Below, piece by piece: positions 1 through 64,000 of a stretch of 64,000 nucleotides of DNA (position 1 is the first letter of the stretch; each line of letters begins with the position of its first letter). This stretch comes from Acidimicrobiia bacterium (GTDB taxonomy: Bacteria; Actinomycetota; Acidimicrobiia; Spongiisociales; ZC4RG35). A model generated the notes under the pieces. It was not told where the DNA came from. It ran no database searches and saw only the letters and a list, made by a program, of their open reading frames with translations. Where the stretch lies: contig OZ244034.1 of assembly GCA_965215185.1 (NCBI GenBank), forward strand, positions 2,272,001 through 2,336,000, read 5' to 3'. The position numbers and the translations under genes were made by a program.

Positions 1-1410
1 CATCTGAAGCTCCTTGTCCAAGGCCCGCGGCAGCTTCTCGTTGCCGGAGAGATGGTAAAGAGGCGTATCTGCGCCGTTTGTAATCGCCATCACATGCGCC
101 TCCACCGGACCCCGGAAGCCGCCTGCCTGAGCCTCTTGCCACTTGTGACCGTGCCACGCCCCCAGATCCTTGGCGCCCACCTGACGCATGTCCATGGCCA
201 GACGGTTGAGCATCGGCGCCAGGCGACCATATCCGCCTGGTTTGAGCAGATCCGAGCACATAGTTACCGGGGCCACTCCCATGCCCAGGGTGTCGGTGAG
301 GTTGTTCTTGCTGACTCCGGCCGAGAAGCTCACCTGGACATCTCCGCCGTGACCCGCCAGATTGAAGACCCCCGGCAGGGTACAGATCAACTCGTCCAAA
401 AGCGTCGACGTAATCACATGCAGAGGCGGACCGGAGAGGTACATGGGGTCATCGGGCATCCACCCCTTGTCGTTGCCCACCACCAGGGTGTTGCTGAGCT
501 TGATACCAAAGCGCCGCCCGTGCCGACGGGCGAACTCCCGCAGCCCCCCAATCAACTCGATACCCTGGTCGAACTGCAGGTCGTCCACGAAAGCCTGGGG
601 CAGAAGAGGAATGTGGTCGTAGCCGAGCTTTTCGTGGAGGATCTCCTGCACCCGGGCGATACCCAACAAGGTCGGATTGAGTTTCACGATCACATCGCAC
701 TCGTGGCGGGTCATCAGGTGCTTGGTGATGGCGTCGATCTCATGAGGGGGGCATCCGTGGAAGGTCGAAAGCGTCACCGTATCTGCGATCCGGGACGGGA
801 AATCGAGATCCCTGAGATGGGCGAACGGCTCGGGTATCTGGGGCCGGAAAGAGTCGATCCGGGCCTTGGCGTTCTTCATCTCCACAATGAAATCGGAGAC
901 TTTTCGGGTGGAAATCCCCGCCAGGTCGTATCCCACCGACATGTCGAAGACGTAAGACCCCGGATCGGGACCCACTATCTTCGCCACCGGCTCCCAGTTG
1001 GTCAGGATCCTGATCATCATCCAGGCCTTCACGTATTCGATCAGGGATTCCTCCACACGCAGTTCCTGGCTCCATTCGATGTTGTAGCCGATGGTCTGCA
1101 TGTCGATACAGGGTCGTTCTATCTCCAACCGGTCCAGCACCTGCACGGTCTTCAACTCAAACAGCCGTGACCCGCCCAGCCAGGCCAAAACGATGTTCTG
1201 GGTCATCTGACTATGCGGCCCAGCTGCGGGACCCACCGGAGAGGCGCACGGGCGTCCCAGAAAAGAAAAACTCAGGTCGAGATCAGACGGCTTCTTCCAA
1301 ATCCTGGCTTTCAGCAAATCGAAAATCCGCTGTCGGGACTCCCATTCGGCAGCCACTCTCCCCAACAGCAGATCCAACGGATAAGGGGTCAGTGGATCAG
1401 CGCCGGACAT
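1..1410 (-). CDS. ygfK: YgfK-like ('putative selenate reductase'/glutamate-synthase-related Fe-S oxidoreductase); runs off the window start
   Basis: Absent from the ORF track because it has no stop in the window. Translated by hand from ATG 1410 (upstream GAAGGAAGG): MSGADPLTPYP...SPVGPAAGPHSQMTQNIVLAWLGGSRLFELKTVQVLDRLEIERPCIDMQTIGYNIEWSQEL, the YgfK N-terminal signature. Still in frame at base 1 (..NEKLPRALDKELQM). Lies downstream of ssnA and xdh. Confidence 0.85.
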   Translation of the reverse strand, partial: MSGADPLTPYPLDLLLGRVAAEWESRQRIFDLLKARIWKKPSDLDLSFSFLGRPCASPVGPAAGPHSQMTQNIVLAWLGGSRLFELKTVQVLDRLEIERPCIDMQTIGYNIEWSQELRVEESLIEYVKAWMMIRILTNWEPVAKIVGPDPGSYVFDMSVGYDLAGISTRKVSDFIVEMKNAKARIDSFRPQIPEPFAHLRDLDFPSRIADTVTLSTFHGCPPHEIDAITKHLMTRHECDVIVKLNPTLLGIARVQEILHEKLGYDHIPLLPQAFVDDLQFDQGIELIGGLREFARRHGRRFGIKLSNTLVVGNDKGWMPDDPMYLSGPPLHVITSTLLDELICTLPGVFNLAGHGGDVQVSFSAGVSKNNLTDTLGMGVAPVTMCSDLLKPGGYGRLAPMLNRLAMDMRQVGAKDLGAWHGHKWQEAQAGGFRGPVEAHVMAITNGADTPLYHLSGNEKLPRALDKELQM

Positions 1411-1434
1411 CTCAAACCTTCCTTCTTTTGTCTC

Positions 1435-2451
1435 TCACAACCGGGCGTGAAGCCGAGCCGCCTGTTCCGAAGCCTTGGCCCGCACTTCGTCGGGGTCAAC
1501 CCGAACGGCCCGACCCTCTTCCAACACCACCTCTCCGTCCACCTCCACCAACAGCGGGCCCACTCCCGGAGTGAAGGCCAGATGCCAGGGATCCATGGGG
1601 TCGTATGACCACACCACTCGGTCTTCCCTCGCCTCGGGAAAGATCTCCCAGCCGGTCTCCAACCAAGACCATGGCGTCTCCGGGGAGGAGGTCACCTCCT
1701 CTTCGCGCAAACGCAGATATGCGGACCGGAAAGCCCCGAGCATGTCGCCCCCGATCCCATCGGTTCCCAGCGCCACCTGATTGGGGAACCTGGTCGGCCG
1801 GGCATAGCCCACCCCGTTGTTCAGGTTGGATTCGGGATTGTGCAGAATCACACCCTCCAAATCCCGGTCGAGGTGAACACAGTGCGCCAGCAGCCAATCC
1901 TCTCGGGACCTGGACTCAAGACGCCGACCGGCATCCGGGTCCTCGACTCCTTCCGCCACATGGATGTGTACTCCCACCCCCAAGTCCTCGGCCAACCCGC
2001 ACACCTCATCCAGCGTCTCCTCGGACAGGGTGAAACAGGCATGGGCGCCCACCCATCCCCTTCCCCCCTCAGAGAGAAAGCGACGGTTCTCTTCCAGGCC
2101 TCGTCGGGCGCCATCGGGACCGTGACGGTCGGTGACCTCGTAGGCACACGCCACCCGCACCCCCACCTCCGCGCAGGCGTCGGCGATCAGAGTCAGGGAT
2201 CCCTCGATAGCCGAGGGGGAAGCGTGATGGTCGATTATGGCGGTAGTGCCCCGCTCCAAGGCCTCCAAGGCCCCCAACTTGGCAGACCAGTAGACCATCT
2301 CATCATCCAAGGCGACATCCAACCGCCACCAGACCTGTTCCAGGATCTCCCCAAAGCTGCCAGGCGTGCGGGGCGGAGCGGGCATGCCCCGGGCCAAAGC
2401 CGAGTAAAGGTGATGATGGGCACAGACCAGTCCGGGGGTTTCCCGGCCCAT
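1435..2451 (-). CDS. ssnA: SsnA-like amidohydrolase (Se-dependent Mo-hydroxylase system protein)
   Basis: PGLVCAHHHLYSALARG, GTTAIIDHHASP, HIHVAEG, LLAHCVH and LGTDG motifs. Start placed at ATG 2451, immediately after the xdh stop. Confidence 0.82.
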   Translation of the reverse strand: MGRETPGLVCAHHHLYSALARGMPAPPRTPGSFGEILEQVWWRLDVALDDEMVYWSAKLGALEALERGTTAIIDHHASPSAIEGSLTLIADACAEVGVRVACAYEVTDRHGPDGARRGLEENRRFLSEGGRGWVGAHACFTLSEETLDEVCGLAEDLGVGVHIHVAEGVEDPDAGRRLESRSREDWLLAHCVHLDRDLEGVILHNPESNLNNGVGYARPTRFPNQVALGTDGIGGDMLGAFRSAYLRLREEEVTSSPETPWSWLETGWEIFPEAREDRVVWSYDPMDPWHLAFTPGVGPLLVEVDGEVVLEEGRAVRVDPDEVRAKASEQAARLHARL

Positions 2452-2452
2452 G

Positions 2453-5044
2453 TCAGCGCCCTGATCCCAGAGGGTGGTATTTGTTGAAGGGCAGACGGTT
2501 ACGCCAGTTGCCATCCACTTGGTGGAGCGCCGCGGCCACGGCGCCGGCGGTTGGAACCAATCCGATCTCTCCCACACCCTTGATCCCATATGGCGAATCA
2601 GGTTGTGGAACCTCCACCAGGATCACTTCCACCTCCGGCATGTCCTTGGGGCGAATAATCCCCAGGCTGCGAAGCGTCATATTGGTGGGTCGGCTCTCGG
2701 AGTCGCACGGGAAATCCTCGGTGAGCGCATAACCCAGTCCCATGTGAACCGAGCCCTCGATCTGCCCCTCGCACAGAACCGGGTTCACAGCCTTGCCCAC
2801 ATCGTGAGCCGCCACGACCTTTTCGATTCTTCCGGTTTCCGGATCGGCGATCACCAACTGGCTGGCATATCCGAAGGCCGAATGGATGATCGGGTTCTCC
2901 AACCCCTCGGACAGACTGTTCGTCCAATCCACCACCCAAACTCCGTAATAGTCCACGCCGGGTTCGCATCCGCCCTCCAGGGCCTTGCGGCAGGCGTCGG
3001 CCACCGAACCGGCGACCATGAGCGTCCCCCGGGATCCGGTGGTCTGCCCGGCGCCCAATTCGCGGGACGTGTCGACAAGCACTTCGATTCGATCGGGGTC
3101 GATTCCCAACTCCTCCACCGCCACCTGCAGGGCGACGGTATGCACACCCTGTCCCATCTCCGTCCAGCAGTGCCGCACTTCCACCTTTCCGTTCGGACGG
3201 AACTGCACAACCGACCGGGAAACCTCCCGGAAGCCGTTGCCCAGACCGGAGTTTTTCAACCCCAGTCCCACCCCAACGGCTTTGCCTGCGCTGATCGCGC
3301 GGTCGTAATGGGGCTTGACAGCCTCCAGGCAACGCCGCGCTCCTCGCGAACCCTCGTCCATAATCTGTCCCGGTCCCCAAACCGAACCCGGCTCGATCAC
3401 ATTGCGAGCCCGCATCTCCCAGCCGCTAAACCCCACCTTCTCGGCCAGGCGGTCCATAACCCCCTCCATGGCGAACTGCGCCTGGTTCGCCCCGAACCCT
3501 CGAAAGGCGCCGCACACCGAATTGTTGGTACGCACTGCCACCGCCTCCACATCTATGGCGCCCATCACGTAGGGGCCGCTGGCATGGCCTGCCGCTCGCT
3601 CCAAAACCTTCATACCCACTGAGGCGTACGGACCCGAGTCTCCCAACATCCGGGCCTTGAGAGCAGTGAGCTTGCCTTCGTCGTCGCAGCCGGCCCACAA
3701 TTCGATGCGGATGGGGTGACGTTTGGGGTGGATGTGCAGGGACTGCTCGCGGGTGAGTGTGCATTTCACCGACCTGCCCAGCAGATGAGCGGCCAGAGCG
3801 GTCTGGGCCTGGTTGGCCATATCCTCCTTGCCGCCAAAGGCGCCTCCGTTGGAGACCAGTTCCACAGTTATGCGGGACGGATCCATCCCCAGCACCGAAG
3901 CGATCTGGTTGCGATCGTCCCACACTCCCTGGCCTCCGGAATAGACATGAAGGTCGCCGTTGGGGAAGGGCACCGCCACTGTCGATTCGGGCTCCAAGAA
4001 GGCGTGCTCCACCCGCTGGGTCCGGAAGACCTCATGCACGATGTGAGGCGAGCCACCTAGGGCGGCTTCCACATCTCCCCGCTTGTAGACCGAACGCGAC
4101 AACAGGTTCCCGTCCAAACCCCAAACCGCGTCCTCGGAGGAAAGAGCCTGCTCGGGATCGCTGATGGGAGTGTGCACCCGGTATTCGACCTCAATCAGAT
4201 CGGCCGCCTCCCGGGCAGTCTGCACATCGGAAGCCACCACCATAGCCAAGACATCACCCGAATAGGAAGTGCGTCCGCCAACGGGGATGAAGACCGGCCA
4301 ATCCTTATAAATGAGGCCCACTCGGAGTTCGCCGGGAACGTCGGCGGCGGTGATCACTCTCACCACTCCCGGATAGGCCTGCGCCTCAGCGGTGCTGATC
4401 CCAAGCACATCCGCCCGGGAATGATCGGTAAGCCGCAGGGCGGCATGAAGCATCATCGGAGAAGCAAGATCGTCGATGTAGGGCCGGTCACCCAGGGACA
4501 ATTCCATTGCTTCGTACTTGGCGCCGTTCTTCCCTATGCCCCCGGGGCGGGAGACGGAGGGAATCGGCTCTCCCGACGCCAGCAGCTCGATGGCCTCCAC
4601 GATCTTGGTGTAGCCGGTGCAGCGGCAGAGGTGGGCGCCTAGGCGACCGTTGATGGTCCTTCGATCCAGCGCCGAGCCCTTTTGGTCGATGAGCGCCTTG
4701 GTCCTGATCACGATTCCGGGCGTGCAGAAGCCGCACTGCAGGGCCCCGGTGGCTGCGAAGCCGCGGGCCAGCCGGTCTCTTTCCACCGGATCAAGTCCCT
4801 CCAGAGTCACGACCTCGCCCCCGTTCACCCGGGTGAGCGACATCTGACAACTCACCACTGCCTTGCCGTTCAGCAACACCGTGCAGCATCCGCATTGACC
4901 GGAAGGCGCGCACCCGTCCTTGGGTGAGGTAACCCCCAACTCCTCGCGCAGGGCGGCCAACAGGTGTGGATGATCGGCGCACGCCGATACCTCGTCCCCG
5001 TTCAAACGGAAAGAAACGGTGGGACGGGCTTGGATCAGAGTCAT
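2453..5044 (-). CDS. xdh: Xanthine-dehydrogenase-family molybdenum hydroxylase with fused 2x[2Fe-2S] and Mo-binding domains (selenium-dependent Xdh-like)
   Basis: KDGCAPSGQCGCCTV, QCGFCTPG and LCRCTGY Fe-S motifs. GGAFGGK, AFRGFG, EMGQG, GQIEG and KGVGE Moco motifs. Context with ssnA and ygfK. Confidence 0.9.
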   Translation of the reverse strand: MTLIQARPTVSFRLNGDEVSACADHPHLLAALREELGVTSPKDGCAPSGQCGCCTVLLNGKAVVSCQMSLTRVNGGEVVTLEGLDPVERDRLARGFAATGALQCGFCTPGIVIRTKALIDQKGSALDRRTINGRLGAHLCRCTGYTKIVEAIELLASGEPIPSVSRPGGIGKNGAKYEAMELSLGDRPYIDDLASPMMLHAALRLTDHSRADVLGISTAEAQAYPGVVRVITAADVPGELRVGLIYKDWPVFIPVGGRTSYSGDVLAMVVASDVQTAREAADLIEVEYRVHTPISDPEQALSSEDAVWGLDGNLLSRSVYKRGDVEAALGGSPHIVHEVFRTQRVEHAFLEPESTVAVPFPNGDLHVYSGGQGVWDDRNQIASVLGMDPSRITVELVSNGGAFGGKEDMANQAQTALAAHLLGRSVKCTLTREQSLHIHPKRHPIRIELWAGCDDEGKLTALKARMLGDSGPYASVGMKVLERAAGHASGPYVMGAIDVEAVAVRTNNSVCGAFRGFGANQAQFAMEGVMDRLAEKVGFSGWEMRARNVIEPGSVWGPGQIMDEGSRGARRCLEAVKPHYDRAISAGKAVGVGLGLKNSGLGNGFREVSRSVVQFRPNGKVEVRHCWTEMGQGVHTVALQVAVEELGIDPDRIEVLVDTSRELGAGQTTGSRGTLMVAGSVADACRKALEGGCEPGVDYYGVWVVDWTNSLSEGLENPIIHSAFGYASQLVIADPETGRIEKVVAAHDVGKAVNPVLCEGQIEGSVHMGLGYALTEDFPCDSESRPTNMTLRSLGIIRPKDMPEVEVILVEVPQPDSPYGIKGVGEIGLVPTAGAVAAALHQVDGNWRNRLPFNKYHPLGSGR

Positions 5045-5047
5045 CGC

Positions 5048-5995
5048 TTACTCCGATTCTGGCGGGAGGACTACTCCCCTGGTCTCACTGATAAGCCGGT
5101 AGTGCTCCGGCACCCGGTACAGATCGAAATTGAAGATGGTGTCTTTGTAAAAAGAGCAGAAGTCCAAGTCGACTTTTGCTACCACCAGTTCATCACCGTC
5201 GGTGATGGTCTGAGCGACGATCTGACCGGAAGGAGCGACGATAACGCTCTGTGCGATGTTCTCCACCCCCTCCTCGATTCCTGCTTTGGCCACTCCCACC
5301 ACCCAACATCCGTTCTGGTAGGCGCCGGCCTGCATCACCACCTGGCTGTGAAAATTCTGCAAGGCGTTCTGCTGTGGGTCGGGGGCGTAGAAATAGGGAG
5401 TGTTGTAGCCGATCAGGATAAGTTCCACCCCCTGCAGCCCCATCACCCGGTAGGTCTCGGACCACCGTCGGTCGTTGCAGATAGCCATCCCCACTATTCC
5501 TCCAAACGCCCGCCACACTCCGAAACCGTCCGGACCAGGATCGAAGAAATAGCGCTCCGCGTGCTGAAAGGGTCTCCACTCTTCTATTTCCGCATGTCCG
5601 GGGATGTGAATCTTTCGAAATTTGGCGACTTGGGATCCATCTCTTTCCACCAGTATCTGGGTGTTGTAGCGATGGGTGACACCTTCGGCGTCGGTATGAA
5701 CCTCGGCGTACCCCAGACAGAATCCGATCCCCAGGCGGGCCGCCTCGTCGAACAGCGGCTGGGTGGTTTCAGACGGCATCTGCGTCTCGAAATAGGAGAG
5801 CATCTCCTCCTCGTCCTCTATGAACCAACGAGGAAAGAAGGTGGTCAGCGCCAACTCCGGGTAGACCAACAACTCCACTCCCCGGTCAGCGGCCTCGTAG
5901 AGAAGCCCCAACATTCGCTTTACTACTTCTTCGCGGGCACCGTCCCGGGCTGTGGGGCCCATCTGTGCCATACCCACCATCAAGTTGCGGCTCAT
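5048..5995 (-). CDS. N-carbamoyl-D-amino-acid amidohydrolase (D-carbamoylase, nitrilase superfamily)
   Basis: YPELALTTFFPRW, RKIHIPGH and ICNDRRWSETYRVMGLQGVELILIGYNTP; E-K-C triad present. Confidence 0.88.
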   Translation of the reverse strand: MSRNLMVGMAQMGPTARDGAREEVVKRMLGLLYEAADRGVELLVYPELALTTFFPRWFIEDEEEMLSYFETQMPSETTQPLFDEAARLGIGFCLGYAEVHTDAEGVTHRYNTQILVERDGSQVAKFRKIHIPGHAEIEEWRPFQHAERYFFDPGPDGFGVWRAFGGIVGMAICNDRRWSETYRVMGLQGVELILIGYNTPYFYAPDPQQNALQNFHSQVVMQAGAYQNGCWVVGVAKAGIEEGVENIAQSVIVAPSGQIVAQTITDGDELVVAKVDLDFCSFYKDTIFNFDLYRVPEHYRLISETRGVVLPPESE

Positions 5996-6004
5996 TATGG
6001 GGTG

Positions 6005-6034
6005 ACTGTACCATATAGCTTAACAATTTGTCAA
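6005..6034 (-). promoter_or_regulatory. Sigma70-type promoter for the carbamoylase-xdh operon, with an overlapping imperfect palindrome (candidate operator)
   Basis: The minus strand reads TTGACA-N18-TACAGT ending 9 nt before ATG 5995 (near-leaderless). Palindrome TTAACAATTTGTCAA at 6020-6034 overlaps the -35 box. Confidence 0.55.
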
Positions 6035-6060
6035 ATGTACGGAACGTTAAGATCGGAACA

Positions 6061-6699
6061 ATGACAGTGCCCGTAGAACACTCCGATTCCTCCGCCGACC
6101 CTGCCTGCGGGACTTGCCAATTGGAGTTTTTAATTGAGCCGTTCGAGGAAGGCAAGCCCGGACCCCACGTTCTGGCTTCGTTGGCGAATCTCCGCCACCG
6201 AGGGATAGCAGTGACTCAGGGCCCCTTCGGGAACACCGTGTCGGGCAATTGTGAGACGATCAAGAACGCGGTCGTCGCCATTGTGGAAAGCGCCTTCCAA
6301 GAAGGCGCCTCCAGGCTGTTGATCAACCTGACTCAGGACGCCGTAGGCGATCACCAGGACGAGCCTCCCCAACCAGGACGGTCTGCATCGGTGACCGGCG
6401 ACCCGAGCGCGGCCTCACACCCAGCCTCGGATGAGGAGACCCATTGGAGGGAAACCTTTTTTGGACCGGATCGTCCCGAAGATGTCCATGGAGCGGTGGC
6501 TCGGAACATTGGTACGGTAGAACAACGGCTGGGAGGCAATTTAGGTGACTTGCCCAGAGAGAAAAAGCAGGCGGCGGTGCGAATACTCGACGAGCAGGGC
6601 GTCTTTTTGATCCGAAAGTCAGTGGACGAGGTGGCGTCGGCGATGGACGTCAGCCGAATCACTATCTACAACTACCTCAACGCCATTCGCGGGGATTAA
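6061..6699 (+). CDS. Transcriptional regulator: N-terminal YkoF/thiamine-binding-like domain plus C-terminal YheO/DauR-type HTH
   Basis: C-terminal KKQAAVRILDEQGVFLIRKSVDEVASAMDVSRITIYNYLN is the YheO-type HTH. N-terminal LEFLIEPF..GPFGNTVSG..GASRLLINL resembles the YkoF fold. Start uncertain (6028 or 6061). Confidence 0.7.
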   Translation: MTVPVEHSDSSADPACGTCQLEFLIEPFEEGKPGPHVLASLANLRHRGIAVTQGPFGNTVSGNCETIKNAVVAIVESAFQEGASRLLINLTQDAVGDHQDEPPQPGRSASVTGDPSAASHPASDEETHWRETFFGPDRPEDVHGAVARNIGTVEQRLGGNLGDLPREKKQAAVRILDEQGVFLIRKSVDEVASAMDVSRITIYNYLNAIRGD

Positions 6700-6774
6700 T
6701 CGTCTTTATGGTCATGGAAATTCTCGGCTCGATCTTCCGAATGCGGGGGAGCTCTTCTTGGAGAATGAATCTCG

Positions 6775-7959
6775 GTGACTTCTAGGGAATCTGCGGCAGC
6801 TGCGGCGCGGCGCTTCCAGTTGCGTTCCCAGTTGCTTTCCTACAGCGTTCCGATGCTGGCTGTGCTGGGAGCGCTGGCGATTGGAGCGGTGATGCTGGCC
6901 GTCTTGGGCGCCAATCCCTTGACCGGGTATTGGGCAATGGCCAAGGGCGCCTTCGGAAGCGGTGGCGCCCTGGTGGAAACGGCCATCAAGTCCACCCCCC
7001 TGCTGCTGGTGGGAGTGGGCATCACCATCGCCTTCCGGGCCAACGTGATCAACATCGGGGGAGAGGGCCAGATGGTGTCGGGCGCCCTGGCCTCCACCGT
7101 CATCGCTTTGAGGATGACAGATGTCTCCGCATGGATCGCTCTTCCCCTAGCACTGTTGGCGGGAGTGGTCGGAGGAGCGATTTGGGGCGCCATCCCCGGG
7201 GCTTTGAAGGCCTATTTCAGGGTGAACGAGATCCTCAGCACCATCATGCTCAATGTGGTGGCCGTGCAGGCCATGAACTATCTTCTGCGCGCTCCTCTCA
7301 TCGATCCGAAGGAAATAGAACGCGGGACGCGCATCCCCCAGACCGCCCGTCTGCCGGAAAGCACTGACCTGCCGATATTCTTCGAGAACGGGCGCCTCCA
7401 CATCGGGCCGTTCATCGCAGTGTTGGCGGCTGTCTTGGTGTATGTGCTGCTGTGGAGAACCACTTCCGGATACCGCCTGAGGGCGGTGGGGTTGTCCAGT
7501 GACGCCGCCCGTTACGCGGGGATGTCGGTGGAGAGAAACGTGGTCTGGGCGCTCACCCTCAGTGGGGCGATGGCCGGGCTGGCGGGAGCCCTCCTGGTGC
7601 TGGGATCCGAAGGGCATCGGATGGTGACCGACGGAAGCACCATCGGGTTTACAGGCAGCGCTGGTTTCAACGGAATAGTCACGGCTCTCTTCGGGGGACT
7701 CCATCCGCTCTGGACCATCCCCTCCTCGTTTTTGTTCGGAGGGTTGTTGGTGGGGGCGCTCGCCCTGCAACGGGCCGCTCAGGTCCCCACCGCCCTCGTG
7801 TTGGCACTCAATGGTCTGGTGGTGTTGTTTGTGGTCAGCCTCGATCGCTACCGACGTCAGTTGAAGGAGCGGGAGGAGCGGGCAGTGGCCGCCACACCGA
7901 CACCGGAAACCGACCGGACAGAATCCCATCCCTCCCAGGAGGACGACCCCGATGGCTGA
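6775..7959 (+). CDS. Nucleoside/purine ABC transporter permease 1
   Basis: INIGGEGQ, VNEILSTIMLN, LRAVG...AARYAGM and GFNGIVTALFGGLHP; multiple TM helices. Confidence 0.9.
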   Translation: MTSRESAAAAARRFQLRSQLLSYSVPMLAVLGALAIGAVMLAVLGANPLTGYWAMAKGAFGSGGALVETAIKSTPLLLVGVGITIAFRANVINIGGEGQMVSGALASTVIALRMTDVSAWIALPLALLAGVVGGAIWGAIPGALKAYFRVNEILSTIMLNVVAVQAMNYLLRAPLIDPKEIERGTRIPQTARLPESTDLPIFFENGRLHIGPFIAVLAAVLVYVLLWRTTSGYRLRAVGLSSDAARYAGMSVERNVVWALTLSGAMAGLAGALLVLGSEGHRMVTDGSTIGFTGSAGFNGIVTALFGGLHPLWTIPSSFLFGGLLVGALALQRAAQVPTALVLALNGLVVLFVVSLDRYRRQLKEREERAVAATPTPETDRTESHPSQEDDPDG

Positions 7960-8887
7960 CATCTTCACCAGCGTCGTGATCGTTGCCACCCTGTCCTCGG
8001 GGATCCGCTTGGCCGTGCCCCTGTTGCTGGCCTCCCTGGGAGAGGCGTTCGGGCAACGCAGTGGGGTGCTCAACCTCGGAGTGGACGGGATAATGCTGCT
8101 GGGAGCCTTCGGCGGCTATTACACGGCCCTCAAAACACAGAGTCCCTGGCTCGGGTTGCTGGTGGGTCTGGGGGTAGGTCTGGTGCTGGGACTGATCTCC
8201 GCGGTGATCAGCGTTACCCTCTTGGCGGAACAAGGCATCAGCGGAATCGGCGTGTACCTGTTCGGGCTGGGGATGAGCGACCTCCTGTTCCAAAAGTTGG
8301 TGGGAACTCCTCGGCCCATCCAGCCGTTCCCCAAGGCGCCCATCCCGCTTCTCTCTGATATTCCGGTGGTGGGTGATCTTCTGTTTAATCACAACATCCC
8401 TATCTATCTTGCCTTTCTGGCTATTCCAATTTCCACCTTGATCATCAACCGCACCCGATTCGGGATGAACATTCGGGCAGTGGGAGAGAACCCGGAAGCG
8501 GCCGACTCGCAGGGAATCAGCGTGGCGAAAGTCCGCTACGCGTCGGTAACCATTGGAGGGATCCTGGGAGGCGGGGCGGGGGCGGTGCTGGCTCTCAGCT
8601 TGGGAATATTTCAGCAGAACCTCACCAATGCCCAGGGCTTCATCGCCATCGCCCTGGTCTATTTCGGGGCATGGAGACCCCTGGGAGTGATGGCCGGTTC
8701 GCTCGTGTACGGACTGGTCTCCGCCGTGGTTTTGCTGCTCAAAACCCGGGGAATCATCCCGCTGGGCGCCTCCGACCTGGCCGCCATGATTCCCGCGGTC
8801 ATCACCGTCCTAGCGCTGGTGGTGGCGGCGAGGCGGTTCCGCGCTCCCAGCGCCCTCACGAAACCCTTTATGCGGGGGGCATCATGA
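7952..8887 (+). CDS. Nucleoside/purine ABC transporter permease 2
   Basis: QRSGVLNLGVDGIML, RAVGENPEAADSQGISV and GFIAIALVYFGAWRP; overlaps the preceding permease. Confidence 0.9.
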   Translation: MADIFTSVVIVATLSSGIRLAVPLLLASLGEAFGQRSGVLNLGVDGIMLLGAFGGYYTALKTQSPWLGLLVGLGVGLVLGLISAVISVTLLAEQGISGIGVYLFGLGMSDLLFQKLVGTPRPIQPFPKAPIPLLSDIPVVGDLLFNHNIPIYLAFLAIPISTLIINRTRFGMNIRAVGENPEAADSQGISVAKVRYASVTIGGILGGGAGAVLALSLGIFQQNLTNAQGFIAIALVYFGAWRPLGVMAGSLVYGLVSAVVLLLKTRGIIPLGASDLAAMIPAVITVLALVVAARRFRAPSALTKPFMRGAS

Positions 8888-8941
8888 AGACTTTGATCCG
8901 ACAGTCCCTTAAGCAACCCATACGACCCAAGGAGCAAATCC

Positions 8942-10942
8942 ATGCACACCTATAAGAAACCGGGCTTCGCCAGGCTGTTAGCCCTGGCAGCGGTTCTCGC
9001 CCTGGTGGCGGCCGCCTGCGGAGACGACGCTGACGCCCCCGACACCACGGCCGCAGCCACACCGCAAACCACGGCCGCAGCCACACCGCAAACCACGGCC
9101 GCTGACGCCCCCGACACACCCGAAGCGATGGAGCCGATGGAGCCGTTGCGGATTGCGATCGTTGCGCCGAGCGCTTCCAATGACTTGGCGTTCACACAGA
9201 GCATCGTGGATGCGGTGAACGTGATCGTGGCCGAACATCCGGGTACCGAGGTGGCCATCACCGACGGGACCTTCATAGTTGACGACGCGGCTGCCGCGAT
9301 TCGTGGTTACGCCCAGGACGGGTATGACCTGGTAATCGCGCACGGTTCCCAGTACGGAGGCCCGTTGGAGGAGATCGCCGCAGATTTCCCCGATACCGCT
9401 TTCGCGTGGGGAACTTCTTCTGACACCTTCGGCCTGTCCAACGTCAGCGCCTACACCGCGGCTTCCGACCAGGGCGGCTACGTGATGGGTGTGATCGCGG
9501 CGGGACTCTCGAATTCGGGAGTGATCGGCGTGGTCGGTCCCATCGAAGTGGGCGACGCCAAGCTGTATGTGGACGGTTTCCACAACGGCGCGGTGGCCTC
9601 TGGTGATGTGACCGTCAACATCAACTACATCGGTTCGTTCAGCGACGTGGCTTTGGCTTCCGAAGCAGCGCAGGCGCATGTGGCGTCCGGCGCGGACGTG
9701 CTGACCGGCTCTGCCCAGATGGTGGTCGGAGCGGTGGGCGTCGCCCAAGCCAACGGAGCGTTGTGGTTCGGTACCCAGGCCAACCAGACCGACCTGGCGC
9801 CCAGCCAGGTAGTGGCATCCCAGGTGTACAAGTGGGAAGTGGTCCTACGCCAGATCCTGGCCGACCACTCCGCAGGAACACTGGGCGGCAAATCCTATGA
9901 GATCGACCTGGCCAACGGCGGCCTGGTAATCGAATACAACGACGGATTCAGCCTCCCCGCCGACCTACGCGCCGCAGCCGACAACGCCGCCGCCGGAATC
10001 ATCAGCGGCGCCGTCAACACCATGGACGCGATGCCGATGGAGCCGATGGAGCCGTTGCGGATTGCGATCGTTGCGCCGAGCGCTTCCAATGACTTGGCGT
10101 TCACACAGAGCATCGTGGATGCGGTGAACGTGATCGTGGCCGAACATCCGGGTACCGAGGTGGCCATCACCGACGGGACCTTCATAGTTGACGACGCGGC
10201 TGCCGCGATTCGTGGTTACGCCCAGGACGGGTATGACCTGGTAATCGCCCACGGTTCCCAGTACGGAGGCCCGTTGGAGGAGATCGCCGCAGATTTCCCC
10301 GATACCGCTTTCGCGTGGGGAACTTCTTCTGACACCTTCGGCCTGTCCAACGTCAGCGCCTACACCGCCGCTTCCGACCAAGGTGGCTACGTGATGGGCG
10401 TGGTGGCCGCCTTGCTGTCCCAGTCGGGAGTGATCGGTGTGGTCGGTCCCATCGAAGTGGGCGACGCCAAGCTGTACGTGGACGGTTTCCACAACGGCGC
10501 AGTCGCCACCGGTGATGTGACCGTCAACATCAACTACATCGGCTCGTTCAGTGATGTGGCTTTGGCTTCCGAAGCAGCGCAGGCGCATGTGGCGTCCGGC
10601 GCGGACGTGCTGACCGGCTCTGCCCAGATGGTGGTCGGAGCGGTGGGCGTCGCCCAAGCCAACGGAGCGTTGTGGTTCGGTACCCAGGCCAACCAGACCG
10701 ACCTGGCGCCCAGCCAGGTAGTGGCATCCCAGGTGTACAAGTGGGAAGTGGTCCTACGCCAGATCCTGGCCGACCACTCCGCAGGAACACTGGGCGGCAA
10801 GGCCTACGAGATCAACCTCGCCAACGGCGGACTGGTTTTGGAACCCAACCCGGCATTCGATATACCCCCGCAGATGTTGACTCAGGTTGCCACCGTGGTT
10901 CAGGGAATCATCGACGGCACCATCGATACCGGCGCCAACTAA
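8942..10942 (+). CDS. BMP-family nucleoside-binding lipoprotein with two tandem BMP domains
   Basis: Lipobox VAAACG and Thr/Ala linker, then two copies of a BMP domain (NDLAFTQS, GYDLVIAHGSQY, YIGSFSD, GADVL). Confidence 0.9.
   Translation: MHTYKKPGFARLLALAAVLALVAAACGDDADAPDTTAAATPQTTAAATPQTTAADAPDTPEAMEPMEPLRIAIVAPSASNDLAFTQSIVDAVNVIVAEHPGTEVAITDGTFIVDDAAAAIRGYAQDGYDLVIAHGSQYGGPLEEIAADFPDTAFAWGTSSDTFGLSNVSAYTAASDQGGYVMGVIAAGLSNSGVIGVVGPIEVGDAKLYVDGFHNGAVASGDVTVNINYIGSFSDVALASEAAQAHVASGADVLTGSAQMVVGAVGVAQANGALWFGTQANQTDLAPSQVVASQVYKWEVVLRQILADHSAGTLGGKSYEIDLANGGLVIEYNDGFSLPADLRAAADNAAAGIISGAVNTMDAMPMEPMEPLRIAIVAPSASNDLAFTQSIVDAVNVIVAEHPGTEVAITDGTFIVDDAAAAIRGYAQDGYDLVIAHGSQYGGPLEEIAADFPDTAFAWGTSSDTFGLSNVSAYTAASDQGGYVMGVVAALLSQSGVIGVVGPIEVGDAKLYVDGFHNGAVATGDVTVNINYIGSFSDVALASEAAQAHVASGADVLTGSAQMVVGAVGVAQANGALWFGTQANQTDLAPSQVVASQVYKWEVVLRQILADHSAGTLGGKAYEINLANGGLVLEPNPAFDIPPQMLTQVATVVQGIIDGTIDTGAN
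9044..9102 (+). repeat. 24-bp tandem repeat (about 2.5 copies) encoding the TTAAATPQ linker
   Basis: ACCACGGCCGCAGCCACACCGCAA x2 plus a partial third copy. Confidence 0.9.
9128..10836 (+). repeat. Intragenic direct repeat of about 800 bp, period 909 bp (9128-9927 vs 10037-10836)
   Basis: Long identical DNA blocks. Antisense ORFs 9625..9891 and 10534..10800 have identical translations. Confidence 0.95.
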
Positions 10943-10977
10943 CTCAATAGACAAAGGACCAACAAGGTGATAAAACG

Positions 10978-12498
10978 ATGACGCAACTCCTGGAGATGCG
11001 GGGAATCGTTAAGCGCTTTCCCGGCGTGGTGGCCAATGATCAAATTGATTTTGACCTGCGCGCCGGGGAGGTGCACACCCTGCTGGGAGAAAACGGCGCC
11101 GGCAAAAGCACCTTGATGAAGATCCTGTATGGGCTGTATCAGCCTGACGAAGGAGAGATGTTCATCGAAGGGTCGCCTACTCAGATCACCAGCCCCATCG
11201 ACGCCATCAACCATGGTATAGGGATGGTCCACCAACATTTCATGCTGGTGCCATCCCTCACCGTAACCGAGAACGTGGCGATGGGCGCCGTCACATCAAA
11301 GAGGGGACGCATGAATCTGCGGAAGGTCGCTGACCGGATTAACGAGCTGTCGGAGTCCCATGGTCTGGCAGTGGACCCCGACGCTCACATCTGGCAACTG
11401 TCCGTGGGAGAGCGCCAAAGGGTGGAAATCATCAAGGCCCTCTACCGCGACGTCAAAATGCTGGTGCTGGACGAACCCACCGCGGTGCTGACCCCCGGCG
11501 AGGTGGAACACCTCTTCACAATCCTTCGGCAGATGGCCGCAGGCGGACGGGGATTGGTGTTTATCTCCCACAAGCTCCACGAGGTGCTGGCCCTCAGTGA
11601 CCGGGTCACCGTGCTTCGGCACGGGAAGGTGATGGGCGAAGTCCCGGCCAAGGACGCCACCCGCGAAAACCTGGCTTCGATGATGGTGGGCCGTCCGGTT
11701 CGCCTAGCGCCTGACAAACCGCCGCTGGAACGGGGTAAGGCCCGTTTGACCATCCGCGACCTGACCGTCATGGGTGACCGGGGCATCCCGAGCCTGGAGG
11801 ACCTGAACCTCACGGTGCACGAAGGTGAGATTCTGGGGATCGCCGGCGTGTCCGGCAATGGCCAACGCGAATTGGCTGAAGCCATCGCCGGGCTGCGGGC
11901 GCCGCGTTCGGGCACCATTGAAGTGGACGACGTTGATGTCACAGGCCAGAAGCCCGCGGCGGTAAGAGCTGCTGGATTGGCGTATGTTCCCGAAGAACGC
12001 CAACGCGACGGCGCTATCGGAGCGTTCACCGTCTCCGAAAACCTGATTCTGGTGAACCACCGCCATGTCCCCCTGAGCCGCCGGGGATTCCTTCGCAACA
12101 GAGAAATCCGTCAACACAGCCAGGAGTTGGTTGACCAATATTCGGTGGCCACCCCCAACTTGGAAGTCCCGGCGTCTAACCTTTCGGGAGGCAACCTCCA
12201 AAAATTGATCTTGGCCCGGGAGCTTTCGGGGTCTCCCTCGGTGCTGGTGGCTTCCCAGCCCACCCGGGGAGTGGATATCGGTGCCGCCGAATACATCCAC
12301 GACCGGCTCATCGAGCAACGAGGCTCCAAATCGGTGGCCATCCTGCTGATCTCAGAGGATCTGGATGAAGTCTTGGGATTGGCCGACCGGATCGCGGTCA
12401 TCTACGAGGGGCGAATCGTGGGAGAGGTCGATGCGAAAAGCGCCGACCGACAGCAAATTGGCCTGTTGATGGCCGGGGTTTCTACCGCGGTGGCCTGA
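10978..12498 (+). CDS. Nucleoside ABC transporter ATP-binding protein (two NBDs)
   Basis: GENGAGKS Walker A, LSVGERQRVEI, LDEPT, GVSGNGQ, LSGGNLQK and QPTRGVD. Confidence 0.93.
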   Translation: MTQLLEMRGIVKRFPGVVANDQIDFDLRAGEVHTLLGENGAGKSTLMKILYGLYQPDEGEMFIEGSPTQITSPIDAINHGIGMVHQHFMLVPSLTVTENVAMGAVTSKRGRMNLRKVADRINELSESHGLAVDPDAHIWQLSVGERQRVEIIKALYRDVKMLVLDEPTAVLTPGEVEHLFTILRQMAAGGRGLVFISHKLHEVLALSDRVTVLRHGKVMGEVPAKDATRENLASMMVGRPVRLAPDKPPLERGKARLTIRDLTVMGDRGIPSLEDLNLTVHEGEILGIAGVSGNGQRELAEAIAGLRAPRSGTIEVDDVDVTGQKPAAVRAAGLAYVPEERQRDGAIGAFTVSENLILVNHRHVPLSRRGFLRNREIRQHSQELVDQYSVATPNLEVPASNLSGGNLQKLILARELSGSPSVLVASQPTRGVDIGAAEYIHDRLIEQRGSKSVAILLISEDLDEVLGLADRIAVIYEGRIVGEVDAKSADRQQIGLLMAGVSTAVA

Positions 12499-12541
12499 CC
12501 GCCTTGTTCTAGTTGATTATCAGCAGCAGAGGAGACATTCC

Positions 12542-13387
12542 ATGTCCAACCAAGTCGTAACCGCCGCTCTGGTCCAGTCGGAGTGGACCGGAGACTCCGA
12601 ATCCATGGTGGAGAAAAATATGGGGTACGCCCGGGAAGCGGCCGAGCGGGGAGCGCAGGTGCTTTGCTTCCAGGAAGTTTTCAACAGCCCCTATTTCTGC
12701 GCCGTCCAGGACAGTGACAACTACTCTTACGCCGAACCCATTCCCGACGGTCCGACCATCCGAGGCATGATCTCCCTGGCCAAGGAGACCGGGATGGTGC
12801 TGGTGGTTCCCATCTACGAGGTGGAGGATGAGGGAACCTTTTACAACACCGCGGCTGTGATAGACGCCGACGGGACCTATCTGGGAAAATACCGCAAGAC
12901 CCACATCCCCCAGGTGAAAGGTTTCTGGGAAAAGTTCTACTTCCGTCCCGGCAACCTGGGGTATCCGGTGTTCGACACCGCAGTGGGAAGGATCGGGGTG
13001 TACATTTGCTATGACCGTCACTTCCCCGAGGGATGGCGGGTGCTGGGTTTGAAAGGCGCCCGGATCGTGTTCAACCCCTCCGCCACCACTCGCGGCCACT
13101 CCAAGCATCTTTGGCAGTTGGAGCAGCCGGCCGCGGCCGTGGCGAACGAGTACTACGTGGGGGCTATCAACAGGGTTGGGGCAGAAGACCTGGAGGGAAC
13201 CGACTACTACGGTTCCTCATATTTTGCCAATCCCCGTGGAGAGATCGTGGGCGAAACCGCCTCGGACACCGAAGACGAGGTTCTGGTGCGCCAACTCGAC
13301 CTGGGACTGGTGGAGGAGGTCCGGCGCTACTGGGCCTTCTACCGAGACCGTCGGCCGGAGGTTTACGAAACGGTCGCCGCTCTCTAA
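12542..13387 (+). CDS. Beta-ureidopropionase-like carbon-nitrogen hydrolase (nitrilase family)
   Basis: CFQEVF, YRKTHIPQVKGFWEKFYFRPGN, ICYDRHFPEGWR and FNPSAT. Confidence 0.85.
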   Translation: MSNQVVTAALVQSEWTGDSESMVEKNMGYAREAAERGAQVLCFQEVFNSPYFCAVQDSDNYSYAEPIPDGPTIRGMISLAKETGMVLVVPIYEVEDEGTFYNTAAVIDADGTYLGKYRKTHIPQVKGFWEKFYFRPGNLGYPVFDTAVGRIGVYICYDRHFPEGWRVLGLKGARIVFNPSATTRGHSKHLWQLEQPAAAVANEYYVGAINRVGAEDLEGTDYYGSSYFANPRGEIVGETASDTEDEVLVRQLDLGLVEEVRRYWAFYRDRRPEVYETVAAL

Positions 13388-13870
13388 AGAAAGGGCAACG
13401 AGGAAGAGGGAAGTGCCGGGCTCACCTGCAATTCGGTTCTCTTCATACGGGCGTAGTTGGCCTTGATCTTGAGGATGGTGGACTGAAAGACTTCCTGCTC
13501 TTCTGGGGTGATCCCTTCCGTGAGCTTTTTCTCAAACGCCGTCGCCCGGCCTTGAAGTTCCGTGAGCACCCTCTCTCCCTCTTCGGTCAAACGCAGATGG
13601 ACCACGCGCTGGTCTATCGGCGAACGTATTTTGTGCAGTAGGCCGCCCTGGACAAGATTATTTACGAGACGGGTTGGTTGGGTAGAGCCGGGCCAACTGT
13701 GCACCAGTCCACTCGTCCCTTGCCAGGGAAGCCCGGAGAACCGCGAACTTCCAGGGTTTTGTGGACCCTATTTCATCCGATATTGCCCCGTACAACTGGT
13801 TCATAAGGCTCCCAACAGAACCCAGCAATTCTAGGGTTGGTGGGCACTCCGGGACATCCTGCTCGCTCAA
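13384..13870 (-). pseudogene. MarR-family regulator, frameshifted near 13660-13672
   Basis: The N-half (13658..13870) and C-half (13384..13704) align in two frames to the neighbouring MarR (…YPTNPSR / LVNNLVQGGLLHKIRSPIDQRVVHLRLT). The ISR segment is missing. Confidence 0.8.
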
Positions 13871-14250
13871 CTTTGGCTCCTTATCGTCACATCGCCACGA
13901 TTGCTATGTTCTCTTAAATAGGTAGCTCTATCGTGCTCTGCCCTCAGAGTCACTGTCGAGCAAAACAGTGAGGCCAAGCGTTCGGGCTTCACTTTGTTGA
14001 GTGGTGGGTTTCCCTTATGACCAACCGCCATGACATACCCGACATTTGGCGCCTTTGGCCTTTTGGCCATTTGGACCACCCAAACAGAGTCCGCTCACCT
14101 CACCCGGACCGGTTCCAAAAAACCGGTGTGGAGATGGTTAGGAAAGACCACCTCGGGTACCAGAGATGAGACAGCAACGCGCTGACCCAACCTGAAAGCG
14201 GGAAAAAGTGTGTCCTGTCGAGCCTTCTACCGCGACCGCCGACCGCACGT

Positions 14251-14742
14251 CTACAAAGAGATCGCCGACATCTGAGAGAAGGATTGCTCTGAGGAAGGAA
14301 CTTCCGGGCCGCGTTCGTGTATGACCGTCTCGTAGTTGGCTTTCATCTTGCGCATCGTGTTCAGGAAGCCAATCAGTTCTTCATAGGAGATATCTTTTGT
14401 GATGATGGCTCCCAGGGAAATCACCCTTCCACAAAGCTCCCTGACTGTGTCTTTTCCTTCATCGGTCAGACGCAGTTTCACCACCCGCTGGTCGCTGGGC
14501 AAGCGCACTTTGCTGATCAAGCCCTTTTTGACCAACTTGTTCATCACCCGACTGATGCGGGAGGGATCGGTTGGATACGCCCGCGCCAGTTGCGTAACAG
14601 CCCATTCCTCTTTAGCAAAAAATGCTCGCAGAATCGCAAACTCCCAGAGCTTGAAAGGCGCTATTTCGTCCTCTACAGCCGCGTAGAGGCGATTCACCAA
14701 CCCTTCCGCAGATGCCAGCAAGTCCCGAGAAGTCCCGGCCAC
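14251..14742 (-). CDS. MarR-family transcriptional regulator
   Basis: TQLARAYPTDPSRISRVMNKLVKKGLI..DQRVVKLRLTDEG winged HTH. Confidence 0.85.
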   Translation of the reverse strand: MAGTSRDLLASAEGLVNRLYAAVEDEIAPFKLWEFAILRAFFAKEEWAVTQLARAYPTDPSRISRVMNKLVKKGLISKVRLPSDQRVVKLRLTDEGKDTVRELCGRVISLGAIITKDISYEELIGFLNTMRKMKANYETVIHERGPEVPSSEQSFSQMSAISL

Positions 14743-15014
14743 CCGAGGAACATCTCCTCCCAGGTCCGATTCTTACCTCACTACCTTAGACAAGGGAAAA
14801 CGAGTTTAGGTATATGAACTCCAATCTGTCAATCGGGCTGCTTGGCGGACGACCAGACAGAGAAGGGATCGCTGCCCATTTCCGCCACCTACCCGCGCTA
14901 TACACCGGCGTGGCCTCGCCACTCTCGGCGGGAAAACCCCACATCGCTATAGGGGACTTTGGCGGTTCTTCCTTGGGGGGGGGCGGGCGCCGCTCTTTGT
15001 GGCCGCGGTGGTTT

Positions 15015-16061
15015 CTAAGTCCCATCCTTATCAGTTGTCTGATCGGCCCTCACCCACACGGTACGTTGCGGGAATGGTATCTCAATACCAGCCTCGTCCA
15101 ACGCCTCCTTTAGGCGACCACGTAGCTCCCGGGCGGTGGCCCACTGCTCACCCGGTTCTGTCCTGACCATCAGTCGAATCGCTATAGAGCTCTCGCCGAG
15201 GCTTTGGACGCCAGCCATTGTGGGCTCCGCGATGATTGTGGCATTCGGCAATTGCTGACGCCACACCTCGTCGGCCACTTGCTTGATCACAGCCATCGCC
15301 GCCTTGATATCTGTGTCGTACGCCACCTCGATATCCAGCACCGCCTGTCCCCAGTCCTGCGACAGGTTGGCTACCCGCCGGATCTCTCCGTTGGGTATGT
15401 GCCATAGCGTTCCCCGAATGTCCCGGACTTGCGTCGTGCGAAGGTTCACTTCTTCCACCACCCCAACCATGTCACCGAGGTCCACGACATCGCCGACTCC
15501 GTACTGGTCCTCCAGTAACATAAACACCCCTGACAGGAAGTCCTTAACGAGACTCTGTGCGCCAAAGCCAATCGCCACGCCCACTATGCCGGCGCCGGCT
15601 ATAAGGGGTCCCAGGTTCACGTCGAACTCTCCGAGGGACATCATCACGGCCATGCCGTAGATGACCATCGACATGATCGATCGGAGTACTGCTCCAAGTG
15701 TTCTGGTCCGCTGACTGCTCCGTTCCTGACGCTCGACCATCAGCCTGGCCCGGCGGACTGCCGCTTCACGCAAACCCTCGACCCGACTGGAAGCCTCATC
15801 CGACTTCTGCCGGGCTTTCTCGGCCACCCCCGAACGCCGGTCCACCCAACCCTCCACGGCTTGGTCCAGCCACCGCCGTCCGACCCGGTTGATCATCCAG
15901 GCCACCAGAAGAATGATCACGACCTTGATCGGGCGGGCCGCGAAATCAGAGATACGCGCCGCGCTGGTGTTACCGGTCAGATCGAAAACCAGGCTGCACG
16001 CAACCCCCGGATCGGCACCGCACGCGTCGGTCACCGTCTGTGCAATCATCACCAAAGACAT
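15015..16061 (-). CDS. mscS: Small-conductance mechanosensitive channel (MscS family)
   Basis: AGIVGVAIGFGAQSLVKDFLSG, EDQYGVGD, GTLWHIPNGEI and GIEIPFPQR. Confidence 0.9.
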   Translation of the reverse strand: MSLVMIAQTVTDACGADPGVACSLVFDLTGNTSAARISDFAARPIKVVIILLVAWMINRVGRRWLDQAVEGWVDRRSGVAEKARQKSDEASSRVEGLREAAVRRARLMVERQERSSQRTRTLGAVLRSIMSMVIYGMAVMMSLGEFDVNLGPLIAGAGIVGVAIGFGAQSLVKDFLSGVFMLLEDQYGVGDVVDLGDMVGVVEEVNLRTTQVRDIRGTLWHIPNGEIRRVANLSQDWGQAVLDIEVAYDTDIKAAMAVIKQVADEVWRQQLPNATIIAEPTMAGVQSLGESSIAIRLMVRTEPGEQWATARELRGRLKEALDEAGIEIPFPQRTVWVRADQTTDKDGT

Positions 16062-16177
16062 AGCATTATCCTGACCATTCCCTACCTCAGTCTATTGTGG
16101 CCATCCAAAGCAGCAGCTCACCGACCCAAGGAGAGCAGCCTACGTAGCAGAATTGGTCGGGTACACAGGAGGGCGCA

Positions 16178-16846
16178 ATGAAATTCGTCAACCGGTCCCA
16201 CGCCGGACGAAGACTGGCCCACCTCCTTGACCACGTGCGTGGTGAGCCTGCCGTAGTGCTCGGCCTGCCTCGGGGAGGCATCCCGGTGGGTTTCGAGGTG
16301 GCGCTCCGACTATCGGCGCCTTTGGAAGTACTCCTGGTGCGGAAACTCGGCGTTCCCTTCCAACCCGAGCTCGCCTTCGGCGCACTCGGTGAAGGTGGGA
16401 TACGGATCATCGACGAGGACCGGGTAACACGACTTGGCATTACCCCCGAACAAGTAGACCGTATAGAGCAGCGTGAGCGCCAGGAGATAGCCCGGCAGGC
16501 GAAGTTATACCGGCAAGGCCGTGCAGCCGCCGATCTGAGTATGAAAACCGCGGTGATCGTTGACGACGGGATCGCCACCGGCTCCACCGCCCTAGCCGCC
16601 TGCTCCATCGCCCGCCGCCTTGGCGCTGAGCGGATAATCATGGCCACGCCGGTCGCCCCCCGTAACGCTCCCGCTATCTTCAAGGACGCCGCCGACGAGT
16701 TCGTATCCCTTTCGATCCCGCGACGATTCGCCGCTATAGGTTTCTTCTATACCGATTTCCGACCCACGTCGGACCGTGAAGTGATTGAGCTTCTCGAACG
16801 CGCCCGGAATGGCTTTTCCGGTGACTCCGGGGACACGGTGGATTGA
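16178..16846 (+). CDS. Phosphoribosyltransferase-family protein
   Basis: VLGLPRGG, VRKLGVP..PELAFGA and the PRPP motif VIVDDGIATGST. Confidence 0.88.
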   Translation: MKFVNRSHAGRRLAHLLDHVRGEPAVVLGLPRGGIPVGFEVALRLSAPLEVLLVRKLGVPFQPELAFGALGEGGIRIIDEDRVTRLGITPEQVDRIEQRERQEIARQAKLYRQGRAAADLSMKTAVIVDDGIATGSTALAACSIARRLGAERIIMATPVAPRNAPAIFKDAADEFVSLSIPRRFAAIGFFYTDFRPTSDREVIELLERARNGFSGDSGDTVD

Positions 16847-16937
16847 AACGCCGCGCAGATCAGGTATGCGCATCCCTGAAGGTGATCGATCCCGCCGCCG
16901 CCCGGCGAAGGCTGACCCCACTCTCCCACCAGAGCAG

Positions 16938-18224
16938 CTATTCCAGAATGTGAACCCGTTTGGCCTTACCGGCCTCCTGACGGGGAAGTTGCCCCGGATC
17001 ACTGACCGTCACCTCCACCCGAAGTCGCAAAGTCTCCAACAGTCTTCTTTCCAAACGCTCGGCAATCGCCTCCCGCCGGTTTGACAAGTCAGGGTATCGC
17101 ATTTCCACCTTGGCCTCGATCTCGGTAAGCACCCGGCGCCTGTCCACGTAGATGGCGAACTGACCTCCCAAATCGGGATCCTCGAGCAACACCGCCTCGA
17201 TCTCCCGGGGATACACATTGACTCCTCGCACAATCAGCATGTCGTCGACGCGACCATGAAGCCGATCTATACACCGAAACGGCAGTCGCCCCACCGGAGG
17301 CATTAGTCGGGTGATATCACCTGTGCGGTACCGGATCACCGGCTGCGCCTGCTTGGTGAGGGTGGTGAGCACCAGCTCCCCTACCTCACCATCGGGGAGG
17401 CTTCCGCCGGTGGATGGATCAATGATTTCCGGATAGAAGTGATCTTCCATAATTATCAAGTGGCCCTGGTGTTCACTCCACTCAGCAGCCACGCCCGGAC
17501 CGATGATTTCTGACAGGCCATAGATGTCACAGGCGCTGAACTCTCCACCCCATGCTTCCTCTATCTTCCGACGCATGCCTTCCGACCAAGGTTCGGCGCC
17601 ATGAATACCCCAGCGAAGGGCGATTGACTCCAATACCCCCTGTTCGGCGGCGCGCTCGGCAAGCAATAGGGAGTAGGAAGGCGTACAGGCCAAACCGGTG
17701 GCGCCCAGATCGGCCAGCATCTGCACCTGAAAGCCTGAGTTGCCGCCCGACGCCGGAATGGCGGTAGCGCCCAGAGCCTCCACTCCGTAGTGAAGACCCA
17801 GACCCCCGGTGAAGAGGCCATATCCGTAGGCAACATGCACCACCGACTCCGAGGTGGCACCCGCCAGAGCGAGGGCGCGGGCGTTCACCTCCGCGAACAT
17901 GCGCACGTCGGAGGCCGTGTAGGCACCAATGGTCGGCTTGCCCGAAGTCCCCGAAGAAGCATGGACCCGCACAACTTCCTCCATGGGCACCGCCAGCATC
18001 CCGGTGGGGTATGTTTGTCGGAACTCAGCCTTGGTGGTCATCGGCAACTGTTGCAGATCGTCCAAAGACCGTACGGCATCCGTGTTGGCCAGTTTGTTGA
18101 TCCAAAAGGGGGTGTCAACCCTTTGGAGACGCCCCACCATCGCCCCCAGCCTGTCCGACTGGCTTCTACGCAACTCCTGCTGGGCAATCGAGAAAAAGTC
18201 CGATGGATAGATTCTCCTCCCCAT
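16938..18224 (-). CDS. paaK: Phenylacetate-CoA ligase-like
   Basis: HASSGTSGKP, YGYGLFTGGLG, DIYGLSE, IRYRTGD and GRVDDMLIVRGVNVYP. Confidence 0.88.
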   Translation of the reverse strand: MGRRIYPSDFFSIAQQELRRSQSDRLGAMVGRLQRVDTPFWINKLANTDAVRSLDDLQQLPMTTKAEFRQTYPTGMLAVPMEEVVRVHASSGTSGKPTIGAYTASDVRMFAEVNARALALAGATSESVVHVAYGYGLFTGGLGLHYGVEALGATAIPASGGNSGFQVQMLADLGATGLACTPSYSLLLAERAAEQGVLESIALRWGIHGAEPWSEGMRRKIEEAWGGEFSACDIYGLSEIIGPGVAAEWSEHQGHLIIMEDHFYPEIIDPSTGGSLPDGEVGELVLTTLTKQAQPVIRYRTGDITRLMPPVGRLPFRCIDRLHGRVDDMLIVRGVNVYPREIEAVLLEDPDLGGQFAIYVDRRRVLTEIEAKVEMRYPDLSNRREAIAERLERRLLETLRLRVEVTVSDPGQLPRQEAGKAKRVHILE

Positions 18225-18378
18225 ATTGTGTTGCTCCTCGTTTCCTGGGCCGGTGGTCCTCTGTGATTATGGCTAGGTTTGCTTGGCGCTGGTCCTGCAA
18301 ACCCTCGGTTACGACGGGGCGGCGCCTAAGCCGCGGTTACCATTCTCTTGCGTAGCAAACCCCACGGAGGAGTCTGTC

Positions 18379-19527
18379 TTGGTAGTCCCAATGAGCAACC
18401 TGGCCGCCGAATACCGGTCACTTAAAACCGAAATCGATGAGGCGGTGGGGCGGGTGCTGGCCAGCGGCTCCTACGTTCTCGGGGAGGAGTTGGAGGCTTT
18501 CGAGGAAGCGTTCGCTGATTATGTCGGCGCCCGGTTCGCCATGGGGGTGGGCTCGGGAACCGCCGCTTTGCATCTCGCCTTGGCGGCGTTGAACCTGGGG
18601 CCCGAGGACGAAGTGATCACAGTTCCCAATACCGATAATCCCACCGCCTCGGCCGTCACCCACGCCGGAGCGAAAGTGGTGCTGGCGGACACCACCGAGG
18701 ACACCTACACCATGGATCCCAACAAGCTGGAGGAAAAGATCACCCCCCGCACCAAGGTGATCCTCCCCGTCCACCTGTTCGGTCATCCGGCCGACATGGA
18801 TCCCATCTGTGAGATCGCCGACGGGCACGGAATTACCGTGCTGGAAGACTCCGCCCTGGCGGTGGGCGGCGAGTACAAGGGACGGAGAACCGGGACTTTC
18901 GGACCGCTGGGGTGCTTCAGCGTGGCCCCCGGAAAAATTCTGGGAGGATACGGAGACGGGGGAATTGTGGTGACCAACGACCCAGACCTGGCCCACAGAA
19001 TCCGGGTGCTTCGCAATTACGGCCACGCCCCCGGTTTGAAGCTGTCCGGTCAGGACCTGACCGGGGGGACCGGTTGGAGGGTGCTGGAGGAAGGATTCAA
19101 CCAGCGACTCGACACGCTGCAGGCCGCCATAATCAACGCCAAGCTCCCCACTTTGGAGAGCCGCATCGCGGCCCGTCGACGTGCTGCCGCTCTATACCGT
19201 GAAGCCTTTTCGGGTACGGCTGTCACGCCGGTCCACGAGGCGCCATGGGCCCGCCACGTCTACTTTGCCTACAACGCCATGGTCTCCGATCGAGACCGGG
19301 CGCGGGAATTCCTGGCCTCCCGGGGAATCGCCACCCGTCTGTATTACAACCCGCCGCTGCATCTGCATCCCGCCTACCGGTGGATGGGGCTCGGCCCGGG
19401 TTCCTTACCCGTGGCGGAAAAGACCGCATCGCGGATGATCGGCCTGCCCTGCTTCCCCCAGATCACCGAATCCCAAGTCGAAGAAGCCGCCGCCGCACTT
19501 CTTGAATTCGTCGGCGCCGCCGACTGA
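18379..19527 (+). CDS. DegT/DnrJ/EryC1/StrS PLP-dependent aminotransferase
   Basis: SGTAALHLAL, PVHLFG, LEDSA and PGKILGGYGDGG (PLP Lys). TTG start at 18379 follows GGAGGAG. Confidence 0.88.
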   Translation: MVVPMSNLAAEYRSLKTEIDEAVGRVLASGSYVLGEELEAFEEAFADYVGARFAMGVGSGTAALHLALAALNLGPEDEVITVPNTDNPTASAVTHAGAKVVLADTTEDTYTMDPNKLEEKITPRTKVILPVHLFGHPADMDPICEIADGHGITVLEDSALAVGGEYKGRRTGTFGPLGCFSVAPGKILGGYGDGGIVVTNDPDLAHRIRVLRNYGHAPGLKLSGQDLTGGTGWRVLEEGFNQRLDTLQAAIINAKLPTLESRIAARRRAAALYREAFSGTAVTPVHEAPWARHVYFAYNAMVSDRDRAREFLASRGIATRLYYNPPLHLHPAYRWMGLGPGSLPVAEKTASRMIGLPCFPQITESQVEEAAAALLEFVGAAD

Positions 19528-19599
19528 AACCCGGCAAGGACCGCGGCTAGATTTGACTTCAATTGTGCGCAGCAACACACTGCAAACAGATATTTTGGG

Positions 19600-19751
19600 T
19601 GTCGACGCCTCTGATGGGTATGCTCCACGCCACCCCCCTCGACGAGGTCCGAACTATTCGCAACGCCACGGAACTGTCCGTCTTGGTGGGTAGCGGGCTC
19701 CACGGCGATAATGTCGCTCCGCATCATCTCTGAACCTATCGGTTCACTCAC
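19600..19751 (-). pseudogene. Possible CBS-domain gene remnant with internal deletion (boundaries approximate)
   Basis: SEMMRSDIIAVEPAT joined to DGQFRGVANSSDLV resembles the first and last elements of a CBS repeat with the middle helix missing. Confidence 0.3.
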
Positions 19752-19771
19752 TGACCCGAGACTATCGCACC

Positions 19772-20584
19772 TCAGGCGCTGGAGGTGAGTTCACGGGCCA
19801 GTATCTCGGGGCTCAGGTCTTCTGCCCTGGCCCGCAGATCCAGGTAGAGCACGGTTCCGATCACCGTTGAGAAAGGGAGAGTCAAAATGCCGATGATCAG
19901 AGTCGCCCAGTATTCGGGCAAGAGCCAGTTGAGCATCAGGAAGGCGAGCACAACCAGCAGTAAGGACAACAAAAGCACAACCAGCACTCTTGCAAACCGC
20001 GCCGATACCAACTGCCAGGATCGTCGCAGGCTGGTGGTGGCTTTTTCACCCTCGACCATCACCACCATGGGAGCCAGCCACCATAGAACCATAAGGGCCA
20101 GCGCCGGCAGAACCATTACGAAAGTCCACACCAGGAAGGGCAATAGCGTTCCCAACGGTGCAGCGAAGGGATCGTTCGCATATAGGTTCAGTTGCTCCAG
20201 CATCCCTGGAGCAACCAGGGCCAAGATCATCGTGCCGATCATGATCATCACCGTCCCCACCGCCACCACTCCCAGCACCAATAGTCCCAACATCCCCAGC
20301 ATCTTTCCGAACCTGCTTCCGGCCGCGCGGGTGGCTTCGGTAGCGGAGGTATGCAGGTCCGCGCATTGAGAGGCGGTGACGCGAATCAAAGCGCCGGTGG
20401 CCAGCAACTCGGTCAAGAACAAACCGATTTCCATGAGCCATCCAACGCCGGGGACCCACTGAAGAAGTGAAGGAATGCCCACCAAGGCGGCGCTGATGGC
20501 GATCAGCGTTCCAAACCGTCCCCTATAAAGGCTCCACGAAAAGCCGAGGACTTCTCCAATCCCTAACGGGCGAAAACCTGACAT
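19772..20584 (-). CDS. Integral membrane protein (actinobacterial 'RPLGIGEVL' type, GDPD-membrane-domain-like)
   Basis: FRPLGIGEVLGFSWSLYR, SLRRSWQLV and LYLDLRARAE; about 6 TM helices. Confidence 0.7.
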   Translation of the reverse strand: MSGFRPLGIGEVLGFSWSLYRGRFGTLIAISAALVGIPSLLQWVPGVGWLMEIGLFLTELLATGALIRVTASQCADLHTSATEATRAAGSRFGKMLGMLGLLVLGVVAVGTVMIMIGTMILALVAPGMLEQLNLYANDPFAAPLGTLLPFLVWTFVMVLPALALMVLWWLAPMVVMVEGEKATTSLRRSWQLVSARFARVLVVLLLSLLLVVLAFLMLNWLLPEYWATLIIGILTLPFSTVIGTVLYLDLRARAEDLSPEILARELTSSA

Positions 20585-20604
20585 TGCGCTTAGATGTGCG
20601 ACAC

Positions 20605-22014
20605 CTAGACGACGAATCCATCGGTAAAGAGGGGTGGGACCAGATTCCAGTTGGCCGCTTCGTGGTAGGCCTGTCCGATGCGGGCAATCTCGGTCTCCGC
20701 CAAAGGCCGACCCATGATCTGCAGGCCGATCGGTAGCCCTGACTCATCGAAACCGCATGGGACGGAAAGGGCAGGAAGGCCGGTCAGGTTGGCAGGAGCG
20801 GTGGTCCGCACGTAGGCGGGGTTAACCACCTCACTTGTTCCACCGTATTCAAAGTAAGCCTGGTCCTTGCGGGCCGCCACGGCAGGGAGAGTGGGCAGGA
20901 GCACCGCGTCAAGACGGTGCTCCTGAAAGGAGTTTCTCACCCCTCGTCGGATCATCTCCCGCCCGCGTAGGGCGGTCAAATAGTGCTCATTGGGCATCAT
21001 CAGCCCGGTAGCGAAGAGCGTCCTAATGGAAGGCTCGATCAGATGCGGCGCCGCCGCCATTAGCCGTTGGTGATAGGCGGCGCCCTCCGAGCGGACGAGG
21101 GCGAATTCCACTGGCATCACCATGTCCAGTTCCTTGATCTCCATCGGTACTACCTCGGCGCCCAAATCAGCGAGCACTCCCACGGCCTTCTCGAAGGCGT
21201 CGGACACCGAAGCCTGGATAAGCGGACCCCGGTAACGCTCGATCACCCCGAGCCTCACCCCTTTCAAGCCGTTTTCGGCAGACAGATAGCCATCTGGGGA
21301 GAATTCAGTCAGAGTGGTGGGATCGGAGGGATGGAAACCTGAAATAACCGACTGGACCAGAATGCAGTCGGCGGGAGTCGCCGCCAGCGGTCCGATGTGG
21401 TCGAGCGACCAACTGAGCGCCGCCACTCCACTGCGGGGAACCCTTCCATAGGTGCCCTTCAAGCCGGCTATCCCGCACAAAGCGGCGGGAATGCGGATCG
21501 AGCCGCCGGTGTCGCTCCCCAGCGCGGCCGCGGTAATTCCCGCCGACACCGCCGCTCCCGAGCCACCGCTGGACCCTCCCGGGATGCGGGTTATATCCCA
21601 GGGGTTGGAAGCGGGAGGAGATTCCACCCCGCAGGCCAACTCGTGAGTCACGGTCTTGCCCACAATCACCGCCCCGGCGGTGCGGAGGCGCTCCACCACC
21701 GGAGCGTCCCGCTCGGCGGGTGTATCGGGATAAGCGGGGGATCCACACAGAGTGGGATGCCCGGCCATGTCGATGATGTCCTTCACCCCCACCGGGATCC
21801 CGGCCAGCGGACCCGGGTCGATCCCTTGAGCGAACTGGCGGTCCACCCGGTCGGCCGCTTCGAGGGCTCCCCGGTGGTCGATGATTACAAAGGCCTGCAA
21901 CTGGGGATTGAGATCCTCGGCGGCGGCCAATGCGCGTTCGGTTATCTGCCGGGCGGAGACTTCTTTGGAGCGCAGCCGCCGGCCCAGGTGGGCGATCACC
22001 CCTTGGGAGTTCAT
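20605..22014 (-). CDS. Amidase-signature enzyme (AtzE/GatA-like)
   Basis: VGVKD, GGSSGGS and LGSDTGGSIRIPAA (Ser-cisSer-Lys triad). ATG 22014 overlaps the upstream stop (ATGA). Confidence 0.9.
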   Translation of the reverse strand: MNSQGVIAHLGRRLRSKEVSARQITERALAAAEDLNPQLQAFVIIDHRGALEAADRVDRQFAQGIDPGPLAGIPVGVKDIIDMAGHPTLCGSPAYPDTPAERDAPVVERLRTAGAVIVGKTVTHELACGVESPPASNPWDITRIPGGSSGGSGAAVSAGITAAALGSDTGGSIRIPAALCGIAGLKGTYGRVPRSGVAALSWSLDHIGPLAATPADCILVQSVISGFHPSDPTTLTEFSPDGYLSAENGLKGVRLGVIERYRGPLIQASVSDAFEKAVGVLADLGAEVVPMEIKELDMVMPVEFALVRSEGAAYHQRLMAAAPHLIEPSIRTLFATGLMMPNEHYLTALRGREMIRRGVRNSFQEHRLDAVLLPTLPAVAARKDQAYFEYGGTSEVVNPAYVRTTAPANLTGLPALSVPCGFDESGLPIGLQIMGRPLAETEIARIGQAYHEAANWNLVPPLFTDGFVV

Positions 22015-22196
22015 TGCCACCGCGGGTCGAATCTCAAGGCCGGTTCGTCGGTCTGGTCCAACTGGTCCCGCACCGAATCGATCTCGGCCCACTGCCCGGT
22101 CAGCATTTCCGCCAATTGGTCTGCATCCCAGTCATCAACCGTCAGTCCGGCTACGGTGAGCATGGTGCGGACCTCCTCAGGTCGGAAGGCGGTCAT
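22011..22196 (-). CDS. 61-aa acidic protein, probable AtzG/GatC-like amidase partner subunit
   Basis: MTAFRPEEVRTMLTVAGLTVDDWDADQLAEMLTGQWAEIDSVRDQLDQTDEPALRFDPRWQ. ATGA overlaps with both RidA and the amidase; C-terminal EPA..F motif. Confidence 0.72.
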   Translation of the reverse strand: MTAFRPEEVRTMLTVAGLTVDDWDADQLAEMLTGQWAEIDSVRDQLDQTDEPALRFDPRWQ

Positions 22197-22582
22197 TGGG
22201 GAATCACCGCGATCACATCCACTTCCAGTTTGAGGCCGGGGAGGCCCAGCGCCGCCGCTTGACAGGCGGTGACCGCCGGATAGGGACCACCACCGAACAC
22301 CCGGCGCCGCACCTCCATCTCCTCGGGGAGTTCCCGGATGTCCTGGCAGTAATAGGTGATCTTCACCACGTTCACCAGCGAGCCTCCGCACGCCTGCAGA
22401 ACCTCGGCGATGTTCTGCCAGATCTGCTCGGCCTGCTGACCGGTGGTCTCGCCCACGATCTCCCCGGCGGCGTTGAACGCCACCTGTCCGGCCAGATAAA
22501 CGGTGTCACCGGCCCGGACCGCGTAGGAATAGGGCTCGGGCGGTTCGCACATGCCCTCGGGATTGATCGCCTCAATTTTCAC
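22193..22582 (-). CDS. RidA/Rid-family (YjgF) protein
   Basis: PYSYAVRAGDTVYLAGQV, VVKITYY, YPAVT and KLEVDVIA. GTG start follows GAAGGAG. Confidence 0.87.
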   Translation of the reverse strand: MKIEAINPEGMCEPPEPYSYAVRAGDTVYLAGQVAFNAAGEIVGETTGQQAEQIWQNIAEVLQACGGSLVNVVKITYYCQDIRELPEEMEVRRRVFGGGPYPAVTACQAAALGLPGLKLEVDVIAVIPQ

Positions 22583-22627
22583 TTCGGACTCTCCTTCGTG
22601 CGAAAACGGGTGGGGTGTCGGCAATTC

Positions 22628-22939
22628 CTAAGAAGAAAGAATAAGCAATAATTCTTCCCTCAGTGTCAACGCAAGGACACGAGCCACTTGGCTTTCGCTC
22701 TCCAAGATTGCGGGAAGGTCGCGTTTCAAGACAGCGCTCATCGCCTTATCGATGTTGGCAGAGATCGGGATGTTCCACGCTTTGAAAAGTCGTGAGAAGA
22801 GATCGCTCAATACGCAATAAGCGACTTGGCCCGTCGCCCAGCAATACTCCTGACACCATTCCGCTAGATCATCAAGCTTGGCTGGAGGAAAGGATCGGAG
22901 TCCTCCCTCGGCTAGCCGCCGCAGTGAGGACCTATCCAA
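22628..22939 (-). CDS. Hypothetical 103-aa protein coupled to pyrE
   Basis: The ORF fills the gap and overlaps the pyrE stop by 8 bp; no recognised motif. Confidence 0.55.
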   Translation of the reverse strand: MDRSSLRRLAEGGLRSFPPAKLDDLAEWCQEYCWATGQVAYCVLSDLFSRLFKAWNIPISANIDKAMSAVLKRDLPAILESESQVARVLALTLREELLLILSS

Positions 22940-23519
22940 AGCAAACCGGCTCGATTCTCAGATCCTCGTAGGTTGCCATAGGAAAGTAGCTAACACCCAG
23001 GTTTTCGAATAGTGGACGAGCTGAATCACCTCGGTCTACAAGTGTCACCGCCGCTACAACTTCCGCGCCCGTTTCTTGAATGGCATCAAAAGCATTAATC
23101 ATCGACCCGCCCGATGTCACTACATCGTCGACTAGGAGCACTCTGTCGCCCCGACTGATCTGGGCACCTTCGATCCGGCGGCGCGTCCCACGTCCCTTGG
23201 GTTCCTTTCGCACAAGAAACCATTTGGTATCACTCACGGCAGCGACTCCGACAGCAAGGGCGTCAGCGCCTAGCGTCAGACCGCCAACCGCGTCGAAGTT
23301 GTGACCGGCGTTGGTGACGGCTTCAACAATTGCCAGCGACGCCAAACGGAGATCTTTCCATTCTGCAAGGGCCTCCTTGCCGTCGATGAAATGAGATGAC
23401 CACGCGCCCGACGCCAGCCTTATAGGCATCGGAAGGCTACGAAGACCCTTCTCGATCAATAAATCAACGAGCTGTTCTTGAAATGTCAGTGTAGATGGAT
23501 GCACGGGATCTCGATTCAC
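22932..23519 (-). CDS. pyrE: Orotate phosphoribosyltransferase
   Basis: LASGAWSSHFIDGK, VGGLTLGA, VRKEPKGRG, LLVDDVVTSGGS and LVDRG. Confidence 0.85.
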   Translation of the reverse strand: MNRDPVHPSTLTFQEQLVDLLIEKGLRSLPMPIRLASGAWSSHFIDGKEALAEWKDLRLASLAIVEAVTNAGHNFDAVGGLTLGADALAVGVAAVSDTKWFLVRKEPKGRGTRRRIEGAQISRGDRVLLVDDVVTSGGSMINAFDAIQETGAEVVAAVTLVDRGDSARPLFENLGVSYFPMATYEDLRIEPVCFG

Positions 23520-23583
23520 AAACTACATTCCTGTTATTTCAAGCCGGGTCGGGGGTATGTTGATAAGCGGCCATCTCAACAAT

Positions 23584-24675
23584 TCAGCCGGGAACAACCA
23601 CAGTGCGGATCGCCGAGCCGCTCTCCAGGTTCTCAAACCCTTTCTCCATGTCGGAAAGCGGAATGGTGTGCGTGACCATGCCGTCGAGATCGAGACTGCC
23701 CAATTGGTAGAGGGAATCCAGCACCGGAAAGTCCTGGGCTGGTATTCCTTCCCCACCGTGGGTGGTCATCAACGTCGAGGTGTTGCGGAAAAAGGCCGAG
23801 GGATTCAACTCGGCTCCGGTCCCCGGACCGGGCACGCCGATCAGGGTGGCGACGCCTCCATAGGCCAGCATCCCCAGAGCCTGCTCCAAAGTGACGCTCA
23901 TTCCCACCGCTTCGAAGGAGAAGTCCACTCCTTGCCCGCCGGTGATGGCCCGAACCGCCTCAACCGCATCCTCTTTGGCGGAGTTGACCGCATGGGTGGC
24001 CCCCATCGACAAAGCCCATTCGAGTTTGAGGTCGGAGATGTCCACCGCGATCACCTTGGAAGCGTTGGCCATCCGGGCTCCTTGCACGGTAGAGAGGCCG
24101 ATGCCTCCGCAGCCGATCACCGCCGTGGTGGCGCCCGGCCATACCTTGGCGGTGTGAAACACCGCGCCGGTTCCGGTCATAACCGCGCACCCCAGCAGTG
24201 AAGCCGAAGTCATCGGCATGCCATCACTCACCCGGAAAGCTGCCCCGGCGTCCACCCCGATCCGTTCGGCGTACATCCCCAAACCCATGGGGACCTCCAC
24301 CTTGGAACCGTCGGACGCCAGAGAAACCATCGGAGCGCGCGGCGAGGAGGAGTTACACCGTCGGGGATCGTTGCGTCGGCACATTGGGCATGTGCCACAG
24401 GGAACCCGGCAGCCCACCGCCACCCGGTCGCCTTCTTTCAGGCGAGTCACTCCGGGACCCACCTGCTCCACCACACCCGCTCCTTCGTGGCCGAGCAGCA
24501 TGGGATAGCGGGACTCCCGACTCGACTGCACTCCTTTTGATACCTTGTAGTCGGTGCGGCACACTCCGGCTGCTTCCACCCGGAGTAACACCTCCCCCTC
24601 CCGAGGAGGGCCGATCTCAATCTCAGCGATCTCGACCCGCCCCGGCGCCATCACCAAGGCCGCTCTGCTACGCAT
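23584..24675 (-). CDS. Zn-dependent alcohol dehydrogenase (class III/MscR-like)
   Basis: GVCRTD, GHEGAG, structural Zn CGTCPMC..C, LLGCAVMTG and GCGGIG. Confidence 0.9.
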   Translation of the reverse strand: MRSRAALVMAPGRVEIAEIEIGPPREGEVLLRVEAAGVCRTDYKVSKGVQSSRESRYPMLLGHEGAGVVEQVGPGVTRLKEGDRVAVGCRVPCGTCPMCRRNDPRRCNSSSPRAPMVSLASDGSKVEVPMGLGMYAERIGVDAGAAFRVSDGMPMTSASLLGCAVMTGTGAVFHTAKVWPGATTAVIGCGGIGLSTVQGARMANASKVIAVDISDLKLEWALSMGATHAVNSAKEDAVEAVRAITGGQGVDFSFEAVGMSVTLEQALGMLAYGGVATLIGVPGPGTGAELNPSAFFRNTSTLMTTHGGEGIPAQDFPVLDSLYQLGSLDLDGMVTHTIPLSDMEKGFENLESGSAIRTVVVPG

Positions 24676-25834
24676 TGAGATCAACCAGAATGTCTTCCTC
24701 GTAGGTGAGCCTCTCTCCGCCGTCCGGCGTCACCCGCACGTTGTCGGAGACGCAAATGCCTCCCACCGCCAAGGCTTCGGCCGGATCATCGAATGCGATC
24801 TGCGGATGAAGGTTGATCACCATGTCGGTTTGCATAATCCGCTCCTTGCCCGGCACCCAGGGCGGCTCATGGGAGTCAAGCCCGATGCCGTGAGCAGTGT
24901 AGGCCACTGAGTCGAGACCACCCTGACCGTACTTGCGGTGCACCCGGTCACGGGCGACCAGCACGTCGTCGGAGGAAGCGCCGGTCTTCATGGCCTCGAC
25001 GCAGGCGTTCAAGGTCTCGATCCGGGTGTCCCAAAAACGCAAGATCTGATCGGATGGACGCCCGAAGCAATAGGTCCTGCGTACTTCCACCCAGTATCCC
25101 GATGGCCCTCCCCATTCCAGATCGATGCAGAGGACATCGTCCTTGTCGATCTCGGCGTCCATTCCGAAGGTGTAGGCCCGGTAAGGGGGACGGCTCATCT
25201 GGGCGATCCCGTCCAGGCATCCATACTGGCGGCAGAGACGATGAGCCTCGGCCAGCACATCCCGCTCGATCGCCCCGGGGCGAATGTGGCCCTCGAGACT
25301 GGTGAACACCTGGGCGATGATCCGAGAGGTCTCCCGGAGGTTGTCCATCTCCTCGGCGCTCTTGATTGAACGGATGTCATCGAAGAAATCGGTGGCGTCA
25401 ATCAGGGTGGCAGTACGACCGAACGCCTCCTGGAAAGCCATGTAGTGAGCGGCGGAGGTTATGTCGGCCAGCCCCACAATTCCGATAGTGCCATGGGAGA
25501 TTCCGTGGTCGGACAGGATCCCGGCTAACTCGGCAGCCGGAGTTTGTGTGGCCCGAAAGTCCTGGATCCAGTTGACCAGCGCCACTCTCGACAGGCCCCA
25601 CAACGGATCGCCGATGAAGGTGGGCTCACCTTTTAGGGGAAGCAGCACCATCCCCCACCCGGCCCATTGGAAGATGTCGGACACGTACTGGACGCGGCCC
25701 CGCACGAATTCGTCGCCGCGGCTACAGATGAGCAACGCGTCGATGCCCGCTTCGGCCATGGCCTCGCGAAGCACTCGATGACGGCGCTCCCGCTCGGCGG
25801 GAGAGGAAATGTGGGTCAGTTTGCCTTCAGCCAT
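24668..25834 (-). CDS. M24 pita-bread-fold hydrolase (creatinase/Xaa-Pro-like) with non-canonical metal site; paralog 1
   Basis: Creatinase-N domain, RSIKSAEE, IDLEWGGPSGYWVEVRRT, AHGIGLDSHEPP, NLHP and VSDNV. ATG 25834 follows AAGGAG. Confidence 0.82.
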   Translation of the reverse strand: MAEGKLTHISSPAERERRHRVLREAMAEAGIDALLICSRGDEFVRGRVQYVSDIFQWAGWGMVLLPLKGEPTFIGDPLWGLSRVALVNWIQDFRATQTPAAELAGILSDHGISHGTIGIVGLADITSAAHYMAFQEAFGRTATLIDATDFFDDIRSIKSAEEMDNLRETSRIIAQVFTSLEGHIRPGAIERDVLAEAHRLCRQYGCLDGIAQMSRPPYRAYTFGMDAEIDKDDVLCIDLEWGGPSGYWVEVRRTYCFGRPSDQILRFWDTRIETLNACVEAMKTGASSDDVLVARDRVHRKYGQGGLDSVAYTAHGIGLDSHEPPWVPGKERIMQTDMVINLHPQIAFDDPAEALAVGGICVSDNVRVTPDGGERLTYEEDILVDLNA

Positions 25835-25848
25835 AGTTTGAAACTCCT

Positions 25849-26577
25849 TTAGCTGGTGGGGGTCGGTACGGAGGCCGGGCGGTGTGAGGACAGAGCTTGA
25901 GGATTCTCCAACTCTGCACAGATCTCGTTGGTGGTGCGGGAGGCGATGAAGCCCCCGTCGGTCATTCTGACCAAGGCGTTGTCGTGAAGTTCCTTGGTGG
26001 AGGAGGTACAGGCGTCGTTCACTAGCGAGACCGTATACCCGCGGTCGGCCGCGTCGCGAGCGGAGAGCTCCACGCACCCTTCAGTGACGATGCCGGTAAG
26101 GACCACGTGAGTTATACCCATGCGCTTTAGCACGCTATCGATAGCAGTGGAATTGAAGACGCTGGCGGAGGTCTTGGAGAAGATCATCTCGTCGCCCTGC
26201 TCCCCCACTTCCGGAAGAAGAAGGTCGTCGCGGTCGTCGCGGGGTACCGGCTCAAGGTCTGCGTCAGGCATGAAGGCCTTCCCCGCATCTCGCCCGTTGC
26301 TAGTGCGATAGGCCACCCGGACATGGATCACTTCCTCACCCGCCGCCCGGAAAGCGTCCTGGCATCTTCTGACGTTGGGCAGGATGGCGATGATGTTATC
26401 CCATCGCTCCTCCATGATCTCGGGCTGGCCAGCAGCTTGGGCGATCCGGCCTATCCAACCATCGGCATGAGCATCCAGATACTGCAAATCGATGGTTAGC
26501 AGCGCCGTCTTTCCCGGAGCGATGGAAGGAAACACCGGGCGGGGAAATAGATCGTAAAAGGGGTCGTGCAAGTTCAA
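25849..26577 (-). CDS. Isochorismatase-like cysteine hydrolase
   Basis: ALLTIDLQ, KTSASVFNST and TGIVTEGCVELSARDAADRGY (D-K-C triad). Confidence 0.88.
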   Translation of the reverse strand: MNLHDPFYDLFPRPVFPSIAPGKTALLTIDLQYLDAHADGWIGRIAQAAGQPEIMEERWDNIIAILPNVRRCQDAFRAAGEEVIHVRVAYRTSNGRDAGKAFMPDADLEPVPRDDRDDLLLPEVGEQGDEMIFSKTSASVFNSTAIDSVLKRMGITHVVLTGIVTEGCVELSARDAADRGYTVSLVNDACTSSTKELHDNALVRMTDGGFIASRTTNEICAELENPQALSSHRPASVPTPTS

Positions 26578-26771
26578 AGTATTCTCGCCTTCCTGCAAAG
26601 TAGCCGGTTCGTGTAAAAAGAAGGTTGTTGGCGCAACAGCACCACCTCCGGTTTGCACTAAGTATATTTAGCAGGGATCCGGACCATCCGCGGCCCCACA
26701 GGGCCACCAAAATCCGGTGAAAGTTAAAAAAACCTGAGCATCGGCGCAGGAGAAGGGAAGATCAAGACGAG

Positions 26772-27704
26772 ATGAGAGTACTGGTGACAGGAGCAGGGGG
26801 GTTCTTCGGAAGGGCGCTTGTCCGAGCGTTTGCCCGGGGAGGAGCGAACGTGGTGGCGGCGGACATTCTCCCTCCGCAAGACTTTGCCCCCCGTTCGGAT
26901 ACCCCCAGCGACCGCGTCGAGTACGTGGTACTGGATGTGGGAGACCCAGACGCCTGGTCGACCGAGGTCACCGGACCGGTGGACGGGATCGTCCATGCCG
27001 CGGCGCTGACCCCCAGCATCCAGGAGGCTCGGGAAGATCCCTCCAAGCTGGTCCGGGTCAACCTGACCGGAACTCTCAACGCTTTGGAGTTCGCCCGAAA
27101 AGAAAACGTGGGCAAATTCCTGTTCATCTCCTCCGCGGGCGTGTACAACCAGTTCGACGAGGAGGTGCTCACCGAGGACGACGGCGACGGCGGCTTCTCG
27201 CTGTACGGTTCGGCCAAGCTGGCCGCCGAGATCATGCTCTACAGGTACGCCGATATGTTCGGATTCGACGCCGGAGCCATTCGCCCCACCTCCATGTACG
27301 GCCCGGCCGAGGAGTTCCGCGACACTCGGCCCTTCGTTACCCAGGCCAAGCAACTGGCCGACGCCGCCATGGATGGGGTCCCGGTGCGGGTGATCGGCAT
27401 GGACGACCGGTGCGACTGGGTGTTCGTGGACGATGTGGCCGAGGGGGCTCAACGATTCTTTATGGGAGGGATGGGAAGTCGCTCATTCGCCTTTTCCTCG
27501 GGAGACCCGATTCCCTTCCGGGATGTGCTGGAAGCGGCTCAAGCCGCATTCGGAGTGGTGGTGGACGATAACGCCGAAATGCTGGTGGACGCCACGCCTG
27601 ACCGAGCCACCACCATCTCCTGCGACAAAGCCCGCGCCGAACTCGGCTGGAACCCGGTGGGAATAGCCGAAGGCATGCGACGCTATGCCGAACTGGGCGG
27701 CTGA
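26772..27704 (+). CDS. NAD-dependent epimerase/dehydratase (extended SDR)
   Basis: VLVTGAGGFFG, HAAAL, ISSAGVY and YGSAK. Confidence 0.88.
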   Translation: MRVLVTGAGGFFGRALVRAFARGGANVVAADILPPQDFAPRSDTPSDRVEYVVLDVGDPDAWSTEVTGPVDGIVHAAALTPSIQEAREDPSKLVRVNLTGTLNALEFARKENVGKFLFISSAGVYNQFDEEVLTEDDGDGGFSLYGSAKLAAEIMLYRYADMFGFDAGAIRPTSMYGPAEEFRDTRPFVTQAKQLADAAMDGVPVRVIGMDDRCDWVFVDDVAEGAQRFFMGGMGSRSFAFSSGDPIPFRDVLEAAQAAFGVVVDDNAEMLVDATPDRATTISCDKARAELGWNPVGIAEGMRRYAELGG

Positions 27705-27770
27705 TCGCCCCTCAAACCTCTTGATTCGAACAACATCAAACAACCACGAAACCTCAGATATGGAGTCTCA

Positions 27771-28967
27771 ATGAGCCACAGCACACTGCGAACCGCGCTG
27801 GCGGAGCGCACCCTGCGAATTCGCGGCGGACACGAATCCCCCTACTTCCAGATCATACGGAAGGTACAAGGGCGTGACGACATCATCCGTTTGGTGAGAG
27901 GAGAGCCGGATATCCCGACCCCCTCCCACATAATCGAAGCCGCCAAGCGCTGTCTGGACACAGGGCATGTCGGATATACCCCTCCCGGCGGGATGATCGA
28001 GTTGCGGGAAGCCATTGCCCGCAAATTCAAAAAGGACAACAACCTTGAATACGACGCCGAGTCCGAGATACTGGTCACCGCCGGCGCCCAGGAGTCGATG
28101 GCGGTAAGTCTCCAGACTCTTGTGGATCCGGGGGATGAGGTTCTTCTGGCCACCCCTCATTACATGGCCTACCCGGCCAACATCATCATGGCCGGTGGGA
28201 AGATCGTCTATGTGCCCACCGTGGAGGAAGAGGACTTCGAGTTGAAGCCCGAAGCTATCGAAGCCGCCATCACCGACCGCACCAAGCTATTGGTGCTGGT
28301 CACCCCCAACAACCCCACCGCCGGAGTGATAACCGCCGAGACCTTGGAGGCTATTGCCGAGGTGGTGCGGGCCCATCCGGGTCTAGTGGTGATATCGGAC
28401 GAACTGTACGAGAAGGTGGTGTACGACGGCTTCGAGCACGTCAGCTTTGCCACCCTGCCAGGGATGTGGGACCGGACCATAACGATCAACGGGTTTTCCA
28501 AGGCCTACAGCATGACCGGATTCCGCGTTGGTTACATGGCCGGGCCGGCCGACTACATCCTGGCCGCCACCGAGCCGCGCCATTCGCTCAGCATCTCCAC
28601 CTCGCTTCCCTCCCAGCATGGAGCGCTGGCTGCCCTAGAGGGACCTCAGGACTTCCTGGCCGAGATGATGGAGGAGTACCACCAGCGCCGGGCCGTGATG
28701 AGAGCGACTTTCGATGAGTTGGGCGTTACCTACGGCGAGCCCAAGGGCGGGTTCTACTTCTTCGCCAACATCTCGGGATCAGGCATGGACGCCGTTTCTT
28801 TCGCCGAAAAGGCGGTTGATTACGGAATCCTCTTCTCGCCCGGCAACATCTTCGCCGAGGGCGCGGTCAAGTACATCCGCATCTCCTACCTGGCGCCCCG
28901 AGATCAACTGCACGAGGCCATGGACCGCTTCACGCGCCTTTGGAACGACTGCCGGAGCGGCAAGTGA
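27771..28967 (+). CDS. Class I/II PLP aminotransferase (aspartate aminotransferase-like)
   Basis: GEPDIPTP, PNNPTA, SDELY and NGFSKAYSMTGFRVGY. Confidence 0.92.
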   Translation: MSHSTLRTALAERTLRIRGGHESPYFQIIRKVQGRDDIIRLVRGEPDIPTPSHIIEAAKRCLDTGHVGYTPPGGMIELREAIARKFKKDNNLEYDAESEILVTAGAQESMAVSLQTLVDPGDEVLLATPHYMAYPANIIMAGGKIVYVPTVEEEDFELKPEAIEAAITDRTKLLVLVTPNNPTAGVITAETLEAIAEVVRAHPGLVVISDELYEKVVYDGFEHVSFATLPGMWDRTITINGFSKAYSMTGFRVGYMAGPADYILAATEPRHSLSISTSLPSQHGALAALEGPQDFLAEMMEEYHQRRAVMRATFDELGVTYGEPKGGFYFFANISGSGMDAVSFAEKAVDYGILFSPGNIFAEGAVKYIRISYLAPRDQLHEAMDRFTRLWNDCRSGK

Positions 28968-29941
28968 GCGGCCCGGCGGTAGCCCTGGTCGAAGAGTTCT
29001 CGCCCGCCCACGTGGCGGCCCTTCGCAATGCCCTCCCCGACGGCGCCACGGTGCTTACCGACGCCGTCGGTTCGGGGACCATCGGACAGGCCGACTACCT
29101 GGTGCTCCGGCAGGAGAGCCTCGACGACGAACAGTTGAACGCCCTCTCCTCCCTCCGGGGAGTGGTCACCATCGACTCGGGGGGCGCCACTGTCTCCCCG
29201 CAGATCTGCGACTCCCTGGGAGTGTGGACCGAAGTCGTCCTGTCTCCCGGGCCAACCAGCGTGGCCGAGCACGCCGTAATGATGATCCTGGCGCTCTTCA
29301 AACGCCTTCCCACTGCTCACCGACGTCTCATGGACGGGGTGATAGTTGAAGGCATGGCGCCGTTCATAACCGATCAAGTGAACTACTCCTACAACTGGGT
29401 GGGCCTGGAGATATTCGAGGCTGTGTTGGGTAAGACAGTGGGGTTGGTCGGTGTCGGCCAGATCGGACGCGTGGCGGCCAAGCTCCTGGTGGCGTTCGGG
29501 GTGGATGTCGTCTACACCAAGCGCAACCGCTTCACTGCAGAAGAGGAGCAGGAGTTGGGCATCCGCTACCTTCCCTTCGAGGAACTCCTGGCCGAGTCGC
29601 ACTGTGTCTCGCTCCATAACCGGTTCACGCCGGAGACCGAGAAGATGATGGGCCCCCGAGAGTTCGCCATGATGCCCCGCGGCTCGTTCTTCGTCAATAC
29701 CGCTCGTGGGCGGTTGGTAGACGAGGACGCCCTGATGGCCGCCCTGCACAGCGGGCATCTGGCGGGCGCCGCACTGGATGTCTTCTGGTGGGAGCCCATC
29801 CTTCCGGACAGTCCTCTCCGGAACACCCCCAACCTCCTGATGACCCCCCATACCGCGGGGACACCCGCCGGCGACACAGTGGCCCTGGAAATGGGCTCCG
29901 CCGGAAGAATCATCCGCCGACGAAATGGAGCGACGAGATGA
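28964..29941 (+). CDS. D-2-hydroxyacid dehydrogenase family
   Basis: SVAEHA, GLVGVGQIG, NTARG, DVFWWEP and TPHTAG. GTGA overlap with the upstream stop. Confidence 0.9.
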   Translation: MSGPAVALVEEFSPAHVAALRNALPDGATVLTDAVGSGTIGQADYLVLRQESLDDEQLNALSSLRGVVTIDSGGATVSPQICDSLGVWTEVVLSPGPTSVAEHAVMMILALFKRLPTAHRRLMDGVIVEGMAPFITDQVNYSYNWVGLEIFEAVLGKTVGLVGVGQIGRVAAKLLVAFGVDVVYTKRNRFTAEEEQELGIRYLPFEELLAESHCVSLHNRFTPETEKMMGPREFAMMPRGSFFVNTARGRLVDEDALMAALHSGHLAGAALDVFWWEPILPDSPLRNTPNLLMTPHTAGTPAGDTVALEMGSAGRIIRRRNGATR

Positions 29942-31320
29942 GCGAACAGACCTTTGTCGGCATGCAGGTGGGAGGGATCAGTTTCATCGACGAGGGCATC
30001 GAGGAAACTCTCGACACCTTCGTGGAACTGGCAGGGGTGAACGCCATTTTCATCTCGGCCCTCTCATGGGCGCGGGGTAACGCCGGGCGCTCCGGCAGCG
30101 GCGACTACCCCGACCACGGCGGGCAGGAACCCGACAACCTGCAGGGCGGGGCTTTCTTCCCGCCCAATCCCAAGTACTACCACGGCACGTCCATCAAGGA
30201 CTTCACCGCCCCCGATCCCCTCTATGAGGGCTGGGACATCCTGGGCGACGTGATTCCCGCCGCCCGGGAAAGAGGCATGGAAGTCTTTCCCTACTACTGC
30301 GAGACCGCCCACGTCAATCCCAAGGCGCTCTGGCAACCGGGTTTCGCCCAGGTGCTGGAGATTGACCCGTGGGGCCGAAAGGCCAGCCGTCCATGTCTTT
30401 ACAACCCCGACTACCGGAACTGGTGGTTCGGGGTGATCGACAACTGGCTGAGCGAGTACGACCTGAGCGGGATGCTGTGGGGAATCGAGCGGGAAGACCC
30501 TCTGTCCTCGATGATCGTCAGCAACGAAGTACCCACGTGCTTCTGCGCCCACTGCCGCTCGGAAGCCCACCGCCGCAACATCGACGCCGGGCGGGCGGCC
30601 GAGGGGTATCGGAAGATCAGCGATTACCTCAGCGCAGTACGGGCTGGCTACCAGCCTCGCGACGGGAAGCTGATCACATTCCTGCGGCATCTGTTCGAGT
30701 ACCCCGAGGTCTCGCAGTGGCAGAAGCTGTGGTGGGACGGTCACAAGGATCTCTACCGGGAAATCTCCGGCCTGATCCGCTACTTCGGCGACGACTACCA
30801 GGTGGGCTTAGGCATCTGGCAGATGATCAATACCTTCAATCCGCTGCTGCGAGCGGCCCACGATCCCGCCGAGTACAAGCTGTACGCCGACTGGCTGAAG
30901 CCGGTGTTCTACAACGCACCGGGTGGCGCACGGTTCGCCAAATTCGTGACCAACCTGTGCCAGACCATCCTGGGCGATGCCAGTCCCGCAGAGTGGACAC
31001 CGATCCTCTACAAGATTCTCGGCCTGGACGAGGCGCCCTTCGAGGACCTGCCTCCCACCGGTTTCAGCCCCAAATATGTCGCCGATTTCACCCGCCGCTA
31101 CGTAGAAGCGGTGGGACCCGAGGTGGCTGTCTATCCCGGCATCGGGCTGGGAGTGGAGACTGTGGCCCGAGACATCTCTCCCGCCGACTGTGAGGCTATG
31201 GTCGAAGCCTCTTTCGAAGGCGGCGCCGAAGGTGTGATGATCTCTCGCAATTATTCGGAATTGACCCTCCCCAACTTGGCCGCGGTGGGAACCGCCCTAC
31301 GCCGCCTCGGAAAAATCTGA
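29938..31320 (+). CDS. Uncharacterised protein, probable glycoside-hydrolase-like TIM barrel
   Basis: ATGA-coupled in the operon. GMQVGGISFIDEG, PDHG, CLYNPDYR..W...YDLSG, CFCAHC and VYPGIG..GAEGVMISRNY resemble GHL10/DUF187-like barrels. Confidence 0.6.
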   Translation: MSEQTFVGMQVGGISFIDEGIEETLDTFVELAGVNAIFISALSWARGNAGRSGSGDYPDHGGQEPDNLQGGAFFPPNPKYYHGTSIKDFTAPDPLYEGWDILGDVIPAARERGMEVFPYYCETAHVNPKALWQPGFAQVLEIDPWGRKASRPCLYNPDYRNWWFGVIDNWLSEYDLSGMLWGIEREDPLSSMIVSNEVPTCFCAHCRSEAHRRNIDAGRAAEGYRKISDYLSAVRAGYQPRDGKLITFLRHLFEYPEVSQWQKLWWDGHKDLYREISGLIRYFGDDYQVGLGIWQMINTFNPLLRAAHDPAEYKLYADWLKPVFYNAPGGARFAKFVTNLCQTILGDASPAEWTPILYKILGLDEAPFEDLPPTGFSPKYVADFTRRYVEAVGPEVAVYPGIGLGVETVARDISPADCEAMVEASFEGGAEGVMISRNYSELTLPNLAAVGTALRRLGKI

Positions 31321-31328
31321 TCCGCAAC

Positions 31329-32591
31329 ATGAAAGGAACACAACCTGTGCGCACAATTCTCAAAGGCGGCGTCGTCGTAAATCTGGACGGCGGGCCCTCG
31401 GAGCAACAAGACCTGGTCATCGAAGGCGAGCAGATCGTCTCGGTAGGAGCAGTGCAAGCCCAGGCGGGCGACAACGTGGTGGATGTATCCGGCATGTACC
31501 TGCTGCCTGGACTGGTGAACTGCCACGTCCATCTGGGGTGGGATGGAACCCACGACCTGGAGGATCAGGCCAACGAATCACCGGCAGTTAATGCAATGAA
31601 GGCGGTGATGAACATCCACCGCACCCTGTCGGCCGGGGTCACCACCATTCGTGACCTGGGCATGAACAACGCCAACATCGACGCCAAGACCGCCATCGAC
31701 AACGGCTGGGCGCCGTGGATTCGCCTGTTCCCCAACGGACGCGCCATCTGCACCACCGGCGGGCACACCTGGTGGTGCTGCCGGGAAGCCGACGGGATCT
31801 ACGGAGTGCGCAAGGCCATCCGGGAGCAGTTCAAGGCTGGCGCCCAGTGGATCAAGATCATGGGATCGCACGAAGAAGTGCAGTTCACCACGGACGAATT
31901 GCGCGCCATGTGCGAAGAGGCCCACCAGAACGGGATGAAGGTCACCGCCCACGCCACTTTCGATGAAGCCATCTCGAGAGTAGTGGACGCCGGAGTGGAC
32001 TGCGTGGAGCACGGTGGGTCGATGACGCCGGAGACCATTCAGAAGATGGTGGACAAAGGCATTCCCATCGTCACCACCTTCTCGCCCTTGGTGCAGCAGG
32101 TCAAATTCGGCTTGGACTTCGGGATGACCGTCTCCGATGTGGAGCGGCGCAAGGATCAAATGGCCGACACGTCTCGGTTCGCCGGCAATGCGGCCGCCGC
32201 CCGGGCAGGAATTCCCATCGTGTTCGGCACCGACGCCGGCAGCCCGGTGGTCCCCCACTACGCCATCGCCGAGGAACTCAAGTTCATGGTGGAAATCGAC
32301 GTGTGCAAAGACAACCTGGACGCGCTCAACTCCATCACTCGCCGGGGCATCAAGCTCCTGGGTCTCGAAGACCAACTGGGCAGCCTGGAAGTGGGCAAGA
32401 CCGCTGACGTGGTGGCCGTTGGAGGCGATCCCTTGGCTTCTTTGGACCACATGAAGGACGTCAAGCGGGTCCTCGTGCGAGGACACATGGCGTTTTCCTC
32501 CGAAGGCGGCTACACCCAAACCGGTCGGGACGTCGAAGGCATTGGTACCCGTTGGGGACCCGGCCCTGACATCGGCTACCGGCGGGCCTAA
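31329..32591 (+). CDS. Metal-dependent amidohydrolase (Xaa-Pro dipeptidase/carboxypeptidase-like subtype)
   Basis: PGLVNCHVHL, GVTTIRDLG, IKIM, AHA, EHG and GTDAG. Confidence 0.88.
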   Translation: MKGTQPVRTILKGGVVVNLDGGPSEQQDLVIEGEQIVSVGAVQAQAGDNVVDVSGMYLLPGLVNCHVHLGWDGTHDLEDQANESPAVNAMKAVMNIHRTLSAGVTTIRDLGMNNANIDAKTAIDNGWAPWIRLFPNGRAICTTGGHTWWCCREADGIYGVRKAIREQFKAGAQWIKIMGSHEEVQFTTDELRAMCEEAHQNGMKVTAHATFDEAISRVVDAGVDCVEHGGSMTPETIQKMVDKGIPIVTTFSPLVQQVKFGLDFGMTVSDVERRKDQMADTSRFAGNAAAARAGIPIVFGTDAGSPVVPHYAIAEELKFMVEIDVCKDNLDALNSITRRGIKLLGLEDQLGSLEVGKTADVVAVGGDPLASLDHMKDVKRVLVRGHMAFSSEGGYTQTGRDVEGIGTRWGPGPDIGYRRA

Positions 32592-32629
32592 GAGACTGTT
32601 CGGACAAAGAGACGATCTAGAAGCAATAC

Positions 32630-34018
32630 ATGCTTGATCTGAGAATCGTCGGGGGCACGGTGGTGAGCGACGGACACTCCCGGCCGGCTGATGTCGGCGT
32701 GGAAAGCCAGCTCATCACCGAAGTCTCCCCTCCTGGCGGCCTCGGGGCGGCGCGGCGGGAGATCGACGCAACCGGATTGCTGGTGATTCCCGGCGCGGTG
32801 GACGCTCACTTTCACTGCCGGGCGCCCAGCCATCCTGAGCGGGCCACCTTCGCTTCCGAGTCGCGCGCGGCAGCTTCTTCGGGTATCACCACCCTGTTCG
32901 AAATGCCGATCTCCAACCCGCCCTGCAGCACCCCCGAGGCGTTCCAAGCCCGGCGGCAGTTGGGAGAGGCCGAGAGCCTGGTGGACTTCGCCCTCTATTC
33001 GGGTGCGGGTTTCACCGATCCGGCCCGGGCAGAGGCGATGGCCGAGTGCGGAGCGATCGGATTCAAGCTGTTCACCCACCAGCCCCCGGCCGAACGGCTG
33101 AACGAATTCGAGGGTTTGTGGGCGTCGGAGCCTGATCAGATCTACGACTGCCTGCGCACGGTAGCCGCCACCGGTCTTCGCTGCGCGACGCATGCCGAGA
33201 GCCAGCATCTCATCGAGCGTTTCCGGGTTGATCAGGACCGCTTCGGCCATCCCTCCCGGCCCTCATTGGTAGAGGCCGCGGCGGTGGGACTGGTGGCCAC
33301 AATTGCCCGGGACATCGGCTTTCCCGCCCATATCGTCCACATCACCTCCCGGTTGGCCACCGAAGAGGTCCAGGCCGCCCAGGCGTTGGGAGTGGACCTC
33401 TCCGCTGAGTCCTGCCCGCACTATCTGCTGTTGGACGATTCCCACATTCCCCGTTTCGGCAACTTCGTGAAAGTGGCTCCGCCTCTGCGCCCCGCCGAAG
33501 ATGTAGCTTTCCTGTGGGAGGCGCTGACCGACGGGTCGCTGTCGGTGGTGGCCTCCGATCACGCTCCCTTCACCCCCGAAGAGAAAGCGTCCGCCGATTT
33601 CGCTACCTCCGGGCAGGGAATCCCTTCCCTTGAGATGCTGGTGCCGGCCATGATCGACGCCGGTTTGACCGGGCGATTCCCCCTGGCTCGGGCGGTGGAG
33701 GTGATGACCGCCAACCCGGCCAAACTTTTCGGCATTTATCCTCGCAAGGGAACGATCTCACCCGGATCCGACGCCGACCTGGTACTGGTGGATCCCGACG
33801 GAAGGCTGACTGTTGATTCGGCCCGGTTCCTGAGCCGATCAGGCGGAAGCGGAAAAGCCTATGACGGAATGGACTTGACGGGTCGGGTAATCACCACCCT
33901 CTCCCGAGGCCGGACAGTTTTCAGCAACGGCAAGGTCATAGGAAACTCGGGTGGAAGTTTTGTCTCTCCAGCCGGTCCGCCCCTTCATGTGACAGAGACC
34001 CAAACCTCCTCGGTTTAG
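32630..34018 (+). CDS. Cyclic amidohydrolase (allantoinase/dihydroorotase family)
   Basis: PGAVDAHFH, GITTLFEMP, FKLF, HAE, HIVHIT, ESCPHYL, ASDHAP and NPAKLFG. Confidence 0.88.
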   Translation: MLDLRIVGGTVVSDGHSRPADVGVESQLITEVSPPGGLGAARREIDATGLLVIPGAVDAHFHCRAPSHPERATFASESRAAASSGITTLFEMPISNPPCSTPEAFQARRQLGEAESLVDFALYSGAGFTDPARAEAMAECGAIGFKLFTHQPPAERLNEFEGLWASEPDQIYDCLRTVAATGLRCATHAESQHLIERFRVDQDRFGHPSRPSLVEAAAVGLVATIARDIGFPAHIVHITSRLATEEVQAAQALGVDLSAESCPHYLLLDDSHIPRFGNFVKVAPPLRPAEDVAFLWEALTDGSLSVVASDHAPFTPEEKASADFATSGQGIPSLEMLVPAMIDAGLTGRFPLARAVEVMTANPAKLFGIYPRKGTISPGSDADLVLVDPDGRLTVDSARFLSRSGGSGKAYDGMDLTGRVITTLSRGRTVFSNGKVIGNSGGSFVSPAGPPLHVTETQTSSV

Positions 34019-34138
34019 GGTCCGCATCCACTTGGCCCCGGGGCGGTTCGGACCAATCCTTTCACACACCGTTGTCTAGCGTTGGATAGGCAGTTAGTCG
34101 ACAGGCACCAAACACCTGTTCACGGCGCACTCCACCAT

Positions 34139-35896
34139 GTGGCCCTGATGAAGCAACTCCAAGCCGACGCTTCCGGCACGGGCCTGGTAACCCTGACTTC
34201 AGGTGACAATTTCCTGGCTTCTCAGGAGTTGGGGGTTTCCCTGACCCGGCAGGGTCCGCTGTATGACTCGATAGCCCTGAGCGGCATCTACGACGCCATG
34301 GCCCTGGGTAACCATGACTTCGACCTCGGACCCGAGGTGACCGCCCGGTTTGTGGCCGGGTTTTCCCCACCGGTGACCTTCCTGTCCGCCAACGTGGACT
34401 TCTCGGGCGAACCCGACCTGCAGGCCCTGGTGGATCAAGGCCTGATCGCCGGTAGCACGGTTATAGAGACCGGCGGTGAACGGATCGGCGTGATCGGAGC
34501 GGTCACACCGTTGCTGCCCAACATCTCCACCCCTCGCAACGCAGTGGTGTCACCGGTGTTGCCGGCGGTGAAGGCGGCAGTCGAAAGCCTGACCGGCCAG
34601 GGAGTGAACAAGATCATCCTGGTCAGCCATCTCCAGGACGTCAACGAGGAAATCGAGTTGGTCGCAAGTCTCTCAGGCGTAGATATCGTGATCGCCGGAG
34701 GCGGGGACGACCTGCTCCGCAACGATGGGGATACCTGCCTCCCCGACGAAGAGGCTCTGTCGCCTTACCCGATCGAGGTGAAGGACGCCTCAGGCGCGAC
34801 GGTGCCGGTTATCACCGCTCCGGGTGGGTACCGCTGCATCGGGGAGTTGAACGTCACCTTCGATGGCGACGGCAACGTCACGGTGTTCGAGGGCCGCTCT
34901 ATAGGGGTTGGTTTCGATGTGGAACCCGATCCGACGGTCCAGGCCAACGTGATCGAACCTCTAACCCAGGCGGTGGGTCTCATCGACGCCGAGGTGATCG
35001 GCGCAAGCGAGGTCGACTTGGACGGGCGCCGTTCGGGAGTCCGCACCAGGGCCACCAACGAGGGCAATCTGCTGGCGGACACTCTGCGCGCCACAGCCAC
35101 CAACCTGGCCGATGACTTCGGGATCACGGCGGCGAATGTGGCCGTGCAGAACGGAGGCGGAATCCGCAACGACGCGGTTATCCCTGCGGGTGACATCACC
35201 ACCGGACACACCTGGGACATCGCTCCCTTCAGGAACTTCGTGGTGGTCGGCGAGGTTCCACGCGAAGTCTTCCATGTGCTGCTGGAGCAAGCAGTGGACC
35301 GGATACCGGGCGCCGGGGGTCAGTTCGCCCAGGTCTCGGGGTTCACTCTCACTTACGACCCGGCCGCTGCGGCCCGGGAGATAGCCCGGGACAGCAACTG
35401 CTCTCTGAGCGGCAACCCCGGCGAGCGAGTGCGCCGGGTGGTACTCGACGACGGCACGGTCATCGTCAGCGACGGCCAGGTGGTGCCGGGTGATCCGGTG
35501 ATGCTGGCCACCATCGATTTCCTGGCCAACGGCGGGGACTGCTACCCGCTGGGAGATATCGCCTTCACCAAGCTGGGCGTCAGCTACCAGCAGGCCTTGG
35601 CCAACTACATATCGATCGATCTGGGGGGAATGATCACCGCGGCGGCGTACCCGACCGACGGGGCTGGCCGGATTGTGGCTCTGGAAGCGGTGCCCGAACC
35701 GACCCCCGAGACTTTCGAGGTTACGGTTGCGGCGGGCGACTACCTGCGGAAGATCGCTATGACCCACCTCGGGGACGAGAACCGCTGGATGGAGATCTTC
35801 GATCTCAACAAAGGCGTGACCCAGGCCGACGGTGGGGCACTAACCAACCCCGACCTGATTCGTGTCGGCTGGGTGCTGAAGATACCCACCAACTAG
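34139..35896 (+). pseudogene. 5'-nucleotidase (metallophosphoesterase, 5'NT-C and LysM domains), 5'-truncated
   Basis: SGDNF, LGNHDFD, VSHLQ, QNGGGIRN, QVSG, DFLANGGD and a C-terminal LysM (VAAGDYLRKIA..NPDLIRVGWVLKIP). Homology starts abruptly at VALMKQ; no signal peptide and no first metal motif. Confidence 0.72.
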
Positions 35897-35918
35897 CGAA
35901 GACTTCCCGTCTCGCACG

Positions 35919-35960
35919 AGCGGGTGTCCCGGCCCCAACGGCCGGGACACCCGCTTTCTT
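35919..35960 (+). terminator. Rho-independent terminator hairpin
   Basis: 16-bp perfect stem AGCGGGTGTCCCGGCC-ccaac-GGCCGGGACACCCGCT followed by TTCTT, between convergent genes. Confidence 0.85.
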
Positions 35961-36086
35961 AGACCCCCGCAACCGTGTGGGTCTACCGATGCTGGGGCGA
36001 TTCCAGAGACTGTCTGGCGCAGGATCGATGCATGGCGGCATTCACTGCTTGGGTGACCTCAAGTCCCTCCACCGGGGCACTGTCAC

Positions 36087-37112
36087 CTAGAGTTTCAGAC
36101 CGCCCTTTCGCCAGGCTGTTATGTAGTTCATGCAGAACTCGTCCCTACCCTGCAGAACGTCCTCGGCCAGCCGGTAGGCCTCTGACTCCCGATCGGCTGC
36201 GAAGACTGCGGGGAGGGAGTTCATCACCGGATCGATAATGCCACTGTCTGCGCCAGCTTCAACCGTGAGATTGATGAAAGCGGTGTTCATCAACTTGCGC
36301 GCCGGTATCCCGAAGGAGACGTTGCTCATGCCGCCGGTGATGTGAATTTCGGGACCAAAACGGTTTCGTAGAGCACGGATGGCGTCCAGGGTATGCAAAC
36401 CGAAATTGCTGTCCACAGAAATGGGAAACACCAACGGGTCCACGAAGATGTTCGCTATCTCGATCCCCGCCGCAAGGGCTGCCTCCACCATACGGGAGGC
36501 GTTGTTGACCCGTTCAGAAGCGTCCGATGGCATGCCGTCCGAACCGGCGGCGGTGACGATGACCCGTGCTCCATACCTCGCGGCCAGATCTACCGCATCG
36601 GCCCGTTCCAAAGATGCCGAGTTGAGCAGCGGCCTGCTGTCTCCCAGTCCCCGGGCAGCAGCCAAACCGGTCTCTATGACGGTGATGTCGGAGGAGTCAA
36701 CCGAGATGGGAAGGGTGGTCAGCGACTTCACATAACCGACCAGCCACGCCATAGCCTGACGCTGCTCGGCGGTTTTGAGTGATATCTCGTCAACATTCAC
36801 ATCCAGGTAGTCAGCGCCGGCCCGTTGCTGGTCCATCACCACCCGCCGCAGGTACTCGTGGCCCACTTCCGCTTCGGCGCCCCCGGCCATGGCTGCCTCG
36901 ACAGCCAGTGCGATGTGCTTTATGCGTCCCTCGTCATAGGCCTGGCTTTGGCGCATGGTCTGCGATATAGCCAGAAGCCCCGGCTTGCCGTCCTCCGACG
37001 CGAAGGGGACCCCATCGACTCCCCCGCGAGTGGCAAACCGCTTGCCCTTTCGAAGAACTATCCGACTGGTGTGGACGTTTTCCCCGATAATCGTGTATCG
37101 CCCGGCGGTCAT
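36087..37112 (-). CDS. Methylcorrinoid:tetrahydrofolate methyltransferase (pterin-binding, AcsE/MT2-like)
   Basis: IIGEN, GADYLDVNVD, ISVDSS, LLNSAS, FVDPLVFPIS, GGMSNVSFGIPARK and GIIDP. ATGA overlap with the activator gene. Confidence 0.88.
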   Translation of the reverse strand: MTAGRYTIIGENVHTSRIVLRKGKRFATRGGVDGVPFASEDGKPGLLAISQTMRQSQAYDEGRIKHIALAVEAAMAGGAEAEVGHEYLRRVVMDQQRAGADYLDVNVDEISLKTAEQRQAMAWLVGYVKSLTTLPISVDSSDITVIETGLAAARGLGDSRPLLNSASLERADAVDLAARYGARVIVTAAGSDGMPSDASERVNNASRMVEAALAAGIEIANIFVDPLVFPISVDSNFGLHTLDAIRALRNRFGPEIHITGGMSNVSFGIPARKLMNTAFINLTVEAGADSGIIDPVMNSLPAVFAADRESEAYRLAEDVLQGRDEFCMNYITAWRKGGLKL

Positions 37113-38797
37113 GAGCTCACCAGTTGAGCCATCTGTTCCTGAGCGGAGAAGGTGGCGGGCATGGGTTTGAGTTGACAGCCCTCGACGAAAAGGTTGAAGA
37201 AATCCGGGGTGGTCTCCAACTCGATGTGGGTCACCCACTTGGTCAGTTCCTCCGCCCAGCGGCGCTTTTTAGTGGACAACAACAGAGCACGGGCCCCATC
37301 GACCGCCGCGTTGCCCACCTTGACCACCCGCTCCTGCGCTACCGGCGCAATCAGCCCGATCTCGATGGCGTTGCCGACGTCGAGATAGGTTGCGAAACCT
37401 CCCGCCAGATACAGCCGGTCGATGTCGGCCGGTTGCACCCCGGCGTTGCGCATCACGATGTACTGTCCACAGTAGTTGGCGGCTTTGGCTTGGGCGAGGT
37501 TGCTGGCATCCTCCCGCGAGAAGGTGATACCCCGATCCGGCACCACATCGATGGAGAAACGTTTGCGGTCATCGGTGAATACCCCTCTCTCGGACATCAG
37601 ACCCTTTTGACGGAGGTCGGCCAAGAGATCAACCAGTCCCGAGCCGCAGATCCCCACCGCAGGTTCCCCGCCGATGGTCTCATAGGCAGAGGCTGTTCCG
37701 TCCGATGCCAGCGTGATCGATTCGATGGCGCCGTCGTAAGCACGCATCCCATAGGTGACCAGGCCCCCCTCGAATGCGGGACCAGCTGGGCAGGAAGCCG
37801 CCCACATCCGGCCTTCATGGCTGAGGACCACCTCGGTGTTGGTGCCCATATCGACCAGCATCTCGGTTCGCCCCTCCGCTCCGAGCCGGACCGTCTCCAC
37901 ACATGCCACCGCATCAGCGCCGACGTGGCTAGCCACCAGCGGGATTCCATAGGCCTTGGCTTGGCGGTTGGCGCGCAATCCCAGCGTCCGGGTGTCGGCA
38001 ACCAAGGCCGTGTGGGGACGAAGACCGGCTAGGTATTCGTGTTCCGTGAGGGACTTGTACGGCATCTCTCCGATGCTCTGCACGCTCAACCCGAACAGGA
38101 TGTCACGCATGGTGGAGTTTCCCGCCACCACGATCTCGTAGATATGGGGCGGGCGCCTGCGACGACCCGCCCGCTGGGCCAGATCCCGAGTGCCCTGGTT
38201 GATCGCAGCCACCACCGCCATGCGCAGTTCGTTCGCCACGCCGGGGCGGGCTTCGTAGGAGATCCGACGCATCACGTCGCTGCCGCCGAACTGCTGGGGA
38301 TTCTCGAAGCTGGCCACTCCCAAGGTGACTCCAGACTCCAGGTCCACCAACTCCATGACCACGGTGGTGGTACCGAGATCGATCGCCAAACCCAATATGG
38401 CGCCTCGGTACCTGTCGACCACCGTGTCTCCGTACTTGACCTCGTCACCTGCTCGGGTCACAGCCGGATGAAACTCCATGGGCCGCTCCTGGCCGAAGTG
38501 GCCGCCTTCGAGGATTCTCGGACGTCTCCGCAGTGGAGCGAATCTGATGGAGGGGCCGTCCCGCACCACCAGAGCCTGGCAGGCCAGGCGGTAGTTGCCC
38601 CGGAGGAACCGCTCGGTTTCGGTGCGTTCCACCAAGGCTTCCATCCCCTCGGTGACCTCCACCACACATTCGTGGCACTCCCCGTTGCGCAGACAGGAGG
38701 TGGGTACCTCAACCTCCAGTTCGTCGGCGTAGTCGAAGATGGTCTTACCGGCAAGGAGGGGACAGTTATTGTCGCCGTGGGAAACGGTGCTCATCAA
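37109..38797 (-). CDS. ATP-dependent reductive activator of corrinoid proteins (RACo/ASKHA, 2Fe-2S plus DUF4445)
   Basis: SCLRNGECHEC..RLACQ ferredoxin; DLGTTT, NPQQFGGSDVMRRI, DMGTNTE, AGPAFEG, GICGSG, LAGGF and VGNAA. Confidence 0.92.
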   Translation of the reverse strand: MMSTVSHGDNNCPLLAGKTIFDYADELEVEVPTSCLRNGECHECVVEVTEGMEALVERTETERFLRGNYRLACQALVVRDGPSIRFAPLRRRPRILEGGHFGQERPMEFHPAVTRAGDEVKYGDTVVDRYRGAILGLAIDLGTTTVVMELVDLESGVTLGVASFENPQQFGGSDVMRRISYEARPGVANELRMAVVAAINQGTRDLAQRAGRRRRPPHIYEIVVAGNSTMRDILFGLSVQSIGEMPYKSLTEHEYLAGLRPHTALVADTRTLGLRANRQAKAYGIPLVASHVGADAVACVETVRLGAEGRTEMLVDMGTNTEVVLSHEGRMWAASCPAGPAFEGGLVTYGMRAYDGAIESITLASDGTASAYETIGGEPAVGICGSGLVDLLADLRQKGLMSERGVFTDDRKRFSIDVVPDRGITFSREDASNLAQAKAANYCGQYIVMRNAGVQPADIDRLYLAGGFATYLDVGNAIEIGLIAPVAQERVVKVGNAAVDGARALLLSTKKRRWAEELTKWVTHIELETTPDFFNLFVEGCQLKPMPATFSAQEQMAQLVSS

Positions 38798-39129
38798 TCT
38801 CGGCTTTCCCCGGTGCGACCTCTCCTCCGCTGCTCGGCGTCTCGCTTGATCCTGACGATCTTGTCTCGGGTCCGCTGCTCAGCGCGGGGATTGGACTCCC
38901 AAGCGCTTCGGTAGTCGAAGGTGCCGTCGTGGCCACAAGTGAATTCACCAGGATCATCAGGTACGGGGAGCTGATTGCGACACCGGAACAGCGCGGTGCA
39001 GACATCGTGACGGTTGCGGTACGGGCATCGCGTCAGGGACGATTCCTCGGCGTGGGCAACTATGTCGGAAAAGATGGCGGCCATACGATCAAGCCGCTCT
39101 TGGAAAGATTGCATATCCAAGTCGGACAT
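38794..39129 (-). CDS. Small Cys-rich hypothetical protein inside the corrinoid operon
   Basis: Tightly packed (overlaps the activator start). RCPYRNRHDVCTALFRCRNQ...TCGHD supplies 4 Cys plus His. Confidence 0.75.
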   Translation of the reverse strand: MSDLDMQSFQERLDRMAAIFSDIVAHAEESSLTRCPYRNRHDVCTALFRCRNQLPVPDDPGEFTCGHDGTFDYRSAWESNPRAEQRTRDKIVRIKRDAEQRRRGRTGESRD

Positions 39130-39138
39130 GTGTTCTGC

Positions 39139-39888
39139 TCAGCGGACCTCTACGGCTAGTTTCTTCGCCAACTCCACACAGGCAAGCGCGTCTTTCCCGT
39201 ATCCGTCGGCGCCCACGTCCTTGCCGAACTCAGGAGTAACAGGCGCGCCCCCCACCATGAATCGCACCGAGTCCCTAAGGCCGACGTCCTTGAAAGCCTC
39301 CACCGTTTTGGCCATGTTGGGCATGGTGGTGGTGAGTAACGCAGACATGCCGATCACGTGAGCGTTGTGTTCTCTAACCGCTTCGACGAACTCGGCAGGT
39401 GCGGTGTTGACCCCCAGATCTATTACTTTGAACCCCCCGCCCCTCAGCAACATGATGCAAAGGTTCTTGCCGATGTCGTGCAAATCGCCCTGCACGGTAC
39501 CCATGATCACCGTCCCAACGGGTTCCACTCCCGACGCGGCCAGTATCGGCTCAACATGGGCCATTCCTGCTTTCATCGCCCTGGCGGAGATGAGCACTTC
39601 CGGAACGAACACGTATCCCTCCCGGAATTTGATCCCGACTATCCCCATCCCGGCGATGAGCCCGTCGTCCATGATCTCCATTGCACTCACCCCGCTGTCG
39701 AGGGCTTGTCTGGTGAGCCGTTCCACTGTCGAGGCGTCCCCGTCAATTAGAGCGGCGGCGATGTCCTGCATGTCCGGTGAGCAGCGGCTGAACAGGGTTA
39801 TGTTTCTTTCGATCTCTTCGGGTCGTTCTAGGAACTCCTCGATCTCGTCGCGGATGAATGGGTTGACAATGTCAGACAGTTCAGGCAT
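39139..39888 (-). CDS. Corrinoid (B12-binding) methyl-carrier protein
   Basis: Cap domain (GLIAGMGIVG..FVPEVL), GTVQGDLHDIGKN (DxHxxG), GMSALLTTT and MVGGAPV. Confidence 0.93.
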   Translation of the reverse strand: MPELSDIVNPFIRDEIEEFLERPEEIERNITLFSRCSPDMQDIAAALIDGDASTVERLTRQALDSGVSAMEIMDDGLIAGMGIVGIKFREGYVFVPEVLISARAMKAGMAHVEPILAASGVEPVGTVIMGTVQGDLHDIGKNLCIMLLRGGGFKVIDLGVNTAPAEFVEAVREHNAHVIGMSALLTTTMPNMAKTVEAFKDVGLRDSVRFMVGGAPVTPEFGKDVGADGYGKDALACVELAKKLAVEVR

Positions 39889-39954
39889 AACAGGAAAGGG
39901 TTGGGGTCGTGGTTGGGTAAAGCGGTGTGGTATGTCTCATGATTCTTTCGGGTT

Positions 39955-41013
39955 TCAACTCTCTGCGCCGTTGGGGGGCGGATTGTGGACGACGAGCCGA
40001 CCGTCGGGTCGGTGGGCGTTGGAGTAGTCGCGGGCCGAGTCGGTCAAGGCCATGAGCACCTCCATCTTGGTCCCAAGCGGCACCGAGCCTTCGGGAGCGA
40101 GCCCATTGACCCCTGCTTCAAGCACTCCCATACATGCCTGGTAGGTGTCTTCATAGGTGCCGCTGAACAGGGTGGTGGGGTTGTTGATGTTACCCATCAG
40201 GGACATGCGGTCTCCGGTGATCTCTTTGGCGACGTAGGGATCGACCTGCGACTCGAAGTGAAAGCAGTCCCAGCCCGCTTCGGCGAAATAGTCGATCCGG
40301 TCAGTGGTCTCCCCGCAACAGTGGAAAATGCTCGGCCCGCCGATCTCAACTGTTACTTGTTTGTGCATCTCCAGTAAGAAATCCCGATAAGTGTCGGGGC
40401 TCACCAGTTCCCGGTTGGCGTGGTCGGCCCACATGATCGCGTCGGCGCCCGCCTCAAGTTGAGCGTGGGCTGACATCATGCAGGCGGGAAGCATCACCTC
40501 GAGGTAGCGGCGAATCTTGTCAGGGTCGAGAATCGTATCCATGAGGTAGTTTTCGATCCCCACCAAGTGGTATCCGACCGACCAGGGGCCATACACCTTC
40601 CCCACGATCCCGACATCGGGATAACGCTTGCGAAGCAATTTGATCGCTCCGAGCACTGCCTGGAATGTTTGCCGCTTGAGGTAATCGGAGGGAATCTTGA
40701 AGTCTTCGGGATCGGCGAGCACATGAGCGCTGGTGGCCGGCCAGTTGTCCACCGTTCCCCACCAAGTGGCCGCGTCCAAAGCGTCTGCTTCGAGCTGAGA
40801 ATGGAACACCGGCATGATCGTGTCGAGGCCGAGTTCTTCATGGGCGGTTGCCGCCAGGCGAGCCATCTTCTCGGCGTCAAGGTGGGCTTCCGGAAACCAC
40901 GCATCGGTCATTTCCATCGCTTCCAGAGTCACCACCGAACTGAGGGTCATGGCGGGCACCTTATCGACTCGTCCGCCGTACAACGCGGAGAGGAAACGGC
41001 GGCGAGGAGTCAT
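39955..41013 (-). CDS. MtaA/CmuA-family methyltransferase (URO-D fold)
   Basis: MTPRRRFLSAL, FPEAHLDAEKMARLA, GPWS, AQLEAGAD, FHCCG and MGNINNP. The start may lie further upstream (e.g. GTG 41091). Confidence 0.87.
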   Translation of the reverse strand: MTPRRRFLSALYGGRVDKVPAMTLSSVVTLEAMEMTDAWFPEAHLDAEKMARLAATAHEELGLDTIMPVFHSQLEADALDAATWWGTVDNWPATSAHVLADPEDFKIPSDYLKRQTFQAVLGAIKLLRKRYPDVGIVGKVYGPWSVGYHLVGIENYLMDTILDPDKIRRYLEVMLPACMMSAHAQLEAGADAIMWADHANRELVSPDTYRDFLLEMHKQVTVEIGGPSIFHCCGETTDRIDYFAEAGWDCFHFESQVDPYVAKEITGDRMSLMGNINNPTTLFSGTYEDTYQACMGVLEAGVNGLAPEGSVPLGTKMEVLMALTDSARDYSNAHRPDGRLVVHNPPPNGAES

Positions 41014-41279
41014 CCACTCGCCGGTCAGGCGGGTGAAATTTTCACCCTTGCGCTTTATTATTGCAGGAGAGATGGTTGATCCTTTCCGCACACTAGCCTC
41101 GGCAGGGGAGGATAAGGTTAAGAAACTTTTCTCTAAATAGTACAGCCAGTGCGCGGCCGAACGGCATTCGGGGAGCAGAAGAATCAAAGATTCGACCGCA
41201 CCCTGTGTTATGGCAGCCTACATCCCAAGTAGTATCGACTCGGAGAAGGGCCTGCATAAAAGACAAGGAGCACCTGACT

Positions 41280-42443
41280 ATGACACATGTCCCAGTAAAC
41301 CACATCACCTCGGACGCCGAGCGTGCCCGGCGATACGCCGCCTTACGAGAGGCCATGGCCGGCGCCGGCATGGATGCCTTCGTGATCTGTAGCCGCGGCG
41401 ACGAGTTCGTGCGGGGACGCGTCCAGTATGTCAGCGACATTTTTCAGTGGGCAGGACGCGGTTTTGTGGTTCTTCCCATGACGGGAGAGGCCACCTTCGT
41501 GACCGATCCCCTGTGGGGTACCGGGTTCGCTATGCAGGGACGGTGGTTGAACGATTACCGCCAGCCGGACGACGCCGGCACGGAGATCGGAGCGATCCTC
41601 TCCGATCATGGGCTGGCCAGCGGGACCATCGGAATAGTGGGACTGGCCGACATAACTTCTGTGGCCGATTACAACAGCATGCGAGCGGCCCTTCCCAACG
41701 CCAATCTGGTGGACGCCACCGACCTGTTCGACGACGTGCGGATCATCAAGAGCCAAGACGAGATCGACACCACCATCCACACCGGAAACATCATTCGCCG
41801 AGTGTTCAGTGCCTTGGAGGCAGAGATCCGGCCCGGAGTCCAGGAAGTGGACGTGCTGTCAGAGGCCCATCGCCTCGCTCGCCAGTTGGGCTGCCTAGAG
41901 GGGATCGCCCTGATGGGTCGCGCTCCTTTCGCCTGCTTCGGACCGGGAACCAACGGCGTGATCGAGAGAGACGACATCATCGTGATCGACTTGGAGTGGG
42001 GAGGCCCCATGGGCTATTGGGTCGAAGTTCGCCGGGTGTACAGCTTCAATCCTCCCACCGCCGTGCAGAAGGCTTTCTGGGAGATGCGAGTGGAAAGCTT
42101 CGAAGCTTGCGTGCAGGCCATGAAGGCCGGTGAGTCCTCTGACACGGTTCTCGACGCCCGCGATCGGGTCTACGACGCCTGGGGGTATTCGGCGATGGGC
42201 GCCAACTCCTACACCGCCCACGGCATCGGGGTCGACTCCCTGGAGCCACCCTGGGTACCCGGAAAAGAGCGGACCATGCAAGAGAACATGATCATCAACC
42301 TCCATCCGGCGATCGGTTTCTCGGACCCCGCGGTGGGGGCGGCGCTGGGCGGAATCAGCATCGCCGACAATGTCCTGGTCGGAGCCGACGGCGGAACCCG
42401 GATGGTCGATCAGACCGACGAATGGATCGTGCTCGACGCCTGA
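41280..42443 (+). CDS. M24 pita-bread-fold hydrolase with non-canonical metal site; paralog 2
   Basis: Shares CSRGDEFVRGRVQYVSDIFQWAG, IDLEWGGP.GYWVEVRR and EPPWVPGKER with 24668..25834. ATG follows AAGGAG. Confidence 0.82.
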   Translation: MTHVPVNHITSDAERARRYAALREAMAGAGMDAFVICSRGDEFVRGRVQYVSDIFQWAGRGFVVLPMTGEATFVTDPLWGTGFAMQGRWLNDYRQPDDAGTEIGAILSDHGLASGTIGIVGLADITSVADYNSMRAALPNANLVDATDLFDDVRIIKSQDEIDTTIHTGNIIRRVFSALEAEIRPGVQEVDVLSEAHRLARQLGCLEGIALMGRAPFACFGPGTNGVIERDDIIVIDLEWGGPMGYWVEVRRVYSFNPPTAVQKAFWEMRVESFEACVQAMKAGESSDTVLDARDRVYDAWGYSAMGANSYTAHGIGVDSLEPPWVPGKERTMQENMIINLHPAIGFSDPAVGAALGGISIADNVLVGADGGTRMVDQTDEWIVLDA

Positions 42444-42475
42444 GCGCGGCTGACCGAGAAGCATTTCAAACTACA

Positions 42476-42504
42476 GAAGGCCGGGGCTCAGCGCCCCGGC
42501 CTTC
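42476..42504. terminator. GC-rich hairpin, probable terminator
   Basis: GAAGGCCGGGGC-tcagc-GCCCCGGCCTTC between convergent genes. Confidence 0.7.
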
Positions 42505-42542
42505 CCAATTCTTGCCGAACGCCTGCGCCCAGCTACAGAAAT

Positions 42543-42910
42543 TCAGGCAATCGGATTCACCCAACGCAGTCCGGGAAACCGAGCAAAGTCCCAGTCAGCG
42601 GAGTACGACTCGGCGCCGTGCTCGATGGCTAACACCGCAAAATGAGCATCGGGAGTCAGATTCCCTCCGGTGCCTAGTGGCCCAAGTAAATCTCCCAACA
42701 CGAAGAGATGCCGCCTGGTCGGATGGACGACGGTGACGCATGGCTGTTCCAACCAGGACTCCACCACATCCAAGGATTCTTGAATTCCCATAGGATTTGG
42801 GAAGACCCGTGGCGAGGTTGACAGACGAAGAAAAGCTAGCAACACCGTCCAACTAAAGGCCACGGTCTCCACTCCCGACAGTGCTTCCGTCAACCAGGAA
42901 GCCGCTCTGA
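42543..42910 (-). pseudogene. vapC: VapC PIN-domain toxin, 5'-truncated, no antitoxin
   Basis: WLTEALSG..FLRLSTSPRVF, GNLTPDAHFAVLAIEHG and SADWDFARFPGLRWVNP. The N-terminal xxDxN strand is missing; the remnant abuts the acyl-CoA dehydrogenase stop. Confidence 0.8.
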
Positions 42911-42913
42911 CCG

Positions 42914-44077
42914 CTAGTCGACCACCACTCGCCCGCTGATCAGACCCCTAGCGATCACCATGCGCATGATGTCGTTGGTGCCCTCTCCGATCACCAATAG
43001 GGGGGCATCGCGGTACAGACGCTCGATGTCCAGTTCTTGGCTGTAGCCCATTCCACCGTGGATCCGCATCGAATCCAAGGCATTGGTGCAGGCCACTTCC
43101 GAAGCGAAATACTTGGCCATCCCCGCCTCCATGTCGACACGCTTACCAAGATCGGCCTGGGAAGCCGCCCACCAGACTAGGAGCCTCGCCGCCTGCGTGT
43201 TGGTGGCCATCTCCGCCAGCTTCAACTGGATGGCCTGGAAACCTGAGATCTTGCGACCGAAGGCCTGGCGGGCGTTGGCATAGGCCAGAGCCTGGTTGTA
43301 GGCCTCCTGGGCAATCCCCACCGACCGGGCGGCGATGTTAATTCTTCCGATCTCGAGGCCGCTCATCACCTGCTTGAATCCCCTGCCCTCCACTCCCCCC
43401 ACCAGGTTCTCGACGGGTACCCGAACGTTGTCAAGCTGCACCTCGCAACTCTCGGTGCCCTTGTAACCCAGCTTGGGCAGATCCCGGCTCACCTCGAATC
43501 CGGGAGTTCCTTTCTCGACCAGGATCAGACTCAAGCCCCGATGCGCCGGTTGGGCGTCGGGATTGGTCTTCACCAGCACCGGCAGGGGGTCAGCGTAACG
43601 GGCATTGGTTATCCACAGCTTCGAACCACGGATCACATAGTGGTCCCCATCCCGGACTGCCCGGGTCTTGATGCCTTGCAGGTCGGTGCCGGCGTCAGGC
43701 TCGGTAAGGGCAATCCCGGTACGACGTTCCCCCGACGCCAGATCGGGCAGGAAGCGGTTCTTCTGTTCTTCGGTGCCGTGGCGGGCGATGATGAAACAGG
43801 AAAGGGAGTGGCTGCCCAGTATTCCCGCAATCCCCATCCAGCTTCGGGAGATCTCCTCGAAAACCAACGCGAGAGAAACAAAGTCGGCGCCCATCCCCCC
43901 GTACTCCTCGGGCACCGTGATGCCGAAGAGGCCCATCTGCTTCATCGATTCGACTATCTCGGTGGGGTATCTACCGGAGTGCTCCCATTCCTTCACCACT
44001 GGTCTGATCTCGTCGTCCACGAAACGACGCAATGTCTGTCGGAATAACTGGTGCTCGGGGCTGAGCTCGAAGTCCAA
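42914..44077 (-). CDS. Acyl-CoA dehydrogenase
   Basis: ALTEPDAGTD, GSKLWITN, RQAFG, IHGGMGY and IGEGTNDI. Confidence 0.93.
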   Translation of the reverse strand: MDFELSPEHQLFRQTLRRFVDDEIRPVVKEWEHSGRYPTEIVESMKQMGLFGITVPEEYGGMGADFVSLALVFEEISRSWMGIAGILGSHSLSCFIIARHGTEEQKNRFLPDLASGERRTGIALTEPDAGTDLQGIKTRAVRDGDHYVIRGSKLWITNARYADPLPVLVKTNPDAQPAHRGLSLILVEKGTPGFEVSRDLPKLGYKGTESCEVQLDNVRVPVENLVGGVEGRGFKQVMSGLEIGRINIAARSVGIAQEAYNQALAYANARQAFGRKISGFQAIQLKLAEMATNTQAARLLVWWAASQADLGKRVDMEAGMAKYFASEVACTNALDSMRIHGGMGYSQELDIERLYRDAPLLVIGEGTNDIMRMVIARGLISGRVVVD

Positions 44078-44171
44078 GGCAATGCTCCCGTCTTAGGTTT
44101 TGTGATTCTGGCTTGTCAGTGGCGCCGGATGTGTGACGTCAACCATCTCTCATCCTAGGTCCGGGCGGGTC

Positions 44172-44456
44172 TCAATCCTCCTGCCCCGGCGCTTTCCCAA
44201 AGGCTCCGCCTGCCGAAAGTTCCTCCACCCGGGCATCCGAATAGCTCAAGAATTCCGTCACAATCGGCTCGCAGTTCTCCCTCGCCTCGGCGCCGCCCGG
44301 TAGGTCAACTCGGAAGGGTCTCCCTCGTACCGGACTGGCAGGCGACTCGATCTCTCCCCACAGATGAATGCACCGTCTTGACCCGCAGTTGGCGGTGCAG
44401 GGTGAGCGGAGCCTCCAGAGCTTGGGGAAAATGCGTATGTCCTCCAGAGGACGCAT
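44172..44456 (-). pseudogene. CaiB/BaiF CoA-transferase remnant (start joined to end)
   Basis: MRPLEDIRI (typical start, RBS upstream) is followed within about 290 bp by a typical end: WGEIESPASPVR...EFLSYSDARVEELSAGGAFG. Confidence 0.6.
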
Positions 44457-44669
44457 GGTCAAGACCCCTGACAGTTGCGCTGTTGCGAATGTCGGTTCGC
44501 GCATCGAACCACGAATCATCATGGGTATGTACCCGTGGCGTCGGGAAAGTCGGCTAACCACACCCCTTATGAGTGACATGATCTTTGGTGGGCCAGGTTT
44601 TGCGACCAGCGCCGGTTCCAACCAGACTCTTCACTCGATGACGACGATCCTCTCCGCCCCGGGTCGGGA

Positions 44670-45413
44670 ATGAGTCTGGGCAAAGCCCCCGAACCGGTCG
44701 CCGCCCGGATCACCGCCCGACTCGATCATGTCGCAGTGGCGGTCCCAGCCGCTGCAGAAGCCCTCGTGCGCTGGCGGGATACCTTGGGAGCGGGGTTTGC
44801 CGGGGGCACCCGGCGGGACGGATTCATAACCAGCCAGTGGCGTTATTGCAACGGCCCCAAGCTGGAGCTGATAGAACCCGACCCCGACTATCCAGCCGAA
44901 GATGTCTATCTAGCCGGCTTTTTGGGGAAGTTCGGCGCCCGTATCCACCATGTCACCCTCAAGGTCCCCAACTTGGAGCACACGGTGGACACCTTACGTT
45001 GCGCCGCGATCGAACCGATCGATATCAACCTGGAGCCCCTCTTTCACGAGGCTTTCATACGACCCCGGGATGGAGGGGGATTGCTCATCCAACTGTTGTG
45101 GACGGAGGTGGCTGATCACGAGTGGGAGAACGATCTGGATCTGGAAGTGATCCAGCCTCCTGACCATGGCGCCCACTTGGCGGCGGTGCGGCTGCGCCAT
45201 CCCGACCAAGAGAAAGCCGCCCGGTTTTGGACCATCTTGGGAGCAGACGTGACCCGGGAGCCACCGGGGCTGGTCGCCCGCTGGCCGGACTCGCCATTGG
45301 CGGTTCAGGTCGAACCGGGCCAGCCGGCCGGACCGGATTGCTTGCTCTTCGAAAACACCCCCTCGCTGCCACCCCACCCCCGGCTCGGACCGAAGGTTCA
45401 GGGAGAGGACTGA
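44670..45413 (+). CDS. VOC/glyoxalase-family protein (methylmalonyl-CoA epimerase-like)
   Basis: LDHVAVAV, KLELIEP, IHHVTLKV and EAFIRPRDGGGLLIQL. Confidence 0.82.
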   Translation: MSLGKAPEPVAARITARLDHVAVAVPAAAEALVRWRDTLGAGFAGGTRRDGFITSQWRYCNGPKLELIEPDPDYPAEDVYLAGFLGKFGARIHHVTLKVPNLEHTVDTLRCAAIEPIDINLEPLFHEAFIRPRDGGGLLIQLLWTEVADHEWENDLDLEVIQPPDHGAHLAAVRLRHPDQEKAARFWTILGADVTREPPGLVARWPDSPLAVQVEPGQPAGPDCLLFENTPSLPPHPRLGPKVQGED

Positions 45414-45423
45414 ACAGCCCCAA

Positions 45424-46023
45424 CTATCCGGTGGCCAATCCCTCCCAAATCATGGCGGCGAAGGTGTCGGCCACCTCCTCGGCCGAGAGCTTGCCCTGCG
45501 GCGAGTACCACTGGTAGGCCCAGGCGCACATGCCAATCACACCCAAACTTGCCACCCGCGGCTGCAGATCGGCTCTGATTTGACCGGTTTGCTGGCCCCG
45601 CTGGATGACCCCGAAGAAGATGTCTTCTATTTGATCGCGCTTTTCTTTGACCTCGGCGAATCCCTCCTCGGACAGGAACCGACGCTCGCCGAGGAATACC
45701 GCCACATGTGACCGGTATTGCTCAACGGCTTCCACCGCGGTTGTGATCAGCCCTCGCAGTTGTTCGCCGGGATCGTCGGTGGTGCCCAACACCGTTTGCA
45801 CCGCCGCCAACTGATGATCGATGTACTCGTCATGAATGACCCGAAGCAGCTCTTCCTTGCTGATGAAGTGGTAATAGAAGGCTCCCTTGGTCAGGCCGGC
45901 GTCATCAACGATCGACTGCACCGAGGTGGCCGCGAACCCGTTGCGCTCGAACAGGGTGCGGGCGCTGGACACCAGCGCCTGACGGGTGGCGGTGGTCGAG
46001 TACTTCCTCTTGCTCTCGGGCAC
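45424..46023 (-). CDS. TetR-family regulator (KstR2-like)
   Basis: LFERNGFAATSVQSIVDDAGLTKGAFYYHFISKEELL; C-terminal GMCAWAYQWYSPQG. Confidence 0.88.
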   Translation of the reverse strand: MPESKRKYSTTATRQALVSSARTLFERNGFAATSVQSIVDDAGLTKGAFYYHFISKEELLRVIHDEYIDHQLAAVQTVLGTTDDPGEQLRGLITTAVEAVEQYRSHVAVFLGERRFLSEEGFAEVKEKRDQIEDIFFGVIQRGQQTGQIRADLQPRVASLGVIGMCAWAYQWYSPQGKLSAEEVADTFAAMIWEGLATG

Positions 46024-46039
46024 TGACACTGACTGGACT

Positions 46040-47605
46040 TTACCCGGCCGAAATCGGGGTTTCCCCGGCCTGGGCCAACCTGCTCTTGTTTTCCCGTTCC
46101 TTGAGGACGGTTTTGAGCACCTTGCCGGTGGGATTGCGGGGCAACTCGTCCATAAACTCCACATAGCGCGGCATCTTGAAGCTGGCCAGATGCCCTCGGC
46201 AGTGGGAGATCAACTGATCGGCGGTGAGTTCCATTCCCTTGTGTAATACCACAAACGCCTTGGGAGTCTCGACCCACTTGGGGTGCGGAACACCTATCAC
46301 CGCCGCTTCATACACGGCCGGGTGCTGGTAGATGGTCTCTTCGATCTCAGAACTGGCGATATTCTCGCCGCCGCTTCGGATCATGTCTTTCAGCCGGTCG
46401 ATCACATACAGGTACCCATCCTCGTCGAAGCGGCCTATGTCTCCGGAATGGAACCACCCGTTGCGATGGGCGGCAGCGGTCGCCACAGGATCCCTCCAGT
46501 AGCCGGGCCCGACGGTGGGACCGCGCATCACGATCTCTCCCAACTCACCCACCGGCACCGGGGCCCCGGACTCGTCCACCACCCGGATGTCCACCCGGGG
46601 CATGGGTCGCCCCACCGAACCGGTCTTGGAAAGCATGTGAGCCTCATCCAGATAGGACACCCCGTTGCAGGTTTCGGTCATTCCGTAGCCTTCGATCAGG
46701 CGGGCTTTGGGAAACACCTCGCGGGTCTCGTGGTATAAAGACTCTGGCACTTGGCTGAAGATCAGCCACTTGACAGAGTTGGTGTCGAAGTCCTTGCGGT
46801 CCTCCAGTTTCCTGATCAGATGCACCATGGTGGCCACCATCACCATCCCGGTGATCCGCTCCCTGCTTACCACCTCCAAGATCCGCCGCGCGTCGAACCG
46901 CCGCAGAAGGATCATGGTGGCCCCCACATACCAGGTGCCAAAGCCGGGGATGTCCAGCCCGCCCACATGATATAGAGGTGCGAAGTTGAGGATCCGGTCA
47001 TCGCGGGTGAGTCCCAACTCCACCACTTGGGCGTCCATATTGGCGTTGGAGTTTCCGTGGGTGATCATGGCCCCCTTGGGACGGCTGGTGGTGCCCGAGG
47101 TGTACAGGATCCGCTGCAGATCGTCATCGCTTCTGGCCACAGTTTTCACTCGAGCCCCGGCGTGGGCCTCCAGTAGTTGGTGATAACCAATCCAGCCTTC
47201 GGGAACCGTGGGAGTGAGCGAAAGCAGGTGTCGCACTTCGGACAGACCTGCGCAGATAGGGGAAACCGCCTCGAAGAACTCGTCTTCGCTGGCGACAGCT
47301 ACCGCTCCCGCGTGCCCGAGCAGATAGTCGAGTTCTCTTTGGTGAAGACCGGTGTTGAGAGGAAGGAACACGCCTCCGATCTTGGCCACCGCCAGGGTGG
47401 TGATCAGATAGGCGGGACAGTTGCGGGCCACCAACGCCAGCATGTCATCCTCTCCCAAGCCAATCGAGAGCAACCCGGCGGCTAGCGCATTCACTTCATC
47501 GTCGAGCTGCGCATAGGTCCACTCCTGGTCTTCGAAGATCAGAGCGGTCCTGGTCTCGTGGCGATACCGATTCCAGTCCAGGATTTGGGCCAGGTTGGCG
47601 GTCAT
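46040..47605 (-). CDS. AMP-binding acyl-CoA synthetase
   Basis: YTSGTTSRPKG, PLYHVGG, YGMTE, HSGDIG, DRLKDMIRSGGENI and PRNPTGK. Confidence 0.92.
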   Translation of the reverse strand: MTANLAQILDWNRYRHETRTALIFEDQEWTYAQLDDEVNALAAGLLSIGLGEDDMLALVARNCPAYLITTLAVAKIGGVFLPLNTGLHQRELDYLLGHAGAVAVASEDEFFEAVSPICAGLSEVRHLLSLTPTVPEGWIGYHQLLEAHAGARVKTVARSDDDLQRILYTSGTTSRPKGAMITHGNSNANMDAQVVELGLTRDDRILNFAPLYHVGGLDIPGFGTWYVGATMILLRRFDARRILEVVSRERITGMVMVATMVHLIRKLEDRKDFDTNSVKWLIFSQVPESLYHETREVFPKARLIEGYGMTETCNGVSYLDEAHMLSKTGSVGRPMPRVDIRVVDESGAPVPVGELGEIVMRGPTVGPGYWRDPVATAAAHRNGWFHSGDIGRFDEDGYLYVIDRLKDMIRSGGENIASSEIEETIYQHPAVYEAAVIGVPHPKWVETPKAFVVLHKGMELTADQLISHCRGHLASFKMPRYVEFMDELPRNPTGKVLKTVLKERENKSRLAQAGETPISAG

Positions 47606-47618
47606 GCTTGCGCCCCCA

Positions 47619-48794
47619 TCAGTAAGCAGCCTCCAATAGCGCGGTGACTTCGGATAGCGAGTTTACCGGCCGGGGATTGTTCTTCACCACCATGTCCTCC
47701 ATCGCGGATCTGGCCACCGACCTCAAATCCGAGCGGTCGACACCCAACTCGCGGATCCTGGTTGGCAAACCCAAACCGGCTACGAATTCTTTCAACAACG
47801 AAGCGGCCGATTCGGCCCTGGCGTATTCATCGCCCCGGGCGCCCAGGATCTCCCCTATCCGGGCTTGGGGCGCCACCGTGTGCTCCAGATTGAATCGCAT
47901 CACTTCCGGCAGCAATACGCAGGAGGTCATGCCATGCGGAACATTGCACCAGGCGCCGAGTTGGTGACCGAGGCCGTGACTCAACCCCGACATCACATTG
48001 ACAATTCCAAAGAAGGACTCCCATGCTCCCACCTGACACTGGGCGCGCGCTTCGGCGTTTTGGGGGTTGGCCACCGAGATGGGCAGGTTGTGAACCAGGC
48101 GGCGCAATCCGTCCAGACACAGGGCATCGGTGACAGGCTGGGCCGAAATGGAATAGAGGGACTCCACACAGTGGTCGACCGCCCGAATCCCGGTGGAGGC
48201 CCACAACCACTGGGGGGTGCTCACGGTCAACTCCGGATCAAGCACAATCACCTTGGGCGTCACCGGCCGTTGCAGATAGATGTGTTTGATGCGCTGGTGG
48301 GTAACGCCGAACCCGTGCGTGTACTCACCTGCCGACAGCGTGGTGGGCAGGGTAACTATCGGCGGCGGCGTACCTCTCATCTCTGGCATACGCACCGTGT
48401 CCGGATACCGAAACTCGATCCGCATCTGTTCCAGCCCGTGGGCGTCCGTGATGTCTTCGGCCAGGCACATTGCCACGGCCTTGGCCAAGTCGGCAATACT
48501 GCTGCCGCCCAGCGCCAAGAGTCCGTCGGCCTCCAGGCGGCGCGCCATCTGGGTGGCCTCCAGAACATTGCGCCGGGGAACATGCTGGCTGCTGCGGCTA
48601 TAGGTCCCCACCCGCCGGGAGCCCACCAACTGCTTGACCCGCTCGGCCAGCGGGGTCTTCTCGGACACACTGGGAGTGGTCAGAAGCAACCATCGGCTGC
48701 CCAGTCGATCCAACTCGTCGCTGAGCCACGCGACGCTCCCGGCGCCGAAGACCACCCGATCGATGGGAAGAATGTCGTAGGTTCGGGGACGCAT
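47619..48794 (-). CDS. Iron-containing alcohol dehydrogenase / maleylacetate-reductase-like
   Basis: LGGSSIADLAK, PTTLSAGE, TGIRAVDHCVE, SHGLGHQLG and VPHG. Confidence 0.85.
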   Translation of the reverse strand: MRPRTYDILPIDRVVFGAGSVAWLSDELDRLGSRWLLLTTPSVSEKTPLAERVKQLVGSRRVGTYSRSSQHVPRRNVLEATQMARRLEADGLLALGGSSIADLAKAVAMCLAEDITDAHGLEQMRIEFRYPDTVRMPEMRGTPPPIVTLPTTLSAGEYTHGFGVTHQRIKHIYLQRPVTPKVIVLDPELTVSTPQWLWASTGIRAVDHCVESLYSISAQPVTDALCLDGLRRLVHNLPISVANPQNAEARAQCQVGAWESFFGIVNVMSGLSHGLGHQLGAWCNVPHGMTSCVLLPEVMRFNLEHTVAPQARIGEILGARGDEYARAESAASLLKEFVAGLGLPTRIRELGVDRSDLRSVARSAMEDMVVKNNPRPVNSLSEVTALLEAAY

Positions 48795-48810
48795 GGCGGG
48801 TGGGACCGTC

Positions 48811-49794
48811 CTAAACCCCGGCCAAGGCGGGCGCCACTTCTGCGCCCAACAGCCGAATGGTCCGCTCCGCTATCGACGGATCCATCCCCATCCACTCCAC
48901 CCGGCACATGATCTCGGTCACCCCCGCCTCCTCCCCATAGGCGCGGCAACGGGCGATCACCTGATCCGGGTCGCCGATCACCGCATGCTCCGCCAGGGCG
49001 TTCTTGGCCGTTAGCTGCTCGGCTGAATCCCAGGACCGGTAGCCCCGGTATTGACGGGCCAGATGAGGCCAAACCGCCTCGATGGCGGCATCGCTGCTCT
49101 CGGCCACCGCCACTTCCCTGGCCAGCGGGTAGGCGCGGTCCTCGGAGTGGCCCCACCGACGAAGCGCCGCCCGAAAGATCTCGAAACGCTCCGCCACCAC
49201 GGAAACGCTTCCGTCGGGAGTGCCAAACCAGGATGCGTCCAACCGGGCCGCTCGCTGGATACCTTTGGGTCCGAAGGCGCCCATCCAGACTTGCGGGCCA
49301 CCGGATTGGACCGGTCTCAGATGCACTTTTGCCCGGTCGGTCTTTCCCCAGTCCTCGTCGTATGCGACGGTCTCTCCCTTCCACAGCGCCCGCATCAGCG
49401 CCAGATACTTCTCGAAGCGCTGATTACGGTGAGCCCACGGAATTCCCAGCGCCTCGTACTCCGCTCGCCGGTATCCCACTCCGAACCCAGCCGTCAACCG
49501 GCCCCCGCACAGCACATCCAGGGTGGCCAACTCCTCGGCCAGCGCCAGTGGATGGTGCAGCGTCGCCAGATAGATACCCAGCCCGATCCGGATCCGGTCG
49601 GTCAGGGCGGCCAGATATGAAGCGGTTGGCAAAGGTTGGAAGAACTGGGAGGAGGCAAGATAGTGGTGCCCCAAAAAGACCGTCTCAAATCCCAGGGATT
49701 CGGCCAATTGGGCTTGATGGGCGACAACCCGCAGACGCTCGGCGGGTGACTCACCGAGGTCGGCTTGGGCGGATAGAAAGAGGCTGAGGCGCAC
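48811..49794 (-). CDS. LLM-class flavin-dependent oxidoreductase
   Basis: HHPLALAEELATLDVLCGGRL, GYRRAEY and RPVQSGGPQVWMGA. Confidence 0.88.
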   Translation of the reverse strand: MRLSLFLSAQADLGESPAERLRVVAHQAQLAESLGFETVFLGHHYLASSQFFQPLPTASYLAALTDRIRIGLGIYLATLHHPLALAEELATLDVLCGGRLTAGFGVGYRRAEYEALGIPWAHRNQRFEKYLALMRALWKGETVAYDEDWGKTDRAKVHLRPVQSGGPQVWMGAFGPKGIQRAARLDASWFGTPDGSVSVVAERFEIFRAALRRWGHSEDRAYPLAREVAVAESSDAAIEAVWPHLARQYRGYRSWDSAEQLTAKNALAEHAVIGDPDQVIARCRAYGEEAGVTEIMCRVEWMGMDPSIAERTIRLLGAEVAPALAGV

Positions 49795-49798
49795 CGGA

Positions 49799-50317
49799 TC
49801 AGCCGGGAGAACGAAGGTAGTCGCCCCGGAAGAACCCCAGGGCAGGAACCTCCGTGTCCTCGAAATCCAGCCGTTCCACTTCTCCGAGATAGATGACGTG
49901 GTCCCCTCCGGGAATCGTCTGCACCACCCGGCACTCGAACCGCGCCAGATAATCGTCCAACAGCGGCACGCCACCCACTCCCGGTGTCCAGGAAACTCCC
50001 TTCAGCTTCTCGGTCCCGGAGAGGTCTCCTTTGGCAAACCGTCGACACACCTGTTCCTGATGGGCGCCGAGAATGTGGACCGCGTAGCGTCCCGAACTCT
50101 CCAGAGCCCGATAACTGCTGGCGCCCAGGTCGACCGAGATCAATACCAAGGGAGGACGAAGCGATACCGAGGTGAAAGAGTTGGCCGCCAATCCGGCCGG
50201 ACCGGTCTCCTCATCGATGCTGGTGACAATGGTCACCCCGGTCATGAACTGCCCGCAGGCCCTTCGGAAATTCAGGGTGTCGAATTCGGGCGCCGAGGGT
50301 GTACCGTCTGTTTTCAT
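49799..50317 (-). CDS. Flavin reductase
   Basis: FRRACGQFMTGVTIVT, NSFTSVSLRPPLV and GGDHVIYLGEV. Confidence 0.92.
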   Translation of the reverse strand: MKTDGTPSAPEFDTLNFRRACGQFMTGVTIVTSIDEETGPAGLAANSFTSVSLRPPLVLISVDLGASSYRALESSGRYAVHILGAHQEQVCRRFAKGDLSGTEKLKGVSWTPGVGGVPLLDDYLARFECRVVQTIPGGDHVIYLGEVERLDFEDTEVPALGFFRGDYLRSPG

Positions 50318-50334
50318 ACCAATCGGTTTGAATT

Positions 50335-51075
50335 CTATACTCCGCCGCCGAGACGTTCTCGGGCTTCGGCGGAACGAATCGTGGCCAATGCCGCTTCCGC
50401 CACCTTACCCTCCACCACCCTGGGCGCAGCATTGGACACCTCCACGGCCAACCTTTTAGTGGATCGCACCACAGAAGGCGACAACTTCGCCAACCTATCG
50501 ACCAGCACGCGCCTTTCTCCAGCGTCGGCCACCATGCCGACCATTCCCATCGCCAATGCCTGATCGGCGGGGATTGCAGCAGCGGGCAGCACCGACAACA
50601 AGGCAGCCCCTACCCCCAAAGAGTCCACCAGAGCCGGAAGCACCACCGCCGGGACCACACCCAATTCCGCCTCGGGAAAGTAAAAGCGAGCGTCGGGATC
50701 AGCCACCGCCAGGTCCGCCGAGACGGCCAGCGCCGCCCCGAACCCGATGGCGCTTCCCTGCACCAAAGCCACGGTGAATTGAGGGATCTCCCCCAGCAGA
50801 CGCAGCAAACGAACGTTGTCCACCATATAGGACATCACCTCTTGGTCGGAGGCAGCGGACAAACGGCCAAACTCCGACAGGTCCCACCCGGCGCAAAAGT
50901 GGTCGCCCGAACCTTCCAGCACCACCATCGCCACATCGTCCCGGCTGGCGATCCCTTCCAGAACGGCGGACAGCGCGTGACCGGTGTCCTGATCCACCGC
51001 GTTGCGGCGATGAGGGCGATCAATAAGGACACGGGCCAATGGGCCAGAGTAGCTGGTCTTAACAGAAGAGGTCAT
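50335..51075 (-). CDS. Enoyl-CoA hydratase/isomerase family
   Basis: RPHRRNAV, FCAGWDL, AIGFGAAL and FPEAELG. Confidence 0.85.
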   Translation of the reverse strand: MTSSVKTSYSGPLARVLIDRPHRRNAVDQDTGHALSAVLEGIASRDDVAMVVLEGSGDHFCAGWDLSEFGRLSAASDQEVMSYMVDNVRLLRLLGEIPQFTVALVQGSAIGFGAALAVSADLAVADPDARFYFPEAELGVVPAVVLPALVDSLGVGAALLSVLPAAAIPADQALAMGMVGMVADAGERRVLVDRLAKLSPSVVRSTKRLAVEVSNAAPRVVEGKVAEAALATIRSAEARERLGGGV

Positions 51076-51159
51076 ATTCTCCCAACCCTTTGGGTGACGG
51101 TTAACCTATTTCTTGAGTTGATGTCAAAGGAATATACGGACTTGTCCCCAACCGCAAGA

Positions 51160-51954
51160 ATGTTGAATGCTCCCCTGCATGTCGAGCAGCGCCCCAACTC
51201 TTGTTGGCTTCGGATGAACCGGCCTGAATCCGCCAATGCCCTCTCTCCCGATCTGATCGCCGCCATCGACCTGGCCCTCACCCAAGCCCAATCCCGCCCC
51301 GACACCAGAGCCGTGGTAATCACCGGCGTCGGCTCTGCCTTCTGCGGGGGAGCGGACGTGGCTGTAGCCGGGGCCATGCTGGACCGAAAGCAACTCGAAC
51401 ATCTGGCCGCCTACATGGAAGAGGCCAACAACCTCCTGGACCGGATCGAGGACTTCCCCCTGCCGGTCATCGCGGCGGTGAACGGTGCGGCCTTCGCAGG
51501 AGGTCTGGAGTTGGTGCTGGCCTGCGACCTGGCAGTTGCCGCCTCCACGGCTCCCATTGGGGATGCCCACGCTCGCCACGGCTTCGTGCCAGCCTGGGGA
51601 GCAAGCTGGAGGCTTCCCGCCGCCCTGGGCCCCGCCCGCGCCGGGCGGTTGATGTTGACCGGCGCCGCCCTTGTCGCCGCCGACCTTCCGGAGATGTTCG
51701 CTGCAGTGGTTGCGCCTCACGATCTGGAGAGAGAAGTGATGACGCTGATCGGAGAAATCGCCCTGTCCAGCCCAACGGCCATCACCGAGATCAAAAGGCT
51801 CTTGGTCTCCGATCGCTCCGCCCGGGCCGCATCCCGCCAACGGGAATGGAAGGCCCTGGGGCGGCAATTGGGAACTGCGGATCTGGCCGAGGGATTTGCC
51901 GCTTTCAGAACCGGCCGCCGTCCCGTTTTCACTCGCTCTTCCGACGTACCCTAA
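51160..51954 (+). CDS. Enoyl-CoA hydratase/isomerase family
   Basis: NRPESANAL, FCGGAD and AVNGAAFAGGLELVLACD. Start 51121 or 51160. Confidence 0.85.
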   Translation: MLNAPLHVEQRPNSCWLRMNRPESANALSPDLIAAIDLALTQAQSRPDTRAVVITGVGSAFCGGADVAVAGAMLDRKQLEHLAAYMEEANNLLDRIEDFPLPVIAAVNGAAFAGGLELVLACDLAVAASTAPIGDAHARHGFVPAWGASWRLPAALGPARAGRLMLTGAALVAADLPEMFAAVVAPHDLEREVMTLIGEIALSSPTAITEIKRLLVSDRSARAASRQREWKALGRQLGTADLAEGFAAFRTGRRPVFTRSSDVP

Positions 51955-51965
51955 CCTCAACGCCC

Positions 51966-52946
51966 ATGAAGTTCGGGATCCTCATTAATCATCAGTTTTC
52001 GCGGGATGATTCGCTGGAGACTCGGCTGGAGGAGACCGTGGAACTGGTTACCGCCGCTGCCGAATTGGGACTCGACTCGGTATTCGGAATACATCACTAT
52101 CTGGCGCGTTTGCAGACCCCCCAGCCCTTGACGCTCCTAGCGCGCCTCATCCCGGTTTCCGGAGATATGGAGTTGGGAACGGGCGTTTACATCAGCACCC
52201 TGGCCCATCCCGTTCACATAGCCGAGGAGGTGGCCACCCTCGACCAACTATCAGGTGGCCGGGTGATACTGGGAGTGGGGGCCGGGTATCGACACGACGA
52301 GTTCCAAAGCTTCGGGGTGAACTCCAAAACCAGGGGTAGGCGGTTCGTGGAGTCTCTAGAGGTGCTTCGGGCACTGTGGTCGGGAAAGCCCGTGACCTAT
52401 GAGGGAGAGTTCTATCGGCTGGAAGACCAGACCATCAGCTTTCCTCCCGCCCAACCCGGCGGCCCTCCCCTGTGGATAGGCGCCAACGCTCCTGGCACCA
52501 TCCTGCGCGCCGCTCGGATCGGCGACGCCTGGCTGCCCTCCCCCAATGTGAAACCGCGCTGGGCGATCGGCAATCTGGAGAACTTTCGACAGGAGGCGCA
52601 GGCTCATGGTCGGCTCGATCAGATCCGACGGTACCCGATTCTGAGGGAGATGTACGTCTCGACCGACCGCGCCCAGGCTGAACAAGAGGCCGGTCGCTTC
52701 ATTCGAGATGAATACCTCCACTACTCGGGCTATCGCCTGGAATTCTTCGACACCATGTTCGATGACCTGCGGCAAAAGGCCTTCCTGTGGGGTTCGCCCG
52801 ACGACATATCAGCCGGGATAGACAACCTGGCCCAGGCCGGGTTCGATCACTTCATGTTCCGGATGTCCTGGCTGGGAATGCCGTTGTCGCTAACCATGAA
52901 AAGCCTCGAACTGTTGGCCCGGGAAGTTATACCCCGCTTCCGGTAG
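51966..52946 (+). CDS. LLM-class flavin-dependent oxidoreductase, copy A
   Basis: MKFGIL, HPVHIAEEVATLDQLSGGR and PAQPGGPPLWIG. Confidence 0.9.
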   Translation: MKFGILINHQFSRDDSLETRLEETVELVTAAAELGLDSVFGIHHYLARLQTPQPLTLLARLIPVSGDMELGTGVYISTLAHPVHIAEEVATLDQLSGGRVILGVGAGYRHDEFQSFGVNSKTRGRRFVESLEVLRALWSGKPVTYEGEFYRLEDQTISFPPAQPGGPPLWIGANAPGTILRAARIGDAWLPSPNVKPRWAIGNLENFRQEAQAHGRLDQIRRYPILREMYVSTDRAQAEQEAGRFIRDEYLHYSGYRLEFFDTMFDDLRQKAFLWGSPDDISAGIDNLAQAGFDHFMFRMSWLGMPLSLTMKSLELLAREVIPRFR

Positions 52947-52955
52947 GTTGTTACC

Positions 52956-53127
52956 CTGCCGCTGGGACCGGTCCATCACGTCTCCATTTCAGTCACCCAC
53001 TTGGACCGCCCCATATCTACCGGATGACCCAGGGCCAAATGAGCGCTGGGCGATCTGGCTGAGGAGATTGGCCACCTTTGAATCGGGCCGCCGACCCGTT
53101 TTCATCCGCGCTCGCGACCTTCCCTAA
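52956..53127 (+). pseudogene. Chimeric scar: 5' remnant of the VOC gene joined to a 3' remnant of the enoyl-CoA hydratase gene
   Basis: 52956-53016 reads LPLGPVHHVSISVTHL (compare MPLGPVHHVTISVTDM at 54125). 53048-53127 matches the end of 51160..51954 (GRRPVF....D.P*). Confidence 0.8.
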
Positions 53128-53138
53128 TCTCGGTGCCC

Positions 53139-54116
53139 ATGAAGTTCGGGATCCTTCTCAGCAATCAGTATCCGCGGACCGATTCACTGTCCACACGTTT
53201 GCAGCAGACCGTGGAATTGGTTACCGCCGCTGCGGAACTGGGATACGACTCGCTGTTTGGCGTACATCACTACCTGGGTCGTTTGCAAATGCCCCAGCCT
53301 TTGACGTTGCTGGCGCGCCTCATCCCGGCTTCCGGAGACATGACGCTGGGAACCGGAATCTTCATCGGTACCTTGGCCCATCCCGTTCACATCGCCGAAG
53401 AGGTGGCTACCCTCGACCAACTTTCAGGAGGCCGGATCATTCTGGGAGTTGGCGCCGGATACCGTCACCACGAGTTCCAAAGCTTCGGCGTGGACCCCAA
53501 AACCGTAGGCAGGCGGTTCGTCGAATCCCTGGAGGTGCTTCGGGCGCTGTGGTCGGGGAAGCCCGTGTCCCACCAGGGAGAGTTCTTTCAACTCGTGGAC
53601 CAGACCATCAGCGTTCCCCCTGCACAACCCGGCGGGCCTCCCCTCTGGGTAGGCGCCGGTGTTCCGGCCACCATTCTTCGCGCGGCCCGGATCGGTGACG
53701 CCTGGCTTCCCTCACCCCACGCAAAACCGCGCTGGGTCATCGGAAATCTGGAGAACTTCCGCCGAGAAGCGCAGGCCCACGGACGGCTGGGGCAGATCCA
53801 AAGCTATCCGATCATCAGGGAGACCTACGTCTCGACCAGCCGCGCCCAGGCCGAAAAAGAGGCGGGGCGCTTTATCAGGGACGAGTACGTCGACTACTCC
53901 CGTTACCTCGAGTTCTTCGACACCATGTTCGACGACCTGCGGCAAAAGGCCTTCCTGTGGGGTTCGCCCGACGACATATCAGCCGGGATAGACAACCTGG
54001 CCGCGGCCGGATTCGATCATTTCATCTTCCGCATGTCCTGGCTGGGAATGCCGTTCTCTCTAACCATGAGAAGCCTCGAGATGATGGCCAGAGAAATCAT
54101 TCCCCGATACCGCTAG
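53139..54116 (+). CDS. LLM-class flavin-dependent oxidoreductase, copy B
   Basis: Colinear close paralog of copy A, with identical EFFDTMFDDLRQKAFLWGSPDDISAGIDNLA. Confidence 0.9.
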   Translation: MKFGILLSNQYPRTDSLSTRLQQTVELVTAAAELGYDSLFGVHHYLGRLQMPQPLTLLARLIPASGDMTLGTGIFIGTLAHPVHIAEEVATLDQLSGGRIILGVGAGYRHHEFQSFGVDPKTVGRRFVESLEVLRALWSGKPVSHQGEFFQLVDQTISVPPAQPGGPPLWVGAGVPATILRAARIGDAWLPSPHAKPRWVIGNLENFRREAQAHGRLGQIQSYPIIRETYVSTSRAQAEKEAGRFIRDEYVDYSRYLEFFDTMFDDLRQKAFLWGSPDDISAGIDNLAAAGFDHFIFRMSWLGMPFSLTMRSLEMMAREIIPRYR

Positions 54117-54124
54117 ATCTCGCC

Positions 54125-54652
54125 ATGCCCCTCGGACCGGTTCACCACGTCACGATTTCGGTCACCGATATGGCGCGATCCATAGCCTTCTACCGGGACG
54201 CTCTTGGCTTCAGGCTCACCATGCAGACCACCGTGAGCGACCCCGAACACGACCTCTACCTCCGGTTGCCCGAGGGCACTTCCGCACAAGTGGCGATCCT
54301 GCAGGCGGGGTCGGTGACCATCGGTGAGGTGGAACTCATCCAGTGGTCTTTTCCCTCGTCGGCGCCCCCTCCAGCCTATCCTCCCAAGCGGCCTGGTGAC
54401 CCCGGACCCTTTCTTCTGGCTTTCGAGGTGACCGGCGAAGAACTGGAGGAGATCTGCGAGCGGTTGACCAGACAAGGGGTGGAGTTCTGGTCGGAACCGA
54501 TCAGCTCCCATATCGACGGATACGGTGATATCAGGGCGGTGGTTTGCGAAGACCCCGACGGGACCATGATCGAACTGCTGACGCTTCCCACCCGTGAGCA
54601 AATACTGAAGACCCGCGCCGCTTACATGCAGCGACAGAAACAACACCCTTAA
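54125..54652 (+). CDS. VOC/glyoxalase-family protein
   Basis: VHHVTISVTDMARSIAFYRDALG, VELIQW and EDPDGTMIEL. Confidence 0.85.
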   Translation: MPLGPVHHVTISVTDMARSIAFYRDALGFRLTMQTTVSDPEHDLYLRLPEGTSAQVAILQAGSVTIGEVELIQWSFPSSAPPPAYPPKRPGDPGPFLLAFEVTGEELEEICERLTRQGVEFWSEPISSHIDGYGDIRAVVCEDPDGTMIELLTLPTREQILKTRAAYMQRQKQHP

Positions 54653-54656
54653 AAGG

Positions 54657-54690
54657 AAAGCGAGCCCCCTTGGAGAGGGCTCGCTTTTCG
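54657..54690. terminator. Bidirectional Rho-independent terminator
   Basis: AAAGCGAGCCC-loop-GGGCTCGCTTT flanked by A and T runs, between convergent genes. Confidence 0.85.
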
Positions 54691-54710
54691 CTTTCGAGTT
54701 GGCTAGGGGT

Positions 54711-56402
54711 TTAGCCCATCGAGATCAAGAAGTAGTCGTGCAGGTCATCTCGGGCGGGTACGAACCCATGTACCTGATCGGTGTATCCATAGGAGAGCAC
54801 CTGCTCATACAAGGGAATCCAGCACACCAGATCTATGAGTCCGATTCGGCCCAGTTCGTCATAGGTGGCGTTCCGCTCGCCTGCCTCTGTGGCAGCCAAG
54901 CCCTGGTCGGCCAGGGGGTCGATCCGGCCGTCGGGACAGGTCTTGGTAATGGCGTTGCTGGTCATGAACGCCCGCACCAACACATCCTCGTGGGGGTAGA
55001 CCGGAACTGTGGCGAACATGAACATTCCGTCCAGCTCACCGCCGATCACCTGTCCGAAGAAGGTCCCCACATCCAAAGGATTGCGAGTAACGCTGAACCC
55101 GACTGCCTCCAGCATGCCGGAGATAGCCTCGCCCACATCGGAGTCGCTGGGGTAGCGACCGGTGGTGTAGGTGTAGGTGACAGAAATATCTCCGCCCACC
55201 TCGGCCAACAGTGCGCTCGCTCCATCAGGATCGTATTCAATAGCTTCCTCGTCACCGTCCACGCTTTGGAAGAAGGTGTGGAAGAAACTGGTATTCGGCG
55301 AAGCCCCCGTGCCGTCAAAGATGGCGTCCACCAAGAGCTGTCGGTCGATGGCCTTGGCAGCCGCGGTCCTCACCCTGACATCGTCAAAGGGAGGAGCAGT
55401 GGACACCAAGAAGATGGTCATGTTGGACAGAGCCGCCACCGGGTGGACCGTCAGACCATCCTGGCCGGCTACATCATCCTGGAGTTGGGTGGGCACGTTG
55501 ACCACCAGATCGGCCTGCCCAGTCTGGAGCAGAGCCACTCGGGCGGCGTCGTCGCCAGCCCAAGACCACTCGATTTCATCCAATGACGCTTGGCCTCGCC
55601 AGTGGTCGGGATTGCGGGTCGCCACGATCGACGAACCTGCGTTCCATTCGGAAAGCACAAAAGGACCGGTGCCGATCGGCGCCAAACCGTATTCCTCATG
55701 TCCCACATTTGCGTAATACAGAGGCGGGAACACGTAGAGGTTGGCCAGCAGTTCCGGCACCGCATTGGTGGGGATGGTGGTTGTCACCTCAAAAGTGGTG
55801 TCATCCACCACCAGCACATCTGCGAATACTTGGAAAAAGCCCTTCAACACGGATCCATCGGTGTCACGGTGGGTAGTCAGTGAGAAAGCTGCCGCTTCAG
55901 CTCCGGCCGCCTCGCCGTTGGAGAAGGTTACGCCTTCCCTCATAGTGAACCGCCAGGTGAGGTCGTTAACCCTCTCCCAGCCATTGACCAAGCCGTCGGT
56001 TGAGGGAACCGCGTTTTCGTCGGTTACAACCAGTCGTTCGATAATGGAGATGGCCACAACTTGGTCGGACCGCGTACCGGTCATGGGGTTGAGCGTGGAA
56101 GGCTCAGCGCCGATAACCATACGCATGGTGCCACCCATAGGCATTTCCTCCACTTCGGCGGCCGTAGTCGTGGTGACTGCCTCGGTGGTGTCGGTGGTCA
56201 TGTCCTCTTCGGGCTCTTCTGCGGCTGCAGTGGTATCGGGTGTCTCCTCAACCGCTGGCTCGTCTGGGGCCGCGGTGGTGGTAGGCGCCGGGGCGGCGGT
56301 GGTGGTAGGCGCCGGGGCGGCGTCGTCATCTCCTCCGCAGGCTGCGGCGATTAACCCAAATACCAGCAAGAGCGCAAGCAGGGATCGTGTGGATTTTCTC
56401 AT
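54711..56402 (-). CDS. ABC substrate-binding lipoprotein, family 5 (peptide/nickel-like)
   Basis: Lipobox AAACG, TWRFTMREGVTFSNG, PIGTGPF, PFDDVRVRTAAAKAIDRQ and WIPLY. Confidence 0.9.
   Translation of the reverse strand: MRKSTRSLLALLLVFGLIAAACGGDDDAAPAPTTTAAPAPTTTAAPDEPAVEETPDTTAAAEEPEEDMTTDTTEAVTTTTAAEVEEMPMGGTMRMVIGAEPSTLNPMTGTRSDQVVAISIIERLVVTDENAVPSTDGLVNGWERVNDLTWRFTMREGVTFSNGEAAGAEAAAFSLTTHRDTDGSVLKGFFQVFADVLVVDDTTFEVTTTIPTNAVPELLANLYVFPPLYYANVGHEEYGLAPIGTGPFVLSEWNAGSSIVATRNPDHWRGQASLDEIEWSWAGDDAARVALLQTGQADLVVNVPTQLQDDVAGQDGLTVHPVAALSNMTIFLVSTAPPFDDVRVRTAAAKAIDRQLLVDAIFDGTGASPNTSFFHTFFQSVDGDEEAIEYDPDGASALLAEVGGDISVTYTYTTGRYPSDSDVGEAISGMLEAVGFSVTRNPLDVGTFFGQVIGGELDGMFMFATVPVYPHEDVLVRAFMTSNAITKTCPDGRIDPLADQGLAATEAGERNATYDELGRIGLIDLVCWIPLYEQVLSYGYTDQVHGFVPARDDLHDYFLISMG
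56274..56321 (-). repeat. 24-bp tandem duplication encoding the AAPAPTTT linker
   Basis: GGTGGTGGTAGGCGCCGGGGCGGC x2. Confidence 0.88.
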
Positions 56403-56491
56403 TATCTGAACTCCGATCGTCGTGTTTTTTTTACGGACGCCAACGTTGGTCGTAATCCCTCCCCGAATATATCACCATCTACGGCAAGAAC

Positions 56492-56507
56492 ATACCGACC
56501 GGTAGGG
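56492..56507. promoter_or_regulatory. Imperfect palindrome, possible TetR-type operator upstream of the SBP gene
   Basis: ATACCGACCGGTAGGG, centred on ACCGGT, about 90 bp upstream of the SBP start; single copy only. Confidence 0.3.
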
Positions 56508-56534
56508 ATATTTCCAGCCTCCGCTCTCGAGACT

Positions 56535-57392
56535 TTACCCCAGGGTGACGGTGTCCAAATCGTTGGCCACGATCACCTCTCCGGTGTAACCACCGCGGCG
56601 CACATCATCTACAAACCCCTGCCGATCATTCTCGGTGATGGGCTCGGGGATGAGATGGGTCAGCACCAGAGTTGGGATCCCAAGTTCTTGCGCTTGGGAT
56701 CCTATTAAAAATGTGTCGGCGTGATAGTCGAGCACAAAGTGCAGGTAGTCTGGACGAGCCCGGATCAGCTCGAAGCGCATCGCCTCGTAGACCAGAGCAT
56801 CGGCTCCGCCGGCCAGGGTGGCCATCTTCGGACACACCAATGTGTCGCCACTGATGGCCACTGTCCCTGCGGGAGTCTCGATCCGATACCCCACCGCAGG
56901 GAAAACCGGCTCGTGACACACCGGCCCGGCCATCACCCTCACTTCACCCTGGGACCACACCTCGGTCAACGACTCTTCGATCTCAAAGGGTCTTATCTCG
57001 AGCCCGGGACGGGTTCCCCGACAGGTGTGAGCGCTCCGTACCTCCAAATCATGCTCCCAGTGATCAAGCATCCGCTCCAAGAAGTCCCTCGCCGGACCAG
57101 CAGGCGCCAGGATCGGAAGCGGCGGCGCCTCGTCGAGCCGGTCCATGATCCACCGCGACATCACCAGATCCTCCAAACCACTGACATGATCGCTGTGATG
57201 ATGGGTGACAAACACCGCATCCAAGTCAACCGGCGAAACCCCGCAACTCGCCAGGCGCATGGAAGTCGCCCGTCCCGCATCAAACTGCAACGCCACTCCA
57301 TCCGCCCGCACCAGCACTCCGGGTCCCGCCCGATCAGGCGAAGGAGCCGGCATCCCGGTTCCGGTAATCGTTATCAGTGTGGCCACGATCAC
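56535..57392 (-). CDS. MBL-fold metallohydrolase (RNase Z/arylsulfatase-like)
   Basis: TGTGMP.P.PDRAG, FDAG, THHHSDH, AISGDT, YHADT and LTHLIP. Confidence 0.88.
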   Translation of the reverse strand: MIVATLITITGTGMPAPSPDRAGPGVLVRADGVALQFDAGRATSMRLASCGVSPVDLDAVFVTHHHSDHVSGLEDLVMSRWIMDRLDEAPPLPILAPAGPARDFLERMLDHWEHDLEVRSAHTCRGTRPGLEIRPFEIEESLTEVWSQGEVRVMAGPVCHEPVFPAVGYRIETPAGTVAISGDTLVCPKMATLAGGADALVYEAMRFELIRARPDYLHFVLDYHADTFLIGSQAQELGIPTLVLTHLIPEPITENDRQGFVDDVRRGGYTGEVIVANDLDTVTLG

Positions 57393-57553
57393 ACACTACC
57401 CCCCTGACTGTCCGGCTGAAAACCTGCCCCGGGTGGCCCCCCACATCCCTCCTCGGGAGCCCACCCCACTCGGGCTGCGAGGCCCACTCAGCATGATTGT
57501 CACATAGGTCTGCTTGAATTCCAGTGATAGAACTGCGCAGAAATGGAGTGAGG

Positions 57554-58618
57554 ATGCCTGACCACCCAACGGACCAAACGAGGGAGACCAACGGCGGCGT
57601 AGAGGGTCCCGACGCCGCGAATCTGAGCCTGTTCAGCATGGCGCTCTGGGGACCGGACGGGCCACCCGAACGCGTCTTTGGCAGGCATGATTGGGGGTCG
57701 TGCACAGAGGACAACGGACACGATAACGACTGTTTGGGGCATGTCTCATCAATCAGAGAACCCGTAGCGATTCCGCCTCCGAACATGCTCCTCTCCCTAG
57801 ACGAGATGCAGGCCATCGCCTTGGGATATAGGCCCATGGACATGAACGACAAATGGCTCGCGTTCATGGAGAGCGACCGCTTGTTCCTCCATCGGAGTTG
57901 GACCGGTCATGGCGTCTATGAGGTGACGTTCGCGGCCAAGGAGATAGGCTTCGTGATCACCTCAGCAAGAATCGAAGGTGATCCCCGCCGCAAGAAGGGA
58001 AACTTCGACCCGCGTGACTTTGACCCAATCAGCGAGCGCGACAACCTGCGAGACCTGATCGTGCATGTGTCCGGTGAGCCGATGCCCATCTCGTTGCCAA
58101 CGATCGTATCTCGCACCCCCACTCTCCAAGCCGTGTTCGGCGACATCACAGCCGAAGACGTCGACGCTGTCGTCAATGCCGCCAAGACAAGCCTGCTCGG
58201 CGGGGAAGGAGTCAACGGCGCCATTCACCGCGCGGCGGGCCCAGAACTACTCGCTCATTGCAGAACGCTCGACGGTTGTCCCGTCGGGCGCGCCAAGGTA
58301 ACTCCGGGCTACCGGCTGGATGCTCGCTGGGTCATCCACACCGTGGGGCCGCAGTGGCGGGGCGGAACTCACGGCGAACCGGTGTTGCTCGAGTCGTGCT
58401 ACCGCGAGTCCCTCGCACGCGCCGACGAGGTGGGCGCCAGGAGCGTGGCCTTCCCGGCACTCGCGACGGGCGCTCACGGCTATCCACTCAAGGCGGCCGC
58501 AACAACCGCCGTGGACACAGTTCGGTCGACTTCGACCAAGGTGGGCACGATCCGCTTCGTCTGCTTCGACAGGCGAACGCTGAGGACATTCCGGTCCGTA
58601 ATAGACCAAGACAGGTAG
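57554..58618 (+). CDS. Macrodomain (ADP-ribose binding/hydrolase) fused to an N-terminal 'DKW..HRSWTG' domain
   Basis: C-terminal [37 protein letters not shown] and [10 protein letters not shown]; N-terminal [28 protein letters not shown]. Start uncertain. Confidence 0.82.
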
Positions 58619-58786
58619 AGCGCTGACAGCGGGTCTAGAGTCTCGCATCCCTCAGGCCGGGGTGCTGTGCCGACCTCGGCCCTTCCCCGGCCCGGTTTGG
58701 GCCAGCAGCCTTATCGGCTCCGACCAGATCCAGAGCCGCGTGGGTTGGGGAAGCAACCTGGCCAACGCCTCGCACGCCGACGACAC

Positions 58787-58852
58787 CCCGCCCGATCAGC
58801 CGAAGGAACCGGCATCCCCGCTCCTGTAATCGTCACCACTGCCGTCACGATC
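58787..58852 (-). repeat. Diverged direct repeat of the 5' end of the MBL hydrolase gene (57325-57390)
   Basis: 66-bp ungapped alignment with 11 mismatches by hand count; encodes IVTAVVTITGAGMPVPSADRA. Confidence 0.8.
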
Positions 58853-58921
58853 TACGCCCTACCCGTTGGCCAGCTAGGATGAAGTTTCGCGCACAGACAT
58901 TACCTCCAGGAGCGAAAGGCA

Positions 58922-60180
58922 ATGGGCAATACGGGCACGGACGAGGCACGTGGGAGTGTTTACTCAGCGGCCTCGCGGTGGGTAGATCACGCCCTGAGGG
59001 CCGACGATTCACTTTTTACGCCGGGTGAGCCCATCTGGTCGAGCCGGTGGCTCGGGGAACTCCGCAACCGGTACCTGAACCAGCCGGACGAGTCCTCTGA
59101 CGACTTCTACACGAAGCTAAAGCGGCAGTTAGAAGGTAGCCCGCCAGAGGTCTACCAGCTAATGGCCGAGTTACTGTATGTCCACCTTCTCATTGTGCAT
59201 CAAGAATCAATGAAAGGTTCTACGAAAAAGGAGCGGATCAATCGGGTGCTCGGATGGTCAGACAAAGACACGGCGATTCCTCAGGACCTGGTTGACGGTC
59301 TCTCCGTCGGCGTCGCTAACACTGGACCGGCGTTCAACACCCTCCGGCCGTTTCAGATCGGATTCCTTATGGAATTTGCCGAACGATGGAAGGGGCGCAG
59401 GGACGAAGATCGAAAGCATTGCTCGACAATCCCTGGGCCTTCAAGCAGTTCCTGCAGTTTGAGCCCACCAGCCAACTGTTCAAGGATTGGAAGGGCGATG
59501 GGCCCTACCGCGCCCAGTTTCAGGCACTGCTCCATCTCGTCTTTCCTGATACCTTCGAGGCGATACTTTCCATAGCACACAAGGAACAGATCGCCAGCGC
59601 CTTTGCGACAATGGTCACCGAGCTGACCGACGACCGCGACCACCAATTGGCGCAGATACGCATGCGTCTCGAAGCCGAGTATGGAACAGGCTTTAGCTAC
59701 TACCATGACCCGGTTCTTCCAATGTGGAATCCCGTTGAAACCCGAAAGGCTTGGGACAAGTTTATAAAACCCGCTAGCGACTTTATTGGGACAGGGCAAC
59801 TCGACAGCCAGGAGAATGAATACAAAGTAGAGGACGGTCGAAAGCTGGAACAGGCACGCAAGGCGGTGCTGGCTGGGGAAGCTGACTGGCCCGATCTGCT
59901 TAAGAGCGCACTGTCCAGCAATCTCATCACTTGGCGACAGAGATCCAAGCTCCGCGATTGGGTGGATGCATCCCCGGATGACGCCCTGCGTGCATTACAG
60001 ACCATTTGGACAGGGGAACCCTCGTCCGTTTCTTAACGAATTAGAGCCTTCTGCGACCTGCTCCCATCGGAGTTAAGCGGGACAGGAGTCCGTACCAGAA
60101 CTGCATCTTTCTTCAGATTGGGTTCAATGTTTATCGTTATCCGCCGTTCATGATCACTTTGTTCGACAAGGCATACAACC
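58922..60180 (+). pseudogene. McrB-like restriction protein N-terminal region: frameshifted, nonsense-mutated and IS-truncated
   Basis: DDSLFTPGEPIW..PDESSDDFYTKLKRQL..LMAELLYVHLL, then LLHLVFPDTFEAILSIAHKEQI in another frame. Frameshift in the A-run near 59413; in-frame TAA at 60034 followed by RIRAFCDLLP; sequence ends at an IS end. No AAA domain is present, so the family call is from recall. Confidence 0.6.
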
Positions 60181-60911
<731 letters not shown>

Positions 60912-60955
60912 TTATTTGAATTGATGGTGTGACCGACCCCGAAAGGAGGGTCTTC

Positions 60956-61264
60956 ATGCCTTATCGATATTCACCCGAGTTCCGTCGCAGGGTGCTGGAT
61001 CTGCTAGCAGCTGGTGGGTCGGTGGCTTCTTTGTCGAAGGATCTAGGAGTGTCAGACCAGACGATCTATAACTGGCAGCGTCAGGATCTGATTGACCGCG
61101 GTGTCGAACCCGGCTCTACTACGGCGGAGCAGGCGGAACTGCGGGCTGCTCGTCGCCGGATCGCAGAGTTGGAAACCGGGCTGGCTGTGACCAAGCGAGC
61201 CGTTGAGTTGCTCAAAGGCAAGGTGGTGTCCCCAAAAGACGCTTCGAGGCGGTCCAGACGATGA
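60956..61264 (+). CDS. IS3 transposase OrfA (HTH)
   Basis: YSPEFRRRVLDLL..LGVSDQTIYNW..ELRAARRRIAELE. RBS GAAAGGAGG; CCCCAAAAG candidate -1 frameshift site at 61230-61238. Confidence 0.9.
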   Translation: MPYRYSPEFRRRVLDLLAAGGSVASLSKDLGVSDQTIYNWQRQDLIDRGVEPGSTTAEQAELRAARRRIAELETGLAVTKRAVELLKGKVVSPKDASRRSRR

Positions 61265-62130
61265 GAACCGAGGGGCTGTCCACCCAGGTAGCGTGTCGAG
61301 TGTTGGGCGTGTCGGAGTCGGGGTTCTATGGGTGGCGGTCCCGACCGCCGTCGGCGCGTTCTATCCGCCACACCTGGCTCACCGACATCATCTGTCAGAT
61401 CCATCAACACTCACGCGGTATCTATGGAGCGCGACGGGTGCACGCTGAACTGCGGTTGGGTCATGGGATCGCAGTTGGGCACAACGCAGTGGCAATGCTC
61501 ATGAGAAGAGCCGGCCTCGCTGGTCTCAGTGGGAACCGAAGTCCCAGACGGCGGACCCGCCCCGTAGACACCCCGACAGACCTGGTCGACCGAAACTTCG
61601 CCCGTTTTGAGCCGGACCAGCTGTGGGTCACCGACATCACAGAACATCCCACCAGAGAAGGAAAGGTCTACTGTGCTGTGGTGCTGGACGTGTTCAGCCG
61701 CCGGGTCGTGGGCTGGTCGATCGACAACACGGCCACTTCGGGACTGGTCACCTCTGCTTTGGGTATGGCAATCGGGAATCGTCAACCACACCCCGGCACG
61801 GTGATACATTCGGACCAGGGCACCCAATTCACCTCCTGGGCGTTCACCCAACGGGCCCACGAATCCAGACTGGTTCCGTCCATGGGAACCGTTGGGGATT
61901 GTTTCGATAACGCCATGATGGAAGCGTTCTGGGCTCGCATGCAAGTCGAACTGTTAGACCGAAGACGCTGGAGGACCCGGATCGAACTCGCCAACGCTAT
62001 CTTCGAGTACCTCGAAATCTTCCACAACCGCCAGCGGCGCCACACCGCACTGGCCATGCTCACCCCCATCGAATACGAAACAAACCACTACCACAACCGA
62101 ACCGTCACACCACTGATCCAAGTGAGCTGA
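61261..62130 (+). CDS. IS3 transposase OrfB (DDE integrase core)
   Basis: YGARRVHAEL, WVTDITE, HSDQGTQF, DNAMMEAFW and FHNRQRRH. Confidence 0.92.
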   Translation: MRTEGLSTQVACRVLGVSESGFYGWRSRPPSARSIRHTWLTDIICQIHQHSRGIYGARRVHAELRLGHGIAVGHNAVAMLMRRAGLAGLSGNRSPRRRTRPVDTPTDLVDRNFARFEPDQLWVTDITEHPTREGKVYCAVVLDVFSRRVVGWSIDNTATSGLVTSALGMAIGNRQPHPGTVIHSDQGTQFTSWAFTQRAHESRLVPSMGTVGDCFDNAMMEAFWARMQVELLDRRRWRTRIELANAIFEYLEIFHNRQRRHTALAMLTPIEYETNHYHNRTVTPLIQVS

Positions 62131-62154
62131 CTCCACAAAACACTCTGTTGGGCA

Positions 62155-62743
62155 CCGCCGATAGATCCTTTCCCCGTTCGTGGATGAGATAGGCACAGGC
62201 AACGTATACGACGAAGACGGCTCGGGTAGGGCGGCCAACGCTATGCACTTCGGGTACAACTATTCCGGCGATGCCACGGTTCGAGAGCAGCGCGGTTTCG
62301 TGGCATGGCCCCCGGCTGGCTACGTCCCCAGTCAGACTGTCTGGGGACGATGGTCATTCCAACTAATCGCACAAGCCGACTTCACTCGGGCCACAGTGAG
62401 TGTCACAGACGACTACGGGCCCATCCCAGTGAATGTGATTAACCGGGCAGGGGCGTTCGTTTGGGCTGTGCACGGCGACCGGAATTCCCGGGAGTTTCCA
62501 CGGTTCCCTGATCGGGACTACTGCTACAGGGTGACCATCAGCAACGTCACAGTCGCCGGCACAGCCCAGACACCATTCCAGTATGTCACCTGTCTGATCG
62601 ATCCCGGCAATGAAAGCGAGAGCCGAGGTCGTTACCTCTCTCCTCCGGTGTGGTCACCCGACGGCACCCAAATCGCCTACACAAACAACGGCATCTGGAT
62701 CGCGGACACCGACGGCACCGGCCAACAGCAACTCAGCAAATAA
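62155..62743 (+). pseudogene. Fragment of a CAP/SCP-associated surface protein with one PD40/TolB-like repeat, 5'-truncated at the IS
   Basis: EIGTGNV..ANAMH, FVAWPPAGYVP, RWSF..ADFTRATVSV and PVWSPDGTQIAY..IWIADTDGT; no start context. Confidence 0.55.
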
Positions 62744-63049
62744 AGACAGAACCTGCCCCACCCACAATCGGACCGGACGGGCGAGACCTGTCACCAACAC
62801 CGATCCAGACCAACCTCCCCCCACCTCCCCAACACCCAACGAGAAGGACGCGACTGCCCTACTGAGTGAACTGGGCCTCGCCCGGCAGCGGACACCCCTT
62901 CCGCTGTGAGAGCTTGGGTGGTTCCAGCGCCGTCTGGATGCCGGTATGCCCGCGTTGTAGGGGACGGCCTTCTCAGCGGCCGCCAGCTTGTGACCATCGA
63001 GTAGGGAACCCGGCCAGTGGTACCCACCGTACCATTGAGGGTTGTGGTG

Positions 63050-63396
63050 TTAGCCGGCGGCTAGTTCCAGCATCCGTTCGTACATGGCCCGGGCGTCGAG
63101 GCTGGTGTTGTTGTTGACCCAGTCGTGTCCTGGCCGCCCGCGGCCACGTTCGCGTAAGTCTCCGCGGCTGTGCTGATGGCCTGCTCGGGGTGGAACTCAA
63201 CCCCTACCGTGTTGCCCGTAGCGCCCCGTATGTCCTCCGCCCACGGTTCGAGTACCTGGACACGCAGCGGGTGGGCAGCCGGGAACGGATACCCGAAACT
63301 GAGCATCACCGGCTCAGAACCCTCCCCACCAGCACAAGCAGCCGCCACAACACCGGACACCACCAGCACCACCAGAACACGCCACCGGCCGATCAT
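63050..63396 (-). pseudogene. TRAP DctP-like solute-binding lipoprotein remnant (start joined out of frame to end)
   Basis: Lipobox VAAACA, FPAAHPL..LEPWAEDI..VEFHP..TYANVAAGGQD, then in another frame DWV..ARAMYERMLELAAG*. Confidence 0.6.
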
Positions 63397-63511
63397 CAAA
63401 CCCTCGCCCCTGAACAGTCGCTTCACGCTTCCAGACCCTACCCTCCGAAGTGCCATGTCGTTGGAGGACACGCCGATGATTGGCTGCCCGGTGTCGTGGG
63501 TTTGTCGCCGG

Positions 63512-64000
63512 TTACTGGCATTGTGCCGGGGTACTGTCCTTTTGGGACACCGCGAGGACGTATGTGCCCTTGAAGCCGCCTTGGGAGTTGATCTTGACGT
63601 AGTGCGAACCGGTGCCTGCTGCGGTGAACTCCAACCTCGCGTCATTTCCCGGGCCGCTGTCTAAATCGTGGGAATCGTCTATCCGGCCTCCGCCCTTGGA
63701 ATGGAGACGGCCGGCGGTTTCGTAGGCGCCGTGCAGCGCCGTGTCATCAGGGTCGACGTAGATGCCGAGCAGCTCCGGATCCGGCAACGTTGCAGTGCCG
63801 GAGCTGAGCCCGCGTACTTCGAGCACATACGTCTCCCCGGCGATGAGTTCGACGCGTATCCAGTCGATGTCCCACGACGGGTCGATTCTCGCTCGCGTCG
63901 GGTCGCCGAAGCAACTGCCGACTTCCACCGACGCGGAGGTGCTGAAATCGGGAACCGGGTCGTTTGCCTGCGGTGACGTGCTTGCCATCAAGAACATCGA
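63512..64000 (-). CDS. PPC (pre-peptidase C-terminal)-like beta-sandwich domain protein, C-terminal part; starts beyond the window
   Basis: DIDWIRVELIAGETYVLEVRG..TLPDPEL.GIY..DSGPGNDARLEFTA..G.HYV....GTYVLAV. Confidence 0.7.
   Translation of the reverse strand, partial: SMFLMASTSPQANDPVPDFSTSASVEVGSCFGDPTRARIDPSWDIDWIRVELIAGETYVLEVRGLSSGTATLPDPELLGIYVDPDDTALHGAYETAGRLHSKGGGRIDDSHDLDSGPGNDARLEFTAAGTGSHYVKINSQGGFKGTYVLAVSQKDSTPAQCQ

What the first reader, a model, noticed from the sequence alone, without database searches (positions are those of the whole stretch)
20605..34018. Divergent 13-kb catabolic cluster for an unknown nitrogen-rich compound
Seen: two divergent runs of closely spaced, partly ATGA-coupled genes. 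Leftward: isochorismatase, atypical M24, Zn-ADH, [pyrE insert], RidA, small subunit, amidase. Rightward: epimerase, aminotransferase, 2-hydroxyacid dehydrogenase, GH-like barrel, amidohydrolase, cyclic amidohydrolase. That is five amide/C-N hydrolases from four different folds plus sugar-type enzymes. Known: isochorismatase, Rid and amidase-signature enzymes recur in the Rut, Atz/biuret and Hpx ring-degradation routes. I recognise no described pathway with this combination. Inference: breakdown of a modified nucleoside or a glycosylated N-heterocycle.
Basis: partly seen in the sequence, partly recalled or inferred. Interest (0 to 1): 0.7.

Follow-up and report, generated by a model that had tools for sequence, protein, structure and literature searches.

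The report
Conserved glycoconjugate-breakdown gene island, substrate unknown
A sponge-associated actinobacterium carries a conserved block of genes that most likely breaks down a small sugar-linked, nitrogen-containing nutrient, built around an enzyme family that nobody has yet characterised; the nutrient itself cannot be named from sequence alone.

Summary
None of the 20 proteins scanned reaches a curated NCBIfam cut-off, so nothing maps to a named pathway.

The 'GH-like barrel' is a real TIM-barrel glycosidase-like protein (pLDDT 88; Z 24.5 to Cwp19, 24.3 to PgaB). It belongs to an unnamed family of 1,553 representative clusters.

Six genes (SDR epimerase, aminotransferase, 2-hydroxyacid dehydrogenase, GH-like, two amidohydrolases) stand together in 30 of 32 related loci. 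They share one phyletic pattern with isochorismatase, amidase and DegT: 18 of 41 relatives. A Dormibacterota locus holds seven of the families.

In 36-38 of 49 other loci, mainly Chloroflexota, GH-like sits with a GntR regulator, a peptide/opine-type ABC importer, sugar oxidoreductases and the aminotransferase.

The left run is a mosaic. PRT/orf103 is an insertion. RidA-microprotein-amidase is linked only within this lineage.

Best reading (0.4): catabolism of a glycosylated amino acid or short peptide.

The parts
18283..19527 (+). DegT/DnrJ/EryC1-type (sugar) aminotransferase; left edge of the conserved unit
   Evidence: Pfam PF01041, E 6e-102. Orthologues are in the same 18 of 41 relatives, 10-16 kb from GH-like on the same contig. 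In L021 it directly follows the Zn-ADH; L040 holds a 53% homologue.
19772..20584 (-). 270-aa membrane protein, function unknown; last gene of the minus run
   Evidence: No Pfam family. Weak BPSS1780-family hit, 23.6 bits against a cut-off of 90. Homologues at 56-61% in L009 and L034.
20605..22014 (-). Amidase-signature amidase (accessory module)
   Evidence: PF01425, E 1.6e-107. Best NCBIfam hits are indoleacetamide hydrolase (316.6 bits) and AtzE family (313.5 bits), both below their cut-offs. The start overlaps the small ORF's stop in ATGA.
22011..22196 (-). 61-aa microprotein, translationally coupled on both sides; candidate small partner of the amidase
   Evidence: 61 aa in 15 of 15 related loci, with 14 invariant columns. 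No Pfam or NCBIfam family. A profile search found 50 relatives, all close and all unnamed. No similarity to the genome's own GatC.
22193..22624 (-). RidA/YjgF-family protein
   Evidence: PF01042, E 3.6e-26. TIGR00004 at 72.5 bits, below the 106 cut-off.
22628..22939 (-). orf103, lineage-specific ORF inside the insertion
   Evidence: No family. GC3 0.56. Found in 2 of 32 related loci.
22932..23519 (-). Orotate-PRTase-like phosphoribosyltransferase, second copy; inserted gene
   Evidence: PF00156. TIGR00336 at 98.9-99.0 bits, below the 106.8 cut-off, while another genomic copy scores 109.8. GC3 0.53.
23584..24684 (-). Zn-dependent alcohol dehydrogenase
   Evidence: PF00107 and PF08240. Travels with M24 and isochorismatase in L017, L021 and L022.
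24668..25834 (-). Atypical M24 (creatinase/prolidase fold) hydrolase
   Evidence: PF00557 and PF01321. Ligand substitutions seen in the alignment to 1pv9. A 57% paralogue lies at 41205-42443.
25849..26577 (-). Isochorismatase-family cysteine hydrolase
   Evidence: PF00857. Nearest solved structures are cysteine and biuret hydrolases. A 57% homologue lies in Dormibacterota L040 in the same gene array as GH-like.
26578..26771 (.). Divergent intergenic region (presumed promoters)
   Evidence: Read. Its limits follow from the revised isochorismatase start.
26772..27704 (+). Extended-SDR epimerase/dehydratase-family protein
   Evidence: PF01370, E 3.7e-37. Best solved relative is UDP-glucose 4-epimerase 7ys8.
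27771..28967 (+). Class I (aspartate/aromatic type) aminotransferase
   Evidence: PF00155, E 1.4e-65. Nearest solved: 1gd9 and 1dju. Homologues at 38-45% lie beside GH-like in 32 of 49 loci L040-L088.
28964..29941 (+). D-isomer-specific 2-hydroxyacid dehydrogenase
   Evidence: PF02826. GTGA overlap with the aminotransferase and ATGA overlap with GH-like. Also directly upstream of GH-like in L040.
29938..31320 (+). GH-like TIM-barrel protein of an unnamed family; the signature gene of the island
   Evidence: No Pfam or NCBIfam family. AF2 pLDDT 88, pTM 0.89. Z 24.5 to Cwp19, 24.3 to PgaB, 22.9 to 6tvk, 21.0 to GH42 4ucf. 14 of 43 family members touch GHL6 and 11 of 43 touch GHL10.
31329..32591 (+). 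COG1228-type metal amidohydrolase (prolidase / carboxypeptidase / ochratoxinase relatives)
   Evidence: PF01979. Solved relatives include 3feq/3n2c (prolidase), 3be7 and 3mtw (arginine carboxypeptidases) and 4c5y (ochratoxinase).
32630..34018 (+). Cyclic amidohydrolase (allantoinase/hydantoinase/dihydroorotase group)
   Evidence: TIGR03178 at 314.4 bits, below the 357.85 cut-off. Nearest solved: allantoinase 3hm7 and L-hydantoinase 1gkr.
34082..35896 (+). 5'-nucleotidase-like protein with LysM domain; variable neighbour, membership uncertain
   Evidence: PF02872 and LysM. Follows the block in 7 of 32 related loci; an adenosine-deaminase-family gene takes this place in 8.

Best explanation
The core of the region is one catabolic gene set for a small imported glycoconjugate. 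The core comprises DegT, Zn-ADH, M24 and isochorismatase on one side, and SDR epimerase, aminotransferase, 2-hydroxyacid dehydrogenase, GH-like, COG1228 amidohydrolase and cyclic amidohydrolase on the other. The non-sugar part of the substrate is most likely an amino acid or a short, possibly N-blocked, peptide.

Proposed order of steps (all inferred):
1. Uptake. Relatives use an Opp/Dpp-type ABC system. This genome has no transporter in the cluster.
2. Trimming of amide-linked residues by the four amide hydrolases.
3. Cleavage of the sugar-aglycone bond by the cytoplasmic GH-like barrel, with the family-invariant Glu184 at the end of strand 4 as catalytic acid.
4. Transamination of the released amino acid, and redox conversion of the resulting 2-oxo/2-hydroxy acid, by the two enzymes translationally coupled to GH-like.
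5. Oxidation, epimerisation and, if it is an amino sugar, deamination of the sugar. The enzymes would be the SDR, Zn-ADH, DegT and a GFO/MocA oxidoreductase that in this genome lies 104 kb away.

RidA-microprotein-amidase and PRT/orf103 are later additions to the locus, not part of the conserved pathway.
For: Shown:
- The six-gene plus-strand block is complete in 30 of 32 Spongiisociaceae-type loci. The other two are cut by contig ends.
- GH-like, cyclic amidohydrolase, isochorismatase, amidase and DegT orthologues occur in the same 18 of 41 relatives: 16 of 16 of the other genomes of the genus, G000 itself and one genome of another family.
- In L021 eleven genes stand in one co-directional array: SDR, AT, 2HADH, GH-like, amidohydrolase, cyclic amidohydrolase, GFO, isochorismatase, M24, Zn-ADH, DegT.
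- Dormibacterota L040 holds homologues of seven of them at 43-63% identity, beside a GntR regulator.
- Among 49 loci L040-L088, GH-like (47) stands with GntR (38), SDR epimerase (36), two GFO/MocA oxidoreductases (38, 36), an SBP5 binding protein (36), two permeases (38, 37) and the class I aminotransferase (32) (annotation).
- Where hydrolases are added there, they are M20, M14 and M24 together with the two amidohydrolases.
- GH-like has a glycosidase fold. Distant secreted family members sit beside TonB/SusC-type receptors, GH127 and GH31.
- AT, 2HADH and GH-like overlap by 4 nt at each junction.
- The catalytic motifs of the hydrolases read as intact in the translations (the motifs are recalled).
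- RNA-library contigs of a close strain cover 29 of 30 and 27 of 30 bins. One contig spans GH-like, amidohydrolase and the start of the cyclic amidohydrolase.
Against: - No substrate is shown and no protein has a characterised close relative.
- The cyclic amidohydrolase and the isochorismatase are nearest to enzymes of cyclic ureides and of biuret, not to peptidases.
- The aminotransferase is a generic aspartate/aromatic type.
- The hydroxyproline context in Granulicella first suggested a glyco-amino-acid role. It is kept in only 3-4 of 78 loci of that subfamily.
- Nucleoside-related genes flank the block in 15 of 32 related loci.
- GH-like has no conserved carboxylate on strand 7, where clan GH-A enzymes carry their nucleophile, so even hydrolytic glycosidase chemistry is not certain.
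- The relatives counted are kin, one genus plus one outlier, so the shared phyletic pattern is weak evidence on its own.
- The RNA-library contigs may include DNA.
Confidence: 0.4

Rival explanations
1. The substrate is a sugar-linked cyclic ureide or a modified nucleoside, for example a dihydropyrimidine or hydantoin-type nucleoside from RNA turnover. The steps would be:
1. The cyclic amidohydrolase opens the ring.
2. The isochorismatase-type hydrolase removes the carbamoyl group.
3. GH-like releases the sugar.
4. The aminotransferase and the dehydrogenases consume the amino-acid product.
For: - The cyclic amidohydrolase scores highest with allantoinase (314.4 bits) and is nearest to allantoinase 3hm7 and L-hydantoinase 1gkr.
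- The isochorismatase is nearest to biuret hydrolase, RutB and N-carbamoylsarcosine amidase relatives.
- Both are kept in the Dormibacterota locus.
- The gene after the block is of the adenosine-deaminase family in 8 of 32 related loci and a 5'-nucleotidase in 7.
- A PRTase is inserted in the left run.
- A nucleoside-type ABC importer with xanthine-dehydrogenase-type and CN-hydrolase genes lies at 1435-13387 of the window.
- In L081 an ATP-dependent hydantoinase pair (HyuA/HyuB) and an M24 gene stand next to the GntR-GH-like array.
Against: - 36-38 of the 49 loci L040-L088 (mainly Chloroflexota) keep GH-like with the importer, oxidoreductases and aminotransferase. Only 9 have the cyclic amidohydrolase, and the isochorismatase family appears in only 3, two of them the Dormibacterota loci L040/L041.
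- Their importer is of the peptide/opine/nickel type, not the nucleoside type.
- No known N-ribosidase family is present, and the GH-like fold matches O-glycosidases.
- The nucleoside-related neighbours vary and are not seen in the other phyla.
- The PRTase has foreign composition.
Confidence: 0.2
2. There is no single pathway. The region is a syntenic patchwork of several small, unrelated catabolic modules, held together by descent within one genus. The modules would be a glycoside module, an amidohydrolase pair, an isochorismatase-M24-ADH triad and a RidA-amidase module.
For: - The isochorismatase-M24-ADH triad moves as a block. It is adjacent and divergent in 15 of 32 loci, downstream in 4, and replaced by a paralogous M24 in 9.
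- RidA-small ORF-amidase and the PRT are clearly separable.
- In G033 the block, the isochorismatase plus DegT, and a 55% amidase lie on three contigs.
- The identical phyletic pattern rests on one genus plus one genome.
- Most Chloroflexota loci lack the amide hydrolases.
Against: - Homologues of seven families (43-63% identity) are again side by side in Dormibacterota L040, beside a GntR regulator.
- The two amidohydrolases recur next to GH-like in 8-9 loci, in different gene orders.
- When the triad moves, it stays within 10 kb of the block and, in L021, in the same orientation.
- GH-like and the first amidohydrolase are 8 nt apart.
Confidence: 0.25
3. The genes are biosynthetic. They would make or tailor an amino-sugar-containing metabolite (SDR dehydratase plus DegT aminotransferase logic) rather than degrade one.
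For: The SDR epimerase/dehydratase family, DegT and GFO/MocA enzymes are the standard kit for making amino-deoxy sugars (established knowledge). The best NCBIfam hits of DegT and the SDR are to such enzymes, all below cut-off.
Against: - No nucleotidyltransferase, glycosyltransferase, ligase or exporter lies in the array.
- Five hydrolases and a glycosidase-like protein dominate it.
- Relatives pair it with a GntR/FCD regulator and an ABC importer, the usual signature of catabolic operons.
Confidence: 0.05

Closest known systems
GH42 beta-galactosidases, GH151/GHL6 alpha-L-fucosidases, and the GHL10 (Cwp19) and GH153 (PgaB C-terminal) barrels
   Same: - (beta/alpha)8 barrel. Z 24.5 to Cwp19, 24.3 to PgaB and 22.9 to 6tvk (which I recall as GH151), and 19.5-21.0 to GH42.
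- Weak GHL6 or GHL10 Pfam hits in 14 and 11 of 43 family members.
- An invariant Glu at the end of strand 4.
- Four near-invariant cysteines (C153, C201, C203, C206; a C-x-C-x-x-C motif), reminiscent of the structural zinc site I recall in Thermus GH42.
- A soil alpha-L-fucosidase, Mfuc3, is reported with a GHL6 hit (PMC4723247; passage read).
   Different: - The window protein itself matches no Pfam or NCBIfam model. Sequence identity to the solved structures is 8-16%.
- No conserved carboxylate on strand 7.
- No trimerisation or other extra domain.
- This subfamily is cytoplasmic, with no N-terminal extension. Many distant members carry 40-55 extra N-terminal residues.
Hydantoin-utilisation (hyu) and allantoin pathways: cyclic amidohydrolase plus carbamoylase
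   Same: - A dihydroorotase/hydantoinase-type enzyme with the full metal-site motifs (translation; motifs recalled). It is nearest to allantoinase and to Arthrobacter L-hydantoinase.
- In Chloroflexota relatives it sits next to an M20 deacylase, like HyuH with HyuC or AllB with AllC (pairing recalled).
   Different: - Below the allantoinase cut-off: 314.4 against 357.85.
- No racemase, permease or M20 gene here.
- Embedded among glycoside-type genes.
AtzE-AtzG (1-carboxybiuret hydrolase with a GatC-like small subunit) and GatCA
   Same: An amidase-signature enzyme is preceded by a tiny translationally coupled ORF. AtzE-family models are among the best hits.
   Different: - AtzE scores are below cut-off: 313.5 against 461 and 302.3 against 425.75.
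- The 61-aa protein matches no GatC or other family and shows no profile similarity to the genome's own GatC.
- Binding could not be tested.
- No AtzD, AtzF or AtzH.
Creatinine/creatine degradation enzymes (creatinase, N-carbamoylsarcosine amidase, N-methylhydantoinase)
   Same: Creatinase_N plus an M24 fold with altered metal ligands. An isochorismatase-family hydrolase related to 1nba. L081 adds HyuA/HyuB.
   Different: All similarities are at family level only. No sarcosine oxidase lies in the cluster. The set is tied to a glycosidase-like gene.
Opine / Amadori-compound and glycopeptide catabolic loci (GntR, Opp/Dpp-type ABC, GFO/MocA oxidoreductases, aminotransferase)
   Same: The gene logic of the Chloroflexota version is a GntR/FCD regulator, an SBP5 importer related to NikA, AccA and AgaA, sugar oxidoreductases and an amino-acid aminotransferase.
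   Different: No deglycase, amadoriase or opine oxidase family is present. The signature enzyme is an unclassified GH-like barrel.

Membership tests
Clan GH-A retaining glycosidases (e.g. GH42) | (beta/alpha)8 barrel fold | tested here: met
   AF2 model pLDDT 88. Z 19.5-21.0 to GH42 chains, with 313-327 residues aligned.
Clan GH-A retaining glycosidases (e.g. GH42) | Acid/base Glu at the end of strand 4 | tested here: met
   Glu184 follows strand 178-183. It is invariant in 19 close and 43 diverse members. The role of this position is recalled.
Clan GH-A retaining glycosidases (e.g. GH42) | Nucleophile Glu at the end of strand 7 | tested here: not met
   Strand 7 (about 399-405) has only conserved Tyr and Gly. 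No carboxylate there is conserved in A1 or A4.
Pfam GHL6 (PF14871) / GHL10 (PF02638) | Match to the family HMM above the gathering score | tested here: not met
   The window protein has no hit even at E up to 5. 14 and 11 of 43 relatives have weak hits, best E about 1e-6.
Allantoinase (AllB) / hydantoinase group | Score above the curated equivalog cut-off | tested here: not met
   TIGR03178 at 314.4 against 357.85. D-hydantoinase at 255.3 against 393.25.
Allantoinase (AllB) / hydantoinase group | Binuclear-metal motifs (HxH, carboxylated Lys, two His, Asp) | tested here: met
   All are readable in the translation of 32630-34018. The positions were judged against recalled motifs, not against a structure.
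AtzE-AtzG type heteromeric amidase | AtzE-family score above cut-off | tested here: not met
   NF006631 at 313.5 against 461. TIGR02715 at 302.3 against 425.75.
AtzE-AtzG type heteromeric amidase | Small GatC-like partner that binds the amidase | not testable with these tools
   A coupled 61-aa ORF exists. It has no GatC similarity.
M24 metallopeptidases (prolidase type) | Five conserved metal ligands (Asp, Asp, His, Glu, Glu) | tested here: not met
   In the alignment to 1pv9, Asp and His are kept, Asp becomes Glu, Glu becomes His and Glu becomes Ser. The ligand numbering is recalled.
Rut, Atz/biuret and Hpx ring-degradation pathways | Presence of the pathway's named equivalogs (RutB/RutC, BiuH, AtzE) | tested here: not met
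   RutB 51.6 against 378. RutC 32.8 against 169. BiuH 71.7 against 370. No other pathway member lies in the region.
Isochorismatase-family cysteine hydrolases | Pfam domain and Asp-Lys-Cys triad | tested here: met
   PF00857 at 114.3 bits. The triad residues are readable in the translation (motif recalled).

The most novel reading that the evidence does not exclude
The GH-like protein founds a new glycoside hydrolase family. Its cytoplasmic members would cleave a sugar directly from an amino acid or hydroxy-acid aglycone, a linkage ordinary glycosidases leave untouched. Candidates are galactosyl-hydroxylysine from collagen, O-glycosyl-serine/threonine, or glycosyl-glycerate. The enzyme would be hard-wired by translational coupling to the aminotransferase and dehydrogenase that consume the aglycone. 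In sponge symbionts this would be a dedicated route for feeding on host matrix glycopeptides. Equally unexcluded is a first catabolic route for ureide-type modified nucleosides.
Probability: 0.15. Interest if true: 0.8.

Novelty: new variant of a known kind. Interest (0 to 1): 0.5.

Why it matters
The region gives a concrete, testable handle on an uncharacterised enzyme family. That family has 1,553 representative clusters at E up to 0.001 and 279 at E up to 1e-30. It has no Pfam model of its own and occurs in at least six phyla, by the record titles and taxonomy lines.

The gene set around it is conserved from sponge symbionts to Dormibacterota and Chloroflexota MAGs. It points to a common but unrecognised small nutrient in which a sugar is joined to a nitrogen-containing part.

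Finding the substrate would add a CAZy-type family and a pathway to the annotation of many uncultured bacteria. It would also show what these sponge-associated Acidimicrobiia take from their host or neighbours.

Tried and rejected
- **Hydroxyproline-glycopeptide lead.** The Granulicella plasmid homologue sits inside a hydroxyproline-catabolism operon. Among 78 metagenome loci of that subfamily, only L095, L096, L099 and L101 keep any of those genes. The other neighbours vary. I dropped this as a general rule.
- **GatC/AtzG identity of the 61-aa ORF.** No Pfam or NCBIfam hit at E up to 5. hhalign against the genome's own GatC gave probability 0.3. A profile search found only 50 close, unnamed relatives.
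- **Complex prediction of amidase with the microprotein.** The queue was full each time, then the tool was declared unavailable. Nothing was folded, so no verdict.
- **Sequence search of the GH-like profile against solved structures.** Only a chance-level hit, E 0.054.
- **Earlier scan notes.** Nothing on this place, sequence or word set. The genome-wide list held nothing relevant.
- **Literature.**
  - 'Spongiisocius': 0 papers.
  - 'DUF4438': 0 papers.
  - Acidimicrobiia + sponge + symbiont + creatinine: 0 papers.
  - GHL6/PF14871: 12 papers, one relevant passage read.
  - Galactosylhydroxylysine terms: 124 papers. Among the 15 listed titles and abstract starts I saw no bacterial hydrolase (listing only).
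- **Reaching Acidobacteriota and Bacteroidota genomes through plasmid loci.** These get W handles without relatives.
- **Pattern search with diverse alignments A5 and A6.** A single protein was used instead.
- **RNA contigs.** Parts without cover in X19 and X20 (1 and 3 of 30 bins) say nothing.

Full report
**What is there.** The window is G000:C1:2272001-2336000 of a 3.1-Mb single-contig genome. The closest public loci carry titles of sponge-associated Acidimicrobiia, Candidatus Spongiisocius and Spongiisociaceae.

- Minus strand: amidase 20605-22014, a 61-codon ORF 22011-22196, RidA 22193-22624, orf103 22628-22939, a PRTase 22932-23519, Zn-ADH 23584-24684, an M24/creatinase-fold protein 24668-25834, and isochorismatase 25849-26577.
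- Plus strand: SDR epimerase 26772-27704, class I aminotransferase 27771-28967, 2-hydroxyacid dehydrogenase 28964-29941, a 460-aa protein without any family 29938-31320, a COG1228-type amidohydrolase 31329-32591, and a cyclic amidohydrolase 32630-34018.

The junctions RidA/small ORF, small ORF/amidase and 2HADH/GH-like are ATGA overlaps. AT/2HADH is a GTGA overlap. GH-like and the next gene are 8 nt apart.

None of the 20 proteins scanned reaches the curated NCBIfam cut-off of any model. The nearest misses are the cyclic amidohydrolase (allantoinase, 314.4 against 357.85) and the PRTase (pyrE, 99.0 against 106.8).

**The barrel protein.** An AlphaFold2 model from a 19-sequence alignment has mean pLDDT 88 and pTM 0.89 and shows eight strand-helix units.

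An all-against-representatives structural search gives these matches:
- Cwp19: Z 24.5, 312 residues aligned, rmsd 3.5.
- PgaB glycoside hydrolase domain: Z 24.3.
- Fucosidase 6tvk: Z 22.9.
- GH42: Z 19.5-21.0.
- GH164, GH18 and GH20 follow.

Foldseek agrees.

The family is large and unnamed. A profile search of 1.84 billion representatives finds 1,553 proteins at E up to 0.001, 820 at 1e-10 and 279 at 1e-30. All names given by sources among the best 120 word-index hits are 'hypothetical protein'. The ESM Atlas neighbours are unnamed, except one cluster in which 20% of members carry GHL10.

Of 43 diverse members, 14 touch Pfam GHL6 and 11 touch GHL10 weakly. The window protein touches none.

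Across those 43, Gly178, Glu184 and Gly432 are invariant. Asp143, Asp318, Tyr325, Arg332, Arg437 and four cysteines (153, 201, 203, 206) are nearly so. Glu184 ends strand 4, the acid/base place of clan GH-A. Strand 7 has no conserved carboxylate, so the canonical retaining pair is not present (the roles of these positions are recalled).

Its chemistry is open.

**Do the genes belong together?**

*Within the lineage.* Among 32 Spongiisociaceae-type loci (L009-L039 and L042), all six plus-strand genes are found in 30. The two exceptions are cut by contig ends.

The isochorismatase-M24(-ADH) triad varies in position:
- adjacent and divergent, as in the window, in 15 loci;
- 5-9 kb downstream on the same strand in 4 (L017, L019, L021, L022);
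- replaced upstream, in 9, by a 56-58% M24 paralogue. This paralogue is the orthologue (88%) of the window's second M24 at 41205-42443.

In L021 eleven genes form one co-directional array that ends in Zn-ADH and DegT and includes a GFO/MocA oxidoreductase. The 79% orthologue of that oxidoreductase lies 104 kb from the window's start in G000.

GH-like, cyclic amidohydrolase, isochorismatase, amidase and DegT orthologues are found in the same 18 of 41 relatives. These are G000, all 16 other genomes of its genus, and G033 of another family. They were not found in the 23 others at the thresholds used. These genomes are kin, so the pattern counts as roughly two observations.

*Outside the lineage.* GH-like is rare in the phylum: 2 of 401 sampled Actinomycetota, one of them frameshifted. 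This suggests acquisition by transfer.

*Other phyla.*
- Dormibacterota L040 carries, in order: amidohydrolase, isochorismatase, epimerase, GFO, 2HADH, GH-like, amidohydrolase, GFO, cyclic amidohydrolase, GntR, DegT and the aminotransferase. Identity to the window proteins is 43-63% for seven of them.
- Clustering the neighbours in 49 loci L040-L088 (mainly Chloroflexota, plus two Dormibacterota loci, one Propionibacteriaceae locus and one Spongiisociaceae-type locus, L042) gave this recurrent order. One arm reads GntR/FCD (38 loci), SDR epimerase (36), GFO (38), SBP5 (36), two permeases (38, 37), GH-like (47), GFO (36), class I aminotransferase (32) and SDR (23). The divergent arm reads two DUF4438 genes (32), a glyoxalase-fold gene (20) and an Ldh_2 dehydrogenase (19).
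- Only some loci add the cyclic amidohydrolase (9), the COG1228 amidohydrolase (8), M20 (6 and 6), M14 (5) and M24 (5).
- A Propionibacteriaceae locus has a full Opp-type transporter, GH-like, a class V aminotransferase and GntR.

**What the parts say.**
- The aminotransferase is nearest to aspartate/aromatic aminotransferases 1gd9 and 1dju.
- The COG1228 enzyme is nearest to prolidases, arginine carboxypeptidases and ochratoxinase-type amide hydrolases.
- The M24 protein aligns to prolidases but keeps only two of five metal ligands unchanged.
- The cyclic amidohydrolase is nearest to allantoinase 3hm7 and L-hydantoinase 1gkr.
- The isochorismatase is nearest to biuret, triuret-type and other cysteine hydrolases.
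- The GFO enzymes of relatives are nearest to inositol 2-dehydrogenase, levoglucosan dehydrogenase and glycoside 3-dehydrogenase, all far below cut-off.
- The SBP5 protein is nearest to NikA, peptide and opine binders.
- Two unrelated families known to include ketimine reductases appear near GH-like in two phyla: Ldh_2 in Chloroflexota and an ornithine-cyclodeaminase-family protein in L040. This is a weak hint of a diamino- or imino-acid intermediate.

**Wider family context.**
- A Granulicella plasmid homologue (32.5% identity) lies inside a hydroxyproline-catabolism operon between a PPIase and aminopeptidase P.
- Two tandem homologues in Parabacteroides lie in a SusC/SusD locus with glycerate kinase.
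- The hydroxyproline link does not generalise. Only 3-4 of 78 metagenome loci of that subfamily keep it. Otherwise the neighbours are TonB-type receptors (9 of 76), lactate permease (8), GH127 (8), DUF5695 (7), GH31 (6) and LarA (5).
- These contexts fit a true glycan-active enzyme family with varied specificity.

**The left run is a mosaic.**
- PRT and orf103 have GC3 of 0.53 and 0.56, against 0.72-0.80 around them.
- The PRT is present in 10, and orf103 in 2, of the 15 loci with the adjacent left run.
- The genome has another pyrE-type gene above the cut-off.
- RidA-small ORF-amidase accompanies the block only in those 15 loci. It was not seen near GH-like in other phyla.
- The 61-aa ORF is real: constant length and 14 invariant columns in 16 sequences. 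Its role as an amidase subunit rests on position alone. It has no family, no similarity to GatC and only 50 close relatives.

**Expression.** Two metatranscriptome libraries from one study hold contigs of a closely related strain, mostly 95-99% alike. They cover 29 and 27 of 30 bins of 18000-36500. One 1,905-base contig runs from GH-like through the amidohydrolase into the cyclic amidohydrolase. Contigs cannot show strand, level or a single transcript, and DNA carry-over is possible.

**Interpretation.** The best-supported reading (0.4) is a catabolic set for a small glycoconjugate whose aglycone is an amino acid or short peptide.
- The importer type, the constant aminotransferase, the translational coupling AT-2HADH-GH-like and the peptidase-family add-ons point that way.
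An adenosine-deaminase-family gene follows the block in 8 of 32 loci and a 5'-nucleotidase in 7.
- A patchwork without a common substrate remains possible (0.25).

Every step of the mechanism is inferred. What is shown is the gene content, the fold, the coupling and the co-occurrence.

**Novelty.** I searched for Spongiisocius, DUF4438, GHL6/PF14871 and Acidimicrobiia sponge creatinine. I found no description of this cluster or of a characterised close member of the family. It is a new variant of a familiar kind of system, a substrate-specific catabolic island, centred on an unclassified glycosidase-like family.

Noticed in passing
window 1435-13387: A separate cluster. It holds an amidohydrolase, a xanthine-dehydrogenase-type molybdoenzyme, two CN-hydrolases, an HTH_22 regulator and a nucleoside-type ABC importer (a Bmp/PnrA binding protein of 666 aa, two permeases, a double ATPase). 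It looks like purine/pyrimidine uptake and breakdown, about 7 kb from the finding.
   Followed up: no
window 36087-42443: A corrinoid methyl-transfer set: a pterin-binding methyltransferase, a RACo-type activase, a B12-binding protein and a URO-D-family methyltransferase. Next to it lies a second atypical M24/creatinase-fold gene (41205-42443), 57% identical to the cluster's M24. In nine related loci this second M24 sits directly upstream of the six-gene block.
   Followed up: partly
window 16178-16846 and 16938-18224: Another phosphoribosyltransferase gene, and a PaaK-like phenylacetate-CoA ligase (457.9 bits, below the 646 cut-off). The ligase is divergent from the DegT gene, 58 bp away.
   Followed up: no
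G004:C2:1007020-1008396: One relative carries a second copy of the GH-like gene, broken into four pieces in different frames, about 13 kb from its intact copy. G421, the only other positive among 401 Actinomycetota, also has a frameshifted copy.
   Followed up: no
relatives G001, G002, G003, G009, G011-G014, G016: DegT is duplicated in tandem in nine of the 16 same-genus relatives: a second copy at 76-78% identity within about 2 kb.
   Followed up: no
loci L076, L073, L074 (Chloroflexota): Two tandem DUF4438 genes are conserved divergently from the GntR-GH-like operon in 32 of 49 loci. A full-text search for DUF4438 found no paper. This is an uncharacterised family tightly linked to the same system.
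   Followed up: partly
window 48811-54116: Three luciferase-like monooxygenase genes stand with an acyl-CoA ligase, an Fe-ADH, an enoyl-CoA hydratase and glyoxalase-fold genes. This is another unassigned catabolic set.
   Followed up: no
window 60186-62130: Two IS-type transposase genes (rve integrase core with HTH_21) lie near the window's end.
   Followed up: no
L014:14002-15555 and seven other loci: An adenosine-deaminase-family protein of 517 aa, with about 170 extra N-terminal residues, follows the cyclic amidohydrolase on the same strand in 8 of 32 related loci.
   Followed up: partly

Follow-up and report, generated by a model that had tools for sequence, protein, structure and literature searches.

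How a corrinoid methyl-transfer operon serves a sponge-associated actinobacterium, in which direction it moves methyl groups and whether the hydrolase gene beside it takes part are the questions posed by a locus in the window, the 64,000-nucleotide stretch of DNA that was analysed. The operon consists of five closely spaced minus-strand genes (36087–41091), recognized from open reading frames and from Pfam and NCBIfam profiles, with overlapping start and stop codons read from the sequence; a sixth gene diverges from it. All six lie where a sequence-only reading had placed them, under Pfam and NCBIfam names that agree with its descriptions, and the domain matches bear out the complete set that it proposed: a substrate methyltransferase (MT1), a corrinoid protein, a folate methyltransferase (MT2) and an activase. 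The host is an actinobacterium, as that reading also held, judged by the closest loci, which carry the titles Acidimicrobiia or Candidatus Spongiisociaceae; its genome encodes a heme-copper oxidase. No published description of the five-gene operon was found in the literature. The operon is fairly probably a four-component corrinoid demethylase with one new accessory protein, passing methyl groups to folate. The proposed B12-dependent route from an unspecified methyl donor into the folate pool is the best reading.

The MT1 candidate (39955–41091, minus strand; 378 aa as called in public data, P0003, in a reading frame extendable to 41187) is an MtaA-like methyltransferase of the UroD superfamily. 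It matches the Pfam URO-D family with 190.7 bits and falls slightly short of two NCBIfam cut-offs (TIGR01463, 228.8 bits against 235.4; PRK06252, 243.5 bits against 244). Its top solved relative is MtaA, the methylcobamide:coenzyme M methyltransferase of Methanosarcina (PDB 4AY7/4AY8; 164.5 bits to 4ay7, residues 27–355), besides which no methyltransferase chain among the solved structures matched at E 1e-5. The zinc site is altered, reading H257-C258-C259 ... P333-E334-G335: in alignment the His and the first zinc Cys of MtaA are kept, whereas the position of the third Cys ligand is occupied by Gly and an additional Cys lies adjacent to the first. Comparison across clades finds this HCCG...PEGS motif in Acidimicrobiia and Chloroflexota sequences in place of HxC...C, and an MtaA-like HICG...PEC motif in Bacillota relatives and a second marine clade. 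His257, Cys258/259 and, probably, Glu334 are the predicted zinc ligands. Unlike MtaA, the protein is partnered by a folate methyltransferase rather than by a methanogenic pathway. A pair of UroD paralogs (about 87% and 40% identity) is present in each of three genomes, and the module of corrinoid protein, small protein and activase is also coupled to a second UroD clade (37/37 metagenome loci with room), a pattern that fits interchangeable substrate-specific MT1s.

The corrinoid (B12) carrier (39139–39888, minus strand) has cap and Rossmann domains (PF02310, 93.7 bits; PF02607, 76.6 bits) and a DxHxxG motif that reads GDLHDIG; it scores 215 bits against an MtgC-like NCBIfam profile, under the cut-off of 370, and its top solved relative is 1y80 (206 bits). 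It is followed by a gene for a 111-aa protein (38794–39129, minus strand) with an invariant C-x8-C-x5-C-x14/15-C-x-H pattern and a basic C-terminal helix, for which Pfam and NCBIfam hold no family match. The four Cys are retained in 38/38 sequences, the stop codon overlaps the ATG of the activase gene and, among 80 metagenome loci, the corrinoid-protein gene lies immediately upstream in 69 of the 70 with room and the activase gene immediately downstream in 58 of 61. As part of the preferred explanation, and with the same degree of confidence, this protein is regarded as a new accessory protein of the operon.

The activase (37109–38797, minus strand) is of the ATP-dependent, reductive RACo type (PF14574, 230.5 bits; PF17651, 132.1 bits; PF00111, 33.5 bits). 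An N-terminal [2Fe-2S] ferredoxin domain (Fer2), in which C34, C40, C43 and C72 are invariant among 21 sequences, precedes the Raco_middle and ASKHA (RACo_C_ter) domains; the score against an AcsV-like NCBIfam profile is 292.7 bits, under the cut-off of 800. MT2 (36087–37112, minus strand; PF00809, 83.5 bits) is a pterin-binding methyl-corrinoid:tetrahydrofolate methyltransferase. Its reading frame reaches 37238, and the ATG at 37112, which forms an ATGA overlap with the activase stop codon, is the likely start, giving 341 aa. Close to the N-terminus lies an insertion whose length, roughly 60 aa, was estimated by eye from the translation rather than from an alignment. MT2 scores 198.1 bits against PRK07535 (NCBIfam cut-off 259), and its solved relatives rank as 4o0q/4o1e/4o1f (113.8 bits), acetogen MeTr (90) and MetH (~65). 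4O1E and 4O1F contain CH3-H4F and H4F and are the MTII template in the accessible part of PMC13222342.

In the proposed mechanism, RACo would draw on ATP and on its [2Fe-2S] domain to bring the corrinoid protein from inactive Co(II) to Co(I), with the four-Cys protein as a putative metal-binding accessory to this pair. The MtaA-like enzyme would then act as the substrate-specific MT1, its zinc (with His257, Cys258/259 and probably Glu334 as ligands) polarising the methyl–heteroatom bond of the substrate, and Co(I) would accept the methyl group to give CH3-Co(III). MT2 would transfer it to tetrahydrofolate, and the resulting CH3-THF may be oxidised by a MetF2-like reductase encoded in another corrinoid island of the genome or be consumed at that island for methionine.

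The logic and the part list are those of the four-component O-demethylases of acetogens and Desulfitobacterium and of the Cdm chloromethane system: MT2 is nearest to the solved MT II chains 4o0q/4o1e/4o1f, the corrinoid protein to 1y80 and 4jgi, and a RACo/RamA-type activase is common to both. In contrast, MT1 is MtaA-like and stands outside the OdmB/VdmB/CdmB branch, in which no solved chain matched it at E 1e-5; SCMT-like proteins and OdmB/VdmB are about 17% identical in the consulted part of Kountz and Balskus (bioRxiv 10.1101/2023.07.31.551370). The heme-copper oxidase of the host, the additional four-cysteine protein and the non-aromatic context are further differences. Type 1 mlp clusters, as far as described in the same preprint's accessible text, have two or three Mlp paralogs and no folate methyltransferase, whereas the operon holds one UroD gene and a folate methyltransferase. 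The statement that such sets are best known from anaerobes is dated: according to the part of PMC12478193 consulted, aerobic marine bacteria use MtgBCDE/RamA/MetF2 as a dual glycine betaine demethylase and split methionine synthase. Like the operon, that system transfers methyl groups through a corrinoid in a marine bacterium that respires oxygen, and it comprises a pterin methyltransferase, a corrinoid protein and a RamA-type activase. It differs in its MttB-family MT1 and PF02574 homocysteine module; the operon has a UroD-family MT1, no Hcy-binding PF02574 module and the small Cys4 protein.

Corrinoid methyl transfers are reversible, and the demethylase direction rests on gene context in other phyla; that MtaA, the nearest characterised relative of MT1 and a methylcobamide:thiol methyltransferase, methylates a thiol counts against it. 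In the reverse direction, MT2 would take the methyl group of CH3-THF to charge the corrinoid, homocysteine or another thiol would be methylated by the MtaA-like enzyme, and the operon would be a split B12-dependent methionine synthase or other thiol methylase. Neither MetH nor MetE was found in the window genome (a 1173-aa B12 protein is an IcmF-like mutase). MetH is also missing from all 20 genomes of the sampled order with a strong UroD match (0/18 in family f10, and neither G000 nor G123), six of which (G032, G052, G080, G101, G108 and G129) show no MetH, full-length MetE or PF02574 gene, whereas it is present in 12/19 window-family genomes without the operon. However, this anti-correlation represents about three lineages, not 20 independent cases, and the other 7/19 lack MetH without having the operon, five of them carrying a stand-alone PF02574 gene. 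The window genome itself has, at about 318–338 kb, an island of corrinoid-protein, pterin-methyltransferase, RACo, MttB-family (742 bits) and MTHFR-like genes, and a stand-alone S-methyl_trans gene adjoins a betaine ABC transporter. Together these match the dual system of PMC12478193, whose arrangement, in the accessible part of that paper, was genetically shown to produce methionine in Ruegeria. Full-length MetH is retained in 3/5 operon-bearing Chloroflexota and lies in adjacent pieces in a fourth; MT1 has lost the third of the thiol-activating Cys ligands; no SAM or B12 riboswitch was found; and the surrounding genes are catabolic or encode transporters and LacI or CdaR regulators. The reverse direction is thus unlikely, and the evidence supports the operon not being the genome's methionine synthase. 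A merely split methionine synthase, which the sequence-only reading had named as its undoing, is weakened by the Mtg-type island and the Chloroflexota MetH genes; its proposed check for metH and metF gave no MetH but did reveal the MetF2-like reductase in the other island.

For the demethylase, the substrate is approached through relatives. In Chloroflexota-type loci, a GFO/IDH/MocA dehydrogenase lies immediately upstream in 20/30, and enolase-superfamily sugar-acid dehydratases, Zn-ADH, SDR, a gluconolactonase-like gene, a CUT2-type binding protein and LacI regulators are found nearby; in one locus, MT2 and RACo are separated by an MTHFR gene. Within the sister Acidimicrobiia family, 10/22 operon loci include unk373 and Zn-ADH and 9/22 a PTE-family lactonase, and in one of these (L040) all three are tightly packed on the same strand; the Zn-ADHs of Acidimicrobiia and Chloroflexota are 49–53% identical. 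A Desulfosporosinus relative has a CdaR-type regulator, glycerate kinase and an MFS transporter as neighbours. Of the 22 sister-family loci, 11 or 12 lack the unk373, Zn-ADH and PTE partners, and the window genome has no orthologs of Zn-ADH or PTE (top matches 32–33% identical) and no match to unk373, so the sugar-type context is borrowed from relatives 62–88% identical. By analogy, the leading though tentative candidate for the substrate is a non-aromatic methoxy compound: an O-methylated sugar, cyclitol or hydroxy-acid.

A thioether or sulfonium donor (DMSP, methylmercaptopropionate or a methylthio-hydroxy-acid) would keep the same direction and resemble methanogen MtsA or MtpA, with folate replacing coenzyme M as acceptor. 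DMSP is abundant in sponges. MT1 belongs to the soluble coenzyme M methyltransferase branch (MtaA, 164.5 bits) and not to that of the aryl O-demethylases, and for related clusters Kountz and Balskus, in the part of their preprint consulted, suggest a role in methyl-sulfur or methyl-selenide chemistry. Yet the thiol-binding HxC...C site is changed in exactly this clade and kept by relatives, the adjacent genes encode enzymes for sugars, polyols or lactones rather than sulfur-handling proteins, and an upstream rhodanese gene occurs in a single locus (L037); an S-methyl substrate is accordingly rather improbable. Far less credible still is a methyl halide, dehalogenated by a CmuA divided over two genes. 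Marine environments are a source of methyl halides, and an MtaA/CmuA-family methyltransferase, a corrinoid protein and a pterin methyltransferase feeding folate in an aerobic host parallel CmuA and CmuB of Methylorubrum extorquens CM4. But CmuA is a 617-aa fusion of methyltransferase and corrinoid domains, only 24.4% identical to MT1 (E 1e-6) and extremely distant in the tree; the earlier comparison with CmuA and Mec is a remote one. The haloalkane enzyme CdmB, in the available part of PMC13222342, needs no zinc and falls in the O-demethylase-related branch, and sugar-type neighbours with solute transporters are unsuited to a gaseous substrate.

The M24 gene (M24b; 41205–42443, plus strand; Creatinase_N and Peptidase_M24: PF00557, 77 bits; PF01321, 50.7 bits) diverges from the operon across 113 bp. 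Its top solved relatives are prolidases (59–66 bits), with no DddP match among solved structures; creatinase is matched only by its paralog (22 bits), which lies at 24668–26077 and is 57% identical. It was rightly called atypical: against a solved prolidase, three of five metal-ligand positions are substituted (D>E, E>H, E>A). It had been suggested that this enzyme releases the methylated substrate and that the paralog ties the operon to the 20–34 kb cluster. The divergent pair is preserved in 15 loci, UroD occurs in 17/18 and M24b in 16/18 sampled sister-family genomes, and the same RNA libraries yielded contigs with fragments of each gene. Co-occurrence within a family reflects shared ancestry, however, and is not independent evidence. 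Adjacency is found in 15/37 Acidimicrobiia loci, every one from the window's own sub-clade, so the linkage is not unique to this genome but is confined to its sub-clade; the other 22/37 have no M24 gene within 10 kb, and Chloroflexota loci have no M24 match. In two sister-family genomes (G087 and G042), M24b is first in an operon with epimerase, aminotransferase, 2-hydroxyacid dehydrogenase, an unknown gene and two amidohydrolases. This operon corresponds to window positions 26772–34018; in the two genomes, more than 1 Mb separates M24b from the corrinoid genes. The 15/37 adjacency and this distant operon leave the coupling, as substrate supply or as a tie to the cluster, unsupported and very unlikely. 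M24b is probably a bystander; it would belong to a separate amide- or peptide-type catabolic operon, its place beside the corrinoid genes being due solely to rearrangement in this genus.

The five-gene core is complete in 34 of the 37 related Acidimicrobiia loci, the remaining three being interrupted by contig ends; 3/30 Chloroflexota-type loci have UroD without the corrinoid protein, MT2 or RACo within 10 kb. Between the window genome and the sister family, UroD is 82–88% and M24b 74–92% identical; ATP synthase beta, the single housekeeping control, is only 74% identical (78–86% in other window-family genomes). The operon and the M24 genes thus look horizontally shared between sponge-symbiont lineages.

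The corrinoid operon of the window is a complete, conserved methyl-transfer system of an undescribed sub-type, marked by an MtaA-derived methyltransferase with an altered metal site and by a new four-cysteine accessory protein. Naming against Pfam and NCBIfam recovered all six open reading frames where the sequence-only reading had placed them. Five occupy the minus strand: a URO-D family, MtaA-like methyltransferase (MT1; 39955–41187, or 39955–41091 with 378 residues in public gene calls), a corrinoid protein with B12-binding and cap domains (PF02310 and PF02607; 39139–39888), a 111-residue frame with four cysteines and no Pfam or NCBIfam family (38794–39129), the activase RACo (Fer2, Raco_middle and RACo_C_ter; 37109–38797) and the Pterin_bind methyltransferase MT2 (PF00809, 83.5 bits; 36087–37238). 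The sixth, M24b (Creatinase_N and Peptidase_M24; 41205–42443), runs divergently on the plus strand across a gap of 113 bp. Translations reveal tight packing: the stop codon of the small frame overlaps the RACo ATG, and an ATG at 37112, overlapping the RACo stop as ATGA, is the likely start of MT2, giving 341 residues. The multi-component set that had been proposed is indeed present, with corrinoid protein, pterin-binding MT2 and ATP-dependent Fe-S-domain activase all identified through Pfam and solved relatives. The DxHxxG motif of the corrinoid protein reads GDLHDIG and is invariant in 21 sequences, and the ferredoxin domain of RACo has four invariant cysteines.

In Rfam searches of the window no riboswitch or other RNA family reached gathering score, a snoRNA match in 40800–41500 was at chance level, and a promoter and terminator scan of 35800–42900 returned sites no commoner than in shuffles. 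RNA-library contigs from two libraries of one study hold pieces 96.8–98.3% identical to stretches of the window. They cover the corrinoid/UroD junction at 39478–40127, intergenic gap included, together with parts of UroD, the small/corrinoid junction, M24b and the upstream nucleotidase, and leave several bins of 33000–45000 uncovered. These pieces would fit transcription of the region in a closely related organism, DNA in such libraries being possible.

The closest solved relative of the methyltransferase (METHYLTRANSFERASE) is MtaA of Methanosarcina mazei (4ay7, 164.5 bits); at an E-value of 1e-5, MtaA and one UroD were the only solved-chain matches. The MtaA/CmuA cut-offs are narrowly missed (TIGR01463, 228.8 versus 235.4; PRK06252, 243.5 versus 244), the MtaA_Meth score is 237 against a cut-off of 400, and a Desulfosporosinus relative clears the first two with 282.6 and 297.4. 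A quick tree of 76 rows, built after removal of eight loci whose matched stretch is interrupted by stops and of further loci with short matches, unites 34 Acidimicrobiia and 26 Chloroflexota-type sequences in one clade on a long branch with 100% support, sister to five Bacillota sequences from Moorella, Desulfosporosinus and Thermoanaerobacterium. The Moorella homolog is one of the 'solitary mtaA' genes of PMC13391211, where transcriptomics did not confirm a role in methanol metabolism. CmuA is extremely distant in the tree and 24.4% identical to the window's enzyme; moreover, CmuA of CM4 is a 617-residue fusion of methyltransferase and corrinoid-binding domains, whereas the genes of the window are separate. 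Judged by solved chains and the tree, the enzyme probably lies outside the branch that holds CdmB and the aryl O-demethylase MT I enzymes (OdmB/VdmB/MtvB). The type 1 mlp cluster comprises at least the paralogs Mlp2 and Mlp3 and lacks a folate methyltransferase; the window's operon differs in having the sole URO-D family match of the whole genome and a pterin methyltransferase within the operon.

The metal site sets this clade apart. With H-x-C ... C, the zinc motif of the MtaA/CmuA family, as reference, His257 and Cys259 are retained and the third cysteine of 4ay7 aligns to Gly335. In a 19-sequence alignment the pattern HCCG...PEGS occurs in 14 of the 15 Acidimicrobiia and Chloroflexota-type sequences, the fifteenth (P0083) being gapped at the third-ligand motif. 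The four other relatives, Moorella and the remaining outgroups, all keep PEC and read HICG...PEC.

The small protein is the second hallmark. All 38 sequences compared retain its four cysteines and one histidine, and a metagenome scan with its alignment yielded 172 relatives, with 80 loci kept. Where room allowed, the corrinoid gene immediately precedes the small gene in 69 of 70 metagenome loci and RACo immediately follows it in 58 of 61; a UroD gene at no less than 40% identity is present in 37/37 loci, and MT2 in 21/37. In the majority of metagenome loci the UroD belongs to a second clade that retains the canonical zinc motif, again HICG...PEC. As the small gene holds its position beside either UroD clade, its product appears to be an accessory of the module independent of MT1 type, and we infer a predicted role as a fixed accessory of the corrinoid-protein/activase module. 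The second marine UroD clade (L125, L129 and L133–L195; about 40–44% identical) shares the corrinoid protein, four-cysteine protein and RACo, and is accompanied by MT2 in part of its loci only. The fold model of the small protein reached a mean pLDDT of 67 and a pTM of 0.31, with the cysteine region poorly modelled, and an ESM Atlas search returned unnamed clusters only. Complex prediction of RACo, corrinoid protein and small protein gave a median of 0.37, against 0.77 for a control with RACo replaced, values that speak neither for nor against an interaction.

Among 79 loci of species genomes, the nearest belong to Acidimicrobiia or Candidatus Spongiisociaceae MAGs, and 37 are of Acidimicrobiia type. 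Five genes in conserved order are found in 34 of these 37; the other three (L011, L029 and L042) stop short of RACo or MT2. M24b tells a different story: it adjoins the operon in 15 of the 37 loci (L009–L022 and L075), and the 13 of these included in the quick tree are grouped together by a branch whose SH-aLRT support is 79%; in the remaining 22 loci M24 genes are missing within 10 kb. In an order-wide sample of 151 genomes, the UroD gene is found at 82–88% identity in 17 of the 18 genomes of the sister family f10 and in one f11 genome; family f1, to which the window belongs, lacks it in all 19 of its other sampled genomes. Orthologs of M24b (74–92% identity) exist in 16 of the 18 f10 genomes, distant from the operon. 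In two of them, G087 (C1, about 2383700–2392400) and G042 (C1, about 209000–217700), gene comparison shows M24b at the head of a co-directional row of seven genes, followed by an epimerase, a GntC-like aminotransferase, a 2-hydroxyacid dehydrogenase, a 510-residue protein and two amidohydrolases, the first resembling a Caulobacter-type Xaa-Pro dipeptidase and the second an allantoinase or hydantoinase. The row looks like an amide or peptide catabolic operon and matches 26772–34018 of the window at 70–92% identity; M24b therefore belongs with the 26.7–34 kb cluster. The coupling of M24b to the operon that the sequence-only reading had put forward thus finds no support. The pairing that made the window look special is a local rearrangement by which, in the window's genus, that cluster and M24b came to flank the corrinoid operon.

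M24b itself is atypical. Numbered on the five-ligand dinuclear centre of the P. furiosus enzyme, its aligned ligand positions hold D, E, H, H and A where D, D, H, E and E would be expected, a set that differs from that of M24B prolidases and Xaa-Pro peptidases, and its closest solved relatives are prolidases at 59–66 bits. For M24b and its paralog M24a (24668–26077), a DddP-type DMSP lyase was rejected, since prolidases rank first among solved structures with no DddP match, as was a creatinase, which scored only 22 bits and for the paralog alone. M24a neighbours an isochorismatase-family gene and a zinc-dependent alcohol dehydrogenase (Zn-ADH).

Comparison of identities bears on how the operon reached these lineages. 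The ATP synthase beta subunit of one f10 genome is 88–100% identical within f10, 78–86% identical to other f1 genomes and only 74% identical to that of the window's genome, whereas between the window's genome and f10 UroD reaches 82–88% and M24b 74–92%. Set against this one control gene, the identities of UroD and M24b point to putative exchange of these niche genes between sponge-symbiont lineages. Along 18283–46000 of the window, many genes are 74–92% identical to those of G087 and G042, against 74% for ATP synthase beta. Horizontal acquisition of sponge-niche genes may have made this stretch a mosaic island.

The operon most likely acts as a demethylase that feeds folate, a direction predicted from its components and genomic setting; the methyl group would pass from the substrate by way of Co(I)/CH3-Co(III) to tetrahydrofolate. 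The converse, that it serves as a methionine synthase or thiol methylase, is improbable, although the distribution of MetH lends it some weight: MetH is missing from all 20 sampled genomes that match UroD strongly (18 of f10, plus the window's genome, G000, and G123) and is present in 12 of the 19 f1 genomes lacking the operon, full-length MetE was not found in f10 genomes, and six operon-bearing genomes also lack a PF02574 gene. For family f4, the record of full-length MetE comes from two unpublished genomes, G004 and G016. The anti-correlation, however, amounts to about three lineages. Seven of the 19 f1 genomes have neither operon nor MetH, 11 of the 18 f10 genomes and G000 have a stand-alone PF02574 gene, and three of the five operon-bearing Chloroflexota encode full-length MetH (1612–1667 bits), with one more in adjacent pieces and one without. 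In addition, a second UroD paralog of about 40% identity is present in three f10 genomes. MT2 scores 113.8 bits with the MT II-type chains 4o0q, 4o1e and 4o1f and about 65 bits with MetH, and is thus nearer to the former; two of these structures, 4O1E with CH3-H4F and 4O1F with H4F, served as the MTII template in PMC13222342. A split methionine synthase of the MtgC/MtgD/MtgE type has a PF02574 homocysteine module, which is lacking from the operon; the only such gene of G000 lies at 337.8 kb, next to a second corrinoid island.

The single 3.12-Mb contig of G000 clarifies this setting. Only two Pterin_bind matches occur in the genome, both corrinoid-system MT2s, so FolP and MetH are absent; a MTHFR-like gene resides in a second corrinoid island; and CobS is present with no CbiC match in the genome, so that corrinoids are probably salvaged. 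MetE and HemE likewise had no match in G000, the sole URO-D hit being the corrinoid methyltransferase. The gaps in this set suggest that folate precursors and corrinoids, and perhaps heme, must come from outside. The genome also encodes subunit I of a heme-copper oxidase (517 bits). The second island, at G000:C1:318097–338690 (L097 and L098), contains a corrinoid protein, a pterin methyltransferase, RACo, an MttB-family protein (742 bits) and the MTHFR-like gene. It is flanked by dimethylglycine-dehydrogenase-like genes, ETF, carnitine-type BKACE with 3HCDH, an OpuAC betaine ABC transporter and the stand-alone homocysteine S-methyltransferase. This arrangement matches MtgB/C/D/E-RamA-MetF2, a system described in 2025 that doubles as betaine demethylase and methionine synthase; in Ruegeria pomeroyi, according to PMC12478193, the Mtg system is genetically required for glycine betaine demethylation and methionine synthesis. 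The genome thus plausibly has its methionine synthase function elsewhere than in the window. Elsewhere in G000, a 1173-residue protein (L099:2036–5557; G000:C1:2475036–2478557) is an IcmF-like fusion of B12-binding, MeaB GTPase and mutase domains; its length invites confusion with MetH.

Clues to the substrate come from the neighbours of the operon in 30 Chloroflexota-type and 22 f10 loci. In 21 Chloroflexota-type loci UroD and the corrinoid gene oppose the strand of MT2 and RACo, and in three UroD stands alone; the small frame is found in 0/30. A 137-residue frame of L048, considered as its counterpart, has no similarity to it and resembles the antisense of the corrinoid gene. A GFO/IDH/MocA dehydrogenase lies immediately upstream in 20/30 and a Zn-ADH occurs in 16/30, with enolase-superfamily dehydratases, an SDR, a LacI regulator, a gluconolactonase-like gene and a CUT2-type binding protein recurring around the latter; the best NCBIfam names, weak and far under cut-off, are galactonate or talarate dehydratase, IolG, IolM and rhizopine binding protein. 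At L045 a MTHFR gene with a C-terminal DUF5981 sits between MT2 and RACo. The f10 neighbours comprise a cysteine-rich 373-residue protein with a Zn-ADH (10/22), a PTE-family lactonase (9/22) and an SDR (5/22), all on the operon strand with overlapping or abutting ends in L040. The 373-residue protein (L040:5803–6924 and nine other f10 loci) stands first in the row, before Zn-ADH, lactonase, SDR and operon; it is cytosolic, bears DPCGSGG and CxYCxxC motifs and has no Pfam, NCBIfam or solved-chain match. The Zn-ADHs of the two phyla are 49–53% identical. Orthologs of the f10 partners were not found in the window's genome. Taken together, the neighbours favour a polyol, sugar or hydroxy-acid-like methylated compound, most simply a methoxy one.

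A tentative proposal is that the clade represents the first corrinoid-dependent aliphatic methyl-ether demethylase, with a rebuilt-zinc, MtaA-derived MT1 and a four-cysteine subunit, horizontally shared and widespread in soil Chloroflexota. Substrates would be methylated sugars, cyclitols or methoxy-acids; a Cys-Cys-His-Glu zinc site would activate the ether oxygen rather than a thiol, and the small subunit would serve the corrinoid-protein/activase pair. If true, this would be an oxygen-independent alternative to P450 sugar demethylases. Corrinoid methyl-transfer systems are textbook knowledge for anaerobes, and an aerobic marine bacterial case was shown only recently. The operon is near-universal in one sponge-symbiont family (17/18 sampled genomes), appears common to a second lineage by sharing and has close relatives in soil Chloroflexota. 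In sponges and soils alike it could therefore consume a sizeable share of methylated organic matter, as a sink so far unrecognised. New biochemistry, if confirmed, would lie in the rebuilt metal site of an MtaA-type enzyme, in the conserved accessory encoded between corrinoid protein and activase, and possibly in a non-aromatic methoxy substrate. Literature on corrinoid O-demethylases, sponge symbionts, methylated sugars, pinitol and Limnocylindria, supplements being outside its scope, yielded no description of this operon type, and 'Spongiisocius' returned 0 papers. Relatives of the operon might be found in the gene tables of PMC12478193 and of the Kountz and Balskus preprint. The Limnocylindria passage of PMC11264602 gives generic methylamine-type genes only.

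The Bacillota relatives offer a further glimpse of substrate. In Desulfosporosinus metallidurans (L076:6333–13904), where the MtaA-like UroD passes the TIGR01463 cut-off, the neighbours are a CdaR-type regulator, glycerate kinase, an MFS transporter, MT2, a corrinoid protein and a divergent second UroD that is extremely distant in the quick tree. This cluster hints at a methylated hydroxy-acid substrate in the Bacillota relatives.
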